Shown piece by piece: positions 1 to 57,362 of a stretch of 57,362 nt of DNA. Source of the DNA: Oscillospiraceae bacterium (GTDB taxonomy: Bacteria; Bacillota; Clostridia; Oscillospirales; CAG-272); NCBI GenBank assembly GCA_015065175.1, contig SVQV01000002.1:1-57362 (forward strand), in the 5' to 3' direction. The first letter of the stretch is position 1, and the number at the start of each line of letters is the position of its first letter. The position numbers and the translations under genes are program-made. The notes below the pieces were generated by a model, which saw nothing but the letters and a program-made list of their open reading frames with translations, did not search any database and was not told the DNA's origin.

Positions 1-74
1 AGGAGATTTCGCACATAACAATGCTTGCCTTATCTTGAATCGTGCGGAGGCTCCTTCCACCACTGCGTGGTCCC

Positions 75-93
75 CCTCCCTCTCGGAGGGAGG
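75..93. repeat. GC-rich mini-palindrome CCTCCCTC-tcg-GAGGGAGG inside a REP-like intergenic patch (about 40-100)
   Basis: Perfect 8-bp inverted repeat with a 3-nt loop, read directly. Neighbouring small palindromes are GGAG-g-CTCC and CCAC-n6-GTGG. No ORF support. Confidence 0.4.
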
Positions 94-145
94 CTGTTTG
101 CAGAAATTCTAAACTCACCGACAAATCAAAATTTGAATTAAAAAG

Positions 146-178
146 AAAAAAGCGACATTTTTGAAGTGTCGCTTTTTT
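146..178 (-). terminator. Rho-independent (bidirectional) terminator downstream of the DtxR-family gene
   Basis: AGCGACA/TGTCGCT stem (151-173) flanked by an A-run on one side and a T-run on the other. Confidence 0.7.
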
Positions 179-194
179 GATATCAGGGATAAAA

Positions 195-566
195 CTATTT
201 TTTTAGCTTATCGTAGACCTCTTTTATCGCTTCAAAGGTCCTGTCGCTTATTATATGTTCTATTCGGCAGGCGTCCTCGGAGGCGGTTTCGCTGTCAACG
301 CCTATTTTTTGTAAAATTCCCGTAAGGACGGTGTGACGCTCGAATATTTTCTTCGCCGCGTTTTTTCCTTCCTCGGTAAGAGAAATATACCCGTCCGAGT
401 CTACCTCTATATATTCCTGTTGCTTCAAAAGACCTATGGCGCGGCTGACGCTCGGCTTTGAATAATTCATATATTCCGCTACATCTATAGAGCGTACGTT
501 GCTTCGGGATGTGCATAAAACGTATATCGACTCGAGATACATTTCTCCCGATTCTTTAAGTGGCAT
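195..566 (-). CDS. DtxR/MntR-family metal-dependent transcriptional repressor
   Basis: 123-aa ORF with an N-terminal winged helix (IDVAEYMNYSKPSVSRAIGLLK), followed by a DtxR-type dimerisation segment (FERHTVLTGIL). Confidence 0.85.
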   Translation of the reverse strand: MPLKESGEMYLESIYVLCTSRSNVRSIDVAEYMNYSKPSVSRAIGLLKQQEYIEVDSDGYISLTEEGKNAAKKIFERHTVLTGILQKIGVDSETASEDACRIEHIISDRTFEAIKEVYDKLKK

Positions 567-625
567 ATGAAATCTCCTTTGCGCGGTAATAAAATTAATT
601 ATTCCCTTTGTTTATGTAGAGCTGA

Positions 626-1111
626 CTATAAAATGCCGTACATAAGCAGGCTCATTATAGTGGTGGCTAAAGCAATACCTATCAGAATGGCAAGAGACGC
701 TTTTTTTATCTTAACGCCGAACAGCGCGGAAATCAGAGCGCCCGTCCAAGCGCCGGTTCCGGGAAGCGGTATTCCCACGAAGAGTAAAAGTCCGACGAAC
801 TCACCTTTTTTCAAGGCATCACTCTTTTTTAAAGCCCTGTCCTCTAATTTACAGATGATTTTTCCGAATAATTTAGTTGGCTTGAGCCAAGCGAATATTT
901 TTTTAATAAAAAGGAGTATAAACGGAATGGGAAGAATGTTTCCCAGCACCGAAAAAACAAGCGTAGTCGCGAGGGGAAGTCCGAGCAGACGGCCTACAAT
1001 TATACCGCCTCTGCATTCGAGAAGCGGCATTAAAGAAACAATGAAGGTGACAAGCTCGGCGGGAATATACTGTCCGAGCGTCTCGCCAAACCAGATAGCA
1101 ATAGAATCCAT
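626..1111 (-). CDS. Small multidrug-export-like membrane protein (COG2426 / Sm_multidrug_ex type)
   Basis: 161 aa with several TM segments and the motif GIPLPGTGAWTGAL that is typical of this family. Confidence 0.7.
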   Translation of the reverse strand: MDSIAIWFGETLGQYIPAELVTFIVSLMPLLECRGGIIVGRLLGLPLATTLVFSVLGNILPIPFILLFIKKIFAWLKPTKLFGKIICKLEDRALKKSDALKKGEFVGLLLFVGIPLPGTGAWTGALISALFGVKIKKASLAILIGIALATTIMSLLMYGIL

Positions 1112-1154
1112 AAAATCTCCTGTGCCTTAAACGTCTTTCACTGACTGTGCAGAA

Positions 1155-1784
1155 TTACTTGTTCATAAGCAGCTGCGCGGCATCCGCTATGATTTTTGCG
1201 CAGGTGTCTATTCCAAGCTTTCCGCTGTCTAATGCCAAATGATAGTTGTCATATTTACCCCATTTTCCGCCTGTATAGAAGTTATAGTATGAGGTGCGGC
1301 GGCGGTCGGTCTTGTTTATAACATCAAGTATTTCCGAAGGCTTCAGCTCGGGATGTCTTTCTTCTACTCTCTTTTTTCTTATCTCCAGATCCGCATAGAT
1401 GAAAACACTTAAGCGATTTGGATTGTTTCTCAACACATAGTCACCGCAGCGACCTATGATGATAGCGCTTTCCTTTTCGGCAATTTCACGTATTACGTCC
1501 GACTGAAGAATGAAAAGCTTATCGTTTATCGGCAGATTATAAGAGCCGAGGTGGGCGGCGCCAAACATATTCGAGCCCATGGCGAGAGTATAAAGCAGGC
1601 TGTTTGCGGCTGTTTCGTCAGCCTTTTCCAGCACGGTTTCGTGAATATTGGAGCCCTGGGACGCCATAGTGATAAGCTCTTTGTCATAGGTGGGGATCTT
1701 GAGGAGCTCGGCGGTCTTTTCTCCGATTTCACGTCCGCCGCTTCCGTATTGACGCGCAATAGTAATTACAACATTGTTAGACAT
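1155..1784 (-). CDS. Cytidylate kinase-like family protein
   Basis: 209 aa. N-terminus ITIARQYGSGGREIGEKTAELLKIPTYDKELI is the characteristic pattern of this family. Confidence 0.8.
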   Translation of the reverse strand: MSNNVVITIARQYGSGGREIGEKTAELLKIPTYDKELITMASQGSNIHETVLEKADETAANSLLYTLAMGSNMFGAAHLGSYNLPINDKLFILQSDVIREIAEKESAIIIGRCGDYVLRNNPNRLSVFIYADLEIRKKRVEERHPELKPSEILDVINKTDRRRTSYYNFYTGGKWGKYDNYHLALDSGKLGIDTCAKIIADAAQLLMNK

Positions 1785-1958
1785 AAAATCAATCTCCTTT
1801 ATATAAGTAATTTGTTTCCTTACATATATTTTATCATATTTTTTTGTTTTTGTAAAGAGGAATTGGCAAAAAATCAGTCAATAATCACATAAACGGTATT
1901 GAAAAAAGAGAAAAAATGTGATAAAATCATTAAAAACATATAAGAGAGGAAAAGGAAA

Positions 1959-3524
1959 ATGCTCTGCGTCACTCCCGACTTAATATCGAAAATAGACAGA
2001 TATGCGGAAGAAAAACTGAATATCAAGACCGAAGAGCTTATGCGGCGCGCAGGAGAAGCGGTAGCAAAGGAGACGGCGGCCTTTTTCAAGGGTAATAATG
2101 CAAAAGCCCCCGACAAAACCAAAATAACCGTATTATGCGGAAGCGGAAATAACGGCGGAGACGGCTATGCGGCGGCGCTTGAGCTTTTTAAACAAGGCTT
2201 TTTGCTAACTGTAGTTGACGTTTTTGGGAAAGGACAGCGTTCCGAGGCGGGAAAACACTTTCTCTGTGAATATTCCAAAGGGGCAGAGGTTCTTTTTTTT
2301 GATGCGCTTACGGAAGGACAGAAGCAAGATATATTCTTCGATTGTGACTGCATTATAGATGCTATCTTCGGAACAGGCGCAAGGGCAGAACTTGACTCCC
2401 GACTCAAAGAAATAATAACGCTCGTCAATTCTTCCTCGGCTAAAAAAATAGCCGTGGATATCCCACTTGGCGCGGATGCGTATAACGGTACTCTTTCGGA
2501 GACTCACATAAAAGTCGATAAGACGGTGACTCTCTGCTTTGCAAAAAGGGGACTCTATTCCTACCCCTGCCGAAGTATATGCGGAGAGATAAAGAATTAT
2601 GATATAGGTATAGGAAATGCAAAAACAGCAGAATTGTTTTCCGTAAGCGACACCGTCATTGACAGGGAAATGATAAAAAAATTGCTCCCCGAGCGAAAAA
2701 AGAATACACACAAGGGAACATACGGAAAAACAGTCCTTTTCTGCGGAAGTGATAAGTACAGAGGAGCGGCTATTTTAGCGACAGAGAGCGCGTTGAGAAC
2801 GGGAAGCGGACTTACCGCACTGTGCAGCGAAGAAAGCGTTATAAGAGATTGCTGTGTAAGACTTCCCGAAGGAATTTACGTAAAAATGCCGCCGTCCTTT
2901 GAAATGACTCTTTCACAGACAGAAGGTGCGTCAATGGGAGCTTCGGCTATCCTCATAGGCTCGGGCTCCGGGCAGAGTGAAAACCTTTCGACTCTTATTC
3001 AAGCTTTGATAAAGAGCGAGGGGGCGCCTCTCATTATAGATGCGGACGGAATAAATTCTATTTCTCTTTTGGGAAAGGACGGCTTATCAGAGCTTTTTAA
3101 AAGCGCAAAAAGAAAGACGCTGCTGACCCCTCACCCCGCTGAAATGGCGAGACTCAGCTCGCTTTCTGTCCCCGACGTGCAGAGCAACCGCCTCGGAATA
3201 GCCGAAGCATTTGCGTCTGAGCATAATACTACAGTCGTTCTGAAGGGCGCATCGACCGTTATAACCGACGGAGTAAATACGCGGATAGACATAGAAGGCG
3301 GTCCCGAGCTTGCCAAGGGCGGAAGCGGAGATGTGCTTGCGGGTGCGATTGCCTCATTTGCTTCACAGGGATTTTCGCTCTTTGATGCCGCAACCGTGGC
3401 GGTCTATCTCCATTCCTGCGCAGGCAAGGCGCTTGCAGATGAATTTTCCTCATACGGAGTATGTCCGTCAGAGCTTCCGAGACAAATTTCAAGAGAGATA
3501 TTAAAAATAACAGGAGATAAATGA
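1959..3524 (+). CDS. nnr: Bifunctional NAD(P)H-hydrate repair enzyme (epimerase + ADP-dependent dehydratase)
   Basis: 521 aa. YjeF_N-type N-terminal half (CGSGNNGGDGY) plus a carbohydrate-kinase-like C-terminal half (KGGSGDVLAG). Confidence 0.9.
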   Translation: MLCVTPDLISKIDRYAEEKLNIKTEELMRRAGEAVAKETAAFFKGNNAKAPDKTKITVLCGSGNNGGDGYAAALELFKQGFLLTVVDVFGKGQRSEAGKHFLCEYSKGAEVLFFDALTEGQKQDIFFDCDCIIDAIFGTGARAELDSRLKEIITLVNSSSAKKIAVDIPLGADAYNGTLSETHIKVDKTVTLCFAKRGLYSYPCRSICGEIKNYDIGIGNAKTAELFSVSDTVIDREMIKKLLPERKKNTHKGTYGKTVLFCGSDKYRGAAILATESALRTGSGLTALCSEESVIRDCCVRLPEGIYVKMPPSFEMTLSQTEGASMGASAILIGSGSGQSENLSTLIQALIKSEGAPLIIDADGINSISLLGKDGLSELFKSAKRKTLLTPHPAEMARLSSLSVPDVQSNRLGIAEAFASEHNTTVVLKGASTVITDGVNTRIDIEGGPELAKGGSGDVLAGAIASFASQGFSLFDAATVAVYLHSCAGKALADEFSSYGVCPSELPRQISREILKITGDK

Positions 3525-4441
3525 TCATGACAAGGATAGAGGAATTTAAGGCGCTTATCGGCAGTCCTTCGAACTACAGCTTCGAGCATTCGCTTGAATT
3601 TGTAAAAAGGTACAGCTTTGAAGACATCGACTGCGAGCTTTATATGCAGGCGAATGGGATCCGTCCCGACGGTGAAATAACATATCAGCGTGTTGTTATG
3701 GCTCTTCCCAAAAAGCTTGACGGGAAAATGCCTGCGGTGGTGGTGCCCTTTTACTATCCCGACGCGGCACTCGGCTTTGACCTTGAGAGCGGCGAAGCAC
3801 TGGAAAGATATATAAAAAACCCCACAATGCACGACATTGTGAGGCACGGTTATATTGCGATATCGGCAGATGCATACCACCTTACATATGCAAACTTAAG
3901 TTTACCGAGAGATGATTTTTCACGTTGGCAGAAAACAGCCGAGGTGTTTAATTGCGAGCATCCCGAATGGAGCGGAATAGGCAAGCTCATCTTTGATACA
4001 CAGCTATTGCTCGATATCTGCGAAAGCGACCCGAGAATAGACAGCGAGCGCATAGGCATGGCGGGACATTCTCTCGGCGGTAAAATGGCGTTCTATACAG
4101 GATGTCTTGACGAGCGAGTCAAGGTCATACTTGCGAGCGATTTCGGAATAGGTCTTGACAGTACAAACTGGGATTCTATCTGGTATTGGGGCGACAAGAT
4201 AAATGTGTTAAAGGAAAAAGGTCTTGACAATACCGTTCTCCTTTCACATGCCGCACCTAAGCCTTTCTGTCTGATAGCGGGTCAGTACGATAACGAGGAA
4301 AGCAGACAGGCAGTATATTCGGTAGAGGAATATAAGGACTGCCCGAGTAAGATTTTAGTAATAGATCACAGGTCGGGACACAGACCGCCGAAATATGCAT
4401 CCGAGGCAGGATATTATTTCCTCGACAGCTATTTAAAATAA
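3521..4441 (+). CDS. Alpha/beta-fold hydrolase (esterase/dienelactone-hydrolase-like)
   Basis: 306 aa with the nucleophile elbow GHSLGG. ATGA start/stop overlap with nnr. Confidence 0.7.
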   Translation: MIMTRIEEFKALIGSPSNYSFEHSLEFVKRYSFEDIDCELYMQANGIRPDGEITYQRVVMALPKKLDGKMPAVVVPFYYPDAALGFDLESGEALERYIKNPTMHDIVRHGYIAISADAYHLTYANLSLPRDDFSRWQKTAEVFNCEHPEWSGIGKLIFDTQLLLDICESDPRIDSERIGMAGHSLGGKMAFYTGCLDERVKVILASDFGIGLDSTNWDSIWYWGDKINVLKEKGLDNTVLLSHAAPKPFCLIAGQYDNEESRQAVYSVEEYKDCPSKILVIDHRSGHRPPKYASEAGYYFLDSYLK

Positions 4442-5848
4442 AGAACATTCACCGCATTCTCCGCCCGCTATTACATAGTGTGCGGAGAAATTTATTCCCG
4501 CGCGGTCAAGCGAGGTCTTGAGATTTCGGGAGACCTCTATGTCCGATGCCGACGCTTCGGGCAGTCCGTCGGGGTGATTATGCGTAAGGATAACGTATGA
4601 AGCCTTTTCGGTAATGGCGCCTTCGAGTATTCCTCTACCCGAAATGAATACGGAATTTATTCCGCCGCGGGAGAGCCTTTTGTGCTTAATAAATTTTTGG
4701 TTTTTGTCAAACAAAAGAGAAATCACACACTCCGAGGTCTCGCCTATGTAAAGCTGAGTTATAAAATCGAGAATAGCTTTCTTGTCGGAAAGGAAAAGCT
4801 GCTTAGGCGGATTTCTGTCACAGATATACTGCTTGGTTGCGCTTACCAGACGAAGAAGCGTGGCTATATTTTCGTTTATGCCGCCTCGCTCGCAAAGCCG
4901 AGGGGTGTCGGCATATAATACGCTTTTGAGCGAGCCGAAGCGTGAGATCAAGTCATCCGCAAGCTCACGTGCGCTGCTTCTCTTTACAAAGGAGAGAAGT
5001 CTTGTGAGAGCATCGGAGTCGGACTGCGCAGAGCTGTATTCCTGTATGAAAGGCTCACCTCTTGCAGTGTCTGAAGATGCGCCAAGCTCCTTTCTCATTT
5101 CCGCAAAGCCGTCTGTCGCTTCGAGAAATGCGGCTCTTTGTCTGGAAAGAGCAACTAAATTTTTACTTTTTGCGAAAATCGGGGAGTAGCCGTCCTTTGT
5201 GACGGTAAACACCTCAAGCAGCTTAAGGTCGGAGTCGAAAAGAGCATTCTTCAATTCAATGGCGGAAAAGACATCCTCAAAGTTAGGTATCGAGAGCGCA
5301 TTGAATTTATGCTGAAAAAGCACTGCCATAGATGCATGGCAGTCAATGAATTTTGAAATAAGGTCTTCTATTTTTACAAGATGAAGTCCTGTCGATGTAT
5401 CGAGCAATTTTTCGTTTTTTATTATTTCAAAGCGGTTATTTAAAAATATAACAGAGGTAAAGGACTCTTTTTCGTTTTCGACAAGAGCGCAGAGATATTC
5501 GCCCATTTCTTCGAGGCTCTTATATGAAGGGAGCGGAGGCGGCGGAGTCACGGTCCTTTCTAAAAGTATATTTGATGTTTCGTACAGACAGTGCAGAAAA
5601 TCCGCTGTATAGTTGCCCACACCCGAAACCTTTGACAGGTTTTCGCTTGATTCGGTAAGCACGTTTTCTATAGAGCCGAATTTTGCTATAAGCTCGTGAG
5701 CTATGGGATTTGTATCCTTGTACGGCACTCCGTAAAACAGGATAAGCTCTAACATATTATGCTCTTCGAAGGATAAATGTCCTTCGCTGTTAAATCTGTT
5801 CCGCAGCCGCAAGCGGTGATTTTTATGAATATTGACCTCGGTTTTCAT
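4433..5848 (-). CDS. Tandem RadC-like protein: degenerate N-terminal RadC module plus intact C-terminal JAB/MPN module
   Basis: 471 aa with two HhH-type segments (PIAHELIAKFGSIENVL and ELADDLISRFGSLKSVL). The C-terminal JAMM motif THNHPDGLPEASASDIEVSRNL is intact. The N-terminal copy reads FQHKFNALSIPNFEDV, so the metal ligands are lost. Confidence 0.75.
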   Translation of the reverse strand: MKTEVNIHKNHRLRLRNRFNSEGHLSFEEHNMLELILFYGVPYKDTNPIAHELIAKFGSIENVLTESSENLSKVSGVGNYTADFLHCLYETSNILLERTVTPPPPLPSYKSLEEMGEYLCALVENEKESFTSVIFLNNRFEIIKNEKLLDTSTGLHLVKIEDLISKFIDCHASMAVLFQHKFNALSIPNFEDVFSAIELKNALFDSDLKLLEVFTVTKDGYSPIFAKSKNLVALSRQRAAFLEATDGFAEMRKELGASSDTARGEPFIQEYSSAQSDSDALTRLLSFVKRSSARELADDLISRFGSLKSVLYADTPRLCERGGINENIATLLRLVSATKQYICDRNPPKQLFLSDKKAILDFITQLYIGETSECVISLLFDKNQKFIKHKRLSRGGINSVFISGRGILEGAITEKASYVILTHNHPDGLPEASASDIEVSRNLKTSLDRAGINFSAHYVIAGGECGECSLF

Positions 5849-5994
5849 TCTTGATTTTACCTGACTGTTATAAAATATAGAGAAATGATATCATATTTCT
5901 TCAAAAAAGTCAATCTGTATATAAATATAATCTTTACAAACACAAAAAAATATGATATACTTTTTTGTAAAGAAACAATTTTATGGAGGCGCTT

Positions 5995-7563
5995 ATGTTA
6001 TCCGAGGTATATACTGCGGGGATATCGGGAATAGACGGTTATGAGGTTACTGTTGAATGCAGCCTGCGTGACCGCCTGGGTGAATTTGAGCTTGTTGGAC
6101 TTCCCGATACGGCTGTCAAGGAAGCAAAGGAGCGTGTAAGATGCGCCTGCGAAAACAGCGGATATATGTTTCCGTCAGCCGAGATAATGATAAATTTAGC
6201 TCCCGCAAACAGAAAAAAAGAGGGAAGCGCCTTTGACCTTGCTATCCTCTGTTCGCTTATGAAATGTATGGGAGTTATCCCGAAGGAGATGTCTCTTGAG
6301 GATAAATGCTTTATAGGTGAGCTTTCGCTCTCGGGCGAATTGCGAGGAGTGAACGGAATACTCTGTATGTGCATTACCGCGCGCGATATGGGCAGAAAAG
6401 AGGTATTTGTACCGATAGAAAACGCAAAGGAAGCGGCAGTCGTTGACGGAATTACCGTTTACGGAGTGCGAGATTTCTGTCAGCTCGTGAAGCACTTGAA
6501 GGGCATAGAGCCGATACCGAGCGTTACCTACGATAAAAGCGAGTTTTATTCAAGAATAGGCGTAAACGAGCTTGATTTCTCGGATGTCAGAGGACAGGCT
6601 GAGGCTAAGCGCGCTATGGAGATAGCGGCGGCAGGCGGACATAACATATTGCTGATAGGTCCTCCCGGCTCGGGAAAATCAATGCTCTCCAAACGCTTGC
6701 CCACAATTTTGCCCGACCTCTCCTTTGACGAGGCGATAGAGACGACAAAGGTCCATTCGGTCATGGGCATATTAAAGGACAATCTCATCACAGAGCGTCC
6801 CTTCCGCTCTCCGCACCATACGATAAGCGCGGCGGGTCTTATAGGCGGCGGCGCAAATCCCAAGCCGGGCGAGATCTCGCTTGCCAATAACGGAGTTCTT
6901 TTTCTCGATGAATTTCCCGAATTTTCGAAGTCAATAATAGAGTCTATGAGAGCGCCCCTTGAGGATGGTTCCGTTACCGTAACACGTGTAAATTCACGCT
7001 GTACATATCCGTCATCGTTTATGCTTGTGTGCGCTATGAACCCATGCAGATGCGGATATTTCGGAGACCCTAACCGCAAGTGTGTCTGCCGTCAGTCGGA
7101 CGTGCAGAAATATCTCGCGAAAATAAGCGGTCCTATGCTCGACAGAATTGACTTACAGGTCGAATTGCCCTCCGTCTCCTACAGTGAGATATCAAATCGC
7201 TCTCCCGACGGAGATTCCTCCGAAAAAATAAGAGAGCGTGTAAACCGAGCAAGACAGATAGCTCGGGAGCGATATGCCGAGGCAGGACTTAAAGAAAACT
7301 GCAACGCTCAGCTTTCCTCCTCCGCAATACGTAAATTCTGTCAGCTTGACGGGGCAGCCGAGAAGCTCATGCGAGATGCCTTCGACCGACTCTCGATGTC
7401 TGCGAGAGCCCACGACAGACTTCTCCGTGTCGCACGTACTATAGCCGACCTTGCAGGCGCCGAGAATATAAGCGCTATGCATATAGCCGAAGCGATAAGA
7501 TACCGCTCTCTCGACAAGAAATACTGGTCTGTCGGAGAAAAGCTGAGAAGCGAAGAAAAGTGA
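5995..7563 (+). CDS. comM: YifB/ComM-family Mg-chelatase-like AAA+ ATPase
   Basis: Walker A GPPGSGKS and the typical N-terminus MLSEVYTAGISGIDGYEV. Start moved to ATG 5995, which lies 4 nt after GGAGG. Confidence 0.9.
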   Translation: MLSEVYTAGISGIDGYEVTVECSLRDRLGEFELVGLPDTAVKEAKERVRCACENSGYMFPSAEIMINLAPANRKKEGSAFDLAILCSLMKCMGVIPKEMSLEDKCFIGELSLSGELRGVNGILCMCITARDMGRKEVFVPIENAKEAAVVDGITVYGVRDFCQLVKHLKGIEPIPSVTYDKSEFYSRIGVNELDFSDVRGQAEAKRAMEIAAAGGHNILLIGPPGSGKSMLSKRLPTILPDLSFDEAIETTKVHSVMGILKDNLITERPFRSPHHTISAAGLIGGGANPKPGEISLANNGVLFLDEFPEFSKSIIESMRAPLEDGSVTVTRVNSRCTYPSSFMLVCAMNPCRCGYFGDPNRKCVCRQSDVQKYLAKISGPMLDRIDLQVELPSVSYSEISNRSPDGDSSEKIRERVNRARQIARERYAEAGLKENCNAQLSSSAIRKFCQLDGAAEKLMRDAFDRLSMSARAHDRLLRVARTIADLAGAENISAMHIAEAIRYRSLDKKYWSVGEKLRSEEK

Positions 7564-7582
7564 TAGAAAAAAGGTGAATACA

Positions 7583-9040
7583 ATGAATAAACAAAACAAT
7601 ACGATGCTATGCGATTACTACGAGCTGACAATGGCTAACGGATATTTCGAGCTGGGAAAGGGCGATGAGATTTCATATTTCGACGTATTTTTCCGCCAGA
7701 TACCCGACGGAGGCGGATACGCTATTGCCGCAGGTCTTGAACAGGTCATAGACTATATTCAGAACCTCTGTTTTACCGAGGAGGATATCGAATATCTCAG
7801 AGGCAAAAAGTGCTTCTCCGAGAAATTTTTGGACTATTTACGTAACTTTAAGTTTACAGGAGACATATATGCGGTGCCCGAAGGCACGCCGATATTTCCA
7901 AATGAGCCTATACTCACGGTAAGAGCGCCCTCTATTCAGGCACAGTTTATAGAGACATACCTCTTGCTTACGCTTAATCATCAGTCGCTTATTGCCACAA
8001 AGGCTAACAGAATAGTCCGCGCGGCACAGGGAAGGGCGGTTGCCGAGTTTGGCTCAAGACGCGCGCAGGGTGCGACAGGTGCGGCTCTCGGCGCAAGAGC
8101 CGCATATATCGGAGGCTGCTCCGCTACCGCCTGCACTATAAGCGAAAGAGACTATAAAATTCCCGCTACAGGCACTATGGCGCATTCATGGGTCATGATG
8201 TTCGACAGCGAATACGAGGCATTCTGCGCTTATTGTAAGCTTTACCCCGACAATGCGACACTTTTGGTAGATACCTATGACACCTTGAAAAGCGGTGTGC
8301 CTAACGCTATAAAGGCGTTCAAAGAGGTGCTTCTGCCTATGGGAATAAAGAAATGCGGAATAAGACTCGACTCGGGCGATATAGCGTATCTTACCAAAAA
8401 GGCAAGAAAAATGCTTGACGAGGCGGGACTTACCGAATGTAAGATAGTTGTTTCAAACTCGCTTGACGAGAATATCATAAGAGATATTATAGCGCAGGGC
8501 GCCAAGATAGACTCCTTCGGTGTAGGAGAGCGCCTTATTACCGCAAAGAGCGATCCCGTTTTCGGCGGTGTTTATAAGCTTGTCGCAAAGGAAACCGAGA
8601 ACGGAGATGTCATTCCGAAAATAAAGATAAGCGAGAATGCGGGTAAGATAACCAACCCTCATTTCAAGAAGGCGTTCCGTATATTCGACCGTGACACGAA
8701 CAGAGCGATAGCAGATCTGCTCAGCGTGCATGACGAGACTATAGACGAGAGCAAGCCGCTTGAGCTTTTCGACCCTCAGGAAACATGGAAGCGCAAGACG
8801 GTTACGAGTTACGAGGCGAGAGAATTGCTTGTTCCGGTGTTCAAAAACGGCGAGTGTGTGTATAAATCTCCCACAGTCGATGAGATAAGAGCATACTGCG
8901 CAAGTCAGGTAGAAACTCTCTGGGAGGAGGTCCTTCGCTTTGAAAATCCTCACAGATACTACGTTGACCTCACCGAAAAGCTCTGGAAAATAAAAATGTC
9001 GTTGCTCGAAGAGTATGGCAGAGCATCAAAAGCAAAATAA
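7583..9040 (+). CDS. pncB: Nicotinate phosphoribosyltransferase
   Basis: NAPRTase pattern (YYELTMANGYF, PATGTMAHSWVM). Start set at ATG 7583 behind AAGGTGA. Confidence 0.9.
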   Translation: MNKQNNTMLCDYYELTMANGYFELGKGDEISYFDVFFRQIPDGGGYAIAAGLEQVIDYIQNLCFTEEDIEYLRGKKCFSEKFLDYLRNFKFTGDIYAVPEGTPIFPNEPILTVRAPSIQAQFIETYLLLTLNHQSLIATKANRIVRAAQGRAVAEFGSRRAQGATGAALGARAAYIGGCSATACTISERDYKIPATGTMAHSWVMMFDSEYEAFCAYCKLYPDNATLLVDTYDTLKSGVPNAIKAFKEVLLPMGIKKCGIRLDSGDIAYLTKKARKMLDEAGLTECKIVVSNSLDENIIRDIIAQGAKIDSFGVGERLITAKSDPVFGGVYKLVAKETENGDVIPKIKISENAGKITNPHFKKAFRIFDRDTNRAIADLLSVHDETIDESKPLELFDPQETWKRKTVTSYEARELLVPVFKNGECVYKSPTVDEIRAYCASQVETLWEEVLRFENPHRYYVDLTEKLWKIKMSLLEEYGRASKAK

Positions 9041-9128
9041 ATCAAGCCTGCTATTGCAGGTATAAGCCAATAAAAAAGGATCGGGTCAAATTTAATTTTT
9101 TGACTCGGTCCCTTTTTGTTTATGTGCT

Positions 9129-11237
9129 TCAGTTTGTTTTTAGACGTCTTATTATGTCGTGACAGTTCAGTATTTTTTCGCAGAGGCAACCCTTGGAGAA
9201 GTAGTAGTGGTTTGCCGCCTCAAAGCCGACTGCGGGGTTGAGGTTCATCATTTTGAGCATCTCGCTTGCGCTTGTTATTTCGTTCTGCGCCTCTCTTATC
9301 ATTGCTTCCTTGTCGCCCGCTTCTCTTGCAATATAGAAGCGGAACAGGTTGAGGCTGGAGCGGAACAGGCAATAAGCGGCTGTCGCCATAATATCTACCT
9401 CGTCGTATTTGCCGTTCTTCTTTTCGTTTCTCTCTTTTTCAAGAAGAACAAGTCCCTTTTCCCACTTAGAGCAGAGCTTAGAGAGCTGTTCATCAAATAT
9501 ATCTCTCGGATAAATATTACACCAGTTGTTTATATCGTCATAAGCGTAGCATGTCATGGTGGATCTGTAGCCTGTCGGCTCTAAGAAAAGCATCGTGCTG
9601 GGTCCTGCATTCTGCGGTCCTTGGTAAAGCACCGTTATATTGAATGGGAATTCACGGAAGGCTTCGCTGAAGCATTCGGTCGCCATCTTAGCGGTTTCGC
9701 TTTCGTTAAGCGCGCTTTCGTCGCAATTTTCGTAGAAATATTTGGCGACGTGCATAATGTTACGAGAGGGGAAGCCGCCCAAGGTCCAGCTGAGCATAAG
9801 ATTTTTTACGCCCTCGGCTTTGATTCTTTTTATATGTTCTTCTATTAAGGGATAAACGGGAACTGCGGGGGCGGTGGATGCTTCCCAAGTTGTATTTATC
9901 TGAACCTTTGCCGCAAGCTCAAGTCCTCTTTCACGAGCCGCCCTCCATTCTTCCTTTGCACGCTCGCCGGGGCCTAAAATGCTCATTGAATAGTCACGTA
10001 CCTCGCCCTTGACTCCGTTTATTTCAAACGGAATGCCCTTTTCGCTCTGGCTCATAAGTATTACGTTCTTCGGCAGGTGATTGATTATGTCGATGTTATA
10101 GGCATCCCAAGACCAGCTCCAAGCGATGACTTTAATGTTGGGGTCAACCTTGTGCGCACCCTTTTCTATGCATCCGATAGTCTCGCCTATAACCTCGCCG
10201 ATGCCTCTTTTCTTACATCTTTCGCAGGTGCAGTTTTCGGCAGGGAAGGCGTGGGAGAAGCAGTTTGTGGGATTTTCCGAGCGTGTAATGGTGAAGAAGC
10301 CGCCTATTTTCGGTACCTCACGGCAGATAAATTCCACACTGTTTGTAAGGTAGTCCTGTACAGGCTTGGTGGAGGTACACATGCAGATCTTGTCATTTTT
10401 GGCATTATGACCTCTCAGCTCGGGATACTTCTCAAAGAAGGATTCGGGCATGCTCCTCGGCTCGTTTAAATAGAGAAAAATTTTAATTCCGTACTTGTCA
10501 CAACGCTCTGTAAGGTCTTTAAGGCGGGCAAGTCTTTCCTTGTAGCCCACAGAGAGCTTTTTGTTGAATGGAAATTCGGAGAGCTGGAACAAAACACCCT
10601 GTGTCCAGAGCGCATTAACGCCTATCTTCTGATATGCTTCGAGCATGGAATCGGGGCAGTATTCACGGCTGTCCACGTCGAATGCCTTCTGATACAAGCC
10701 CGAAAAGCCGTAGACCATTCTCATATCGAAGTATTGCTCGCCCGAGAATTTCATATCGGTGACGTCATATACAAAGTCGAAGGGTTCTTTTCCGTCAAGA
10801 TCTATCTTTTCGACGATTTCTTTTACGAAGCGGGTCTGCTCCTTTTCTTCGTCCGTCAGTTCTCTGAATTTCAGCGTTTCGCATACGGGCTTTGCGTTGA
10901 GTTTGATGTCAAGGAAGTCCTCCTCACGAAGAATAATCGCAAATTCTTCCTCGTCAAATTCGAGAAGCTCAAGAAGCTGATCATAGGGAAGAATGTGCCA
11001 CATACGTCTTACTATGGTGATATAGCCCTTTTTGAGCCATATATCGCTTGTACATTCACGCTTCAAGCCCATTTCGGATGCGGCATTGCGGATATTATCC
11101 TCCGAGGTGTCGAGGAGCTTCGCTATCTTGGAGACAGGCACGTATTCGTATGCACGGAAGATAAACGCTTGCTGCATTGTCGGGAAGTGTAAAAGGTCAA
11201 CAGGCTTTTTGCCTAAAGGGGGAAGCTTTATTTCCAT
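9129..11237 (-). CDS. Large GH-like protein (clan GH-A style LYLNEPR motif plus CTCERC Cys cluster); function unknown
   Basis: 702-aa intact ORF with RBS GGAGAAAAAGCA before the ATG. Motifs IKIFLYLNEPR and NCTCERCKKRG. The family assignment is tentative. Confidence 0.55.
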   Translation of the reverse strand: MEIKLPPLGKKPVDLLHFPTMQQAFIFRAYEYVPVSKIAKLLDTSEDNIRNAASEMGLKRECTSDIWLKKGYITIVRRMWHILPYDQLLELLEFDEEEFAIILREEDFLDIKLNAKPVCETLKFRELTDEEKEQTRFVKEIVEKIDLDGKEPFDFVYDVTDMKFSGEQYFDMRMVYGFSGLYQKAFDVDSREYCPDSMLEAYQKIGVNALWTQGVLFQLSEFPFNKKLSVGYKERLARLKDLTERCDKYGIKIFLYLNEPRSMPESFFEKYPELRGHNAKNDKICMCTSTKPVQDYLTNSVEFICREVPKIGGFFTITRSENPTNCFSHAFPAENCTCERCKKRGIGEVIGETIGCIEKGAHKVDPNIKVIAWSWSWDAYNIDIINHLPKNVILMSQSEKGIPFEINGVKGEVRDYSMSILGPGERAKEEWRAARERGLELAAKVQINTTWEASTAPAVPVYPLIEEHIKRIKAEGVKNLMLSWTLGGFPSRNIMHVAKYFYENCDESALNESETAKMATECFSEAFREFPFNITVLYQGPQNAGPSTMLFLEPTGYRSTMTCYAYDDINNWCNIYPRDIFDEQLSKLCSKWEKGLVLLEKERNEKKNGKYDEVDIMATAAYCLFRSSLNLFRFYIAREAGDKEAMIREAQNEITSASEMLKMMNLNPAVGFEAANHYYFSKGCLCEKILNCHDIIRRLKTN

Positions 11238-11337
11238 TGCTTTTTCTCCGTTTCCGTTTTTTTTATTATGATATCACAATTAAAAGGAAAAAGCAATATA
11301 AATTCTGTTTTTATGCTGAAAAAAAGAGTTTTTCTTC

Positions 11338-11366
11338 TTGCATTTATTTTTCTCCTGTGCTATACT
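11338..11366 (+). promoter_or_regulatory. Sigma-A-type promoter for the MFS/DUF4838 operon
   Basis: TTGCAT, 17 bp, TATACT, with an extended -10 TGc. Confidence 0.45.
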
Positions 11367-11406
11367 TTGTTAAGATGCAAAAATTACTTAAAGAAAGCGT
11401 GATAAT

Positions 11407-12654
11407 ATGGAGACTGTAAAAGAAAAAGCACAGGCGAAGGAAAAAGCGGGCAAGGGAGCGTTTTTGCCGATATTTTTATGTTGGCTTGCCTATACGGCGG
11501 CATATCTGGGAAGATACAGCTATTCCTCGAACATTACGGCGATAGAGGACGCCTTCGGTGTCACTCACTCTCAGTCGGGGTTGGTTACTACCTGTTTCTT
11601 TTTTGCATACGGTATAGGTCAGGTAGTGAACGGAATTCTGTGCAAGCATTATAACAAGCGAGTAATTATTTCTTTTGTTCTGTTAGTCTCCTCAGCCATA
11701 AATGTAACCATATTTTTGGGCGTGCCCTTTGAATATCTGAAGTATCTCTGGCTCTTAAACGGTGTCGCTCAGTCTGTATTGTGGTCGTCGCTTATTTTAG
11801 TGCTTTCTGAAAATCTGGAGTCGGGGAGCTTGACAAAGGCGGTGCTGGCAATGAGCACGACCGTTACGGTAGGCACGTTTACCGTTTACGGCTTCAGCTC
11901 TCTTATGTCACTCATTGGAAATTATACATATACCTTTTTGTTTGCCGCAACCGTTATGACAATAGCCTCATTTTGTTGGGTGCTTTTATATAAAAAGGCG
12001 TTCAATGGGGTAGTAAAACTCGAAAAAGCAAATAAAAGTATACAAAATTACAAAAAGGCAGACCTGTCGCTTATAGTGATGATAGTAATGCTCTGCCTGC
12101 TTGCCGTCGCTAACAATTTAGTGAAGGACGGACTCACCACATGGGTGCCTTCAATATTGAAGGAGCAGTTCGGTCTGCCCGAGGCACTTTCTATTCTGCT
12201 TTCTCTTGTTTTACCGATAGTCGGAATTTTCGGTGCGGTATCCAATGCGGCTCTGAAAAAGAGAATAAGTTCCTTCCTGACGGTCGGAGGAATTTGGTAT
12301 TTTATTTCGGCGGTATGCCTCTCGTTTGTTATAATTTTTCTTAAATTAGATATATGGTATCTTGTGCTTTTCTTCTTCGGTGTTGTTGCGCTTTCTATGT
12401 ACGGCACGAATAACCTTATCACAAGTATGGCGCCGCTTTATATGAGAGACAGAATAAATTCGGGCTTGCTCGCGGGAATTATAAACGGCTGCTGCTATGT
12501 AGGCAGTACGGTAAGCTCCTACGGACTCGGAACAATTGCGGATAATTTCGGCTGGATAGGCGTATTTATTCTTTTGCTCTGCGTGTGTATTTTTGCCGTT
12601 ATTATTTCACTTCTCGGACTTCTCAACAAATCGGCAAATTCAAAGAAAAGTTAA
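11407..12654 (+). CDS. MFS transporter (GlpT/UhpC-like organophosphate antiporter pattern, tentative)
   Basis: 415 aa, about 12 TM segments. N-terminal region AAYLGRYSYSSNITAIEDAFGVTHSQSGLVTTCFFFAYGIGQ resembles OPA-family MFS proteins. Confidence 0.8.
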   Translation: METVKEKAQAKEKAGKGAFLPIFLCWLAYTAAYLGRYSYSSNITAIEDAFGVTHSQSGLVTTCFFFAYGIGQVVNGILCKHYNKRVIISFVLLVSSAINVTIFLGVPFEYLKYLWLLNGVAQSVLWSSLILVLSENLESGSLTKAVLAMSTTVTVGTFTVYGFSSLMSLIGNYTYTFLFAATVMTIASFCWVLLYKKAFNGVVKLEKANKSIQNYKKADLSLIVMIVMLCLLAVANNLVKDGLTTWVPSILKEQFGLPEALSILLSLVLPIVGIFGAVSNAALKKRISSFLTVGGIWYFISAVCLSFVIIFLKLDIWYLVLFFFGVVALSMYGTNNLITSMAPLYMRDRINSGLLAGIINGCCYVGSTVSSYGLGTIADNFGWIGVFILLLCVCIFAVIISLLGLLNKSANSKKS

Positions 12655-12708
12655 AAACAAATGGCCTTCCCATTATAAATAATTATATAAAAAAGGTATG
12701 AAGAAATA

Positions 12709-14763
12709 ATGAAAATTTCGATTGTACTCCCTTATTCCGATGCTCGGACACAATATCATATTTGGGCGCATGAAGAAGACAAAATTGATTTTCGCCATGA
12801 AAAAGACAGAGCTTCCCGTTGTACGATCTCCTTTGCGGCGGAAGAGCTGGAATCCTATCTAAAGCGCATGGGGGTTGATGCTTACGTATCTGATATTGCC
12901 GGATATGATTTCAATATTTTCCTGCTTACAGCTAAGGATGAACAGGGAGATGTATTTACATACGAAGTAACGGATAATTCGCTGACGATTGACGGTACAG
13001 GACGAGTAGGTGTTTTGTACGGTGTTTATGAATTTCTGGAAAAGCAGGGGGTTTACTGGCTTAACCCGTGGGAAGAATCGGTACCTTCCGATGTGACGGC
13101 ATTGGTGATGCCCAAGGCGGGAAGATATCAGGCGTCATTTCCTCATGACAGAGGTTATTCCTTTGACGGAGAACTGAAAGAATCCGAATACATCTGGAAA
13201 TGGATGGCACGAAAAAAACTGAATACCGCCCCAAGACGCCCGTGGAAGCCCAAGCTCCAGCAGAAGCTCGGGATTACGTTTGTTCAAGGAGGGCATGTAT
13301 TTGAAGAAATTCTCCATCCCGAAATCGTGATGCCTTCCGGTAAGACACTTTGGGAAGAGCATGAAGACTGGTTCGGTCTGCCCGCAAACGGTGTAAAAGA
13401 GCGTCGCAGAGCGCAGTATACAGGATTCTGCGTATCCAATCCGGAGGTTCTGGAATATGTATCGGACAAGCTGCTTCAAAAAATGAATACAGAGTGGTAT
13501 GATGTAGATGCGCTTGCTATTTGGGGCTATGATACATGGGGCGGGATCTGCACCTGTGAAAACTGTCGAAAGCTTGGAAACGGCTCAGATCATACGCTGC
13601 ATCTTAATTCTTATATCCGCGATTATTTTGACCGCGCATTTGCCGATGGCAGACTGGACAGACATATCACGATCAGCTTCTCTATGTACGAAGGTACATC
13701 CGATATGCAGCCGCCTGAGAATCCTGTCCCTAAAAATTTGTGCGGCACCCGTGACAACGGTTCCTTCTGTCCTATCAACCGCTGTTACGCACACGCAATC
13801 GATGATGAAACCTGCGATTATAATAAGCGCTACAATCAGTGGCTTGTCGGTTGGAAGGATGTATCCATTCGTTTGAATGAATACTATAACGTTTCCCGTT
13901 TTGAAGATCTTCCGTATCTGTTTACGAAGACTATGCCGAATGACTTCAGACATTATGCTTCGGAAGGTGTTACCGGCATGGTCTATATGCACCTCCCTAT
14001 GCTGCATTGGGATGTTAAAAATCTGACACAGGTGTTGTATGCCGAGCTTTGTTGGAATGTAAATGCCGATGTGCAGCAAATTCTGACGGATTATTTTGAG
14101 CATCGGTACGGTGCTCATGCGGAAACGATGAGAGAAGTTTATTCGCTTCTGGAAGAAGCGGGAAAATACTGTCAGAGCTGGCGTGCATGGAGCGGAAATA
14201 ATATACTTACACGTCTGCAGTGTACGTGGGACGGTTCGAAAAAAGATACGCCTCTCCACAATGAAATCCATCTCGGTGCCCGTGCGGCTGAAGAAGGCAT
14301 GAAAAGTGTGGAACTGTATGCAAAGGCGGCTGAAATACTTTCGAGTGAACTGGCTGAAGAAGAACTTTCCTATGTACGTACTCTTAGTGGTGTCACAGAC
14401 AATGATGCGGCAGTTAATCCGGCGCAGCAGGCTCTGCGTGCAAAGTCAGGTCCCGTGACGGAACGCCTTCATTTGGATCTGAACTATGTCAATTACGGCA
14501 AGGACTGTATGGAGCTGATTACATTGTTTGTCATGTATTATGACGCATTGCGTAATGACGAAGATACGGATGCTTTGTTTGCGAGAATTGATGCGCTCGC
14601 GCAGAAAATGATGGGTTATTATATTCCTCTGCGTTGGGGTAATCCCGATATTGAAATCTTTTGCGACGATGCGCTGACCAGATGCCAGCTTAAGCGGCTC
14701 TATTATCAGTGCCGTGCATACCGTGAAAAAATGAAAGGTGAAATTAAGAACGCAGAGAAATAA
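12709..14763 (+). CDS. DUF4838-like glycoside-hydrolase-related protein
   Basis: 684 aa. Segment FCVSNPEVLEYVSDKL...WGGICTCENCRKLGNGSDH is typical of DUF4838 proteins as I recall them. Confidence 0.65.
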   Translation: MKISIVLPYSDARTQYHIWAHEEDKIDFRHEKDRASRCTISFAAEELESYLKRMGVDAYVSDIAGYDFNIFLLTAKDEQGDVFTYEVTDNSLTIDGTGRVGVLYGVYEFLEKQGVYWLNPWEESVPSDVTALVMPKAGRYQASFPHDRGYSFDGELKESEYIWKWMARKKLNTAPRRPWKPKLQQKLGITFVQGGHVFEEILHPEIVMPSGKTLWEEHEDWFGLPANGVKERRRAQYTGFCVSNPEVLEYVSDKLLQKMNTEWYDVDALAIWGYDTWGGICTCENCRKLGNGSDHTLHLNSYIRDYFDRAFADGRLDRHITISFSMYEGTSDMQPPENPVPKNLCGTRDNGSFCPINRCYAHAIDDETCDYNKRYNQWLVGWKDVSIRLNEYYNVSRFEDLPYLFTKTMPNDFRHYASEGVTGMVYMHLPMLHWDVKNLTQVLYAELCWNVNADVQQILTDYFEHRYGAHAETMREVYSLLEEAGKYCQSWRAWSGNNILTRLQCTWDGSKKDTPLHNEIHLGARAAEEGMKSVELYAKAAEILSSELAEEELSYVRTLSGVTDNDAAVNPAQQALRAKSGPVTERLHLDLNYVNYGKDCMELITLFVMYYDALRNDEDTDALFARIDALAQKMMGYYIPLRWGNPDIEIFCDDALTRCQLKRLYYQCRAYREKMKGEIKNAEK

Positions 14764-14933
14764 CACAGAGGAAAGCAAACAGTAAATCATACCAAGTATG
14801 CGAACAAGATATAAAAATGTTGGAGGCACATCAGGCTATTTTAGGTAGTGACATATTAACATATATCATAACAAACAAAAGACTTGCATGTTGTGGATAT
14901 TAAACTGTGTTGAGTTTGGTATTTAAAGCTAAA

Positions 14934-14985
14934 AGCACCTATGATAACGGAGAGAATAATGTGCCGTTTGTCATAAGTGCTTTTT
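14934..14985. terminator. Bidirectional terminator between convergent genes
   Basis: Long imperfect stem AGCACCTATGATAACGG / CCGTTTGTCATAAGTGCT, followed by TTTTT. Confidence 0.6.
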
Positions 14986-15005
14986 CATTTTATATTATTT
15001 GAATA

Positions 15006-16124
15006 TTATTTGTTGAAATGCAAAATTTCCTTTTCGGATTCTTTTTTATCCTCGTTTGTGAAAACAACAGAGATTTCATTTTCCGAAACTGTGAGTGCCG
15101 CGCCGGAAACTGTGCGCTGATCCTTTGAGCCGGGCTTCATTCCCATAGAAGCGCCTGTTATTACAGGGAAATTGTGTCGGATAATGCTCTCATCGTTGTT
15201 GGCGGGCAGGATAAAAGTTCTGTGAAGATGACCGCAGACCATGAAGTCTGTTTTCAGTCTTTCAAGCTCGTCTCTCCACTCGGTGTAAAGCTCTCTTTCA
15301 ATATCGAAGATGTCGCCCTTCTTCTGTGTTGTGTGCATAGGGCAGATGTGAGAAATAGCTATTTTGATCTTTCCGTTTGCGACAGGGAGAGATTTGAGCC
15401 ATTTCAGCTCTTCGCGTCTGTACAGCTCGAAAACGTTTGTGCCGTTATAAACGGGTCTGTCGCCCGGCTCAAGATGGTTGTCGGGCTTGTCCTCTCCGCA
15501 GTCTAAAACAATACCCGAAATACAGCCTATTTCAAAGGTGAAATAGGTCTTTTTGCCGTTTACGGGGAAGTATTCGGGGTAAAGCTCCGCAAGCTTTCCG
15601 CGCGTGTCGTGATTTCCGCGTGAGAATACTACGGGAATCTTACCGCCCGATATCTCGCCTACGTATTCCGCGGTGGCTATATAGTTTTCAACAGTCTCGA
15701 CCTCGCCGATATCTCCGTTTACGATAAATAAGTCGACATCATCTCCGAAATAGGAGGCTGTCTTTTTCGCAACGTCAAAAAGATAGTGGACATCGGATAT
15801 ATGATAAATATTTATGTTTTCTGTCTTGCGCAATGGCTTGAAAGCAAATTCGAGCTTTTCTTCCTCGCCCATTACAGAGAAATATGCCTTTCTGTCTATT
15901 GTTTCTCTGAAAACTACGGTGTATTTTTCAGCTTTGTCAAGGACAGACTGAGGAAATCTTATCTTCGTGCAGAGCTTCTCGCTGCTCAGCACGCCTGTGT
16001 TTTCCTCATAGAATTTTTCACCGTCGATCTCAATATGAACGATTCCGCATTTGACAGTGTTTATAAGTATTTCATAGCTGTTTTCAATAACAAAAACGCA
16101 GGGTAAGCATCTTAAAAAAGACAT
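15006..16124 (-). CDS. Calcineurin-like metallophosphoesterase
   Basis: Motifs HISDVH, NGDIGE, RGNHD and CGHLH. Start set at ATG 16124 behind AAAGGAG (the ORF track starts 26 codons upstream). Confidence 0.85.
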   Translation of the reverse strand: MSFLRCLPCVFVIENSYEILINTVKCGIVHIEIDGEKFYEENTGVLSSEKLCTKIRFPQSVLDKAEKYTVVFRETIDRKAYFSVMGEEEKLEFAFKPLRKTENINIYHISDVHYLFDVAKKTASYFGDDVDLFIVNGDIGEVETVENYIATAEYVGEISGGKIPVVFSRGNHDTRGKLAELYPEYFPVNGKKTYFTFEIGCISGIVLDCGEDKPDNHLEPGDRPVYNGTNVFELYRREELKWLKSLPVANGKIKIAISHICPMHTTQKKGDIFDIERELYTEWRDELERLKTDFMVCGHLHRTFILPANNDESIIRHNFPVITGASMGMKPGSKDQRTVSGAALTVSENEISVVFTNEDKKESEKEILHFNK

Positions 16125-16221
16125 AGCGCTCTCCTTTTGATAAGTTATATTTTCGCTTTTCGGCGTTAAGCATATTATACAACTTATGTTCTGCAAAGTC
16201 AAGCAAAAGCGGAATTATATT

Positions 16222-16923
16222 TTATGAATGCACTTGTTTTTTCTCGGAGTTCTGAGCGGAGTAAAGCTCACGTATGGAAAAATAGGATCTCGTAAGGCAG
16301 ATGAGTGAATAAATGTGGTATATCGTATGCGCGACGATCTCGGGGCTTGCTTCAAGCATGAGTATGTATTTGATAAGACCGACAAGAACGCCTGCCCATT
16401 GAAAATAAATGAACTCTTTGAAACGTAGCAGAGACAGTACGGATGTCATTATTGCTAAAACCGAGCCTGTGTTGTCCAAGAACACCTGCGAAGCACCGAA
16501 AAGCGGAAGCACAAGCTGAAAAACGAGACAGGCAAGAGCGCTCAAAGAATAAAAAATTACAGACTGCTTTTTTGAAAGCGACCTGAACTCTACCGAGTGC
16601 TTATATTTGCGCTTGCTCCACGAAGCAAAGGTGAATAGCTGAAAAGGCGCTGAAAATGCGAGCGTCTGAAAAAGCGAAGCGAAAAGGCGGTATTTGAAAA
16701 ATACGACACCGTATAAAATCGAGTTAAGACCGCCGAAAAGATAGGTGTATCTGTTGGCGCTTGCCGCAAGAAGCATTATGACTATAGAAAAATATAAAGG
16801 CAGATTGTTAAGAAACTGATCGGGATATTTTATATTGACCGCCGTTATTATAAGAAACATCAAAGCGGCGAGCAGCTTAAGGTTGGTGACAAAAGAAATG
16901 ATTTTTCGGAGCTTGCTTTTCAT
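16222..16923 (-). CDS. Polytopic membrane protein, PnuC-like (nicotinamide riboside/NMN transporter family, tentative)
   Basis: 233 aa, 7-8 TM segments. Segment NSILYGVVFFKYRLFASLFQTLAFSAPFQLFTFASWSKRK resembles the PnuC core. Confidence 0.45.
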   Translation of the reverse strand: MKSKLRKIISFVTNLKLLAALMFLIITAVNIKYPDQFLNNLPLYFSIVIMLLAASANRYTYLFGGLNSILYGVVFFKYRLFASLFQTLAFSAPFQLFTFASWSKRKYKHSVEFRSLSKKQSVIFYSLSALACLVFQLVLPLFGASQVFLDNTGSVLAIMTSVLSLLRFKEFIYFQWAGVLVGLIKYILMLEASPEIVAHTIYHIYSLICLTRSYFSIRELYSAQNSEKKQVHS

Positions 16924-17138
16924 TTTATTCCTCGCTTATCTTTGCTTTTTAAGAGACATAATTATTTACCGAAAGGACATTTTCGTAAACAGGATATACA
17001 GAGCCTTGAAGCAAAAAAAGATTTATAGGCCTCTTTACATCAGCATATATTTATGATAAAATTATAATGTTAAAGCAAAGTAAAATCAATAGGAGGAAAA
17101 GACATTGTATATACATCTATGTCTTTTTAGGAAATATT

Positions 17139-17879
17139 ATGAGCGTTAAAGAGATGAAGCTGAATATATGCGGTGTGGAAATGGATATGTTTTTTTATGA
17201 CGTCTTTTTCAGTTCCAACGGAGCGCCCTCGCCCTTTCATTCGCATGACTATGCGGAGGTGCATTTTACCGTAAGCGGTGAGTGCAGTATATATACCGAT
17301 AAAGAGGAATTGTCATCTAAGGCGGGGACGGTCACGTTTATTCCGAGAGGCGTGATACACCGACTGAAAATGGCAGACACGCAGACAGTTCACAAGACAT
17401 TTTTTATCAATTGCGACCTTGAAGAGATCCTACGAAAACAATTTCCCGAAGAGGTTCTTTGCACGCTTTCCGAGGATGCGGAGCAATTCTTAAAAACGGG
17501 AGATTTCGATAAAGCGGCGATATCCGTCGCCTATATCTGCAAGGATATATTGAGAATAGGAGTGCGCCTTTCCGAGCTTGAAAACAGAGAGTTTATGATA
17601 AGAGAATTTTTCGCCGACAGGTACAGTGAGGATATAACCCTTTCCGACCTTTCATCAGAATTAGGACTTTCAAAAAAGCACACCTCACGCCTCGTTGAAA
17701 AATATATGGGCGCATCCTTTTCGAGCGTGCTTGCCATGCACAGAATTTGCGCCGCCAATCTATTGATGAAGACCGACAAGACTCTGACTCTTGCCGAAAT
17801 AGCCGAAACGGTAGGCTACGAGTCCTACAGCGGATTCTGGAAGGCTTTTCGCAAAAATTCCGTATCAGTATCGGAATAG
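17139..17879 (+). CDS. AraC-family transcriptional regulator (cupin + HTH)
   Basis: Cupin-like N-terminus (FHSHDYAEVHF) and a C-terminal AraC HTH (LAEIAETVGYESYSGFWKAFRK). Start set at the internal ATG 17139. Confidence 0.85.
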   Translation: MSVKEMKLNICGVEMDMFFYDVFFSSNGAPSPFHSHDYAEVHFTVSGECSIYTDKEELSSKAGTVTFIPRGVIHRLKMADTQTVHKTFFINCDLEEILRKQFPEEVLCTLSEDAEQFLKTGDFDKAAISVAYICKDILRIGVRLSELENREFMIREFFADRYSEDITLSDLSSELGLSKKHTSRLVEKYMGASFSSVLAMHRICAANLLMKTDKTLTLAEIAETVGYESYSGFWKAFRKNSVSVSE

Positions 17880-17983
17880 TAAATAATTTTCTTAAAGCTA
17901 TTGACAAAGTGAGGAAGGGGTGGTATAATTTATTTAGTTAGTCAAACTAAATAAATCTTTTTGTATTGAAAGAGGAGAGAAAA

Positions 17984-18805
17984 ATGAAGGTAGGAATTTT
18001 GATAGTATTGACAAAAGAGCCCTACGCTTGCATCGAAAAGGCAAGCAAGCAGGGCTTTGATAACGGACAGATATCGGTCTGGGATATGTCGCTTTACAAC
18101 GACGAGGTCGTAAGCGAGCTTAAAAGAGCCTGCGCTGACTTCAATTTTACTATTACTGCCGTATGGTGCGGCTGGTCCGGTCCTTGTGTTTGGAAATACC
18201 CCAAGTGCTATGTTACACTCGGACTCGTTCCGAGCGAGTACCGTGCTATGCGTACAAGGGAACTTCTTTGCGGCGCAGAATTTGCACGTAAGCTGGGCGT
18301 GCGCGATATCATCACACATATAGGATATCTGCCCGACAATCCTTATCATCCCGATAATTTAGGTGTTTGCGAAGCACTCAGATATATCTGCCGTGAGCTT
18401 AAGAAGTACGGACAGAACTTCCTTTTTGAGACAGGAGAGGAGCTTCCCTTGACTCTTGTTATGCTTATGAATGAGGTGGGCTATGATAACTGGGGCATCA
18501 ACTTTGACCCCGCAAACCTCATAATGAACGGCAGAGGCTCAAGCCCTGTTGCCGCTCTTAAATTCTTTTTGCCGCACATAAAGGGCTTCCATGCGAAGGA
18601 TGCGCTGGCGATAAGCGCAGACAATATTGTCAAGAAGGAAGTACCCTGCGGAGAGGGTGCAACCGAGATGCCCAAGCTTGTTTCTATACTCAAGGAAAGC
18701 GGATATGACGGAAGCCTTACCATAGAATATGAGGTCAGTACCGCCGAGAAAGAGAGAAACGCTCAGCTTGCGAAAATAAAGGCTTATCTTGAAGCTTTGA
18801 TTTAA
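17984..18805 (+). CDS. Sugar phosphate isomerase/epimerase (xylose-isomerase-like TIM barrel)
   Basis: Pattern ...ITHIGYLP...FLFETGEE...INFDPANL...HAKD. Start at ATG 17984 behind AGAGGAGAG. Confidence 0.8.
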   Translation: MKVGILIVLTKEPYACIEKASKQGFDNGQISVWDMSLYNDEVVSELKRACADFNFTITAVWCGWSGPCVWKYPKCYVTLGLVPSEYRAMRTRELLCGAEFARKLGVRDIITHIGYLPDNPYHPDNLGVCEALRYICRELKKYGQNFLFETGEELPLTLVMLMNEVGYDNWGINFDPANLIMNGRGSSPVAALKFFLPHIKGFHAKDALAISADNIVKKEVPCGEGATEMPKLVSILKESGYDGSLTIEYEVSTAEKERNAQLAKIKAYLEALI

Positions 18806-18815
18806 GGAGATAAAT

Positions 18816-19676
18816 ATGAAGCAGTTAAGAGTAATGATGGTGGGCGCGCATCCCGACGACTGTGATATAAGATGCGGCGGACTTGCTCTGAAATATTCAA
18901 GAGCGGGACACAAGGTAAAATTCCTCGCTATGTGTAACGGAAACGGCGGACATCATATTATGTCACCCGATGAAATAGCGAAGCGCAGAAGAGGCGAGAC
19001 CTTAGCGGTCGCTAAATTTGCGGGAATAGAATATAACGTGTGGGAGGACTCCCCCGACTGCGAGCTTTATGCAGACCTTAAAACACGAGCGAGACTTGTA
19101 AGAGAAATAAGAGAGTTTGCTCCCGATATTCTGTTTTGCAGCAGATCGAACGATTATCACGCAGACCACAGAAACGCATCAATTTTAGTTCAGGACGCTT
19201 CCTATCTGCTGACAGTTCCGCACTATTGCCCAGACACTTCCGCTATGAGACAGATGCCGACTATAATGCATTTTTATGATCATTTTCAGGAGCCTGTATT
19301 CAAGCCGAGCATTCTTGTGAGAATAGACGACGTAGTTGAGGATAAATTCAGATTGCTTGCGCTTCACGAGTCGCAGATGTTCGAGTGGCTTCCTTACACT
19401 AAGGGCGTGCTTGAAGAGGTCCCGAAAACACCCGAAGAAAGGCTTGAATGGCTCCACGAGCCGAGGCTTCCGAAGGATAAACGTATAGACAAGGAGATAC
19501 TCGAAAAGAATCTCATAGGAACTCAAAGCGAGTACAAGGAGGCGAAGGTAGCCGTCTTATACAGGGATAAGCTTATCGAAAGATACGGCAAGGAGGGAGA
19601 AACTATCTTCTTCGCCGAGGCGTTTTCGGTCTGCGAATACGGCTCGCCCTATAGAGACGAATTGATTCCGTTTTAA
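18816..19676 (+). CDS. PIG-L/LmbE-family N-acetylglucosaminyl deacetylase
   Basis: N-terminal VGAHPDDCDIRCGG motif and a strong RBS AAGGAG. Confidence 0.85.
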   Translation: MKQLRVMMVGAHPDDCDIRCGGLALKYSRAGHKVKFLAMCNGNGGHHIMSPDEIAKRRRGETLAVAKFAGIEYNVWEDSPDCELYADLKTRARLVREIREFAPDILFCSRSNDYHADHRNASILVQDASYLLTVPHYCPDTSAMRQMPTIMHFYDHFQEPVFKPSILVRIDDVVEDKFRLLALHESQMFEWLPYTKGVLEEVPKTPEERLEWLHEPRLPKDKRIDKEILEKNLIGTQSEYKEAKVAVLYRDKLIERYGKEGETIFFAEAFSVCEYGSPYRDELIPF

Positions 19677-19678
19677 AA

Positions 19679-20863
19679 ATGAAGAACACAGATATTACAA
19701 GAGAGGACTTGAAAAAGCTTCATCAAAAGCAGATTTTTCTGTATGCGAGAGAGGGCAAAGACACGGGAATTTCAAGAGCGGAGCTTGCGGAGAGGCTGAA
19801 ATTGAGCTTTCCGTCCATTACCGCTCTGGTTGATGAGCTTATAGAAAAAGGACTGCTTATAGAAACAGGCTCGACCGAAGCAAAGGAGAGGGGAAGACCC
19901 CGTTCGCTTCTTCGGGTAAGATCTGATATTATATATGTTCCTGTCTTTGAGCTTCAAAGAGAGGGATACCGCTTCGTGCTTTACGATGCTTGCGGCGGCA
20001 TAGAAAAAGAGGCTTTTCTGCCATTCAAGGATAGAAAGGTCACATACGGGCTATGGCTTCCTTCAAATGAGGAGCTGGCTTCGCCTGTAACGGAATGTAT
20101 CAATAGGGAAAAGGAAAGCTACAGGCTCTCTGACATACTTATATCTATCCCCGGTAACATATACAGCGACGGCGCGTTTTCCTCCTCGGCGCTTAGTTTA
20201 AGATCCGAAAAGAATCTGATAAAATTTATAGAAGAAAAGACCGACCTTAGAGTGTTTACGCTCAACACCGCCGATGCTCTGGCATATGCCGAGAGTGTAT
20301 ATTCGGATGTCGGAAAGAATTATATCTATATCAACATTTCCGACGGTATAGGCGCGGGAATTATAAAGGACGGCAGGATATTCAAGAACAGCAACCGCAG
20401 AGCAGGAGAAATAGGTCACATGTCTCTTGACCTGAACGGACGTCCCTGCTCCTGCGGAGCGAGAGGCTGCCTTGAGAGATATGCTTCTATAGGAGTGCTC
20501 CTTGATGAGGCAAAGGACACCTTGAATGCTCCGAGCGTTCAGCTTTCCTTCCTCGCTTCCAAGCTCAATTCGGGAAATGAAAGAGCATACGATCTCTTGG
20601 CTAAAAAAGCTGATATGATAGCCGTGGCGATAAACAACGCGCTTACGCTTCACTATGCCGAAAGCATAATAATAGGCGGAGCTATAACCGAGCTTGGCGG
20701 AAAATTTGAAACGCTTATGCAAAACGCTTTACAGACAAGGCTTTCAAAAATGTACAGGAGTGAATGTAAACTTAAGTTGTCGAAAAATTTGTTGTGCGAT
20801 AGCACGATCGGTATCTTTAACGAATATATCGAAAACGTTTTACAAACAGAAAAATTATTCTGA
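19679..20863 (+). CDS. ROK-family transcriptional regulator
   Basis: N-terminal wHTH (ISRAELAERLKLSFPSITALVDELIEKGLL) plus a ROK domain with the Cys motif GHMSLDLNGRPCSCGARGCLE. Confidence 0.85.
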   Translation: MKNTDITREDLKKLHQKQIFLYAREGKDTGISRAELAERLKLSFPSITALVDELIEKGLLIETGSTEAKERGRPRSLLRVRSDIIYVPVFELQREGYRFVLYDACGGIEKEAFLPFKDRKVTYGLWLPSNEELASPVTECINREKESYRLSDILISIPGNIYSDGAFSSSALSLRSEKNLIKFIEEKTDLRVFTLNTADALAYAESVYSDVGKNYIYINISDGIGAGIIKDGRIFKNSNRRAGEIGHMSLDLNGRPCSCGARGCLERYASIGVLLDEAKDTLNAPSVQLSFLASKLNSGNERAYDLLAKKADMIAVAINNALTLHYAESIIIGGAITELGGKFETLMQNALQTRLSKMYRSECKLKLSKNLLCDSTIGIFNEYIENVLQTEKLF

Positions 20864-20885
20864 AGGAGATAAACCTTGCCGATAA

Positions 20886-21782
20886 TCAGGGGGAAAAGGT
20901 GCTTATCTGATCGCCTGCACTTTCGTAAGACTTAAAGCGCAGGAGTATGTCGGTACAGTCGGACAGGTATGCCGCTGTGTCTATTGAAATGTTGTTATAT
21001 CCCATAAGAAAGCCCTTGCTGCCTGTCCAGATGAGAGTAAACAGCTTTATGATGCACTCAATAAAAACGGCAGAGCTTGGCTCTTTTATTACGCTGCATA
21101 CGATAGAGACGGCAAAAAATGAGGTCACTGTCGTAGGAATGAGAGCGCGGAGTGCGGAAATCAGCCGAGTCTTTTCGGGATTTTTTCGCAGCACTCTGCG
21201 CTCTCCGCTATTATGCCCGACCGATAGAAGCATATCGGGAGTAAGATGTACAGGCTTTATCCTGTCGGCAGAAAGAATTACTTTTTTTGCTTTTCTGCTA
21301 AGCTCGCTTGGAAGTGCGTTTTTATCCTTTCCGCTGTATTTTTCGCAAAACTCGGAATATGATATCCCGCTTGAGAGAAGTATTTCTTTTTTTGCGGAAA
21401 CAAGCTCGCCTTTTACGTATTCATGGCAGAATTCTCCTAAGCGTTCGAGCTTTCCGCTTTTCCTCAGCTCACCCTTTACTTCCTCGTATTCTTCTTTTGC
21501 TTTTATATAAGACTTATCGGAAAGAGCTAATCTCATGCCTGTGTCGGCGAGTGAAAAGTATATAGTGTAAGCGCAGAACAGAAGAATTACAAAGGATAAA
21601 GAAAAGTTTACCGTAACGAATGAGGCAAGTGAAATATCCATAAAGAACACAGCCGCTGCGCAGAAAAGCGTCATTGCGGCTATTATTATGCCTATATTTC
21701 CTATAAAACCGTTTACTGTTTTCTTTACCGCGGTTATCCTTCTGCTTTCGTTGAGAGTTGTAAAATCAAAATTTTCTTGCAT
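20886..21782 (-). CDS. Hypothetical polytopic membrane protein (last gene of, or adjacent to, the phage-like cluster)
   Basis: 298 aa, RBS AAAGGAG. Two N-terminal and two C-terminal TM segments around a charged, coiled-coil-like middle. Confidence 0.6.
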   Translation of the reverse strand: MQENFDFTTLNESRRITAVKKTVNGFIGNIGIIIAAMTLFCAAAVFFMDISLASFVTVNFSLSFVILLFCAYTIYFSLADTGMRLALSDKSYIKAKEEYEEVKGELRKSGKLERLGEFCHEYVKGELVSAKKEILLSSGISYSEFCEKYSGKDKNALPSELSRKAKKVILSADRIKPVHLTPDMLLSVGHNSGERRVLRKNPEKTRLISALRALIPTTVTSFFAVSIVCSVIKEPSSAVFIECIIKLFTLIWTGSKGFLMGYNNISIDTAAYLSDCTDILLRFKSYESAGDQISTFSP

Positions 21783-21808
21783 TTTTTATCTCCTTTTAAT
21801 ATATGATA

Positions 21809-21836
21809 CGGCTCAGGCGGTGTGTTGCCTGAGCCG
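21809..21836 (-). terminator. Intercistronic GC-rich stem-loop (possible attenuator/terminator)
   Basis: CGGCTCAGGC-n8-GCCTGAGCCG, a perfect 10-bp stem. It has only a weak U-tail on the minus strand. Confidence 0.35.
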
Positions 21837-21861
21837 CACTGTTGTCAGAAAGCTGAATAGC

Positions 21862-22224
21862 TTACTGAGGCTTTTCCTTATACCTTTCGGACAGCTTGAA
21901 TAATACAGCTCCCAAAAGATTGAACGGAAAGGCGACGAGTGCTATGGCGGTTATGTCATCAGATATTTTTCCGAGAAGGGAAAATGCTATATAGATGAAA
22001 AGCCATATTACCCATGCCGACGGTGACTTGAAAAATTTTGCTATATGCCTTTTCAGAGGAATGGCGCAAATGAGCAAAAGAATTACCGTGAGCGCGGAAA
22101 CCATTACTTCTCCTCCCTTTGATGCCCATATGGGAAAATGCTCCAATGTGGCAAAAACGGGAGGAAGAATGCAGAAAAGCATTCCTAAAAGATGAAAGAT
22201 CAGGCTTTTCTTATTCGCTTTCAT
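21862..22224 (-). CDS. Holin-like small membrane protein
   Basis: About 120 aa with 3-4 TM segments, positioned at the end of the structural module. Start set at ATG 22224 (the ORF track uses GTG 22233). Confidence 0.45.
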   Translation of the reverse strand: MKANKKSLIFHLLGMLFCILPPVFATLEHFPIWASKGGEVMVSALTVILLLICAIPLKRHIAKFFKSPSAWVIWLFIYIAFSLLGKISDDITAIALVAFPFNLLGAVLFKLSERYKEKPQ

Positions 22225-22855
22225 TGCCGCCACCCGAGGCAGAGCTTTTTATTACCGCTTGAATGCGGTTATATCTTTCTGCCAGCTGTTCCTTCTGAAA
22301 TTCGGGTATATTAGCGCTCATAAATACACCGTAAAGCAGCTCTGTCTGACCCGATAATACCTGAGAAAGAGCCTCGCGCTCTGCTTTTTCTCTCTGAAGC
22401 TCGTCCTTCATTGCAATTGAATTCTGTCTCATTGTCTCCGCATATTCGGTAAGCTCTCCCGCTTTTTCAAGCAGCGGCAGGGTGGTATTCAAAAAGCTTT
22501 CCAGCCGTTCTTCGCTTTTTTTCTGAAGCGCTGTCGCATTTTCTCCCGATTTTATTGCCGCGGCGTATATTCTGTTTATTCCTTCGCTTAAGGTAGGTAG
22601 CAACCCTTTTTTATATAGAAAAGCGGTTATAAGTGAGCCTATAAAGGTGAGTGAGCAGAATATCTCCGATGTATAGCTTCTTACATAGTCGAGCATAAGC
22701 TCGGAAACAGGTGCGTTTTTCTGCTCGCCGTCGGCAGAATGTGAGCTTATGCTTACATTTTCTGCTTCGACGGGTGCTTCGGCGAAGCTTTTGAAGCCGA
22801 AGCTGCAAACAAAGAGAGTGAGTATTGTGAGTGTTAAAAGTATGAGTTTTTTCAT
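22211..22855 (-). CDS. Secreted/membrane coiled-coil protein (XhlA-like position in a lysis cassette, tentative)
   Basis: 214 aa with a signal peptide MKKLILLTLTILTLFVCSFG, one internal TM segment and a long heptad-like C-terminus. Confidence 0.4.
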   Translation of the reverse strand: MKKLILLTLTILTLFVCSFGFKSFAEAPVEAENVSISSHSADGEQKNAPVSELMLDYVRSYTSEIFCSLTFIGSLITAFLYKKGLLPTLSEGINRIYAAAIKSGENATALQKKSEERLESFLNTTLPLLEKAGELTEYAETMRQNSIAMKDELQREKAEREALSQVLSGQTELLYGVFMSANIPEFQKEQLAERYNRIQAVIKSSASGGGNESE

Positions 22856-22870
22856 TTTGTTTCTCCTTTT

Positions 22871-23284
22871 TTATTTAAATAGCTTGCTTCCCTTTATCGC
22901 CTTGGAAAGCTCGGAAAGCTGATTTTCACATGCTGAAAGTCTTTTTGAGAGTCTTTCATATTCGCTTTTGAAAAGCGCTATCTCTTCTGTAGAGTCACAG
23001 CCGCAGGGGGTAAGGATATTATCTTTCAGGCTGAGAGCCTCGCACTTCCAGCGTTTGCTTTTTCCGTATACGGTTATTTTGTTTATTCCTTCGGAAAAAG
23101 CGTTTTTGCTAAGTGTAGCCACGGAATTGACTATAGAGAAGAAGCGTTCGCTGCCGTTTGATGAAACAGACATGCGAAGCGCGCTTACGTCTCCTGTAAA
23201 CGTGATAGATATGAGCGTATCAAGCGTAATGCCTTCACGTGTCTTACAAATTCCGCTTCCGTCCTTATAGAGAATGTACTTCAT
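22871..23284 (-). CDS. Hypothetical phage protein (fibre-accessory position)
   Basis: 137 aa from ATG 23284 behind AAGGAG, with a C-terminal coiled coil. Confidence 0.5.
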   Translation of the reverse strand: MKYILYKDGSGICKTREGITLDTLISITFTGDVSALRMSVSSNGSERFFSIVNSVATLSKNAFSEGINKITVYGKSKRWKCEALSLKDNILTPCGCDSTEEIALFKSEYERLSKRLSACENQLSELSKAIKGSKLFK

Positions 23285-23528
23285 TTTCGGCACTCCTTTT
23301 TCTTATGACAAATGATTCTATTATGTGTTCTTCTGTTTGCGTATAGATGCGCTCTAAAATTTCCGTTTCCTTGTTATATTCGGGCTCGCTTTCGGAAAAG
23401 AGCGGTTTGTAGCCTTGCTCTTTAAGGCGGGCGGGAGACGGGTTTGAATATATCATTCCGTCGAGAGAAAGCAGATTGTCTTTGAGTTCTTCTATGCTTC
23501 CGTCATTTTTAAGCTTGCAGTATTTCAT
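23265..23528 (-). CDS. Small phage protein in XkdW-like position (after the fibre gene)
   Basis: 87 aa, RBS GGAGGT. The call rests on size and position only. Confidence 0.45.
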   Translation of the reverse strand: MKYCKLKNDGSIEELKDNLLSLDGMIYSNPSPARLKEQGYKPLFSESEPEYNKETEILERIYTQTEEHIIESFVIRKRSAENEVHSL

Positions 23529-23546
23529 TTTTTTACCTCCGTTTTT

Positions 23547-26500
23547 TTATGACATTTTTATGCCGCGTACATGGGCATTTATAATACCATCATACCAGAA
23601 ATCCAGAGTGTATCTGTAGTTCGCGCTCGGATAAAAATATCCGTTTGATGTATCTGTTCCCGTAAATTTGAGATTTTCGGGATAAGCAACCTCAATGCTA
23701 TTAGGCCATTCACAGAGTATGAGCCGTGATTTGAAATTGAAATCGATGTCTTCAGGGAAGGCAAGCTCGATAGCGTAATTCTCGTACTGATTTGTGGAAT
23801 AACCTTTCATAATGATGGTTGCGAAGTTTTTTAAGGCAACATAATATGAATATGAATAATCCAGGAAAAGATCACGTTCATTTCTGACCTTAGGGACAGA
23901 AGGGGTAAAGCTATAGCTTCTGCTCTCTCCCGCACCGCCGCGAAGAATATCTATTCTTCCTTTTTTTCTGCTTATGCTGAATATTTCGCAGATTATTTCC
24001 TTGCCGTCTGTATCGGGATATGCCACAGCAGAGTCTTTGCAGGCTATTCTCTGAATATCGCTTTTTACAGCACCTGCGTCTGTGCCGTAGCCGGAATATA
24101 TACCTGCTATGACCTTGCCGCCTTTGCTTAAAAAAGAGCTGTTTATGGTACAGTTGAAATCTCCGGACTGATATATACCGCCGGAGGTGGACTCGTGAAA
24201 GGATGTCAGGAGAAACTCCAGATTACTGCCGTACTTGCTCAGGCATTTTGTAGGAAATCCGTCGCTTGACCAGTTTTCCGTCGGTGCGCACTGTACTGTT
24301 ATTACACACCACTCCCTTGGGTTTGGCTTTTTGGAGAAATCAAGGCACTCTTTTACCAAAAAAGACAGTTGAGGTCCGCATAATACACGCGTAGTCAGAC
24401 TATCATATTTCATTGTTTCAAGGTCCTCGGTAAGCGTCTTGCTACTTCCGTCTCTGTCGGTATAAGCCGTTCCGGCACTTATTGTTTTTGTAAGCGGGGG
24501 AAGATCCGCGGTGTTAAGAAATATAACTCTTATGCAGGCATCTTCGAAATCTGTATAGCAGTATAATCTGTTGGGGTCCTCGTAGTCGTAGTGAACGTGG
24601 TAGTCGCGCGCCAAGTGAGAGATAACTCTCTTATACTCCTTCTGCGGAATAAAGTCGCTCTTGGCTAAGATGTGGGCACCTGTCGAGAGAGTTCCTTTGC
24701 TGTATTTCTGCGCACCGAAATCGCCGTCTCCCGGTGTAGCAAGCACAGGAATCGAGCTTTCCGTGTCGGCAGTCGTTTTAAGCTCTTCAAGCTCGTTTCC
24801 GATGCCGCAAAGACCGAGAAAAGGTATCTTATATTTTTCGGAGATCCTGCGGCAGAGCGCAAGCGCCTTTTTCGTGTTCGCGCAGTCAGAGAAAAATGCT
24901 ACGGCAAAGCGTATGCTGTCATCCTCGGTCACCTCATCAAGCTCTGCCGATATTGCGGCGGCACGGGTGATTATTTCCTCGCTGTCCTCGGATTCTTTCG
25001 GAAGCTTTGCGTCTATTTCGTCGGAGGAATAAGTGTTTCCGAGCAGCTTGTCATCAATAAAAAACGGGCAATCCATCCAAGCCGAGAAGCCGTCCGAGCT
25101 TCTTCTGAAGGTGGCTATCGGCAGATATTCCCTGGATGTGAGTGTGGAGTTTGCGCCGTGAACCGAAAAGACTGATTTAAGATCTGCACAGGTGTCTTTT
25201 GTAAAGCTTTTTAACAGAGCTGTATTTATACAGATCTTTCCTATATCGCTTTCCAATCCGTTTTTGTCGAGGGTAGCGGCGGGGGAGATATCTATTTCAA
25301 GGCTTTTTCCCTTTTCAAATCGGTAAAGGTCGCCGTTTAAGAGCAAAGCGCATTCCTCTGCGGATTTGTTCGGATTGAATAAGAGTTTATTTTTCTGAGT
25401 ATCGAACTTAGGATATGAAGTACCCTTACCAAAAATCCACTGTATGCGGTCCGTCCTCTCGTTTATGTACTGGGTTATTACTTTGTTTTTTACGAGATTT
25501 TCACTTTTTTCGTTCATTCTGTTATCATACATAGGGCGAAAATCGTAGAACGGAGAGTAATCGCTTGCAGAGCTTGAATACTCTATCATATGACGGGAGG
25601 AGTCTGTAAAGGAGCTTCGGGTAAAGGAAACTCTTATATGTCTTATGCCGCTGAATGAGGCGTGATCTATCGGTATGGAGCATCCTAATCCCGAAGAGTT
25701 GAATTTCACCGAGCCTGATATAACATTTTTGTTTATATCATACAGACAGTAGGAAATAGCATTCCAAGGTGTACCGTCCTTTCCCGAATAGCACTTTGAG
25801 CAGTACAGGCGGAGAGCTGCCATAGCGTTTATATAATCTGTTGTTATATAATCCTCGCTTTCTATAAAGACTCCGTTGGAATTTATATATCCGTTTGAGA
25901 TAGCCGTAACATCAAAAACGTTTACATATCCTATACAGTTTTCTGTGAACTGGCTTAACGCCTGAATTATGCAGGTGTCTACAAACGCCTTTACCGAGCG
26001 GCTTTGCACAGGCAGAGTCTCATAAATATTCAGTGTTGCTGTGTTCTCCGCGTCGGCTAAATATTTTCCGCCCTTTACCCAGCCATATCCGTTAAAATAA
26101 CACCAATAGCCATGATCCGCATCCCCCTGACAGCATAACAGATATATGCGGTTATGCTCAACCGATGCATCTTCGTTGAGGCTTGTAAGGTTTCCTATAT
26201 AAGTGAAGGGGGAGCCGCTGTAGGAGGCTGAGAGCCTGTTGGCAAGCGCAAAGACCTCCGACCAGTCTGCCTTTGTTCTTTGAAGCGATGCTACAGTGCT
26301 TCTGTCTGCCTTGCCGCTTGAGAGATCCTCTATATACTCCGTAAGAGAAGCTAAATAGCCTTCGAGCGAACCTGAGCTCCACAGCTCCCAGCCGCTTCCG
26401 CTCCAAACGTAGCTGTTGAAAAGTGTGAGTGAGGCGTTGGAGGGGACAAGATAGATAGCCTCCTCGTGACCTGTATAGGGGGCAGAGGGGAGAGTATATA

Positions 26501-26906
26501 CGCCGTTTATCTTTTTTACCTTGACGAACTCTATCGCCCTTTCGGGAAACAGAAAGCCCATTACCTTTGTAGCAAAATTCAAGAGATTGTATTCGTCGGT
26601 AAGCTTTATTTTTGCCGCAAGAGTTCCGTCCTCTATGCTCTCAAAAACGTCCTTCAGGGTCGGAATTTCAGCTATTCCTGTTTTCATATCCGCGGCGACA
26701 CTTAAGTCGGTGTCGGAATTGTAGAGGGCATCAATAAGAGAGTTTATTTTCTCCCTTAAAAGCTCGGTGTTTTTGTCGAATGCCGCCTTCAGCTCCTCTG
26801 CTGACATGCCGCCTTCTCCGTATTTCGACATGCGGTTAGGTCTTATGGGCAGAGAAGAAACACTGCCTTCTTCGAATTCTGAATTGGTTATTTTGTTTAT
26901 CTTCAT
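23547..26906 (-). CDS. Tail fibre / receptor-binding protein (1119 aa)
   Basis: The N-terminus SLPIRPNRMSKYGEGGMSAEELKAAFDKNTELLREKINSLIDAL is a pattern I associate with Firmicute phage fibre proteins. ATGA overlap with the upstream gene. Confidence 0.6.
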   Translation of the reverse strand: MKINKITNSEFEEGSVSSLPIRPNRMSKYGEGGMSAEELKAAFDKNTELLREKINSLIDALYNSDTDLSVAADMKTGIAEIPTLKDVFESIEDGTLAAKIKLTDEYNLLNFATKVMGFLFPERAIEFVKVKKINGVYTLPSAPYTGHEEAIYLVPSNASLTLFNSYVWSGSGWELWSSGSLEGYLASLTEYIEDLSSGKADRSTVASLQRTKADWSEVFALANRLSASYSGSPFTYIGNLTSLNEDASVEHNRIYLLCCQGDADHGYWCYFNGYGWVKGGKYLADAENTATLNIYETLPVQSRSVKAFVDTCIIQALSQFTENCIGYVNVFDVTAISNGYINSNGVFIESEDYITTDYINAMAALRLYCSKCYSGKDGTPWNAISYCLYDINKNVISGSVKFNSSGLGCSIPIDHASFSGIRHIRVSFTRSSFTDSSRHMIEYSSSASDYSPFYDFRPMYDNRMNEKSENLVKNKVITQYINERTDRIQWIFGKGTSYPKFDTQKNKLLFNPNKSAEECALLLNGDLYRFEKGKSLEIDISPAATLDKNGLESDIGKICINTALLKSFTKDTCADLKSVFSVHGANSTLTSREYLPIATFRRSSDGFSAWMDCPFFIDDKLLGNTYSSDEIDAKLPKESEDSEEIITRAAAISAELDEVTEDDSIRFAVAFFSDCANTKKALALCRRISEKYKIPFLGLCGIGNELEELKTTADTESSIPVLATPGDGDFGAQKYSKGTLSTGAHILAKSDFIPQKEYKRVISHLARDYHVHYDYEDPNRLYCYTDFEDACIRVIFLNTADLPPLTKTISAGTAYTDRDGSSKTLTEDLETMKYDSLTTRVLCGPQLSFLVKECLDFSKKPNPREWCVITVQCAPTENWSSDGFPTKCLSKYGSNLEFLLTSFHESTSGGIYQSGDFNCTINSSFLSKGGKVIAGIYSGYGTDAGAVKSDIQRIACKDSAVAYPDTDGKEIICEIFSISRKKGRIDILRGGAGESRSYSFTPSVPKVRNERDLFLDYSYSYYVALKNFATIIMKGYSTNQYENYAIELAFPEDIDFNFKSRLILCEWPNSIEVAYPENLKFTGTDTSNGYFYPSANYRYTLDFWYDGIINAHVRGIKMS

Positions 26907-29671
26907 TCTTTTATCCTTCCTGCGACACGGTAACGGTATGACATACTGAAAATTCCGAACGGTCGCTTGTATTCATCGGAAAATATCCGATATTGCTTTT
27001 CTGTCCAGCGCTTTTCCTTTTCGGACAAGGGTATATTTATGCGCTGAGAGGTTTCAAATGAGAAACTGTCGAACTCCACATCGTCAAAACCGAAAACATT
27101 ATTTTGTGGGTGATCTATATCCTTCCAACCCACTCTGTCGGTGCGTACTCCTATTTTTATTTTTCCGCTGCCGAAGGTTTTCAGATGAGCGCAGAGCGAG
27201 CGCTTTACTGTAGTCTTAGTAAGATGAGGTATTGAGCAGTTGTCTGACGAGCTTGTGAGTGAGCTTGTGTAACGGCGGTTATCGAAAGCGTAATATTTAC
27301 TGTCAATATTTCCCGTTTCATCCCGCATATCTGTATTGAAGCAGCATAAATCTCCGCATTCTGTACCGAAGAACAGAATTTCGTTTATGTTTCTCATTTC
27401 GCATATAGGGTAGAAAGATCCGCCCGTCATTTCACCCTCGCTGTCGCATATATAGCAGTGTGCTAAGCCTTCTTCGTCGTGTTCCACTGTGTAATAGACG
27501 GCTTTGTTCTTCATCTCATAGCGGTCCTCCTTATCCTCATAGCAGTAAGAGCTTAAGACCTCTCTGCTGTCCGAAAGCTCACCCCATGTCTTTTCCTCGA
27601 TAGGAAGATACATTTCTTCAAATAATACACACATATTTGTAAGCTCGCTCGGCAGAGGCGAATAAAAGTATTTCGTATACTGACCGAGGTATGTGCCTAT
27701 TCCTTTGAGTCTGTACCACTCGTATTGCAAGTCGCCGCTCGCATGCCTGAAGGTGCGTCTGCTGTCGGCTAAGAAGATGTCCTCACCGAGCGCAATGCAC
27801 AGATATCCGAGCCAGCGGCAGATAAGCGCCTTTTCGGGCTTGCTTTGCAATAGAGCGAGGTCTATATTTGAGGAGCGGTGTTCTATATGATGCTCGGCGT
27901 TAAGATATCGCTTTGAGAGCGCGTCCAGTCCTCTGTCCGAGAGAAATACCGTATCGTCATAGAAGTTATACGCCCTGCCGAGCGCTCCTACCCCGCTTAT
28001 AGAATAAGCGCAAGGGTAAATTCTCGGCACAAGATCATATGCCGTGTCGGACGGGTAATGAATATACACACCGCCCTTTTCACTGTCCTCTTTAAAAACG
28101 ATAAGATTTTCACCGCTCGCAAGCAAATATGAAATCCGCGAGTCTGTACGTCCTACCGTAAAATAGTTAAGAGCGCCTACATATTCGGGAAGGTTCAGTC
28201 CGTTTGTGTCCTTTGAAGAATAAAAAACACAGGCGGGAAATTCGGGGTTTCCGGAAAAGAATATCCTTCCGTCAAAAATAGCAGATACGGTACAGCGAGC
28301 GATTATTCCGTAAGCTCCTCCCTTATAATTCGGGAATTCCTTACAAATGCCAGTATTGTCTGATGCAGGCGACAAGCCGGATACGGTCAGGGTCTTACCG
28401 CATATTTTTCCGTAGTCCGTGGTGCTTATTATTATGGCAGAAATAAGTCCTTTTTCGGATTTTGCGGTATAACTGAGGTCGGAGGAATTTTCGTTGAGTA
28501 AAGCTCCGTCGAGCATTACAGAAGAAAGACTTTTGCATTTTTCGTTTATATAGAAAATAAAGCTTCCGCTTCTTTCTCTGTAGCCATAGCTGATGTTTTC
28601 GCATTCCTTTAAAGGAATGTTGCTTCCTTCTACCGTTATTGCCGACCATTGCTCTGTAGTGCCCATATAATTCACCTTGGAAAGTGAGGTGTCGTAAAAG
28701 CAATAAAGCGGAACGGTGCTTATCTTATAGCCTATGCATACCTCGGAAAGAGATGAGCAATACATAAACGTGCCCCTTCCCAGCTCTTCAAGGCTTGCGG
28801 GCAGATAGGCTTTTTTGAGAGAAGTACAGGAATAAAAGGCGCCGTAGCCTATCTTTTTTATTCCGTCTGCCATTTTAATTTCTTTCATCGAGGTGTTTTT
28901 ACTGAAGGCATATGGAGCTATAGAATCTATATAATAAGTTCTGCCGTCAATTTCGGTACAGCTCGGAATGTAAATGTTAGTTTGCGTTGCTTCAAGCCCC
29001 TCAACACAGCAGGTATCCTCGCCCGTTATCCTGTATACGAGTCCCGTTGTTTCCTCTGTATATTTTGTCAGACCGTCTAAGTTTTTTGAAAGGTGATATA
29101 CACAGGAAAAGCTGTCCGAAAGGAGATTTTTCTGCTCATATGCTTCTCCGTCCGAGTATGTGGTGGGAATATAGGCTATATCTTTTACCGATTTCAAGCT
29201 CGTTCCGTCAAGAACGAAGTAATCCTCTCCGTCAAGTATATATACCTTTCCGCCAAACTCAAAGAACATACTTTTTTCGTCCCTTAAAGGCTCCTCGCTT
29301 TTGATTTCGTTATCTGCCGACAGAAGTGGGATCAATAGCGGTTCAAAGTAAGTATTTCTTCTGTTCAGCGGGAAGCGGTAGAGCCTTTTTCCCGCATGAA
29401 CGAGAACATATGTTGTGGCTTCGTTTTGCGGAGTGTAGTGAAAAATCGCGTTTATTTTTCGGATGCTTTCTCCGTCCGAAAAGGAATATATTTTTCTGTA
29501 TCCGGGCACTGTCTCAAGCGCGGCGCCGTCATTGCCGTAATAGTCACGGTACATATTTTCCATATCCGATAGCCTCATTTCGCTTATGCTGCTCGGATTT
29601 TCGGACAAATTCAAGCCAAGAAAGCTGTTGTAATATCTGCTGTATTCGGTTCTGCTTTGCGCCTTTGACAT
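26903..29671 (-). CDS. Giant virion-module protein with BspA-type leucine-rich repeats
   Basis: 922 aa from ATG 29671 (TGATG overlap with the upstream stop). LRR_5-like units run IAPYAFSKNTSMKEIKMADGIKKIGYGAFYSCTSLKKAYLPASLEELGRGTFMYCSSLSEV. Confidence 0.6.
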   Translation of the reverse strand: MSKAQSRTEYSRYYNSFLGLNLSENPSSISEMRLSDMENMYRDYYGNDGAALETVPGYRKIYSFSDGESIRKINAIFHYTPQNEATTYVLVHAGKRLYRFPLNRRNTYFEPLLIPLLSADNEIKSEEPLRDEKSMFFEFGGKVYILDGEDYFVLDGTSLKSVKDIAYIPTTYSDGEAYEQKNLLSDSFSCVYHLSKNLDGLTKYTEETTGLVYRITGEDTCCVEGLEATQTNIYIPSCTEIDGRTYYIDSIAPYAFSKNTSMKEIKMADGIKKIGYGAFYSCTSLKKAYLPASLEELGRGTFMYCSSLSEVCIGYKISTVPLYCFYDTSLSKVNYMGTTEQWSAITVEGSNIPLKECENISYGYRERSGSFIFYINEKCKSLSSVMLDGALLNENSSDLSYTAKSEKGLISAIIISTTDYGKICGKTLTVSGLSPASDNTGICKEFPNYKGGAYGIIARCTVSAIFDGRIFFSGNPEFPACVFYSSKDTNGLNLPEYVGALNYFTVGRTDSRISYLLASGENLIVFKEDSEKGGVYIHYPSDTAYDLVPRIYPCAYSISGVGALGRAYNFYDDTVFLSDRGLDALSKRYLNAEHHIEHRSSNIDLALLQSKPEKALICRWLGYLCIALGEDIFLADSRRTFRHASGDLQYEWYRLKGIGTYLGQYTKYFYSPLPSELTNMCVLFEEMYLPIEEKTWGELSDSREVLSSYCYEDKEDRYEMKNKAVYYTVEHDEEGLAHCYICDSEGEMTGGSFYPICEMRNINEILFFGTECGDLCCFNTDMRDETGNIDSKYYAFDNRRYTSSLTSSSDNCSIPHLTKTTVKRSLCAHLKTFGSGKIKIGVRTDRVGWKDIDHPQNNVFGFDDVEFDSFSFETSQRINIPLSEKEKRWTEKQYRIFSDEYKRPFGIFSMSYRYRVAGRIKE

Positions 29672-30270
29672 CAGCCTTCCCACCCTCCGTCAAGATAATA
29701 TTTAGAGATCCGATTTTCTCCTTTGCTGCCAAATGCCTTTATCTGTGCCGCCTCGGAATAGAAAAGATTTCGGTAGATAGCCGATTTTTCCTCCTCGTCG
29801 TCTAACCAGACGTAAGAGGCTATAAGCAAGGGAAGTATCTGACAGATATCTTCGCAGAGGTCTATTTCTGCGTTTTCATCCTCGTCGGTTATAGGTGTGA
29901 GCTTGCGAAAATAGAGTATCTTGTATTCTCCCTGCGCCTCGGTTTTTAACAGCAAAGTTTTTTCGTCCTCGATCAAATAATCCTCTCCCAGAATAAGAGT
30001 TCTTCCGTCCTTTGAAACAGGAGAGGGGGCGAAGCAGAAAAAATCATCGCGGTAAAGCGTATATGGATTATAACCTATACCTTGTATGTAGGTTTCGGGG
30101 GTCAAATCGCCCTTAAGATTATGCTTCAGCCAGTAGATCTTTTCCCTCGGACGTATTCTGTTTGCCGCATACAATGCCCTGTTTGCGGCAGAATAAAAAC
30201 GGCTTGAGCTGTCAAGATCGTCTTCAAATCCAAGCCCCGCCGTTGCCGTTTTAAGTTCTTTTATTGTCAT
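29671..30270 (-). CDS. Hypothetical head-tail joining (adaptor-position) protein
   Basis: 199 aa from ATG 30270 behind AAAGGAG. The call rests on position after the capsid gene only. Confidence 0.4.
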   Translation of the reverse strand: MTIKELKTATAGLGFEDDLDSSSRFYSAANRALYAANRIRPREKIYWLKHNLKGDLTPETYIQGIGYNPYTLYRDDFFCFAPSPVSKDGRTLILGEDYLIEDEKTLLLKTEAQGEYKILYFRKLTPITDEDENAEIDLCEDICQILPLLIASYVWLDDEEEKSAIYRNLFYSEAAQIKAFGSKGENRISKYYLDGGWEG

Positions 30271-30434
30271 AGTCTTTTCTCCTTTCATTTTTGGCTTTTT
30301 CCTTTCGGGACCCCTGTAAAATAAGAGGTCCCGTGCCTTAAGAATTATTACGGAAAGCCCGTTTGCTTTTTGTCATATATAATATGTATACTTTTATTTA
30401 CATTCGCTAAGGCAATTTAAGGAAAAAAGCTGAT

Positions 30435-31496
30435 TTAAAGGGCGGTTGCGCCTGCGACCGAGGAAGCAGAGTCAACGGCAAGCAGAATATGCTTATATGT
30501 GCCGAAGCCTACGCCAAAGCGGCATCTGCCGTTCCAAATGTAATTTCCTGTGTGGTTATCCACCCAGTTGGATACGGTGAGCGGAACACGGTTGAAGAAC
30601 ATATTTCCACAGAGATTTTTGTTTGCCTCGCCCGACATTATCATAACTCTGTCGTCATCTGTCTGCCAGTTTGGCATAACAACGATATTCCAGTTTCCGT
30701 ACTGAAGGTTTATATCATTGTAGCCGTTGCCGAGCGCACCCTCGGAGCCGCAGACCTTCTTCGCTATAGCTTCTGCCGCAGGTCTGTTTCCGGGGAGGAT
30801 TATGGTATCGGCGGTATAACCGAGAACGTCACCGTTTTCGTCCTTCATATTGCGGAGTTTGGAAGAAAGCTCGGAAAGAGCTGCCTCAAAGGCTTCTGTG
30901 CTTGACTTTCTCGCGTCAGTAGCACCCGATGAGAAAATATCGCCGTAGAAGAAGTTGGACTGAGTTCCGCTTGCCTTCTTGCCGCCCCACTTGTGAGAAT
31001 TGGCAAAGAGCGCAAGCCCGTCGGGAGCGGTAAGGTCAAGATTTGCTTTTGCAAAGGTGCCCTTCGTCTTTGTGCCGTTTGCGAGCGCGTACTCGCAGAT
31101 CTTGTGCATCGTCTTGTAGTATGCGCGTGTGAAGTTTTCGGCTCTGCGCTTTGCGTCAGCCGCCACGCCGTAATTGGCATCCTCCATCATCTGCGCAGTT
31201 ACGGTAAACTCCTTCATAAACTGGATATGCTCGATAAACTTCTTGTAGGTCTCCTGCATATCATCGTTTTCCGCGCCTGCGCCCTCTTGTGCTGCCGCAA
31301 ATACGTCGAACTCGTTCTGACCTACAATGGTTTCTCCGAATTTGTTGGACTTTTCAATATTGAAAAGCCAGTCGCATATACCGCCCTTCTTAGTCTGAAG
31401 GTCGCTTTCATGCTCTATGACCATCTTGAGCGGTGTTTCAAGCTTGCCTATCTGGGCATTGTTCAAGCCGCTGCTTTTAGAATATACAATTGCCAT
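30435..31496 (-). CDS. Major capsid protein (putative)
   Basis: 353 aa with a strong RBS, positioned after the scaffold-like and decoration-like genes. It is followed by a 164-bp gap containing a GGGACCTC/GGGGTCCC stem-loop. Confidence 0.6.
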   Translation of the reverse strand: MAIVYSKSSGLNNAQIGKLETPLKMVIEHESDLQTKKGGICDWLFNIEKSNKFGETIVGQNEFDVFAAAQEGAGAENDDMQETYKKFIEHIQFMKEFTVTAQMMEDANYGVAADAKRRAENFTRAYYKTMHKICEYALANGTKTKGTFAKANLDLTAPDGLALFANSHKWGGKKASGTQSNFFYGDIFSSGATDARKSSTEAFEAALSELSSKLRNMKDENGDVLGYTADTIILPGNRPAAEAIAKKVCGSEGALGNGYNDINLQYGNWNIVVMPNWQTDDDRVMIMSGEANKNLCGNMFFNRVPLTVSNWVDNHTGNYIWNGRCRFGVGFGTYKHILLAVDSASSVAGATAL

Positions 31497-31520
31497 TTTT
31501 AGTTTTCCTTTCTTTTACAA

Positions 31521-31925
31521 TTATTTAAAGCATACCTGTATCTTGTCGCCCGCCGAAGCTGCGCCGCAGAGGTCTGTGACGGTTGCCACTCCGTTTGAGG
31601 TGGTAGCGGTTACGCTCACGGCATCGGTATGCAGAGTTACCTTGCTGCCCGGTACAAGTGCCGAAGGTGAGGCGGTAACGGGTACTTCAAAGATCATTTC
31701 GGCAGATACAGGCTCTGCCATAATAGCGCGGTTTTCGCTCGCGGGAGCTGTGTAGTCCTCGCAGGATATAAAATCGGGCTTTACGCTTGCCGCGCATTTT
31801 GTGAGCTTGCCCGCGCTCAAGGTAAGTGCCTCGCCGCAGAGATAGCTTTCGCCTGCGGTGGAGGGAAGAGCCATAGGCTCACCCTGATTTGTTCTTCCGT
31901 TTAAAATTTTTACAAGTCTGAACAT
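31521..31925 (-). CDS. Head decoration-like protein (DUF2190-like, tentative)
   Basis: 134 aa, beta-rich and Ala/Ser/Thr/Val-rich, immediately upstream of the capsid gene. Confidence 0.4.
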   Translation of the reverse strand: MFRLVKILNGRTNQGEPMALPSTAGESYLCGEALTLSAGKLTKCAASVKPDFISCEDYTAPASENRAIMAEPVSAEMIFEVPVTASPSALVPGSKVTLHTDAVSVTATTSNGVATVTDLCGAASAGDKIQVCFK

Positions 31926-31945
31926 ATTGAATTTCCTTTCTTTTA

Positions 31946-32518
31946 TTATGATGTTGCCCTTTTGTAAAGGCGCTCAAGCTCTCGGTCGCTGAGGCTTCCG
32001 AAAAGCTCTCTTGCCGAATGTAATTCCTCCGCGCTCATTCTGTTTTTCTGCACGGCGCTTGCGTTTGGTACCGCGCTTCTTAAGTGAGACTTTCCGTCCG
32101 AGCGCGCTACTCTTTGAGCAATTGAAGTAATCATTCGGTCCATATTTGTTGCCGCCAGCGCCTCGCTGACCGACAGTCCCGCATCTCTCAGCTCGGCGAA
32201 CCTCACAGCGTTATCCAGATCTCTTAAGCTTTCAAGAGATGAAAACTCGGGGAAGAGTCGCTTTATTTCCGCTAAGTCCTCTGCGGCAATACGGGAATAA
32301 TCTGTTTCCTCATCCGATTTATTTTCGGTCTGCTCGCTTATTGCTTCCTCCTCATCGTTTTCGGGAGCGGCTGAGCCTTCCGATCTGCTTTCCTCTACAC
32401 CGTTTTGTAAACTGTTGTTTACTTCTTCGGAGCAGGGAATAGCGTCGCTTTCCTGTGCGGGGATTGTTTCATAGCTGTCCTGCATTTTGATTTTTTCCTT
32501 TCCGAGATTTTCCTTCAC
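31946..32518 (-). CDS. Scaffolding-like acidic/helical protein
   Basis: About 180-190 aa with an acidic N-terminus and a helical C-terminus, located between portal and capsid. The start is ambiguous (GTG 32518 or ATG 32485). Confidence 0.45.
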   Translation of the reverse strand: MKENLGKEKIKMQDSYETIPAQESDAIPCSEEVNNSLQNGVEESRSEGSAAPENDEEEAISEQTENKSDEETDYSRIAAEDLAEIKRLFPEFSSLESLRDLDNAVRFAELRDAGLSVSEALAATNMDRMITSIAQRVARSDGKSHLRSAVPNASAVQKNRMSAEELHSARELFGSLSDRELERLYKRATS

Positions 32519-32523
32519 ACGTA

Positions 32524-32655
32524 TTATTTAGAGCGAAGGTCGTTTTGCTTTTTTGTGACAGTGGCTTTAGGCTCGTCTGTCTGACTCTTGGGGGAATTGA
32601 TTTTTCCGCCCTTGTTTGTCGCATAAGGGTTATTCTGCTTGTTATAATCCTTCAT
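32524..32655 (-). CDS. Small basic protein (43 aa)
   Basis: ATG 32655 lies behind AGGAGGA. Sequence MKDYNKQNNPYATNKGGKINSPKSQTDEPKATVTKKQNDLRSK. It is preceded by the conserved 39-nt motif. Confidence 0.45.
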   Translation of the reverse strand: MKDYNKQNNPYATNKGGKINSPKSQTDEPKATVTKKQNDLRSK

Positions 32656-32680
32656 AATGCATCCTCCTTTCCGGCTACAT

Positions 32681-32719
32681 TTTAAGTGTAGCAAAAATGC
32701 AACACGAAATGGGTACAAA
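32681..32719 (-). promoter_or_regulatory. Cluster-specific conserved upstream motif, copy 2
   Basis: 31/39 nt identical to 37021-37059. On the minus strand it reads TTTGTACCCA-n6-GTTGcATTTTTGCTAcACTtAAA, 25 nt before the ATG. Confidence 0.5.
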
Positions 32720-32725
32720 CTCTCT

Positions 32726-33454
32726 TTAACTGAAAAGTCCCGAGCTGAAGCCGCTTTGACTGAGATTTACCTGTTTTGCTACCTCAGCCATCTGCTCTGC
32801 TTCTTCCTTTTCAATACCGCAAGCCATAAGATATGCTACCGCATTATCACCTGCGAGTCGCTTTTTCAGCAGCTCCTCTAACAGTACACGTTTTGTGCTT
32901 ACGCTAACAGTTGTTTTCTCGGGCTCTTCTATCACCTCTTCCTTTTCATTAAGCACAATACCGATGTCAGCTATATATTTTGCTGTCTCCTCGTCAAGCC
33001 CTGCGGCTATAGCGAGCTTATAGGAGGTCTCATAGTCGTCCGTGCCGTATCTGTGGATGTCGGAGAGCGTGTCGCTTGCAAGGCGGTTTTGCGCCGAGTC
33101 GGATTTCTCCAAATATTCCGCATATGCGCTTCTGTTTCTCAGAGCCGCCGCATTTCGCTCCTTTTCCGCTTCACGCTTGGAATTCTGAAGCTCGGAATAG
33201 GCGTTGGAGTCCAAATAAGACGCATAGCCGCTTCCGTTCAGTCCCTTTCGGGATAATGCCTCGCCTGTCTTTCCGTATCCCGCTCTTGCGCGGTCATACT
33301 CCTTCTGAGCATCGTTTATAGCTTCGGCATAATTTGTTTCGCTTGAGTCTCCCTGCTCGTTCAACCATTGTGAATAGGTCTTTTGCTTCTTTTTCCTGGA
33401 GGCATTGTATTTATTTATAAAATCCTCCAGTGTCACATTTGATTTTTTTGCCAT
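32726..33454 (-). CDS. Hypothetical head-module protein (242 aa)
   Basis: RBS GAGGA, 22-nt overlap with the portal gene end, charged and helical. Confidence 0.5.
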   Translation of the reverse strand: MAKKSNVTLEDFINKYNASRKKKQKTYSQWLNEQGDSSETNYAEAINDAQKEYDRARAGYGKTGEALSRKGLNGSGYASYLDSNAYSELQNSKREAEKERNAAALRNRSAYAEYLEKSDSAQNRLASDTLSDIHRYGTDDYETSYKLAIAAGLDEETAKYIADIGIVLNEKEEVIEEPEKTTVSVSTKRVLLEELLKKRLAGDNAVAYLMACGIEKEEAEQMAEVAKQVNLSQSGFSSGLFS

Positions 33455-35286
33455 GCTTCGTCCTCGCTTTCGTTTGTTGTGTCTGTATGCGGATTTTCTT
33501 CAAGCAGAGAGCGGAAATATTCCACATTCTCTCTTGCGTGCGGATAATGCGCTCTCTCCTGGTTCTGCCAATAGCGCAGAAGCGTAATTGTTTCCGAGGG
33601 GTCTCCGAGCGTGCCTGCCTTGAGGTTTTCTAAATTTTTCTCCCAAAGGACCTCTCTCTGCTGCTCCACGCTGTCGTTCATATCGATAGAGAACAGATAT
33701 CCGTCATCATAGTAGTAGCTGCCGTTTTTCGTATTGAATTCTATAAAATCATAGCGGTTGAATTCGGCATTATGTGTTCTTCCGTAGGCATCCTTGTAGG
33801 CTATCATTTTAGGCTCGTCGGCATATGCGAGGCAGTATTCGAATATGAGGCGGTCTATATCCGCATACGCGGAATGCTTCATTCGTCTCTTGGATTCAAG
33901 TCTGCCCGCCGCCTGCTCGACCTGTAATTGCTTAGCCTTGCCCGAGACGGCTGAGTCATCGCTCAGACCTATATAGGTGTCAGAAATACCTATAATTCTC
34001 TTGGCATGCTCATAGAGACGGTCGGATTGCAAGACGTCCTGAGATATTGAGGGCGTCGTGTCTATTGTGCCGTACATTCCCACGCTTTCGCCCGGCTTCA
34101 GCTTCACTACCTGTCCGAATACGCTGTTGTTGAGCGCTATTTGCGCATCCTCGGGAACAATGGGGGTAATGCCCGCACGGAGCAGCTTCTGCATTATTCG
34201 GCTTTCGAGCTTGTTAATCTGCTGCTGTTGGGGTCTTATGAATTCGCAGTCGCTCTGACCGAATACCGAGCCGTCCTTTGAGGTGTTCTTTCTTATTACA
34301 ATAGGGAAGTGCTTGGGTATGTAATAAGGGAGTCTCGTTTTCCGCATATCTACCCTTGAAAGCTCGCTTTCCTTGCAGGGAATTCCGTTTTTCGTGAGAA
34401 GCTCGCCTATAGCGTTCATTCTCGGAGTTTTTGCGCAGATGATACTTCCGTCGCTGCGCACTATATCCTCGTCCAATTCCTCATAGTCGATATTCTCTGA
34501 GACGAACATTCCCTGAGGGCATTCGCAGAGACCTCTCTCCCTTCCGCACTTTTTACAGGTGTATTTCTTGCGTCTGTAAAAGTCCTCAATGTCAAGAAGG
34601 ATAACGTCTCCCGACCAGGCAAACTCACATACGGCATTTTCACCGTTTCTGTAGAAGCAATGTATAAGCGTTACCGTATCCTCTCCCGCGCTCAGCTCGT
34701 TTTCATCCTCTGTCTCCGCCTTTTCGGCTTCGCTTTCGGATATTCCGTATCTTCTTATAAGCTCGCTTTTTGTGGTGTGGAAGCGTACAAAGCAATACTC
34801 CATTTCATCTATATTGCAAATGTTTGGCTGAGGGAAAAAGTCGCAGGGGTTTATCAGAGAGACTCTTACACCGCCCTTCTCGTTATGAGTTTCGAGTGAG
34901 TTATCCCACTCAACGAACCATATGCTTGAGCCGTATATATAGGTATACCGCTCGTCCATATCGTTCATTTTTTCAAACGGGAGCAGATCGTGCATCTGAG
35001 CGCAGAGCTTTTCTACAGATTTCGCATTCCTGTCCCTTTTCTCACTGTATTCCCTCGCCTCTACCTTCGGTGCGGGAATGTGTGAGGAGACCTGAGCCTC
35101 TATAAGCTCGTAGGTTATGTTTCTTATACAGCTTGCCCTTTCGCTTGAGCCGTCTATCGTGTCGCTTCCTCTGTATTGCGCCATGTTTTTCTCATGTGCA
35201 TCTATAAGAGAGCTGCTCGCGTTTTTTGCGCTTTCAAAAAGAGCGTCGAAATAGGCAAGCCTGTTTTCGTTCGTTACAGTTTTCAT
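33433..35286 (-). CDS. Portal protein
   Basis: 617 aa from ATG 35286 (ATGA overlap with the TerL stop). Size and position directly after the large terminase fit a portal. Confidence 0.7.
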   Translation of the reverse strand: MKTVTNENRLAYFDALFESAKNASSSLIDAHEKNMAQYRGSDTIDGSSERASCIRNITYELIEAQVSSHIPAPKVEAREYSEKRDRNAKSVEKLCAQMHDLLPFEKMNDMDERYTYIYGSSIWFVEWDNSLETHNEKGGVRVSLINPCDFFPQPNICNIDEMEYCFVRFHTTKSELIRRYGISESEAEKAETEDENELSAGEDTVTLIHCFYRNGENAVCEFAWSGDVILLDIEDFYRRKKYTCKKCGRERGLCECPQGMFVSENIDYEELDEDIVRSDGSIICAKTPRMNAIGELLTKNGIPCKESELSRVDMRKTRLPYYIPKHFPIVIRKNTSKDGSVFGQSDCEFIRPQQQQINKLESRIMQKLLRAGITPIVPEDAQIALNNSVFGQVVKLKPGESVGMYGTIDTTPSISQDVLQSDRLYEHAKRIIGISDTYIGLSDDSAVSGKAKQLQVEQAAGRLESKRRMKHSAYADIDRLIFEYCLAYADEPKMIAYKDAYGRTHNAEFNRYDFIEFNTKNGSYYYDDGYLFSIDMNDSVEQQREVLWEKNLENLKAGTLGDPSETITLLRYWQNQERAHYPHARENVEYFRSLLEENPHTDTTNESEDEAWQKNQM

Positions 35287-36644
35287 AATGGTTCTCCGTA
35301 TTTCTTTTTCAAATAAATTTTTTCTTCCTCGCTCGCCGCATAATAGTCCTGCCACATATCGGGAGTCCAGAGCGTTCGGGTGAGAGTATTCTCCGATTCG
35401 TTCGGTCTCGAATAGAAAATAGCGAAGCCTCTTAACGCATCGGGAGCGTGTGTTATTTCGTGCGGCTCGTTTGCCGTGTCAGTCGGTCTTTGCGTGTCTA
35501 TCTGGAGCATCGGCAGGCATTTTATTATCTCGGTGCAGTTGCGGAAAATTTTCAACCTCGTATGTCCCTCGCAGTCGCTTTTCAGAAGCTCCTTTACAGA
35601 TAACCAGCCTGTTTCACGGTCATTCGAGGTCCTTGTAAAATACAGACCGTTTTCCGAAAAGATGAGCGCCTTGCTTCTGCCGCTCTCCTGGCTTCTGCTC
35701 CATAGGTCGGGCGGCGCTAAGGTGGCATAAATGCTTTCGTCTGCAGGGGTGGCATCTATTATCTTCTTAGAGGCATCGCTTATCATCAGATTGCTTTCGC
35801 ACAGCTCTCGGTAGACATAAGCGTTTTTGTCGCTGTCTATGGCTATCCAGAGACAAGCCAGCCTGTCGAGTCCGTAGTCTATCGTGCGGTATTTGCGCCA
35901 TTCCTTCGGAATAGGGAAGGGGTTGCAGGTGTGCTTTTCGTAATCAAACTCGGAAAAGTACTGCCCCTCAAAAATATTCCAGTCTCCGTAAAGCAGAGCC
36001 TTCCTCTGTGACTCGGGAAGCGAGAGAAGTCTTTTCTTGTAGTCGGGGTCGCTCTCGCAGAGAAACAGATTGTCGTCTATTTTTGACGGAATAAATACCC
36101 GTCGGCTTCCGTCCGATGCTGTAAATACAGTATTTGGCGGCGCGGGGTCAACGAAGCGAGCCTTCACCCACATGTGCCCGATACCGCCCGGATTTGTTGA
36201 GGATTTTATCTGCTTCGGATTAGAGTTTGCGCCTCTTACTCTTGATATAAGATAGAGATACTGAAATTCCGTAAAGTGAGTAAGCTCGTCAAATCTTACT
36301 GTATCGTACTCCGCGCTCTGATATTGGAAAACGTCATTTTCGGTAGCACAGTAGCCAAAATCAAGTATGCTTCCGTTTTTGAATTTTCCTACGTGGCAGG
36401 TAGAGTTATAGGTGTAAATCTCACGGGGAAAAAGCGAGAGACTGACACGGATGAGAGATTTTTCAAGCTCCGAAAAGGTGCGCCTGAGAATAAGCTGCTT
36501 GGATTTCGGATATTTCAGCGCATAAAGCAGAGCGTCAACAAGCTGACCGTATGACTTGCCGCCGCCTGCCGCGCCTCCGAAGAGGACCTCGGTAGCCGTA
36601 GCGGAAATAAATTTTTCCTGTTTATTTGTTATCTTTATTTCCAT
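35283..36644 (-). CDS. terL: Terminase large subunit
   Basis: Walker A LFGGAAGGGKSYG, a Walker B-like VRFDELTHF and a C-terminal nuclease-like region. Start ATG 36644 behind GGGAGGAG. Confidence 0.85.
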   Translation of the reverse strand: MEIKITNKQEKFISATATEVLFGGAAGGGKSYGQLVDALLYALKYPKSKQLILRRTFSELEKSLIRVSLSLFPREIYTYNSTCHVGKFKNGSILDFGYCATENDVFQYQSAEYDTVRFDELTHFTEFQYLYLISRVRGANSNPKQIKSSTNPGGIGHMWVKARFVDPAPPNTVFTASDGSRRVFIPSKIDDNLFLCESDPDYKKRLLSLPESQRKALLYGDWNIFEGQYFSEFDYEKHTCNPFPIPKEWRKYRTIDYGLDRLACLWIAIDSDKNAYVYRELCESNLMISDASKKIIDATPADESIYATLAPPDLWSRSQESGRSKALIFSENGLYFTRTSNDRETGWLSVKELLKSDCEGHTRLKIFRNCTEIIKCLPMLQIDTQRPTDTANEPHEITHAPDALRGFAIFYSRPNESENTLTRTLWTPDMWQDYYAASEEEKIYLKKKYGEPL

Positions 36645-36999
36645 TTTCAAGCTCCTCCCTTTTTTCTGTTCCCATAACGGTTATCTTTACCTCAAATGGC
36701 GTGTCATCTCCCGCTTCCTCCTCGCTCTCGGAAAAGCCGTATTTAGAGGAAAGCAAGAATTTAACAAAGGAGCTGTCAAAGCGCTTGACAAGCGCTCCGT
36801 CTGTCAGCATATCGCAAAGGCGCGCCACACATTCTTCATACGCCATCGCAAACTCCCCGTTTTCCTGTCTCCACCTTTCAAGGTCTGCGGTGTGCGCCCC
36901 TATCGAAAAAGCGAACTTGGGAAACGAGGGCAGAGCCTTTCCGTCTCCGTATGTGAAAAAATTGAGCATTTTTTTGCAGTATTCCTTGTTATATTCCAT
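36622..36999 (-). CDS. Terminase small subunit-like protein
   Basis: 125 aa. The pattern LPSFPKFAFSIGAHTADLERWRQENGEFAMAYEECVARL...KFLLSSKYGFSE resembles Terminase_5-type TerS. Strong RBS GAAGGAGG. Confidence 0.6.
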   Translation of the reverse strand: MEYNKEYCKKMLNFFTYGDGKALPSFPKFAFSIGAHTADLERWRQENGEFAMAYEECVARLCDMLTDGALVKRFDSSFVKFLLSSKYGFSESEEEAGDDTPFEVKITVMGTEKREELENGNKDNK

Positions 37000-37020
37000 T
37001 ATTTTCCTCCTTCTACGCTA

Positions 37021-37059
37021 TTTCAGTTTAGCAAAAATCCAACTCATTTTGGGTACAAA
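37021..37059 (-). promoter_or_regulatory. Cluster-specific conserved upstream motif, copy 1
   Basis: On the minus strand it reads TTTGTACCCA-n6-GTTGgATTTTTGCTAaACTgAAA, 21 nt before the TerS-like ATG. Confidence 0.5.
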
Positions 37060-37062
37060 AAA

Positions 37063-37096
37063 GGTGCTGTCTCAAAATTTCATTTGAGACAGCACC
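37063..37096 (-). terminator. Second, inverted copy of the groEL terminator hairpin (terminator/attenuator immediately upstream of the phage-like cluster)
   Basis: GGTGCTGTCTCAAA-atttca-TTTGAGACAGCACC. On the minus strand it is followed by TTTTTTG. Confidence 0.55.
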
Positions 37097-37309
37097 AATG
37101 AATTGCAAGCATACGCTTGCGTGAATTGAAAGCTTTGCTTTCATGAATTGCCTGCGGCATGAATTGTGCCTTACGGCACATTGATTGCAATTCAATTCAT
37201 GGAACGAAGCGAGAAATCATGGCGAAGCCAATTCATGATGCGTCAGCATCAATTTATTTATAATAACAAACAGAGCAAGAATGTGACTATCACCTTGCAC
37301 ATTAAAAAA
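37097..37309. repeat. Repeat-dense intergenic element (TGAATTG/CAATTCA motifs alternating with mini-hairpins)
   Basis: TGAATTG at 37099, 37122, 37144 and 37160, with variant TTGATTG at 37181. Inverted CAATTCA at 37188, 37193 and 37229. Mini-hairpins are GCAAGC-atac-GCTTGC, GAAAGC-ttt-GCTTTC, GTGCC-ttac-GGCAC, TGGC-gaa-GCCA and GATGC-gtca-GCATC. Confidence 0.6.
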
Positions 37310-37345
37310 GGGGGCTGTCTCAAATGAAATTTTGAGACAGCCCCC
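37304..37345 (-). terminator. groESL rho-independent terminator
   Basis: GGGGGCTGTCTCAAA-loop-TTTGAGACAGCCCCC, followed on the minus strand by TTTTTT. Confidence 0.8.
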
Positions 37346-37378
37346 ATAAATTTGGCTTTATTTAATTTTCAGGTCGGA

Positions 37379-39028
<1,650 letters not shown>

Positions 39029-39032
39029 TCAA

Positions 39033-39332
<300 letters not shown>

Positions 39333-39365
39333 TTATTCCCATATGGGATTTAAATACATTTTTGA

Positions 39366-39392
39366 TTAGCACTCGCAAGTTTTGAGTGCTAA
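39366..39392 (-). promoter_or_regulatory. CIRCE operator (HrcA binding site)
   Basis: Perfect TTAGCACTC-n9-GAGTGCTAA, 49 nt upstream of the groES ATG. Confidence 0.9.
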
Positions 39393-39503
39393 CTTCGAGA
39401 TATATTTTACTACGATATACGAAAAAATCAAGTGCTTTTTAGCAAAGTTAACAGTTAATTAACAATATTTTGGAAAACAGGAAGATACAGTCATAAAAAG
39501 GAC

Positions 39504-40241
39504 TTATTCGGACAGCTCTTCGCGGAAAAAAGCGAGAATTTTCTTTTCTTCTCTTGATACCTTGACCTGAGTAAGCCCCAAAGCGTTTGCCGTCTCCTCC
39601 TGGGAAAAATTGCGGTAATAGCGTAAAAGTATTATCTTGCGCTTAAGCTCGGGCAGCTTATCTATTGCGGCACTTATCGCTATTTTGTTGAGCATTCTCT
39701 CGTTTTCATCCTCGTCATAAAGCGTTCCCTCCAAGGACATTCCTTCCTCGTCGCCGTAAACAGGATCGGAAAGAGAAGAAACGGGTGATATCGAATCGAG
39801 CGCCGAGGCGGCTTCCTCGGGGCTTACGTTGCACCTTTCTGCCAGCTCGGATATCTTTACGCGCTCCTGACCCGCAGACTGAAGCTTTTCCTTTTCCGCC
39901 ATAAGCATCGCCCCGAGCCTTTTCTGGCTTCGGGACACCTTTATGGGTCCGTCATCACGAAGAAATCTCCGTATCTCTCCGAAAATAAGAGGAACGGCAT
40001 AGGTAGAAAAGGCGCAGTTTCTGCTTGCGTCAAAGGTCCTTATAGCCTTTAAAAGTCCCATATTTCCGAGCGCGACAAGATCGTCCAAGTCGGTGCCTCT
40101 GCCGCAAAAGCGGGAAGCGATGCCCTTGACGAGTCCGCCGTTCAATCTGAAAAGCTCCTCTGTCGCATCCTTGTCTCCGTTGTGAGATTTCTCTATCAGA
40201 GTTATGTTTTCACTGTATTTATTTTCGGTCATAGCAATCAC
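39504..40241 (-). CDS. sigF: Sporulation sigma factor SigF
   Basis: Group-3 sigma factor that follows spoIIAA-spoIIAB. Regions 2 and 4 are recognisable (GLVKGIASRF, YRNFSQEETANALGLTQVKVSREEKK). The start may be ATG 40232. Confidence 0.85.
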   Translation of the reverse strand: MIAMTENKYSENITLIEKSHNGDKDATEELFRLNGGLVKGIASRFCGRGTDLDDLVALGNMGLLKAIRTFDASRNCAFSTYAVPLIFGEIRRFLRDDGPIKVSRSQKRLGAMLMAEKEKLQSAGQERVKISELAERCNVSPEEAASALDSISPVSSLSDPVYGDEEGMSLEGTLYDEDENERMLNKIAISAAIDKLPELKRKIILLRYYRNFSQEETANALGLTQVKVSREEKKILAFFREELSE

Positions 40242-40672
40242 GACAAGCGCTTTTTCAAAGTAACCTTGGTTCCCTTACCGAGTCGGCTGCTTACGCTCAG
40301 CTTATCTGTAAATGTCTCCATGACCGAGAAGCCCATTCCGCTGCGTTCACCGTCGGGATCGGTAGTGAAAAGAGGCTGAAGCGCTTGCTTTACATCGGCA
40401 ATCCCGCATCCCTTGTCCCGTATTTCTATTTTTACGGAACGGTCGTTATACAGCACAGTCGATATGTAGATCACGCCACCGTTATTTTTATAGGCATGGA
40501 CTATACAGTTTGTCACCGCCTCGGATACGGCGCATTTTATGTCGGCGAGTTCCTCTATCGTCGGGTTGAGCTGAGCGCAAAAAACACCCACTACAGAGCG
40601 GCAGACACTTTCGTTTACCGAGAGGGCGGGTAAGGATATGTTCATCTTGTTGAGTATTTTTTCGTCTTTCAT
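40238..40672 (-). CDS. spoIIAB: Anti-sigma F factor (serine kinase SpoIIAB)
   Basis: 144 aa HATPase_c protein with N box EAVTNCIVHAY and G boxes DKGCGI and GERSGMGF. Confidence 0.9.
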   Translation of the reverse strand: MKDEKILNKMNISLPALSVNESVCRSVVGVFCAQLNPTIEELADIKCAVSEAVTNCIVHAYKNNGGVIYISTVLYNDRSVKIEIRDKGCGIADVKQALQPLFTTDPDGERSGMGFSVMETFTDKLSVSSRLGKGTKVTLKKRLS

Positions 40673-41016
40673 TTCTTTTTCTCCTTATTTGCTTCTATTA
40701 CGAGGTTTTCTATTCGGGAAACTCCCGCAAGGGAGAGGATTTTTCTTGTCCTTTCGTTTGCGTTTATGAGATACACCTTTGCGCCTATCTCCTGACATAG
40801 CGAGGCGCGGCCTAAGACAAGCCCCAGCCCCGAGCTGTCCATGAAGCTGACCTTGCAAAGATCAAGTATCAGCTTCTCGGGACGGTAGCGAAACAAAAGC
40901 CCGTCTATTTTTTCACGTATTCCGACAGCAGTGTGGTGGTCGATTTCACCCTCTATCAAAGCAGACAGGACCCCGTCCCTGTAATCCGTATGGCAAAAAG
41001 CGTTTTCCTTTATCAT
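40669..41016 (-). CDS. spoIIAA: Anti-sigma F factor antagonist (STAS, SpoIIAA)
   Basis: 115 aa STAS domain with the FMDSSGLG phosphorylation motif. Confidence 0.9.
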   Translation of the reverse strand: MIKENAFCHTDYRDGVLSALIEGEIDHHTAVGIREKIDGLLFRYRPEKLILDLCKVSFMDSSGLGLVLGRASLCQEIGAKVYLINANERTRKILSLAGVSRIENLVIEANKEKKK

Positions 41017-41204
41017 TTTTTTGTGTTACTCTCCTGTTTTTTTCATTTTCTTTTTCCTTGATTATACATAATTGAATTCAAAAACAATGTCGCAATTTGT
41101 TCGGGCAACTGATAAATTCGAATATATTTTCATTATTTTTTTGTTAACACATTTTTTTGGAAAATATGATACAATTAATTCAGAACGATGAAAGGAGACA
41201 CGTT

Positions 41205-42491
41205 ATGAGACACAAAACAGAGAAAAGCTATACAGCGGGCAAAACACAAGAGCTGAAGGCTACCCACGCCCTTGATATACGCGTTGAGGTGAAAAAAGAG
41301 CCGAACAATAAAAAGAAGCCCGAGATACATACATCTGTAAAACGGACTTCCTTCGCCTCATACGCTGTTTTTATACTTACTATCATACTCGGAGCGTTTT
41401 CGCTTTTTGGCTGCGATAACAATTTTGAGCTTCCTGCAGATATTGACAGTATTGTCTGGGCTGACAAGCTTGATACTGCCTCCAACGGCATGCCTATGTC
41501 ATGGGAGGGCTGGCGGATCGAGCCTTACTCTCCTTCTTCCGATAAGCTTCAACGGGAATTGAAAAGCGCATCCCCCGAGCAGTATTTTGCTCTGCATATA
41601 TCAAAGACATTTTCGGACGGCTTTACTTATAACGGAAGGACCGTTTCGGATATAGCAGCCGAAATGCAGGAAAACGAGCTGATATTCAATAAGCTTTTGC
41701 AGCTTCTCAAGGCGGGAGACCGTCTGAAATACGGCGAATTGATTTATACCGAGGGAACTCCCGAGGGCGAAAAATGGACAAAATCACTGTATGATAAGAC
41801 TATTGAGTATTACGGTGAGGATTTTCTTATTAACTACGTCTTTGGCGGAGAGTTTGACAGGGCAAGGGCGGAGGCTGATCTCGCAAGCGCCGAAGTGAAA
41901 GCCAAGCAGCTCGAGGAAGCGCGGCAGGAGATATATGAGGCGTATCACAGAAGTTGTGCCGACGAAATAGAAAAGATTTTTTCTGATTTCGGAGCAAGCA
42001 CCGTCACAAAAAACGGTAAGCTTTTCGTCTTTATCCGCAAGGAACAGCTTGCCACGATTGAAATTTCCGACAAGGAGAGCTATATTTTAAGTCTCGCAAA
42101 GCGCAGAAATTATGAGCATGAGGAAGGCGACATACCTGTTTTTGAAAACAGTGTTACGGGGTTTGCTCTCGAAAAGATATACTGCCAGACCTTTGACGGT
42201 TCGCAGGGGTATGCGGAAAGCGACTCGGAGTTGATAGAAAAGATCAATTCAATGATAGAGGCGGGACAGTTTGATACTGATAGCGTCATTATTTCCTTTT
42301 CAAGCAGTGAAGAACTGACGGAAGAGCTTTTTTCGGGTATAAGACACGAAAATATAAACATTACTCCGAAATACCAAACAAGCTCCTTCGCCCGGCTGGC
42401 GGTAAAGTACGAAAATATTGATCTTGAGGAAATAAAAAAACTGTCCGGTATGCAGGAAATTAAGGGGATAAGCATTTATTTGCAAAAATAA
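41205..42491 (+). CDS. Hypothetical membrane-anchored/lipoprotein-like protein
   Basis: Start at ATG 41205 behind AAAGGAGA. One TM segment ends in a lipobox-like LFGC. The extracytoplasmic part has no motif I recognise. Confidence 0.6.
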   Translation: MRHKTEKSYTAGKTQELKATHALDIRVEVKKEPNNKKKPEIHTSVKRTSFASYAVFILTIILGAFSLFGCDNNFELPADIDSIVWADKLDTASNGMPMSWEGWRIEPYSPSSDKLQRELKSASPEQYFALHISKTFSDGFTYNGRTVSDIAAEMQENELIFNKLLQLLKAGDRLKYGELIYTEGTPEGEKWTKSLYDKTIEYYGEDFLINYVFGGEFDRARAEADLASAEVKAKQLEEARQEIYEAYHRSCADEIEKIFSDFGASTVTKNGKLFVFIRKEQLATIEISDKESYILSLAKRRNYEHEEGDIPVFENSVTGFALEKIYCQTFDGSQGYAESDSELIEKINSMIEAGQFDTDSVIISFSSSEELTEELFSGIRHENINITPKYQTSSFARLAVKYENIDLEEIKKLSGMQEIKGISIYLQK

Positions 42492-42572
42492 TAATATAGC
42501 GTATAACACAAAAAGGGCGCTCCTTGCAAAATGCAGGGAACACCCTTTTAAATTTAACTGTATTTGATTTTT

Positions 42573-42668
42573 CAGCTCAGCTTAGTCAGGTTTCCGTTTG
42601 ATGTATATACGGCTCCGATCATTTCGGTGCCGTAGCGGACATTTCGCCGCCGCGGCGGGAATATTGAA
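42573..42668 (-). pseudogene. Relic of the 3' end of a Gfo/Idh/MocA oxidoreductase paralogue
   Basis: 42573-42623 matches 44194-44244 with a few mismatches (it encodes ..AVYTSNGNLTKLS* versus ..AVYTSNGNLTKLN*). 42627-42668 matches 44485-44535. About 230 bp has been deleted internally. Confidence 0.7.
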
Positions 42669-42689
42669 ATATGCATTAAAATATGCCTT

Positions 42690-43979
42690 TCACGCATTCA
42701 AGGAGTCTTCGTTCAAGAGGAAATCATACAATCCCATATGAACTATTCCGTTATCATCAATCCAAGGTCTCATAGAAGTTTTGGTTATGATTATTTTTTT
42801 GAAGAAATCTTTAGCATTTAACAACGGTCTAAGCTCGGTTTTGGCTTTTTCTGGATTATCAATATTCAGCGCAGATTGGATATAATATCTATGATTGCCC
42901 CTGTTGACCACAAAATCAATTTCGCAAGCAATCTTATGCCTGTTTCCTGCCGTATCGGTTTCGTATACATCAACGACACCGACATCAACCGAATATCCTC
43001 TTGCAATAAGCTCATTATAAATAATATTCTCCATAATATGAGTTTCTTCTTGCTGTCTTAAATTTAACCTCACATTTCTGAGACCGATATCGCTACAATA
43101 ATATTTTACAGGATAAGAAAAATACTTGCGCCCCTTAACATCATATCTTTTTGCACATCGGAACAAAAACGAATCATCAAGATATTCAAGGTAATTAGCA
43201 ATAGTCTGGTTGGAAACTTTAATATTCTTTACGGTTTGAAGAGTGTTTGTAAGCTTGGTAGAATTGGTGAGAGAGCCTACAGATGAACAGAGGGCATCGG
43301 TCAATTCACTAAACACGTCCGTAAGTTCGATTTTATACCTTTCAACAACATCTTTAAAATAAACCTCGTCGAAGAGCGCAGACAAATACGAATATTTTTC
43401 GTCATCAGTCCTTTTGTAGAGAACAAGAGGCATTCCGCCGTATAATGCGTATTCTTCAAATGCATCGCTTTTGTCGCCGCCTTTAAAATCGTAGAATTCT
43501 TTGAAAGAAAGCGGATATACTTCAACAGAATCTCCTCTGCCGCGAAACTCGGTCATTACATCCTTGGATAGCATTTTTGAATTACTTCCGGTGACGTATA
43601 TATCAACATTTCTTAAGCGTAGCAACCCGTTAAGAACATCATAAAGCTTTATAGCGTTCGGATTTTGCAATTCAGCGGTAGAAATGGCGTACTGAACCTC
43701 GTCAATCATAATATAAAACATTTCGGTTTTATTGGTTATACGAGAACGAATATATGCGGAAAGCTCAGAAGGATCTCTATATTTCACATTTGTGTCATCA
43801 TCTAAAGCAATGGCGATAATCTGCTCCTCTTTTACTCCCTGAGAAATAAGGTAGTCATAAAAAATATTAAACAAAAGATAGCTTTTTCCGCATCTGCGAA
43901 TACCGGTTATAACCTTAATAAGACCGTTTTCCTTTCGGCTGATTAGTTTTTCAAGGTATCGATCTCTTTTTATAAACAT
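42690..43979 (-). CDS. AAA+ ATPase of the AAA_14/DUF4143 (COG1373) type
   Basis: 429 aa with Walker A GIRRCGKSYL and Walker B-like FYIMIDEVQ. The gene is visibly more AT-rich than its neighbours. Confidence 0.8.
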   Translation of the reverse strand: MFIKRDRYLEKLISRKENGLIKVITGIRRCGKSYLLFNIFYDYLISQGVKEEQIIAIALDDDTNVKYRDPSELSAYIRSRITNKTEMFYIMIDEVQYAISTAELQNPNAIKLYDVLNGLLRLRNVDIYVTGSNSKMLSKDVMTEFRGRGDSVEVYPLSFKEFYDFKGGDKSDAFEEYALYGGMPLVLYKRTDDEKYSYLSALFDEVYFKDVVERYKIELTDVFSELTDALCSSVGSLTNSTKLTNTLQTVKNIKVSNQTIANYLEYLDDSFLFRCAKRYDVKGRKYFSYPVKYYCSDIGLRNVRLNLRQQEETHIMENIIYNELIARGYSVDVGVVDVYETDTAGNRHKIACEIDFVVNRGNHRYYIQSALNIDNPEKAKTELRPLLNAKDFFKKIIITKTSMRPWIDDNGIVHMGLYDFLLNEDSLNA

Positions 43980-44109
43980 GGTAGAAACTCCCTTTTTGAA
44001 TGTAAACTTCGGTGAAAATCACCGAACTTTCAAACATATTATATCACATTCTTTTGCTTTTTACAACCCCTTTGCTTGAAAACAAGTTGTTTTGCACCTT
44101 GCTTTCAAA

Positions 44110-44155
44110 TAAAAAGTCGCTATCTCGGCGTGTAGATCACGCTTTGAAAGCGACT
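44110..44155 (-). terminator. Terminator of the AraC-oxidoreductase operon
   Basis: AGTCGCT...AGCGACT stem enclosing CGTG-n5-CACG. On the minus strand it is followed by TTTTTATTT. Confidence 0.55.
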
Positions 44156-44192
44156 GTCTTTTAGAGAAAAGGTCTTTGTTATTTTAAAATAT

Positions 44193-45233
44193 TCAATTCA
44201 GCTTAGTCAGATTTCCGTTTGATGTATATACGGCTTCGATTATCTTCTGGACCGAAAGCGTGCCCTTTCCGCTGACAGGCGGCTCGCTTCCGTTTCGGAT
44301 AGCGTCTGCGAATGCGTCTATTTCCTTTGTGTACATATTGCCGAATTCGACTTCAAGCTCGACAGGCTCGACTAAAGAACGGTCCTGCTGAGCGTCATAG
44401 CCCTTTGCTTCGGGGCAGGCAAGAATTTCCACGTGTCCGCCCTCTACCTGTGAGAGCGTTCCTATAGCGATTATACTGCCCTTGGTGCCGTAAATTTCAA
44501 GCGGACATTTCGCCGCCGCGTCGGGGATGTTGAAGTTAGCGTCGACATAGGCGAGAGAGCCGTTATTCATCTTCATAAGAACGGATGCCGAGTCGTCTGC
44601 CGAGTAGTTAAAGGTCTGGTTCTGCGCAAAGCCCACACATTCGACAGCCTGCAAGCCCGAAAGGTACTGCAAAAGGTCGATGCAGTGGATGCCCATGTCC
44701 ATAAGCGCACCGCCGCCCGAAAGAGTTTTGTCCTGTCTCCAGCAGTTTTGCATTTCGGGATACCAGCAGGTGAACTGCGCGCGCATGGAAACGATATCTC
44801 CTATTTTTCCTTCCGCGATTACCTGCTTTATCGCCTGATGATAGGCGTGAAATCTCATCATAAAGCCGGTGCCGAGCTTAACGCCTTCACTCTCGCATAC
44901 GGCGATTATCTCCTCGGAGTCGGCAACAGAGAGTCCCATGGGCTTTTCAAGCAGGATATGCTTCTTTGCTTTAGCAGCGGCTATAGCCTGCTCCTTGTGA
45001 CAGAAAACGGGAGAAGCGATGTAGACTGCCTCTATTTCGTCGAGGGCAAGCAGCTCACGGTAATCGGTGAAGGCATATTTTGCCTTGTATTTTTCCTTGC
45101 ATTTTTCGGCAAAGTCAGGATTTACGTCCATGACGGCAATAAGCTCTGAGCCTTCGGAAAGCATCATTCCGGGCAGGGTTCTTCTGTCGGCAATACCGCC
45201 GCAGCCGATAACGCCCCATTTAAGTTTATTCAT
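44193..45233 (-). CDS. Gfo/Idh/MocA-family oxidoreductase
   Basis: N-terminal Rossmann motif WGVIGCGGIA and the EKP motif LLEKPM. ATGA overlap with the upstream AraC gene. Confidence 0.9.
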   Translation of the reverse strand: MNKLKWGVIGCGGIADRRTLPGMMLSEGSELIAVMDVNPDFAEKCKEKYKAKYAFTDYRELLALDEIEAVYIASPVFCHKEQAIAAAKAKKHILLEKPMGLSVADSEEIIAVCESEGVKLGTGFMMRFHAYHQAIKQVIAEGKIGDIVSMRAQFTCWYPEMQNCWRQDKTLSGGGALMDMGIHCIDLLQYLSGLQAVECVGFAQNQTFNYSADDSASVLMKMNNGSLAYVDANFNIPDAAAKCPLEIYGTKGSIIAIGTLSQVEGGHVEILACPEAKGYDAQQDRSLVEPVELEVEFGNMYTKEIDAFADAIRNGSEPPVSGKGTLSVQKIIEAVYTSNGNLTKLN

Positions 45234-46129
45234 ATTGATTCATGATTCCTTTCGGTTTTTAATTTTTTTGTTTCTACATTGCTTATCAGCATTTTTCTGA
45301 AATCCCTCGGAGAGTGTCCCACTCTCTTTTTGAAATACCTTGAAAAATATTCGGGGCTTTCAAATCCGAGGATTTCGGATACCTGTCTTACAGTGACACT
45401 GCTTTCACGCAGTAGCCTTTTCGCTTCGGTGAGCTTCAGCGTAAGATAGTATTCTATAGGAGAACAGCTCACTTGTTTTTTGAATATATCGCATAAAAAG
45501 GATTTGCTGAAATGAAATTTATCACTTAAGTCGTTAAGTGTCAGCTTGCCACAGATGTTTTTCTTCATATATTCGCACAATTCTTCTACTATCGGGTCCA
45601 TGCTTGAGTCCTTGCGGTTATCTGTTGCTTTGGTTTCGTCTCCTGCAAACTCACGCATTAAAAGCAAGAGCAGCTCCTCGAAAAGCAAACGCGACATTTG
45701 CTCTCCGCCTAAGGGCGGATGCTCGCGCAAGCTGCCCGAATTTGGGTAATCTGACACCCTATAGGTCGCATTGCATTCATTCATAAGCGCTTTTAAAGTA
45801 TTTGTTACACTTTCAGAAACCCTTAAGGTCTTGCCTCTGAAATGTTCAATGGCGGGGGAGTCGCAATAAAACAGTATGTTGAACACGGTAGCGATGCTTT
45901 TTCCGTTGCAGACGGTATTGTGAGGCTCGTTCGGGTGGTGAAACACTATGTCTCCTGCTCGCAGTAATTTGCTTCCCTCGTCGGTGACGCAGAGCGCTTC
46001 GCCGCCGTCAATATAGAAAAATTCCCACTCGTCATGCTCATGAAACTCTGTTTGAAAGGCGGGCGAGAGGTCATTAAAATTTATCATGTAAAAGCCTTTT
46101 ACATGTATCAGATCTCTATTGCTTGCCAT
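45230..46129 (-). CDS. AraC-family regulator (cupin + HTH), paralogue 1
   Basis: 299 aa from ATG 46129 behind AGAGGAA. The C-terminus EYFSRYFKKRVGHSPRDFRKMLI is identical to that of paralogue 2. Confidence 0.85.
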   Translation of the reverse strand: MASNRDLIHVKGFYMINFNDLSPAFQTEFHEHDEWEFFYIDGGEALCVTDEGSKLLRAGDIVFHHPNEPHNTVCNGKSIATVFNILFYCDSPAIEHFRGKTLRVSESVTNTLKALMNECNATYRVSDYPNSGSLREHPPLGGEQMSRLLFEELLLLLMREFAGDETKATDNRKDSSMDPIVEELCEYMKKNICGKLTLNDLSDKFHFSKSFLCDIFKKQVSCSPIEYYLTLKLTEAKRLLRESSVTVRQVSEILGFESPEYFSRYFKKRVGHSPRDFRKMLISNVETKKLKTERNHESI

Positions 46130-46328
46130 AATTTCCTCTTTCATTCGGAAGATAATTCAACTTTTGCGAAGTACAGACTCCCAAAAGAGCGTATCTCCTG
46201 CTGCAATTTTAATTTTTCTTGAATAGTATTTTATCATACTTGCATAAAAAAATCAATAGCTTTTTAAAAGCTGTGGCAGATATTTCAATTTTTGTGTATG
46301 ATTGTTTTTTGATGCCGAATACACGCGC

Positions 46329-47201
46329 TTATCGGTTTTTCTTTATCAACGGGATGTCATTTATCAGCATTTTTCGGAAGTCTCTCGGGGAATGCCCCAC
46401 CCTCTTTTTAAAATACCTCGAAAAGTATTCGGTGCTTTCAAAGCCAAGGCGCTCGGATATTTCCTTGACGGAAAGACCGTCCTCGCGCAGAAGTCTTTTG
46501 GCTTCGGTCAGCTTTAGCTCGAGGTAATAATCTATCGGAGCGCAGCCGACATGCTTTTTGAATACGTCGCACAAAAAGGACCTGCTGAAATGAAAATTTT
46601 CGCAGAGATCGCTCAGCGTCAGTCTGCCGTACAGGCTTTTTCGCATATATTCGCACATCTCGTTTACTATAGGGACTACATTTATACTACTGCGGTTTCG
46701 GATAGTCTTGCTTCGGTCTCCCGAAAGATCGCGTATCAGAAGCAAGAGAAATTCCTCGAAGAGCAAAAGCGACATCTGCTCACCGCCTATAGGAGAGCTG
46801 TCACGCAGGGATATAGGGCTATCTAAGATCAGATAGGTTTCGTTGCACTCATCCATAAGCAGCTTAAGGGTGCTTGCCGCCTTTTCCGAAATCTTGAACA
46901 GCTTGCCTCTGAAAAGCTCCATGGCGGGAGAGTCGCAATAAAACAGCACATTGAATATAGTAGCTACCTTTTTCTCATCGGATACGGTGTTATGTATCTC
47001 GCCGGGGCTATGGAATATTATGTCGCCCTTTTTAAGTATCCTGCTTTCGCCTTCGACAATGCAGTTTGCTTCACCGGCGTCAACATAGAACAGCTCCCAT
47101 TGCTCGTGATTGTGAAAGTCTGTCTGAAATGTTGGCGAAATATCAAAAAAATTTATCGCATAAAAGCCGCTCACATCTATCAATTTTTTGCTACTTGACA
47201 T
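46329..47201 (-). CDS. AraC-family regulator (cupin + HTH), paralogue 2
   Basis: 290 aa, collinear with paralogue 1 over its whole length. Confidence 0.85.
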   Translation of the reverse strand: MSSSKKLIDVSGFYAINFFDISPTFQTDFHNHEQWELFYVDAGEANCIVEGESRILKKGDIIFHSPGEIHNTVSDEKKVATIFNVLFYCDSPAMELFRGKLFKISEKAASTLKLLMDECNETYLILDSPISLRDSSPIGGEQMSLLLFEEFLLLLIRDLSGDRSKTIRNRSSINVVPIVNEMCEYMRKSLYGRLTLSDLCENFHFSRSFLCDVFKKHVGCAPIDYYLELKLTEAKRLLREDGLSVKEISERLGFESTEYFSRYFKKRVGHSPRDFRKMLINDIPLIKKNR

Positions 47202-47367
47202 AAATTCTTCTTTTTTCTCCTTGCAAGGCGGAAAATAGTTTAACTTCTTTGGAAAATAGTCTCTTGAAAAGGCATTCTACAAGCGTGTATAATCTATATA
47301 GGCCACACGGCTATTTTAACATACTTGAGCTGAAAAATCAAGAGCATTTGAAAGGAACTATAGAAAA

Positions 47368-48138
47368 ATGAACGGAGTAGAAAAATTAAAAGAAAAGCTG
47401 AATAACGGAGAGCGCATCTATTCGACGATGCTTTGCGAATGGGGCAGTACAAGACTTCCGGGTGTATTAAAGGCGGCAGGAGTTGACTTTATTATAGCAG
47501 ATCTTGAGCATGGCATCTTTAATCCCGAAAATTTAAGGGAGATCGGACAGGCAAGCAGATATGCCGACATCCCTCTTGTCGCAAGAGTTCAGGACTGTGA
47601 ATATCACTGTATTTCTAAGTGCATAGATATGGGTGCGGACGGAGTTCTTATACCACGCACAGAAACCTTTGAGCAGGTAGAGACAGCAATAAAGTCGCTT
47701 CGTATGTATCCCTACGGCAAAAAAGGAGTAGGCGGAGCTTGTATGAGACCGGGTGAGACTATTGAGGAATTCAACAGAAACAGATTGCTCTTTATCCAGA
47801 TGGAGTCTCCCCAGGGCATAGATTTGCTTGATGAGATGCTCACAAGATACGGCGAGCATATAGCGGGCGTAATAGTAGGTCCCAATGACCTTGAATCCTC
47901 TATGGGATATCCTTCCTTCGACTGCCCCAAGCCCGACGATACATATGATAACTATATCCGCAAGGTCATAAGCGTCAGCAAGGCACACGGCAAAAGCTCG
48001 GGTATATTTATGGGAAGCGACGATGCGCTTAAGAAGTGGCATAATGAGGGCATGAATATACACTGGGTAAACGTTGAGCTGGGTATGATCGCATCCGAGG
48101 CAAGACGTGTAAGAGCGCTTATAAATGAGCTTGACTGA
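47368..48138 (+). CDS. HpcH/HpaI-family aldolase (2-keto-3-deoxy-acid aldolase type)
   Basis: 256 aa, with a family pattern around DFIIADLEHG and VLIPR. Confidence 0.75.
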   Translation: MNGVEKLKEKLNNGERIYSTMLCEWGSTRLPGVLKAAGVDFIIADLEHGIFNPENLREIGQASRYADIPLVARVQDCEYHCISKCIDMGADGVLIPRTETFEQVETAIKSLRMYPYGKKGVGGACMRPGETIEEFNRNRLLFIQMESPQGIDLLDEMLTRYGEHIAGVIVGPNDLESSMGYPSFDCPKPDDTYDNYIRKVISVSKAHGKSSGIFMGSDDALKKWHNEGMNIHWVNVELGMIASEARRVRALINELD

Positions 48139-48158
48139 TAATTATCGAGGATAATAAA

Positions 48159-49115
48159 ATGAGAAAGGTTCTTGTATTTGGCGGTACAGTCAAAAGCTAT
48201 CAATATGAAATAGAGGCTTTGAAGCAGTTTGATGATGTCGAGTTCGTTATTTCACCTGCACTTAAAGAGGAAGACGTCATTGAGGCTGCGCAAGATGCCG
48301 AGGTAATTCTCTTTACTGCTACGAAGTTGAATGAAAGAGTAATAAATTCTCTCGAAAAGTGTAAGCTCATAATCCGCTACGGCATAGGCTACGATAACGT
48401 AGACACAGAAGCGGCGGCAAAGCGAGGAATATATGTTTGCAACGCCCCCAAATACGGTGTTATTGACGTGGCAGAGCATGCGCTGTCACTTATCTTTGCG
48501 ACAGCCAAGCAGACGGTTGCAATGCATGACAGAGTCAGGGCAGGGCGTGGCTGTGACGGAGTGGCTCCCTTTTTGCGCCTTGCAGGCAAAACTATCGGCT
48601 TTTTGGGCTTCGGAAACATCGGTAAGGCGGTATGTCAGCGTACCAACGCGCTCGGAATGAAAGCAATAGTCTATGACCCTTATGTCAGTGAAGATGTGCT
48701 TGCAAGCTATAATGCCGAAAAATCAGACCTCGATTCTATGCTTTCAAGAGCCGATTTCGTTACGCTTCATCTGCCGCTTAACGATAAAACGCGCCATACT
48801 GTCGGCAGAAGCTTCTTTGAGAAGATGAAAAAAACGGCTATACTTATAAATACGAGCCGAGGCGCTATCGTCAACGAGCAGGAGCTTATAGAAGCGCTTG
48901 AGGAAGGGCTTATAGGAGGCGTAGGTCTTGACGTTTTCGAGGACGAAACAAAGCCTGTCGACCCACGTATAGTCAACGCAAAAATTGCGGCGCTGACTCC
49001 TCATGTGGCTTGGAACACCGATGTAGCCATAACCGCCATTCATGAAGAGGTCGGAGACAATATAGTGCGCTATTTAAAGGGCGAACGCCCCGAAAGCGTA
49101 GTAAATAAAATCTGA
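48159..49115 (+). CDS. D-isomer-specific 2-hydroxyacid dehydrogenase
   Basis: Rossmann motif GFLGFGNIGKAV, plus INTSRGAIVNE and GLDVFEDE. Confidence 0.85.
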   Translation: MRKVLVFGGTVKSYQYEIEALKQFDDVEFVISPALKEEDVIEAAQDAEVILFTATKLNERVINSLEKCKLIIRYGIGYDNVDTEAAAKRGIYVCNAPKYGVIDVAEHALSLIFATAKQTVAMHDRVRAGRGCDGVAPFLRLAGKTIGFLGFGNIGKAVCQRTNALGMKAIVYDPYVSEDVLASYNAEKSDLDSMLSRADFVTLHLPLNDKTRHTVGRSFFEKMKKTAILINTSRGAIVNEQELIEALEEGLIGGVGLDVFEDETKPVDPRIVNAKIAALTPHVAWNTDVAITAIHEEVGDNIVRYLKGERPESVVNKI

Positions 49116-49134
49116 GCTTGATTTGGAGAAAATT

Positions 49135-50877
49135 ATGAATACCGTACGCTTGTCGGAATACGGCATTTTGCCCGATACTGATATAACCGCCTCCTTGTAT
49201 GCTCTTATGGAGCGGAATAAGGAGGATACCGAATTTATCTTTGAGGATGCAGATTATTATTTTTCGCCGCATGAAGCGGTAAAGCGCAATTACCGTCTGT
49301 CAAACTCGGATGTCGTCCCGTTCCGCACTCTTGCAATAGTTATGGAAAACATGAAGAATTGCATCCTTCGCGGAAACGGTGCGCGCCTTTGGCTGTCCGG
49401 GCAGATGCAGGTATTTACGCTTGATCGTAGCGAAAACATAAGGCTGGAGAATTTTACTGTGAACTGGAAGAAGCCTCTTGTTGCCGAAGGATGCGTTGTT
49501 GCGAAAAACGGTCTGTCTGTAGACGTTTTTGTCGATCCCGAATTGTATCCGCACTGCTTTGAGGACGGAGAACTGAAATTCGATGCGGGCGCGGATGAAT
49601 GGTATCCCTACAATAAGCATTCTGTCGCCTTTGAGCCGAACAGTTTGCGTGCACGTAAGGATATAGCCGACATTTTCTTCAAGGACGTCACCTCACTCGG
49701 AAATTCGGTCTTTAGAATGAGCCTGCACAGAGATATGAATATCCACGTAGGCGACCTCTTGAATATGCGCCACAATGCGCGTGTTCATTCGGGTATATTC
49801 AGCGAAAAATGCTCCGATATCGTTTCGGAAAACATTACCTTTTATTCTTGCGGCGGCTTGGGATGTCTTTCTCAGTTTTGCCATAATATGACCTATCGCG
49901 GAGTGCATTTTCTCCCCGATAAGCGCATCGGCAGATGTGTTGCAGGCGGCCGTGATGACGGCATGCACATTACCTGTAATTCGGGTGCTGTAACCATAAG
50001 CGATTGTAGCTTTCATGCGCTCATGGACGATCCCATAAACGTTCACGGCTGTTGCGTTACCTCTGACGGGGTGGTGGATGAGAGGACATTGCGCTGTAAC
50101 TTTCGCCACAGTCAGGCATGCGGCTTTGCATATTGGGCGGAGAAGGGTGATGAAATCAGCTTTATAGAACGTACTTCCATGGCGCCTGTAGGCTCTGCAA
50201 GAGTAGACTCCTATACGCTTGAGGATGATATGACCTTTCTACTCTCCTTTGACAGCCCCTTGCCGAAGGAATTTCTGGAGTTGGCTTCCAAGGGCGATTC
50301 GCTCGCTTTGGATAACCTTACGCACACGGCTTCCTTTGTCTGCACGAATAACCGTTTCGGCAGCTGCCGTGCGAGAGGGGTTCTTGTATCTACACCAAAG
50401 TCGGTGAAGATATCGGGCAACTATTTTGAGTCCTCGGGCTCTGCCATACTTGTTGCGGGAGACTCAAATTATTGGTATGAGTCGGGAGAATGTCACGATG
50501 TTGAAATCTCGCACAACGTGTTTACCGATGCCTGTCTCGGCTCGGAATATCAGTTCTGCCACGGCGTTATCAGCGTTTGCCCCGTAGTGCCCGAGCCTGA
50601 TGTCGATAAGCCGTATCATAAAAATATCCGTATCACCGATAACGTTTTTGATACTGCGGGCGAACCCGTGTTGTACGCTTTTTCTTGCTCCGATCTTGTT
50701 TTCAGCAACAATCGGGTGTTTAAAAGTCCGTCATCGCCAAGGATGTCCGAGGAAAAAGCGCAGATCAGGCTTTCATACTGCAAGGACGTCTCGGTTTCGG
50801 AAAACCAATGGATAGGAAATTTTGAGTCACTCGGATATTCATCCGAGCATTGCAAAAACCTCAAAAGCGATATCTGA
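49135..50877 (+). CDS. Right-handed parallel beta-helix repeat protein (glycosidase/lyase-like)
   Basis: About 580 aa with repeated beta-helix turns (NNRF.., GNYFE.., HNVFTD.., DNVFD.., NNRVF). Start at ATG 49135 behind GGAGAA. Confidence 0.7.
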   Translation: MNTVRLSEYGILPDTDITASLYALMERNKEDTEFIFEDADYYFSPHEAVKRNYRLSNSDVVPFRTLAIVMENMKNCILRGNGARLWLSGQMQVFTLDRSENIRLENFTVNWKKPLVAEGCVVAKNGLSVDVFVDPELYPHCFEDGELKFDAGADEWYPYNKHSVAFEPNSLRARKDIADIFFKDVTSLGNSVFRMSLHRDMNIHVGDLLNMRHNARVHSGIFSEKCSDIVSENITFYSCGGLGCLSQFCHNMTYRGVHFLPDKRIGRCVAGGRDDGMHITCNSGAVTISDCSFHALMDDPINVHGCCVTSDGVVDERTLRCNFRHSQACGFAYWAEKGDEISFIERTSMAPVGSARVDSYTLEDDMTFLLSFDSPLPKEFLELASKGDSLALDNLTHTASFVCTNNRFGSCRARGVLVSTPKSVKISGNYFESSGSAILVAGDSNYWYESGECHDVEISHNVFTDACLGSEYQFCHGVISVCPVVPEPDVDKPYHKNIRITDNVFDTAGEPVLYAFSCSDLVFSNNRVFKSPSSPRMSEEKAQIRLSYCKDVSVSENQWIGNFESLGYSSEHCKNLKSDI

Positions 50878-50900
50878 ACATGAAATATTTATAAACAAAA

Positions 50901-50942
50901 AGCGGATGCTCAATACCCTTCGGTAAAGAACATCCGCTTTTC
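50901..50942 (+). terminator. Rho-independent terminator
   Basis: AGCGGATG-n22-CATCCGCT followed by TTTT. Confidence 0.6.
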
Positions 50943-51030
50943 ATTTTCTGCGGTGCGATTGGAAAATGCAAGAAATTTGCGCAGATTTTAAATGCAGACC
51001 TGAAATTTTTTTATTTACAATGGTATTATT

Positions 51031-51231
51031 TTCATAACATAATTTTTCTATATGCGAAAGAATAATAACAGAGTCAAGAAACAGCGAGGTACAAAGCTCC
51101 GGATTTTCGCGGCTCGATTGATATAGATTTAAAATTTAAAAACAGGAGAATTTTATAATGTCTAACAATATGACATCCCGTACGAACTATGAAGTTCGAG
51201 CGCAAAAGCCGCACCGCAACAGGGCATAAGG
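51031..51231 (+). repeat. SASP-gene 5' region repeat, copy A (leader + RBS + 23-codon ORF)
   Basis: Only 3 mismatches to copy B across 51054-51231. The leader is also shared with the intact SASP gene at 55538. Confidence 0.85.
51158..51229 (+). CDS. 23-codon ORF MSNNMTSRTNYEVRAQKPHRNRA behind a SASP-type RBS (micro-protein or decayed ssp gene)
   Basis: AGGAGA lies 8 nt before the ATG. The peptide is identical in copy B, with one synonymous difference (tct/tcc). Confidence 0.3.
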   Translation: MSNNMTSRTNYEVRAQKPHRNRA

Positions 51232-51258
51232 TATGCGTCGGCTACATATACGCCTTGA

Positions 51259-51420
51259 GCATATAACAAAATAATCCCAGATGAAGCGAAGACTATGTCG
51301 GAGACTGCGACCAGTGCGCGAATCGCCGGCGTATCTATGGATAGGCTCATCGGTTATATCGCGACCGTTAAGGAAGTAACCCAAGACGGCACAGAAAGCG
51401 TGGGTAAAGGAATTGCCCAA
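51259..51420 (+). pseudogene. Fragment resembling a phage tail tape-measure protein (TP901-type segment)
   Basis: The open frame reads IIPDEAKTMSETATSARIAGVSMDRLIGYIATVKEVTQDGTESVG, which resembles the conserved TMP core. There is no full-length context. Confidence 0.35.
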
Positions 51421-51504
51421 CAATACAGTAATGTATTGCAGGTTGGTAACAATATCGGTCAAAGGCCAGAAGTGGCAGAGACCGAGGTAATATTGTGTTT
51501 TACA

Positions 51505-52290
51505 TCAAAAAAACGGGTTCTGAGTCTCGGTCAAGGCATTCCACTCGGTTATTATCGGCTTTAATGACGCGCGGGAGATAAAACCGAATTTGTCCTTTTT
51601 CGATATAAGCTCAAAGACCTCCGAAGAGAAGTAGGTGTAAATTTTATCCTCGTTTTTCTCGGTCATTTTGTCCGACGGCAGAATGACGTAATACGATGTA
51701 GAAGCAGTGTCCTCACAAAAGCCGCAATAAACCTTTGCGCCAAGCTCCTTTAGAAGAGGAGAGTCATTTATATAATGTATATTAGCGCAAAGGCATCTGT
51801 ATATTGCCAATTCGTCAAAGCGCTCGACGAACACGACAAACGATGAGCTTGACGCCTCTTTTTGAGGTATCACTCGCTCTGTATCCCAATCCTTTTTTGG
51901 AGCGGAATACCAGCCGTAGTATGCTATTTCCTCGGGCAAAAAATCTCTCGGATAATCTATTGCCGCGTTTTCTTTTTTTATAAGCTCGTTAAAGCATTCG
52001 GATATTTCGTCCTTCATTTTTGCTTCATCCGAAAAATTTTGCGTAGCCTCGGGAAGAATATAAACTGTAAGGATTGCCTCGTTTATAAATTGAATATCCT
52101 TCCTTTTTATAATTTGCGAAAAATCTTCACCTTTGGGCAGGTATATGTGAGAACCCGACTGTATATAACAGGCGACCGCTCTGATGCCCTTTGACAAATA
52201 GAGCCTTGAAATGAATTTTTTCGCCAATTCGGAGTTGTTTATCTCGCCGCTTCGCAATATATCGTCTATTGAATTCAGAGTTAACTGCAT
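51505..52290 (-). CDS. Hypothetical protein (261 aa, orphan)
   Basis: Intact ORF with no motif I recognise. Confidence 0.55.
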   Translation of the reverse strand: MQLTLNSIDDILRSGEINNSELAKKFISRLYLSKGIRAVACYIQSGSHIYLPKGEDFSQIIKRKDIQFINEAILTVYILPEATQNFSDEAKMKDEISECFNELIKKENAAIDYPRDFLPEEIAYYGWYSAPKKDWDTERVIPQKEASSSSFVVFVERFDELAIYRCLCANIHYINDSPLLKELGAKVYCGFCEDTASTSYYVILPSDKMTEKNEDKIYTYFSSEVFELISKKDKFGFISRASLKPIITEWNALTETQNPFF

Positions 52291-52325
52291 AAAATAATCT
52301 CCGATACTGTAGTATTGTAATCAGT

Positions 52326-52581
52326 ATATCACAAGCAAAAATGTTTGCTTGCAAGGACATTTTTGCGCCGTGCATCAAGGGCACAGGTGCGCATTGCGCA
52401 CGCAGCGCGAAGCGCAAAAGCTTGCGAAGCAAGATTTTCTGTGTATATTATATCACAAGCAAAAAATGTTTGCTTGCAAGGACATTTTTGCGCCGTGCAT
52501 CAAGGGCACAGGTGCGCATTGCGCACGTAGCACGAAGCGCAAATCTTGCGAAGCAAGATTTTCTGTGTATAGTATATCACA
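52326..52581. repeat. Tandem direct repeat, 2 copies of about 124 bp
   Basis: Unit ATCACAAGCAAAAATGTTTGCTTGCAAGGACATTTTTGCGCCGTGCATCAAGGGCACAGGTGCGCATTGCGCAC...CTTGCGAAGCAAGATTTTCTGTGTATA. The second copy has a few substitutions and indels. Confidence 0.9.
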
Positions 52582-52593
52582 TTTTTCTTCATT

Positions 52594-52838
52594 TGTAAAT
52601 AATACGTCATAAAAACATGCAAAAACAATGTCATTTATTCATAACATATTTTTTAAATGTGCGACAGAATAATAACAGAGTCAAGAAACAGCGAGGTACA
52701 AAGCCCCGGATTTTCGCGGCTCGATTGATATAGATTTAAAATTTAAAAACAGGAGAATTTTATAATGTCCAACAATATGACATCCCGTACGAACTATGAA
52801 GTTCGAGCGCAAAAGCCGCACCGCAACAGGGCATAAGG
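52594..52838 (+). repeat. SASP-gene 5' region repeat, copy B (extended leader + 23-codon ORF)
   Basis: Its left part (from TGTAAATAATACGTCATAAAAAC) is shared with copy C. Its right part, including the micro-ORF, is shared with copy A. Confidence 0.85.
52765..52836 (+). CDS. 23-codon ORF, second identical copy
   Basis: Same peptide and RBS as 51158-51229. Confidence 0.3.
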   Translation: MSNNMTSRTNYEVRAQKPHRNRA

Positions 52839-52951
52839 AATTGTACCCATCTTAAGGTGAGTTGGTGTATAATAATATATATCGCGTCATAATAGTCATA
52901 ATATAAGATACAATTGATATGTGTGTAGTTATTACTGATAAATTACAAAAA

Positions 52952-53002
52952 GAGTAACAAACAATCGTTTAAGAGTAATAATATAAATGTTTTGAGTAAT
53001 AA
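52952..53002 (+). promoter_or_regulatory. Three direct repeats GAGTAAYAA with exact 21-bp phasing (candidate activator/response-regulator sites)
   Basis: Repeat starts at 52952, 52973 and 52994. The last repeat ends 3 bp before the -35 hexamer. Confidence 0.45.
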
Positions 53003-53005
53003 CTG

Positions 53006-53034
53006 TTGACAAAAACAACATTTTACTCTATAAT
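53006..53034 (+). promoter_or_regulatory. Consensus sigma-A promoter
   Basis: TTGACA, 17 bp, TATAAT. Confidence 0.7.
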
Positions 53035-53089
53035 GTGAAGACATAAGGAGCTGTTGGCGTGAAATACACAACTGAAAAAAAGCAAACCT

Positions 53090-53410
53090 TTGAATGGAAA
53101 AAGCGAACTGTTCAATGCCGATGTACGAAACGGACAACCCTTTAATAGCTATACCTACAATGGAGATATGACCGTGGCTCTCACCGCCTTTGTAGATGGA
53201 AATCCTGATTGTTATGGCTTTATTGTCATCAATAACGATAGGATTGTAATACTCGATGAATTCTGTAATCCTATGGATTTTCCGGATACAACCGAGGTCT
53301 CGGTTAAAAATTTAATAACCAACGATATCGCAGGCAAAGGAACGAAGAATATTTCAATTAATGGATTTAATGTTTTCTTAGAACCCAACTGTAATCGATC
53401 CGAAAGTTAG
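53090..53410 (+). CDS. Hypothetical small protein (106 codons; start unresolved, possibly frameshifted at an A7 tract)
   Basis: The long ORF has only a TTG start with no RBS. AAGGAG (53045-53050) instead serves GTG 53059 in another frame, which stops after 28 codons. An A7 run (53075-53081) lies between them. Confidence 0.45.
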   Translation: MNGKSELFNADVRNGQPFNSYTYNGDMTVALTAFVDGNPDCYGFIVINNDRIVILDEFCNPMDFPDTTEVSVKNLITNDIAGKGTKNISINGFNVFLEPNCNRSES

Positions 53411-53449
53411 TACTGTCTTCACAATAAAACAAAAATTCACGGAGGAAAT

Positions 53450-55084
53450 ATGTTTACAGAATATAACGCCAAACACTACCCTATCTCAGATACCGCTGTA
53501 AGCCTTAAAACTGAAGATACCGATCTGCAGTACGTTTTTGACGAATGTGAAAAGCTATGTCTTGATAACACAATGGCATTCGGTGATATGCCGGTTATCC
53601 GCGAAGGCGCAAAATATAACGGCTTATGGCTCGAAACTCAGCCGATGGGCGGTGAAATGTACGCTTGCCGCAATATGGAGATAGCTCTTAACAATCATCT
53701 CATTTTTATGAAATATCAGCGCCGTGACGGTAAAATGCCCGGTATGATCACCTGTTCGTTTCCGTTCAGAGGTATTTCAGCCAATCACGACTGGATGCAG
53801 GGCGACTTTTTCACCCGATCTGCAATGAGAATGTATTATCTTATAGGTAAGGATAAGGAATATCTTAAGCTTTTGTACGAAACGCTTAAGAACTTTGAGA
53901 ATTATCTTTGGAAATACCGTGACAGCGACGGAAACGGCTGTCTTGAAACCTTCTGCATTTGGGATACGGGTGACGATAATAACACCAAGATGCTTTCCCG
54001 TGGTGTGCATTCAATAAACCACGGACTTTGCTTTACAGATACTCCGCCGACAGATCACGGCGGAATGCCGTTTGAAAGCGCGGAATATATGGCTTACTCA
54101 TATTCCCACTGCTGCGTGCTTGCAGAAATATCCGATATCCTTGATAACGGTGAGGGTAACGAGTGGCGCGAAAAGGCTGACAAGATCCGGAAAAGAGCTA
54201 CCGAATATCTTTGGGACAGCGAAAAGAAGGCGTTTTTTGACAGAGATAAGGATAACGAAACGATCGACGTGCTTTCGCTTGAAAACATCAAGTGCATGTA
54301 CCATGGACTCTTCACCCAGGAAATGGCTGACGATTTTATCGAAAAGCATCTCTTAAACCCCGAGGAATTCTTTACTCCCCTTCCGCTTCCCAATATTGCT
54401 GCAAACGATCCCGTTTTTTACGTCAACGATGAGCTAAACAATTTCACTCCTGAGATCGAAAATGTGGTCAGAGCAAATATGGCAGACGATATTGCCGATA
54501 ACTCATGGAGCGGTCCCGTTCAAGGGCTAATATACCAGAGAGCGATCGATGGACTTCTGAATTACGGACACCACGCCGAGCTTACTTATTTCGGCAGAAA
54601 ATGGTTAGCAAATCTTGCGAAGGTTAAAAAATTCGGTCAACAGTTCAATCCCTTTACCGGTGAGCCTTCTCCCGGTGCAACCGGCTACGGGCCGACAGTT
54701 CTTTCCGCGCTTGAGTATATAACTCACCTTATAGGTATAGACTACGCAAACGAAAGATTAACCTTCAGCTCGGGCAAAAATGAAAAGGATTCCGAGTTTA
54801 ACCAGCTTCTGTTCGGAGATACATATCTGCTAAAACGTCAAAATGGCACGGCTTACGTTTATAAAAACGGTGATCTTCAGTTCTCGTTTACAAGCGGAGC
54901 ACGTGTAATTTGCGATACGTCACTAAAAATTCTTAACGTTATCGGAATTGAGCCTTCTGAAACCCCAATAACCGTTACAGTCGGAAACAATGCTTTTACA
55001 AAAGCAATAGTCCCGAACGAGGTTTGCTCTCTTACCGAAAACGGACTTACAACGCTCAAAAAGGTCAGATTTGATATGAAATAA
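53450..55084 (+). CDS. (alpha/alpha)6-barrel glycoside hydrolase (GH63/GH37-like, tentative)
   Basis: 544 aa, RBS GGAGGA. Segments YLWKYRDSDGNGCLE and YLWDSEKKAFFDRD are typical of six-hairpin glycosidases. Confidence 0.6.
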   Translation: MFTEYNAKHYPISDTAVSLKTEDTDLQYVFDECEKLCLDNTMAFGDMPVIREGAKYNGLWLETQPMGGEMYACRNMEIALNNHLIFMKYQRRDGKMPGMITCSFPFRGISANHDWMQGDFFTRSAMRMYYLIGKDKEYLKLLYETLKNFENYLWKYRDSDGNGCLETFCIWDTGDDNNTKMLSRGVHSINHGLCFTDTPPTDHGGMPFESAEYMAYSYSHCCVLAEISDILDNGEGNEWREKADKIRKRATEYLWDSEKKAFFDRDKDNETIDVLSLENIKCMYHGLFTQEMADDFIEKHLLNPEEFFTPLPLPNIAANDPVFYVNDELNNFTPEIENVVRANMADDIADNSWSGPVQGLIYQRAIDGLLNYGHHAELTYFGRKWLANLAKVKKFGQQFNPFTGEPSPGATGYGPTVLSALEYITHLIGIDYANERLTFSSGKNEKDSEFNQLLFGDTYLLKRQNGTAYVYKNGDLQFSFTSGARVICDTSLKILNVIGIEPSETPITVTVGNNAFTKAIVPNEVCSLTENGLTTLKKVRFDMK

Positions 55085-55195
55085 AAAAATAACGGACTTC
55101 TCTTGATGTCCCATAACGAAGGTTTCAAAAATAACAAGTGGTAAAGACAATCGATACAGTATATCGCAAATAATAATTTGAATGGAGATACTGTA

Positions 55196-55369
55196 ATGAA
55201 AACATTGTACGAACAACTTGGTGGAACCTATCGTGAAGAAAACGGGCGTCTTATACCGGAAATGAAACTGCCCGAACAAACCAATTACAAAATTGGCAAG
55301 TACGGGCAGTTTTATCTTGACTATATTAAAAACCACTGTCGCGGAAGAGACACCACTCTACTAATGTAA
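55196..55369 (+). pseudogene. Truncated TnpV-like gene (N-terminal ~57 codons only)
   Basis: MKTLYEQLGGTYREENGRLIPEMKLPEQTNYKIGKYGQFYLDYIKNH matches the TnpV N-terminus as I recall it. The frame ends exactly at the junction with repeat copy C. Confidence 0.65.
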
Positions 55370-55545
55370 ATAATACGTCATAAAAACTTGAAAAAACAAT
55401 GCCATTTATTACATAACATATTTTTTGCAACATGCGACAGAATAATAACAGAGTCAAGAAACAGCGAGCCGCAGAGCTCCTGATTTTCGCGGCTCGATTA
55501 ATATAGATTTAAAATTTAAAAACAGGAGAATTCTATAATGTCCAA
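55365..55545 (+). repeat. SASP-gene 5' region repeat, copy C (native leader of the intact SASP gene)
   Basis: Collinear with copy B from TGTAAATAATACG through ATGTCCAA. Confidence 0.85.
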
Positions 55546-55738
55546 GAATAAAGTTGTAGTACCCGAAGCACAGGCAGCTCTTGATAAGTTCAAGATGGAA
55601 GCCGCAAGCGAGGTTGGTGTAAATCTTAAAGAAGGTTATAACGGCGATCTCACATCCCGTCAGGCAGGCTCAATCGGCGGCCAGATGGTTAAGAAGATGA
55701 TCGAGAAGTACGAAAACGACATCAAGAATAACGGCTGA
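55538..55738 (+). CDS. Alpha/beta-type small acid-soluble spore protein
   Basis: 66 aa with the SASP signature VPEAQAALDKFKMEAASEVGV...LTSRQAGSIGGQMVKKMIE. Confidence 0.92.
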   Translation: MSKNKVVVPEAQAALDKFKMEAASEVGVNLKEGYNGDLTSRQAGSIGGQMVKKMIEKYENDIKNNG

Positions 55739-55760
55739 GTTTATTAAATACGGCAGTTTG

Positions 55761-55796
55761 GCTGTCTCGGGCAATAATGCTCGGGACAGCTTTTTT
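55761..55796 (+). terminator. Rho-independent terminator of the SASP gene
   Basis: 12-bp stem GCTGTCTCGGGC/GCTCGGGACAGC (two G-U pairs) followed by TTTTTT. Confidence 0.8.
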
Positions 55797-55855
55797 ACAT
55801 CATTATAATAGCTATACGCTCTGAATCCGCATTTTGGATTTTTTCGTTTAAGGGA

Positions 55856-55884
55856 TTGACTTTTTATTTTATTTATGGTATAAT
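55856..55884 (+). promoter_or_regulatory. Sigma-A promoter with extended -10
   Basis: TTGACT, 17 bp, TATAAT, preceded by TGg. Confidence 0.55.
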
Positions 55885-55888
55885 AACT

Positions 55889-55961
55889 AAAGAAGAAACA
55901 CGAACTTTATTAAAGTTTGATTGAACAAACGTTTTCGTTTGGCGGTGTTTCTTCTTTTTTT
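55889..55961 (+). ncRNA. Candidate ~70-nt structured small RNA (three helices plus U-tail)
   Basis: It starts a few nt after the -10. A 13-bp closing stem AAAGAAGAAACAC/GTGTTTCTTCTTT encloses the hairpins AACTTT-att-AAAGTT and CAAACG-tttt-CGTTTG, followed by a T-run. No ORF. Confidence 0.35.
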
Positions 55962-56118
55962 ATTTCTTCGGATATTTCCAAGGCAAAGGCTCGTTTTCAA
56001 AATAAATTTGTTTATCTTTTCTTACACGTTTACCTATATACATAGGAGCTCTATCTTTTGGATTAGGATTAGGATAAACATACTCATTTAAATGTCTACC
56101 GTCTTTTGGAGAATGCAT
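55960..56118 (-). CDS. AT-rich 52-codon ORF, possibly the C-terminal remnant of a lost gene
   Basis: MHSPKDGRHLNEYVYPNPNPKDRAPMYIGKRVRKDKQIYFENEPLPWKYPKK. The frame stays open upstream without an RBS, and no family is recognised. Confidence 0.2.
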   Translation of the reverse strand: MHSPKDGRHLNEYVYPNPNPKDRAPMYIGKRVRKDKQIYFENEPLPWKYPKK

Positions 56119-56184
56119 TACTTTACGATATTTATAGTTATCTTCTGTTTCACCAACACTGGATATGCAAAATGAAAAAAACTG

Positions 56185-56213
56185 TTGACAACGGAGAAAA
56201 AATATAATATAAT
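56185..56213 (+). promoter_or_regulatory. Consensus sigma-A promoter of the lipoprotein gene
   Basis: TTGACA, 17 bp, TATAAT. Confidence 0.65.
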
Positions 56214-56246
56214 AATAAACGTATAAAATTAAAAAAGGTGGATGTT

Positions 56247-56912
56247 ATGAAAAACAGTCTGTTAAAATCCTTGACGTTGCTTTTACTTATAGTTGGATTG
56301 GCGGCGGTAATTTGCGGATGCTCGGGAAGAATTGATTTTGATGTGAATAAGAAGCCCGAAGGAACAACGCAGACCCCTGAAACCACAAAAGCGGCAGAGA
56401 CGACAAAGGCAATAGTGACTACTGAAATAGAAAATACAACAAGCTTACCGGAATCAACCGAAGCGCCGGTTACCACAAAGGCTCCCGAAACAACCGAGGC
56501 GCCGACAACGACAAATGCTCCTGTATTGACAGAAGCTTACACAACGACAGTGACACCAACAACCGATGCCCCCGTGACAACAGCTTCGCTGACGACTGCA
56601 GAGGTAACGACTGCAGAGGTTACGCCCCCCGTGACGACAGCTCCTGTTACCACGTCACCTGAGTGGGAAGATAATTATTGGGAGGACGATTATTGGGAGG
56701 ACGATTATTGGGAAGACGACGATTATTGGGAAGATCCCGCACCGATCGTTACAACAGCGCCTGTTACCACAACACCTGTAACAACAGTTCCGGAGACAAC
56801 AGCAGCGCCCGTTACAACAACGCCCGTGACTACGGCTCCTGTAACAGTTACCCCTCCTGTGACCACATCGCCCGAGGATGATGGGAAAGACTGGACAAAA
56901 CCTATTAAATAA
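56247..56912 (+). CDS. Thr/Pro-rich lipoprotein with acidic DDYWE tandem units
   Basis: ATG 56247 behind AAGGTGGA. Signal peptide with a lipobox (LAAVICGC). Many (A)PVTT/PETT repeats and WEDNYWEDDYWEDDYWEDDDYWED. Confidence 0.75.
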   Translation: MKNSLLKSLTLLLLIVGLAAVICGCSGRIDFDVNKKPEGTTQTPETTKAAETTKAIVTTEIENTTSLPESTEAPVTTKAPETTEAPTTTNAPVLTEAYTTTVTPTTDAPVTTASLTTAEVTTAEVTPPVTTAPVTTSPEWEDNYWEDDYWEDDYWEDDDYWEDPAPIVTTAPVTTTPVTTVPETTAAPVTTTPVTTAPVTVTPPVTTSPEDDGKDWTKPIK

Positions 56913-56924
56913 TTATAACATATA

Positions 56925-56960
56925 GAAACCGCTATTGTTTTTGAAGCGGTTTCTTTTTTT
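56925..56960 (+). terminator. Rho-independent terminator
   Basis: GAAACCGCT-n11-AGCGGTTTC followed by TTTTTTT. Confidence 0.8.
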
Positions 56961-57076
56961 GTAGGTGAACGAAAAAGGTGTTTGTGCATTTCGCCAGTTT
57001 TAAGCCTGATGATTTGGTGATTTCGGATACAAAACGGCAAAAAGCGGATTTTGTACAAAAAAATTCAAAAAACCCC

Positions 57077-57105
57077 TTGACAAATAAAAAACAAAGTGGT
57101 ATACT
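57077..57105 (+). promoter_or_regulatory. rrn-type promoter P1 (putative)
   Basis: TTGACA, 17 bp, TATACT with an extended -10 TGg and an A/T-rich upstream tract. Confidence 0.5.
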
Positions 57106-57194
57106 AATCGGGCACCGCAAGAGAGACAAGCACTTTTGAGGTGAGTACATCGAAAAAAACTTTGAAAAAACTTAAAAAAGTTTTGAAAAAGGTC

Positions 57195-57223
57195 TTGACA
57201 AAGACAAAAAGATGTAGTATAAT
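57195..57223 (+). promoter_or_regulatory. rrn-type promoter P2 (putative)
   Basis: TTGACA, 17 bp, TATAAT behind a GAAAAAA-rich UP-like tract. The downstream leader (TCTTTGAAAATTGAACAA...) resembles Firmicute rRNA operon leaders. The window ends before any 16S sequence. Confidence 0.5.
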
Positions 57224-57362
57224 AACAAAGTCGCTGACAGGAAAGCCTGTCTGCGCATCGGTCTTTGAAAATTGAACAACAGAATTTCGAACACAAATTG
57301 TGTAAAGGAATCTCGTTAAAACACATTGAGAAAAACTCAAAAAGTAAAAGAAGCTAAGATAA

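Follow-up and report, generated by a model that had tools for sequence, protein, structure and literature searches.

Gene content of the locus

The window, i.e., the whole stretch of DNA that was analyzed (57,362 nt of contig SVQV01000002.1, assembly GCA_015065175.1, from an Oscillospiraceae bacterium), carried a 16.1 kb locus of 16 ORFs at positions 20886–36999. The ORFs, which encoded 125, 453, 617, 242, 43, 190, 134, 353, 199, 922, 1119, 87, 137, 214, 120, and 298 aa in cluster order, were intact, tightly packed and all on the minus strand, as the initial annotation had described them. The stop/start overlaps quoted there were real as well: ATGA at 35283–35286 and 26903–26906, TGATG at 29669–29673, and overlaps of 14–23 nt at the TerS/TerL, portal/g04, g12/g13, and g14/g15 junctions. 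Gene calls on public contigs with an identical major capsid protein (MCP) gave the same 16 genes. The GC content, GC3, and RSCU of the cluster were indistinguishable from those of host genes. According to profile searches and a nozzle model, the cluster comprised a complete set of head, packaging, and short-tail genes.

The small terminase TerS (36622–36999, 125 aa) matched phrog_3064 (1e-13) and, weakly, Pfam GP3_package. Its model showed an HTH-like N-terminus (helices 26–32 and 37–46) followed by a long helix, both modelled at pLDDT 82–92, and residues 23–60 were invariant or nearly so. The best fold match, a weak one, was the Sf6 gp1 TerS over the full length, and the protein was ~40–75 residues shorter than its phage homologues. 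The loss of a sequence-specific DNA-binding domain from TerS, a trait of the GTAs RcGTA and FpGTA, was not observed, as the HTH-like N-terminal region was retained. The large terminase TerL (35283–36644, 453 aa) matched phrog_979 (2.7e-47) and Pfam Terminase_3 and Terminase_6N, and contained the Walker A motif GGAAGGGKS that had been recognized earlier. The portal (33433–35286, 617 aa) was of the SU10 type (phrog_156, 6e-43; Pfam SU10_portal, 37.7 bits with a cut-off of 30), and its start was fixed by the ATGA overlap with TerL.

The head genes followed. The charged helical protein g04 (32726–33454, 242 aa; dN/dS 0.10) had no family match in PHROGs or Pfam, and position comparison placed it in the slot where relatives have a giant MuF_C/LPD38 protein. 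The small basic protein g05 (32524–32655, 43 aa) was kept in most loci. The acidic g06 (31946–32518, 190 aa, with 40 D+E residues) was located directly before g07 and the MCP in all loci; its PHROG matches were to families of unknown function only, and it may play a scaffold role. The conserved head-associated g07 (31521–31925, 134 aa; phrog_24113, 5e-17, function unknown) was a candidate decoration or accessory protein, and distant relatives (L146, L158, and L159) also kept it beside the MCP. The MCP (30435–31496, 353 aa) matched phrog_371 (4e-9) and, by tblastn, annotated phage capsid genes, and its relatives have Pfam Phage_capsid_4. Thus, among the earlier gene assignments, TerS, TerL, portal, and MCP were confirmed by family matches and the adaptor was weakly supported; the labels "scaffold-like" and "decoration-like" are still guesses from position.

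The head-to-tail adaptor candidate (29671–30270, 199 aa) occupied a conserved slot between the MCP and the nozzle. It matched Pfam SU10_adaptor below the cut-off (E 0.006), and the best match of its profile in the PDB, a weak one, was the SU10 adaptor 7z47 (E 0.42). The following 922-aa protein (g10, 26903–29671) had been termed a "distal" protein, with a structure-based search for a hidden nozzle proposed as a check. Its AlphaFold model (pLDDT 87.7, pTM 0.78) matched the nozzles of cyanophage A4, T7 gp12, SU10 (7z4f_G), P22 gp10 (8eap), and Sf6 with a Foldseek probability of 1.00, including an E-value of 8.6e-12 against P22 gp10 8eap_D, and the fold also matched 7z4b. By its predicted fold, this protein is a podovirus tail nozzle, and together with the SU10-type portal it bore out the podovirus-like short-tail architecture suggested at first. 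An SU10-like (kuravirus-type) head-tail module was found for the portal, which exceeded the Pfam gathering score, and for the nozzle fold, and weakly for the adaptor. The nozzle carried an inserted BspA-type leucine-rich-repeat (LRR) domain at about residues 205–350 (LRR_5, 3.5e-20), which was missing from some homologues. The variable distal protein g11 (23547–26906, 1119 aa) showed a weak tail-fibre PHROG match at the N-terminus only. It was replaced in other lineages by proteins of 155, 155, and 377 aa, of 290 and 324 aa, or of 350 and 390 aa with DUF6273, and in a metagenomic variant (L149) it was split into two ORFs. Its position and variability point to a fibre, spike, or receptor-binding role.

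The last five genes were small or membrane-associated. Two lineage-restricted accessory proteins were encoded by g12 (23265–23528, 87 aa; dN/dS 0.18) and g13 (22871–23284, 137 aa, with a C-terminal coiled coil). Hydropathy indicated an N-terminal signal or TM segment, besides a coiled coil, in g14 (22211–22855, 214 aa; kept in 54 loci), four predicted TM helices in the holin-like g15 (21862–22224, 120 aa; kept in 56 loci), and two N-terminal and one or two C-terminal TM segments in g16 (20886–21782, 298 aa; kept in 44 loci), the last gene of the cluster. The searches run gave no family match for g15. Candidates for a lysis function were g15 and the two other conserved membrane proteins, and no endolysin family was detected by profile searches in the cluster or the rest of the 57-kb window. 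The cluster proteins matched no toxin or bacteriocin family.

A leader (37000–37096, minus strand) preceded TerS. It contained a strong terminator hairpin (37063–37096), then a box TTTGTACCCAAAATGAG...GCTAAACTGAAA, then a GGAGG ribosome-binding site. The box was conserved in three sister species (L091, L093, and L096), each of which had a single groEL terminator with the box immediately behind it; it may function as a promoter. In the lineages with an adjacent ABC-F gene, a conserved promoter/operator-like sequence, TTGCACA..GTCAC-N7-GTGAY..TATACTTACA-N17-TATAMT, was found upstream of TerS. The analysis found no regulator.

Flanks, inheritance and selection

Searches with Pfam, PHROGs, and NCBIfam detected no integrase, recombinase, replication gene, repressor, protease, tube, sheath, tape-measure, or endolysin in the 16 proteins, and the remaining 30 large ORFs likewise gave no match to these phage families. 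The lack of such genes claimed in the initial annotation was upheld across both the cluster and the window. No tRNA gene, Rfam match, or att-like repeat was found in the window. Genes for integration, excision, or autonomous replication were likewise absent from the cluster in four other lineages (precomputed Pfam).

The cluster was flanked by a ROK regulator on the left and by the groEL terminator, groES, and spoIIAA-spoIIAB-sigF on the right, in agreement with the first description. In four lineages, housekeeping genes stood directly at both sides without mobility genes: groEL and ROK; ABC-F and MFS or a DinG-like helicase; DUF554 and FAD oxidoreductase; and, in the fourth, MGDG synthase at one side. 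These genes were ~20–500 bp (up to 1.4 kb) from both ends of the cluster. The comparison of the ROK-to-groESL interval among related genomes, proposed at the outset, had a divided outcome: within lineages the cluster kept the same housekeeping flanks, but the site differed between lineages, and the ROK-groESL site was specific to the small lineage of the window and not ancestral. One lineage had a circularly permuted gene order, in which g16 overlapped the start of TerS. The differing sites and the permutation indicated that the element moved at least a few times.

At least 124 genomes, each representing a species of uncultured gut Clostridia, contained the cluster, and MCP identity across them was 69–96%. 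The gene order was the same in the 80 loci examined, and internal stops were found in 2 of ~800 gene copies. Between the window and a different species with the same context (L001), dN/dS was 0.026–0.25 in all 16 genes (0.044 in TerL), and dS was 0.4–1.5 (2.8 in g04) compared with 0.5–1.4 in the flanking groEL and sigF operon genes. Six further species pairs, making seven in all, gave dN/dS values of 0.01–0.36, and over all pairs the MCP range was 0.01–0.10. The element proteins co-diverged with the adjacent ABC-F gene (Mantel r 0.60–0.86, p 0.001, 24 species), the divergence of the MCP (0.19) was lower than that of ABC-F (0.31), and within lineages the site was fixed across species whose ABC-F differed by up to 41%. 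The checks of vertical inheritance and of dN/dS below 1 that had been suggested for this locus were thus passed, by co-divergence with a neighboring host gene and host-like codon usage and by values far below 1 for every gene.

A decaying, functionless prophage remnant kept by chance would also lack integrase, replication, and lysin genes, and the split g11 of L149 could be taken as decay. However, this explanation has hardly any probability left. About 80 examined species kept the 16 genes intact and in an unchanged order, with only the two internal stops, the seven species pairs were independent and reached dS values above 1, and the MCP evolved more slowly than the neighboring housekeeping ATPase. 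Close relatives did not hold the cluster inside integrase-bearing prophages, so that the recent deletion considered at first as a refutation was not found. The selection data already contradict the remnant explanation; the cluster has a long history of vertical inheritance, with purifying selection on every gene.

Viral relatives and a proposed particle

Among 2.9 million viral contigs in IMG/VR, only 10 short non-circular fragments matched, and the longest of these came from a host and had a tRNA gene at its end. None of the matching viral contigs was circular or had terminal repeats, and related sequences were present in faecal virome scaffolds. Some MAGs contained two copies of the cluster, and a split layout occurred in one related MAG only (L012 and L094). 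These copies, the virome relatives, and the split locus, like the change of site between lineages and the circular permutation, speak for a still-mobile minimal phage or helper-dependent element, with its own 16-kb genome as cargo and with replication and integration supplied by the host or a helper. The HTH-like domain of TerS could recognize a pac site, and a locus of 16 kb might fit a small capsid of phi29 size, so that self-packaging could occur in principle. However, such mobility is improbable in view of the missing integrase, excisionase, replication initiator, repressor, att-like repeats, and circular contigs, and the closeness of housekeeping genes at both ends. The fixed site within lineages, the co-divergence with ABC-F, dS values like those of the flanking genes, and host codon usage also argue against it, and capsid-forming satellites have int/rep and no tail genes, in contrast to the nozzle and distal protein here.

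More distant relatives of the portal, MCP, and nozzle sat in genuine prophages, which encode DnaB, GH25 or Amidase_3 lysins, and giant MuF/LPD38 proteins, and their gene content indicates what the subfamily of the window has lost. We consider it somewhat probable (about 0.6) that the host has domesticated this locus from a temperate short-tailed phage family common in gut Clostridia, which makes it a "viriform" with host DNA as its most likely cargo. The two parts of the domesticated, GTA-like reading in the initial annotation differed in outcome. Domestication of a podovirus-like particle locus is well supported by gene order, flanks, co-divergence, dN/dS, and codon usage; GTA function has candidate status. 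The locus is a strong candidate for a host-owned GTA-like particle; descriptions of such particles in gut bacteria are recent. The earlier remark that no described GTA was known from Clostridia no longer holds: FpGTA of Faecalibacterium prausnitzii, which is podovirus-like, has since been published (Borodovich et al., Nat Commun 2026, PMC12946183; preprint 10.1101/2024.11.15.623857).

For particle production, cargo, release route, and host benefit, we infer the following from the gene set. Transcription of the operon would begin in the stretch that directly follows the groEL terminator. The MCP, with the scaffold-like g06 and g07, would form an HK97-type capsid on the SU10-type portal, which TerS and TerL would load with DNA. 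The adaptor, nozzle, and variable g11 would then close the capsid to give a podovirus-type particle, and the membrane proteins g14–g16 may take part in release. The most likely cargo would be host DNA, as in GTAs such as FpGTA. Lacking modules for integration, replication, or regulation, and passed on with the chromosome, the locus could not be propagated as a virus by the particles. Two features count against a textbook GTA, namely the HTH-like N-terminus of TerS and the lineage-dependent chromosomal site.

The same evidence of domestication applies to a particle with a use other than transfer, either PBSX-like killing or lysis, or altruistic lysis and DNA release, in which DNA is packaged and not productively delivered. 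The exchange of g11 between lineages resembles that of a specificity determinant, the LRR domain of the nozzle is of an adhesin type, and the authors of FpGTA keep a PBSX-like alternative open (PMC12946183). This use nevertheless appears unlikely: the terminase, portal, and capsid set was under very strong constraint (dN/dS 0.01–0.10 for TerL and MCP), which argues that DNA packaging matters, and the cluster proteins included no detectable toxin or bacteriocin.

Comparison with known particle systems

Temperate podophages with SU10-type portals in gut Clostridia share with the window a homologous TerL-portal-scaffold-g07-MCP-adaptor-nozzle module. They have a DnaB helicase, many small early genes, and GH25/Amidase_3 endolysins, whereas the subfamily of the window, which is fixed in the chromosome, encodes none of these; it also lacks the MuF_C/LPD38 protein of 2.5–2.8 thousand residues found in the nearer relatives. 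Bacillus phage Page and phage SU10 are distant cultured or solved references for this family, and sequence identity to cultured phages was below 25%. An integrated temperate prophage was considered and rejected, as the searches showed neither an integrase or recombinase, nor a repressor, early or replication genes, nor att repeats or a tRNA as target. Capsid-forming satellites (cf-PICI) encode their own capsid and packaging genes plus int/alpA/rep, have no tail genes, and steal tails from a helper; this class was also rejected, as the locus has no int/rep and has its own adaptor, nozzle, and distal protein.

The criteria applied to GTAs in published work (PMC9662315, PMC10883770) include vertical inheritance, purifying selection, and amelioration to host composition. 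In the functional sense, a GTA also packages host DNA essentially at random and does not favour its own locus, and its capsid takes up less DNA than that locus (16.1 kb here); the scarcity of matching contigs in IMG/VR is an indirect hint of such packaging. RcGTA of the Alphaproteobacteria, a viriform, and the locus are both head-tail clusters of ~15 kb without integration or replication genes, and both show vertical inheritance, purifying selection, and host-like composition. However, RcGTA is siphovirus-like, with a tail tube, tape measure, and head protease. Its TerS is devoid of a DNA-binding domain, and it has several accessory loci at other sites. The two are unrelated in sequence, and the hosts of the window family are Gram-positive anaerobes.

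PBSX and PBSX-like elements of Bacillus are, like the locus, phage-derived particle loci fixed in the chromosome of a Gram-positive host, without self-propagation. PBSX is myovirus-like, with a contractile tail, its own repressor, a sigma-like regulator, and lysis enzymes, none of which was found among the 16 cluster proteins.

The closest known system is FpGTA, from which the window family was set apart by the published description of FpGTA and the NCBIfam MCP model. FpGTA consists of two operons, one of 10.5 kb for head and packaging and one of 5.5 kb for fibre and lysis (fibre, holin, and endolysin), 125 kb away. The locus, in contrast, is one contiguous 16-kb operon with an LRR insertion in the nozzle, in which no endolysin was found. 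A Prp-like gene separates the portal and MCP genes of FpGTA, and its TerS is reported to have no DNA-binding domain, unlike the HTH-like region here. The FpGTA MCP belongs to the "N4-gp56 family" according to NCBI (RCH50849.1; Table S2 of the paper); the NCBIfam model gave no match at E up to 0.1 in the window MCP and 10 family relatives. FpGTA is supported by particle, proteomic, and 8.4–8.9 kb DNA evidence, whereas particles of the window family are predicted from its genes. Both are phage-derived chromosomal clusters in gut Clostridia with the order TerS-TerL-portal-scaffold-MCP-...-nozzle and a podovirus-type tail. P22 gp10 (8eap), the reference used to annotate the nozzle of FpGTA, was also matched by the window nozzle model. 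Both are devoid of replication and integration genes and near-ubiquitous in their respective host clades.

GTA-like packaging with no locus assigned to it was also reported for other Ruminococcaceae, Oscillospiraceae, and Christensenellaceae, and at 8.4–8.9 kb in Gemmiger (PMC12946183). Among the best 80 of 504 portal-family loci, Faecalibacterium was absent, and Gemmiger, Allofournierella, and Ruthenibacterium were present. A compact Gemmiger relative (L246) was 12 kb long, and the ORFs scanned in the 8 kb upstream of it included neither an integrase nor any other obvious phage gene. Our more tentative suggestion is that the locus represents an undescribed family of single-locus podovirus-type GTAs, apparently independent of FpGTA and long fixed in a large clade (at least 124 species) of uncultured Clostridia from ruminant and human guts, and that this family may have arisen from the same temperate podophage stock as the compact Gemmiger relatives. 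If so, these relatives could be the source of the GTA-like 8.4–8.9 kb packaging in that genus.

Gene content of the candidate particle cluster

The cluster comprised 16 intact ORFs on the minus strand, from 36999 down to 20886 of the window, with intergenic spacing of −23 to +164 nt and good ribosome-binding sites in most ORFs. Sixteen public metagenome contigs with an identical capsid protein, for which genes had been called independently, carried the same 16 genes, again between groEL and ROK. The exact MCP of the window occurs in, among others, the JGI samples 3300018878, 3300018495, and 3300023371. The co-oriented, intact and tightly packed ORFs described in the initial annotation were thus borne out, and its overlaps (ATGA at 35283-35286 and 26903-26906, TGATG at 29669-29673) were correct. 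In a profile search, the small terminase subunit (TerS) matched phrog_3064 (1e-13). TerL matched phrog_979 (3e-47) and Pfam Terminase_3 and Terminase_6N, the portal matched phrog_156 (6e-43) and Pfam SU10_portal above the gathering score, and the major capsid protein (MCP) matched phrog_371 (4e-9) and, by tblastn, annotated phage capsids. The gene after the MCP, at the adaptor position, gave weak SU10-adaptor signals; against PDB sequences, its profile matched SU10 non-significantly and the portal, as single protein or profile, had no match. The sole sizeable intergenic gap of the operon (164 nt, 30271-30434) lay directly after the capsid gene and held a weak hairpin (30350-30362). A gap behind the capsid gene is the usual phage site for a partial terminator that raises capsid transcript levels.

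A podovirus-type short-tail architecture had been proposed from the sequence alone, and the hidden nozzle that the initial annotation had suggested looking for was found. The 922-aa protein (26903-29671), modelled from a 60-sequence alignment (pLDDT 87.7, pTM 0.78), had the fold of podovirus tail nozzles with a probability of 1.00 (cyanophage A4, T7 gp12, SU10, P22 gp10, and Sf6). A BspA-type leucine-rich-repeat (LRR) domain was inserted at residues about 205-350 and was missing from some nozzle homologues (P0340-P0347). Such repeats are typical of bacterial surface adhesins, and this adhesin-type insertion suggests that the nozzle itself may take part in host-surface recognition. Against PDB sequences, the nozzle matched by its LRR domain only, both as single protein and as profile. 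The 1119-aa g11 gave no informative match, and its single-protein search of PDB sequences was empty. On one metagenome contig with an identical MCP (L149, 10569-13928), g11 was broken into two ORFs (488 and 599 aa), as the result of a frameshift variant or of faulty assembly. The last three genes (g14-g16) encoded membrane proteins, one of them four-helix and holin-like.

TerS was short (125 aa, compared with 167-200 aa in phage homologues). Its partial match to phrog_3064/GP3_package and these longer homologues had raised the idea of a TerS devoid of the DNA-binding domain; this was dropped because alignment and model displayed a conserved helix-turn-helix-like N-terminus, and that gene transfer agent (GTA) trait is therefore not displayed here. 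The weak best fold match was full-length Sf6 gp1.

Upstream of TerS, the groEL terminator hairpin (37310-37345) was repeated as its reverse complement at 37063-37096. The about 210 nt between the copies contained a sigma70-like promoter with a TG-extended -10 (37260-37289) and four to five units of a short hairpin plus CAATTCAT. The sister species had a single terminator and lacked the insert, and the stretch 37063-37345 may represent the insertion of a small repeat element or may serve as an attenuator before TerS. In the window's lineage, a common box lay directly after the groEL terminator, upstream of TerS. In the lineages flanked by an ABC-F ATPase gene, the conserved elements TTGCACA, the dyad GTCAC-N7-GTGAY, TTTGGAAG and TATACTTACA-N17-TATAMT followed one another 100-210 nt upstream of TerS. 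The dyad region was carried by lineages of differing GC content (L063, L059, L049, L066, L028, L076, L079, and others), as well as by the viral-database fragment L088 (about 470-540), and it is a candidate operator and promoter for a conserved host regulator. No terminator or attenuator common to all lineages was found before TerS; the hairpins there were mostly the terminator of the upstream gene.

No integrase, recombinase, repressor, replication protein, head protease, tail tube, sheath, tape measure, or endolysin family was detected in the 16-gene cluster or in the 30 large ORFs that make up the rest of the 57-kb window, all of them ordinary metabolic, regulatory, and sporulation genes. 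This confirmed the absences noted in the initial annotation across the cluster and these 30 ORFs. The window contained no tRNA gene, and Rfam had no match in the cluster or in the leader before TerS. About 15 kb from the cluster, the minus strand carried a RadC-like gene (4433-5848) and the plus strand a ComM/Mg-chelatase-like gene (5983-7563). DNA uptake from RcGTA in Rhodobacter reportedly needs ComM-type competence homologues; both genes are common, so their proximity may be meaningless.

Chromosomal setting and inheritance

MCP relatives with 69-96% identity were found in at least 124 species-representative genomes, all of them MAGs of uncultured Clostridia, "Eubacteriales" or "Oscillospiraceae" recovered from the guts of ruminants, other animals, and humans. 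The order TerS-TerL-portal-...-MCP-adaptor-nozzle-...-g14-g15-g16 was kept across 80 fetched loci, and about 800 gene copies contained two genuine internal stops (TerL in L061, MCP in L038). A 229-kb contig labelled Akkermansia muciniphila (L106, CAVDSZ010000002.1) carried a Clostridia-type cluster (MCP 81%, TerL 70%), and this bin is almost certainly mislabelled or contaminated; the labels of L292 (Kiritimatiellae) and L300 (Bacteroidaceae) are likewise suspect. IMG/VR held only ten short fragments of the cluster. The longest, L088 (17.3 kb), included the whole cluster; it was ruled out as a complete small phage, as it had no terminal repeats and terminated in host DNA with a tRNA gene.

The cluster was flanked by housekeeping genes, which were constant inside a lineage and different between lineages. 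The window's own cluster lay between groES-groEL and ROK, as did those of at least three sister species. In 24 species, an amino-acid ABC transporter and the ABC-F ATPase preceded TerS at a distance of about 200-500 bp, which reached 1.4 kb in a few loci, and a DinG-like helicase or MFS transporter directly followed g16. In four species, RimO, PgsA, and DUF554 were upstream and FAD oxidoreductase and NrdD downstream. The fourth lineage, with recA, miaA, and MGDG synthase upstream, possessed a circularly permuted operon, in which scaffold-MCP-adaptor-nozzle-...-g16-TerS-TerL-portal formed one continuous unit (L008, L009, L021, L154, and L155; e.g., L154, 9506-21038). Housekeeping borders, first noticed in the window (groEL, ROK), were thus also present in other lineages, with different genes. 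The ROK-groESL interval gave a divided answer: it was occupied in the window and its sister species, and relatives with groEL identity of 86% or less, among the matches listed, had no cluster beside groEL. The groEL-side position is therefore not ancestral.

The element has changed its chromosomal position several times, which is a misfit to the textbook GTA. The circular permutation could have arisen through an excised circular intermediate or through tandem duplication followed by deletions. These features would accord with a still-mobile minimal or helper-dependent element, a reading that we consider improbable; no mobility genes were found in any of the four lineage contexts. In MAG JAFYLR, the cluster was divided between L012 and L094, two loci separated by about 25 kb. 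Three MAGs contained two divergent copies (JAZRQS, L005 and L032; JAZOCY, L006 and L042; JAZNDG, L052 and L070), and in the two best-resolved pairs MCP identity to the window differed by about 8 points between copies. Two copies in one MAG likewise fit the textbook GTA poorly. Each pair may consist of genuine paralogues or, as a binning artefact, of loci from two species.

Between the window and L001, a different species with the same flanks, dN/dS ranged from 0.026 (MCP) to 0.25 across all 16 genes. The adjacent groEL, groES, and sigF operon genes had dS of 0.5-1.4, and the dS values of the cluster (0.4-1.5; 2.8 for g04) fell in that range. For another six independent species pairs, dN/dS was 0.01-0.36 at unsaturated dS. 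Across the 24 ABC-F-flanked species, the pairwise divergence of eight element proteins correlated with that of ABC-F (Mantel r 0.60-0.86, p 0.001), with a mean divergence of 0.19 for MCP vs. 0.31 for the ABC-F ATPase. The composition of the cluster matched the host in GC (0.458 vs. 0.458), GC3 (0.506 vs. 0.499), and codon usage (RSCU r 0.88, compared with 0.93 between two halves of the host genes). These results show long vertical inheritance with every gene under purifying selection, the outcome that the initial annotation had named as a check on its idea. Taken together, the dN/dS, host-like dS, co-divergence, and host-like composition excluded a recent deletion remnant, and an inert remnant, in which the missing phage functions would simply be losses, is very hard to credit.

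The domestication of a particle locus, as first proposed, is therefore strongly supported by purifying selection, co-divergence with a host gene, host-like composition, and housekeeping flanks. The best explanation is a domesticated particle locus with GTA function, by which host DNA would be packaged and transferred; we put the probability of this reading at about 0.6, because the GTA function is inferred. A domesticated particle with a role other than transfer would share the same signs of domestication and is possible, though clearly less likely. Even then, a capsid gene evolving more slowly than a housekeeping ATPase would still demand a host-level function.

Phage relatives and origin

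A portal profile found relatives in 504 species genomes, including cultured Gemmiger, Allofournierella, Anaerotignum, and Hominiventricola and many Lachnospiraceae and Oscillospiraceae. Many of them retained the module TerL-portal-scaffold-g07-MCP-adaptor-nozzle, located in ordinary-looking prophages with DnaB helicase, many small early genes, and GH25 or Amidase_3 endolysins. In L321-L324 (e.g., L323, 585-8921), loci with 37-54% MCP identity, a protein of 2464-2820 residues lay between portal and scaffold and contained MuF_C and/or LPD38 "polyvalent protein" domains where Pfam matches were on record; the window has the 242-aa g04 at this position. The nearest deposited phages were two unverified human faecal virome scaffolds of identical gene order (portal 33%, MCP 26-28%), and Bacillus phage Page was a very distant relative. 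The window subfamily is thus a reduced branch of a widespread stock of temperate podophages, one that has become fixed in the chromosome.

TerL relatives in Butyricicoccus, Dysosmobacter, and Faecousia were rejected as family members; these elements had TerL alone in common with the window family and therefore differ from it. A compact cluster of the wider family, about 12 kb, was located on a 174-kb contig of an uncultured Gemmiger sp. (L246, 8091-20309). It encoded TerS, TerL, portal, scaffold, g07, MCP, adaptor, nozzle, a 400-aa protein, and a GH25 lysin, and was preceded by an FAD oxidoreductase and followed by an Amidase_3 gene. The larger ORFs scanned in the 8 kb before it included neither an integrase nor any other obvious phage gene.

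Comparison with known gene transfer agents

Capsid-packaged bacterial DNA is abundant in gut viromes. Several gut Clostridia families show GTA-like packaging, and the encoding locus has been pinned down only for FpGTA of Faecalibacterium prausnitzii (PMC12946183). The initial annotation knew of no GTA in Clostridia; FpGTA, which is podovirus-like, is a described case. Its head and packaging genes form an operon of 10.5 kb and its fibre and lysis genes a separate one of 5.5 kb, and its particles of about 40 nm carry 8.4-8.9 kb of random host DNA (PMC12946183). The FpGTA I proteins are RCH50844-RCH50853 (CP030777, 2536737-2546346). Loci were not found for the packaging in Gemmiger (likewise 8.4-8.9 kb), Ruminococcus callidus, Onthomonas, and Christensenellaceae (PMC12946183), and a 2026 preprint adds candidates in Coprocola and Butyricicoccaceae.

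The window family is a second, apparently distinct candidate GTA family that is defined by sequence. An MCP 69-96% identical in more than 100 species and the fixed gene order provide clear markers for a direct search of transductomic or long-read VLP data from ruminants and humans. If the family is active, gene exchange in the dominant fibre-degrading and butyrate-associated gut anaerobes would have arisen recurrently through domesticated short-tailed phages, and the compact all-in-one operon would serve experimental work.

The window family resembles FpGTA in gene order, in a nozzle related to P22 gp10 (8eap), in the lack of mobility genes, and in being ubiquitous within its own clade. However, it is one operon instead of two, has no Prp-like gene and no detected endolysin, and carries the LRR insertion in its nozzle. 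The FpGTA capsid belongs to the "N4-gp56 family", whereas the window MCP and ten relatives had no match to that NCBIfam model. Orthology with FpGTA, which was compared by description, found no support: the N4-gp56 proxy was negative, and Faecalibacterium was not among the best 80 of the 504 portal relatives. By description and the N4-gp56 model, the two families are apparently distinct, and their origin may be common or separate. The kind of system is not new, because FpGTA already establishes it; the window family is set apart by its unusually broad and deep conservation and its convenient single-operon layout.
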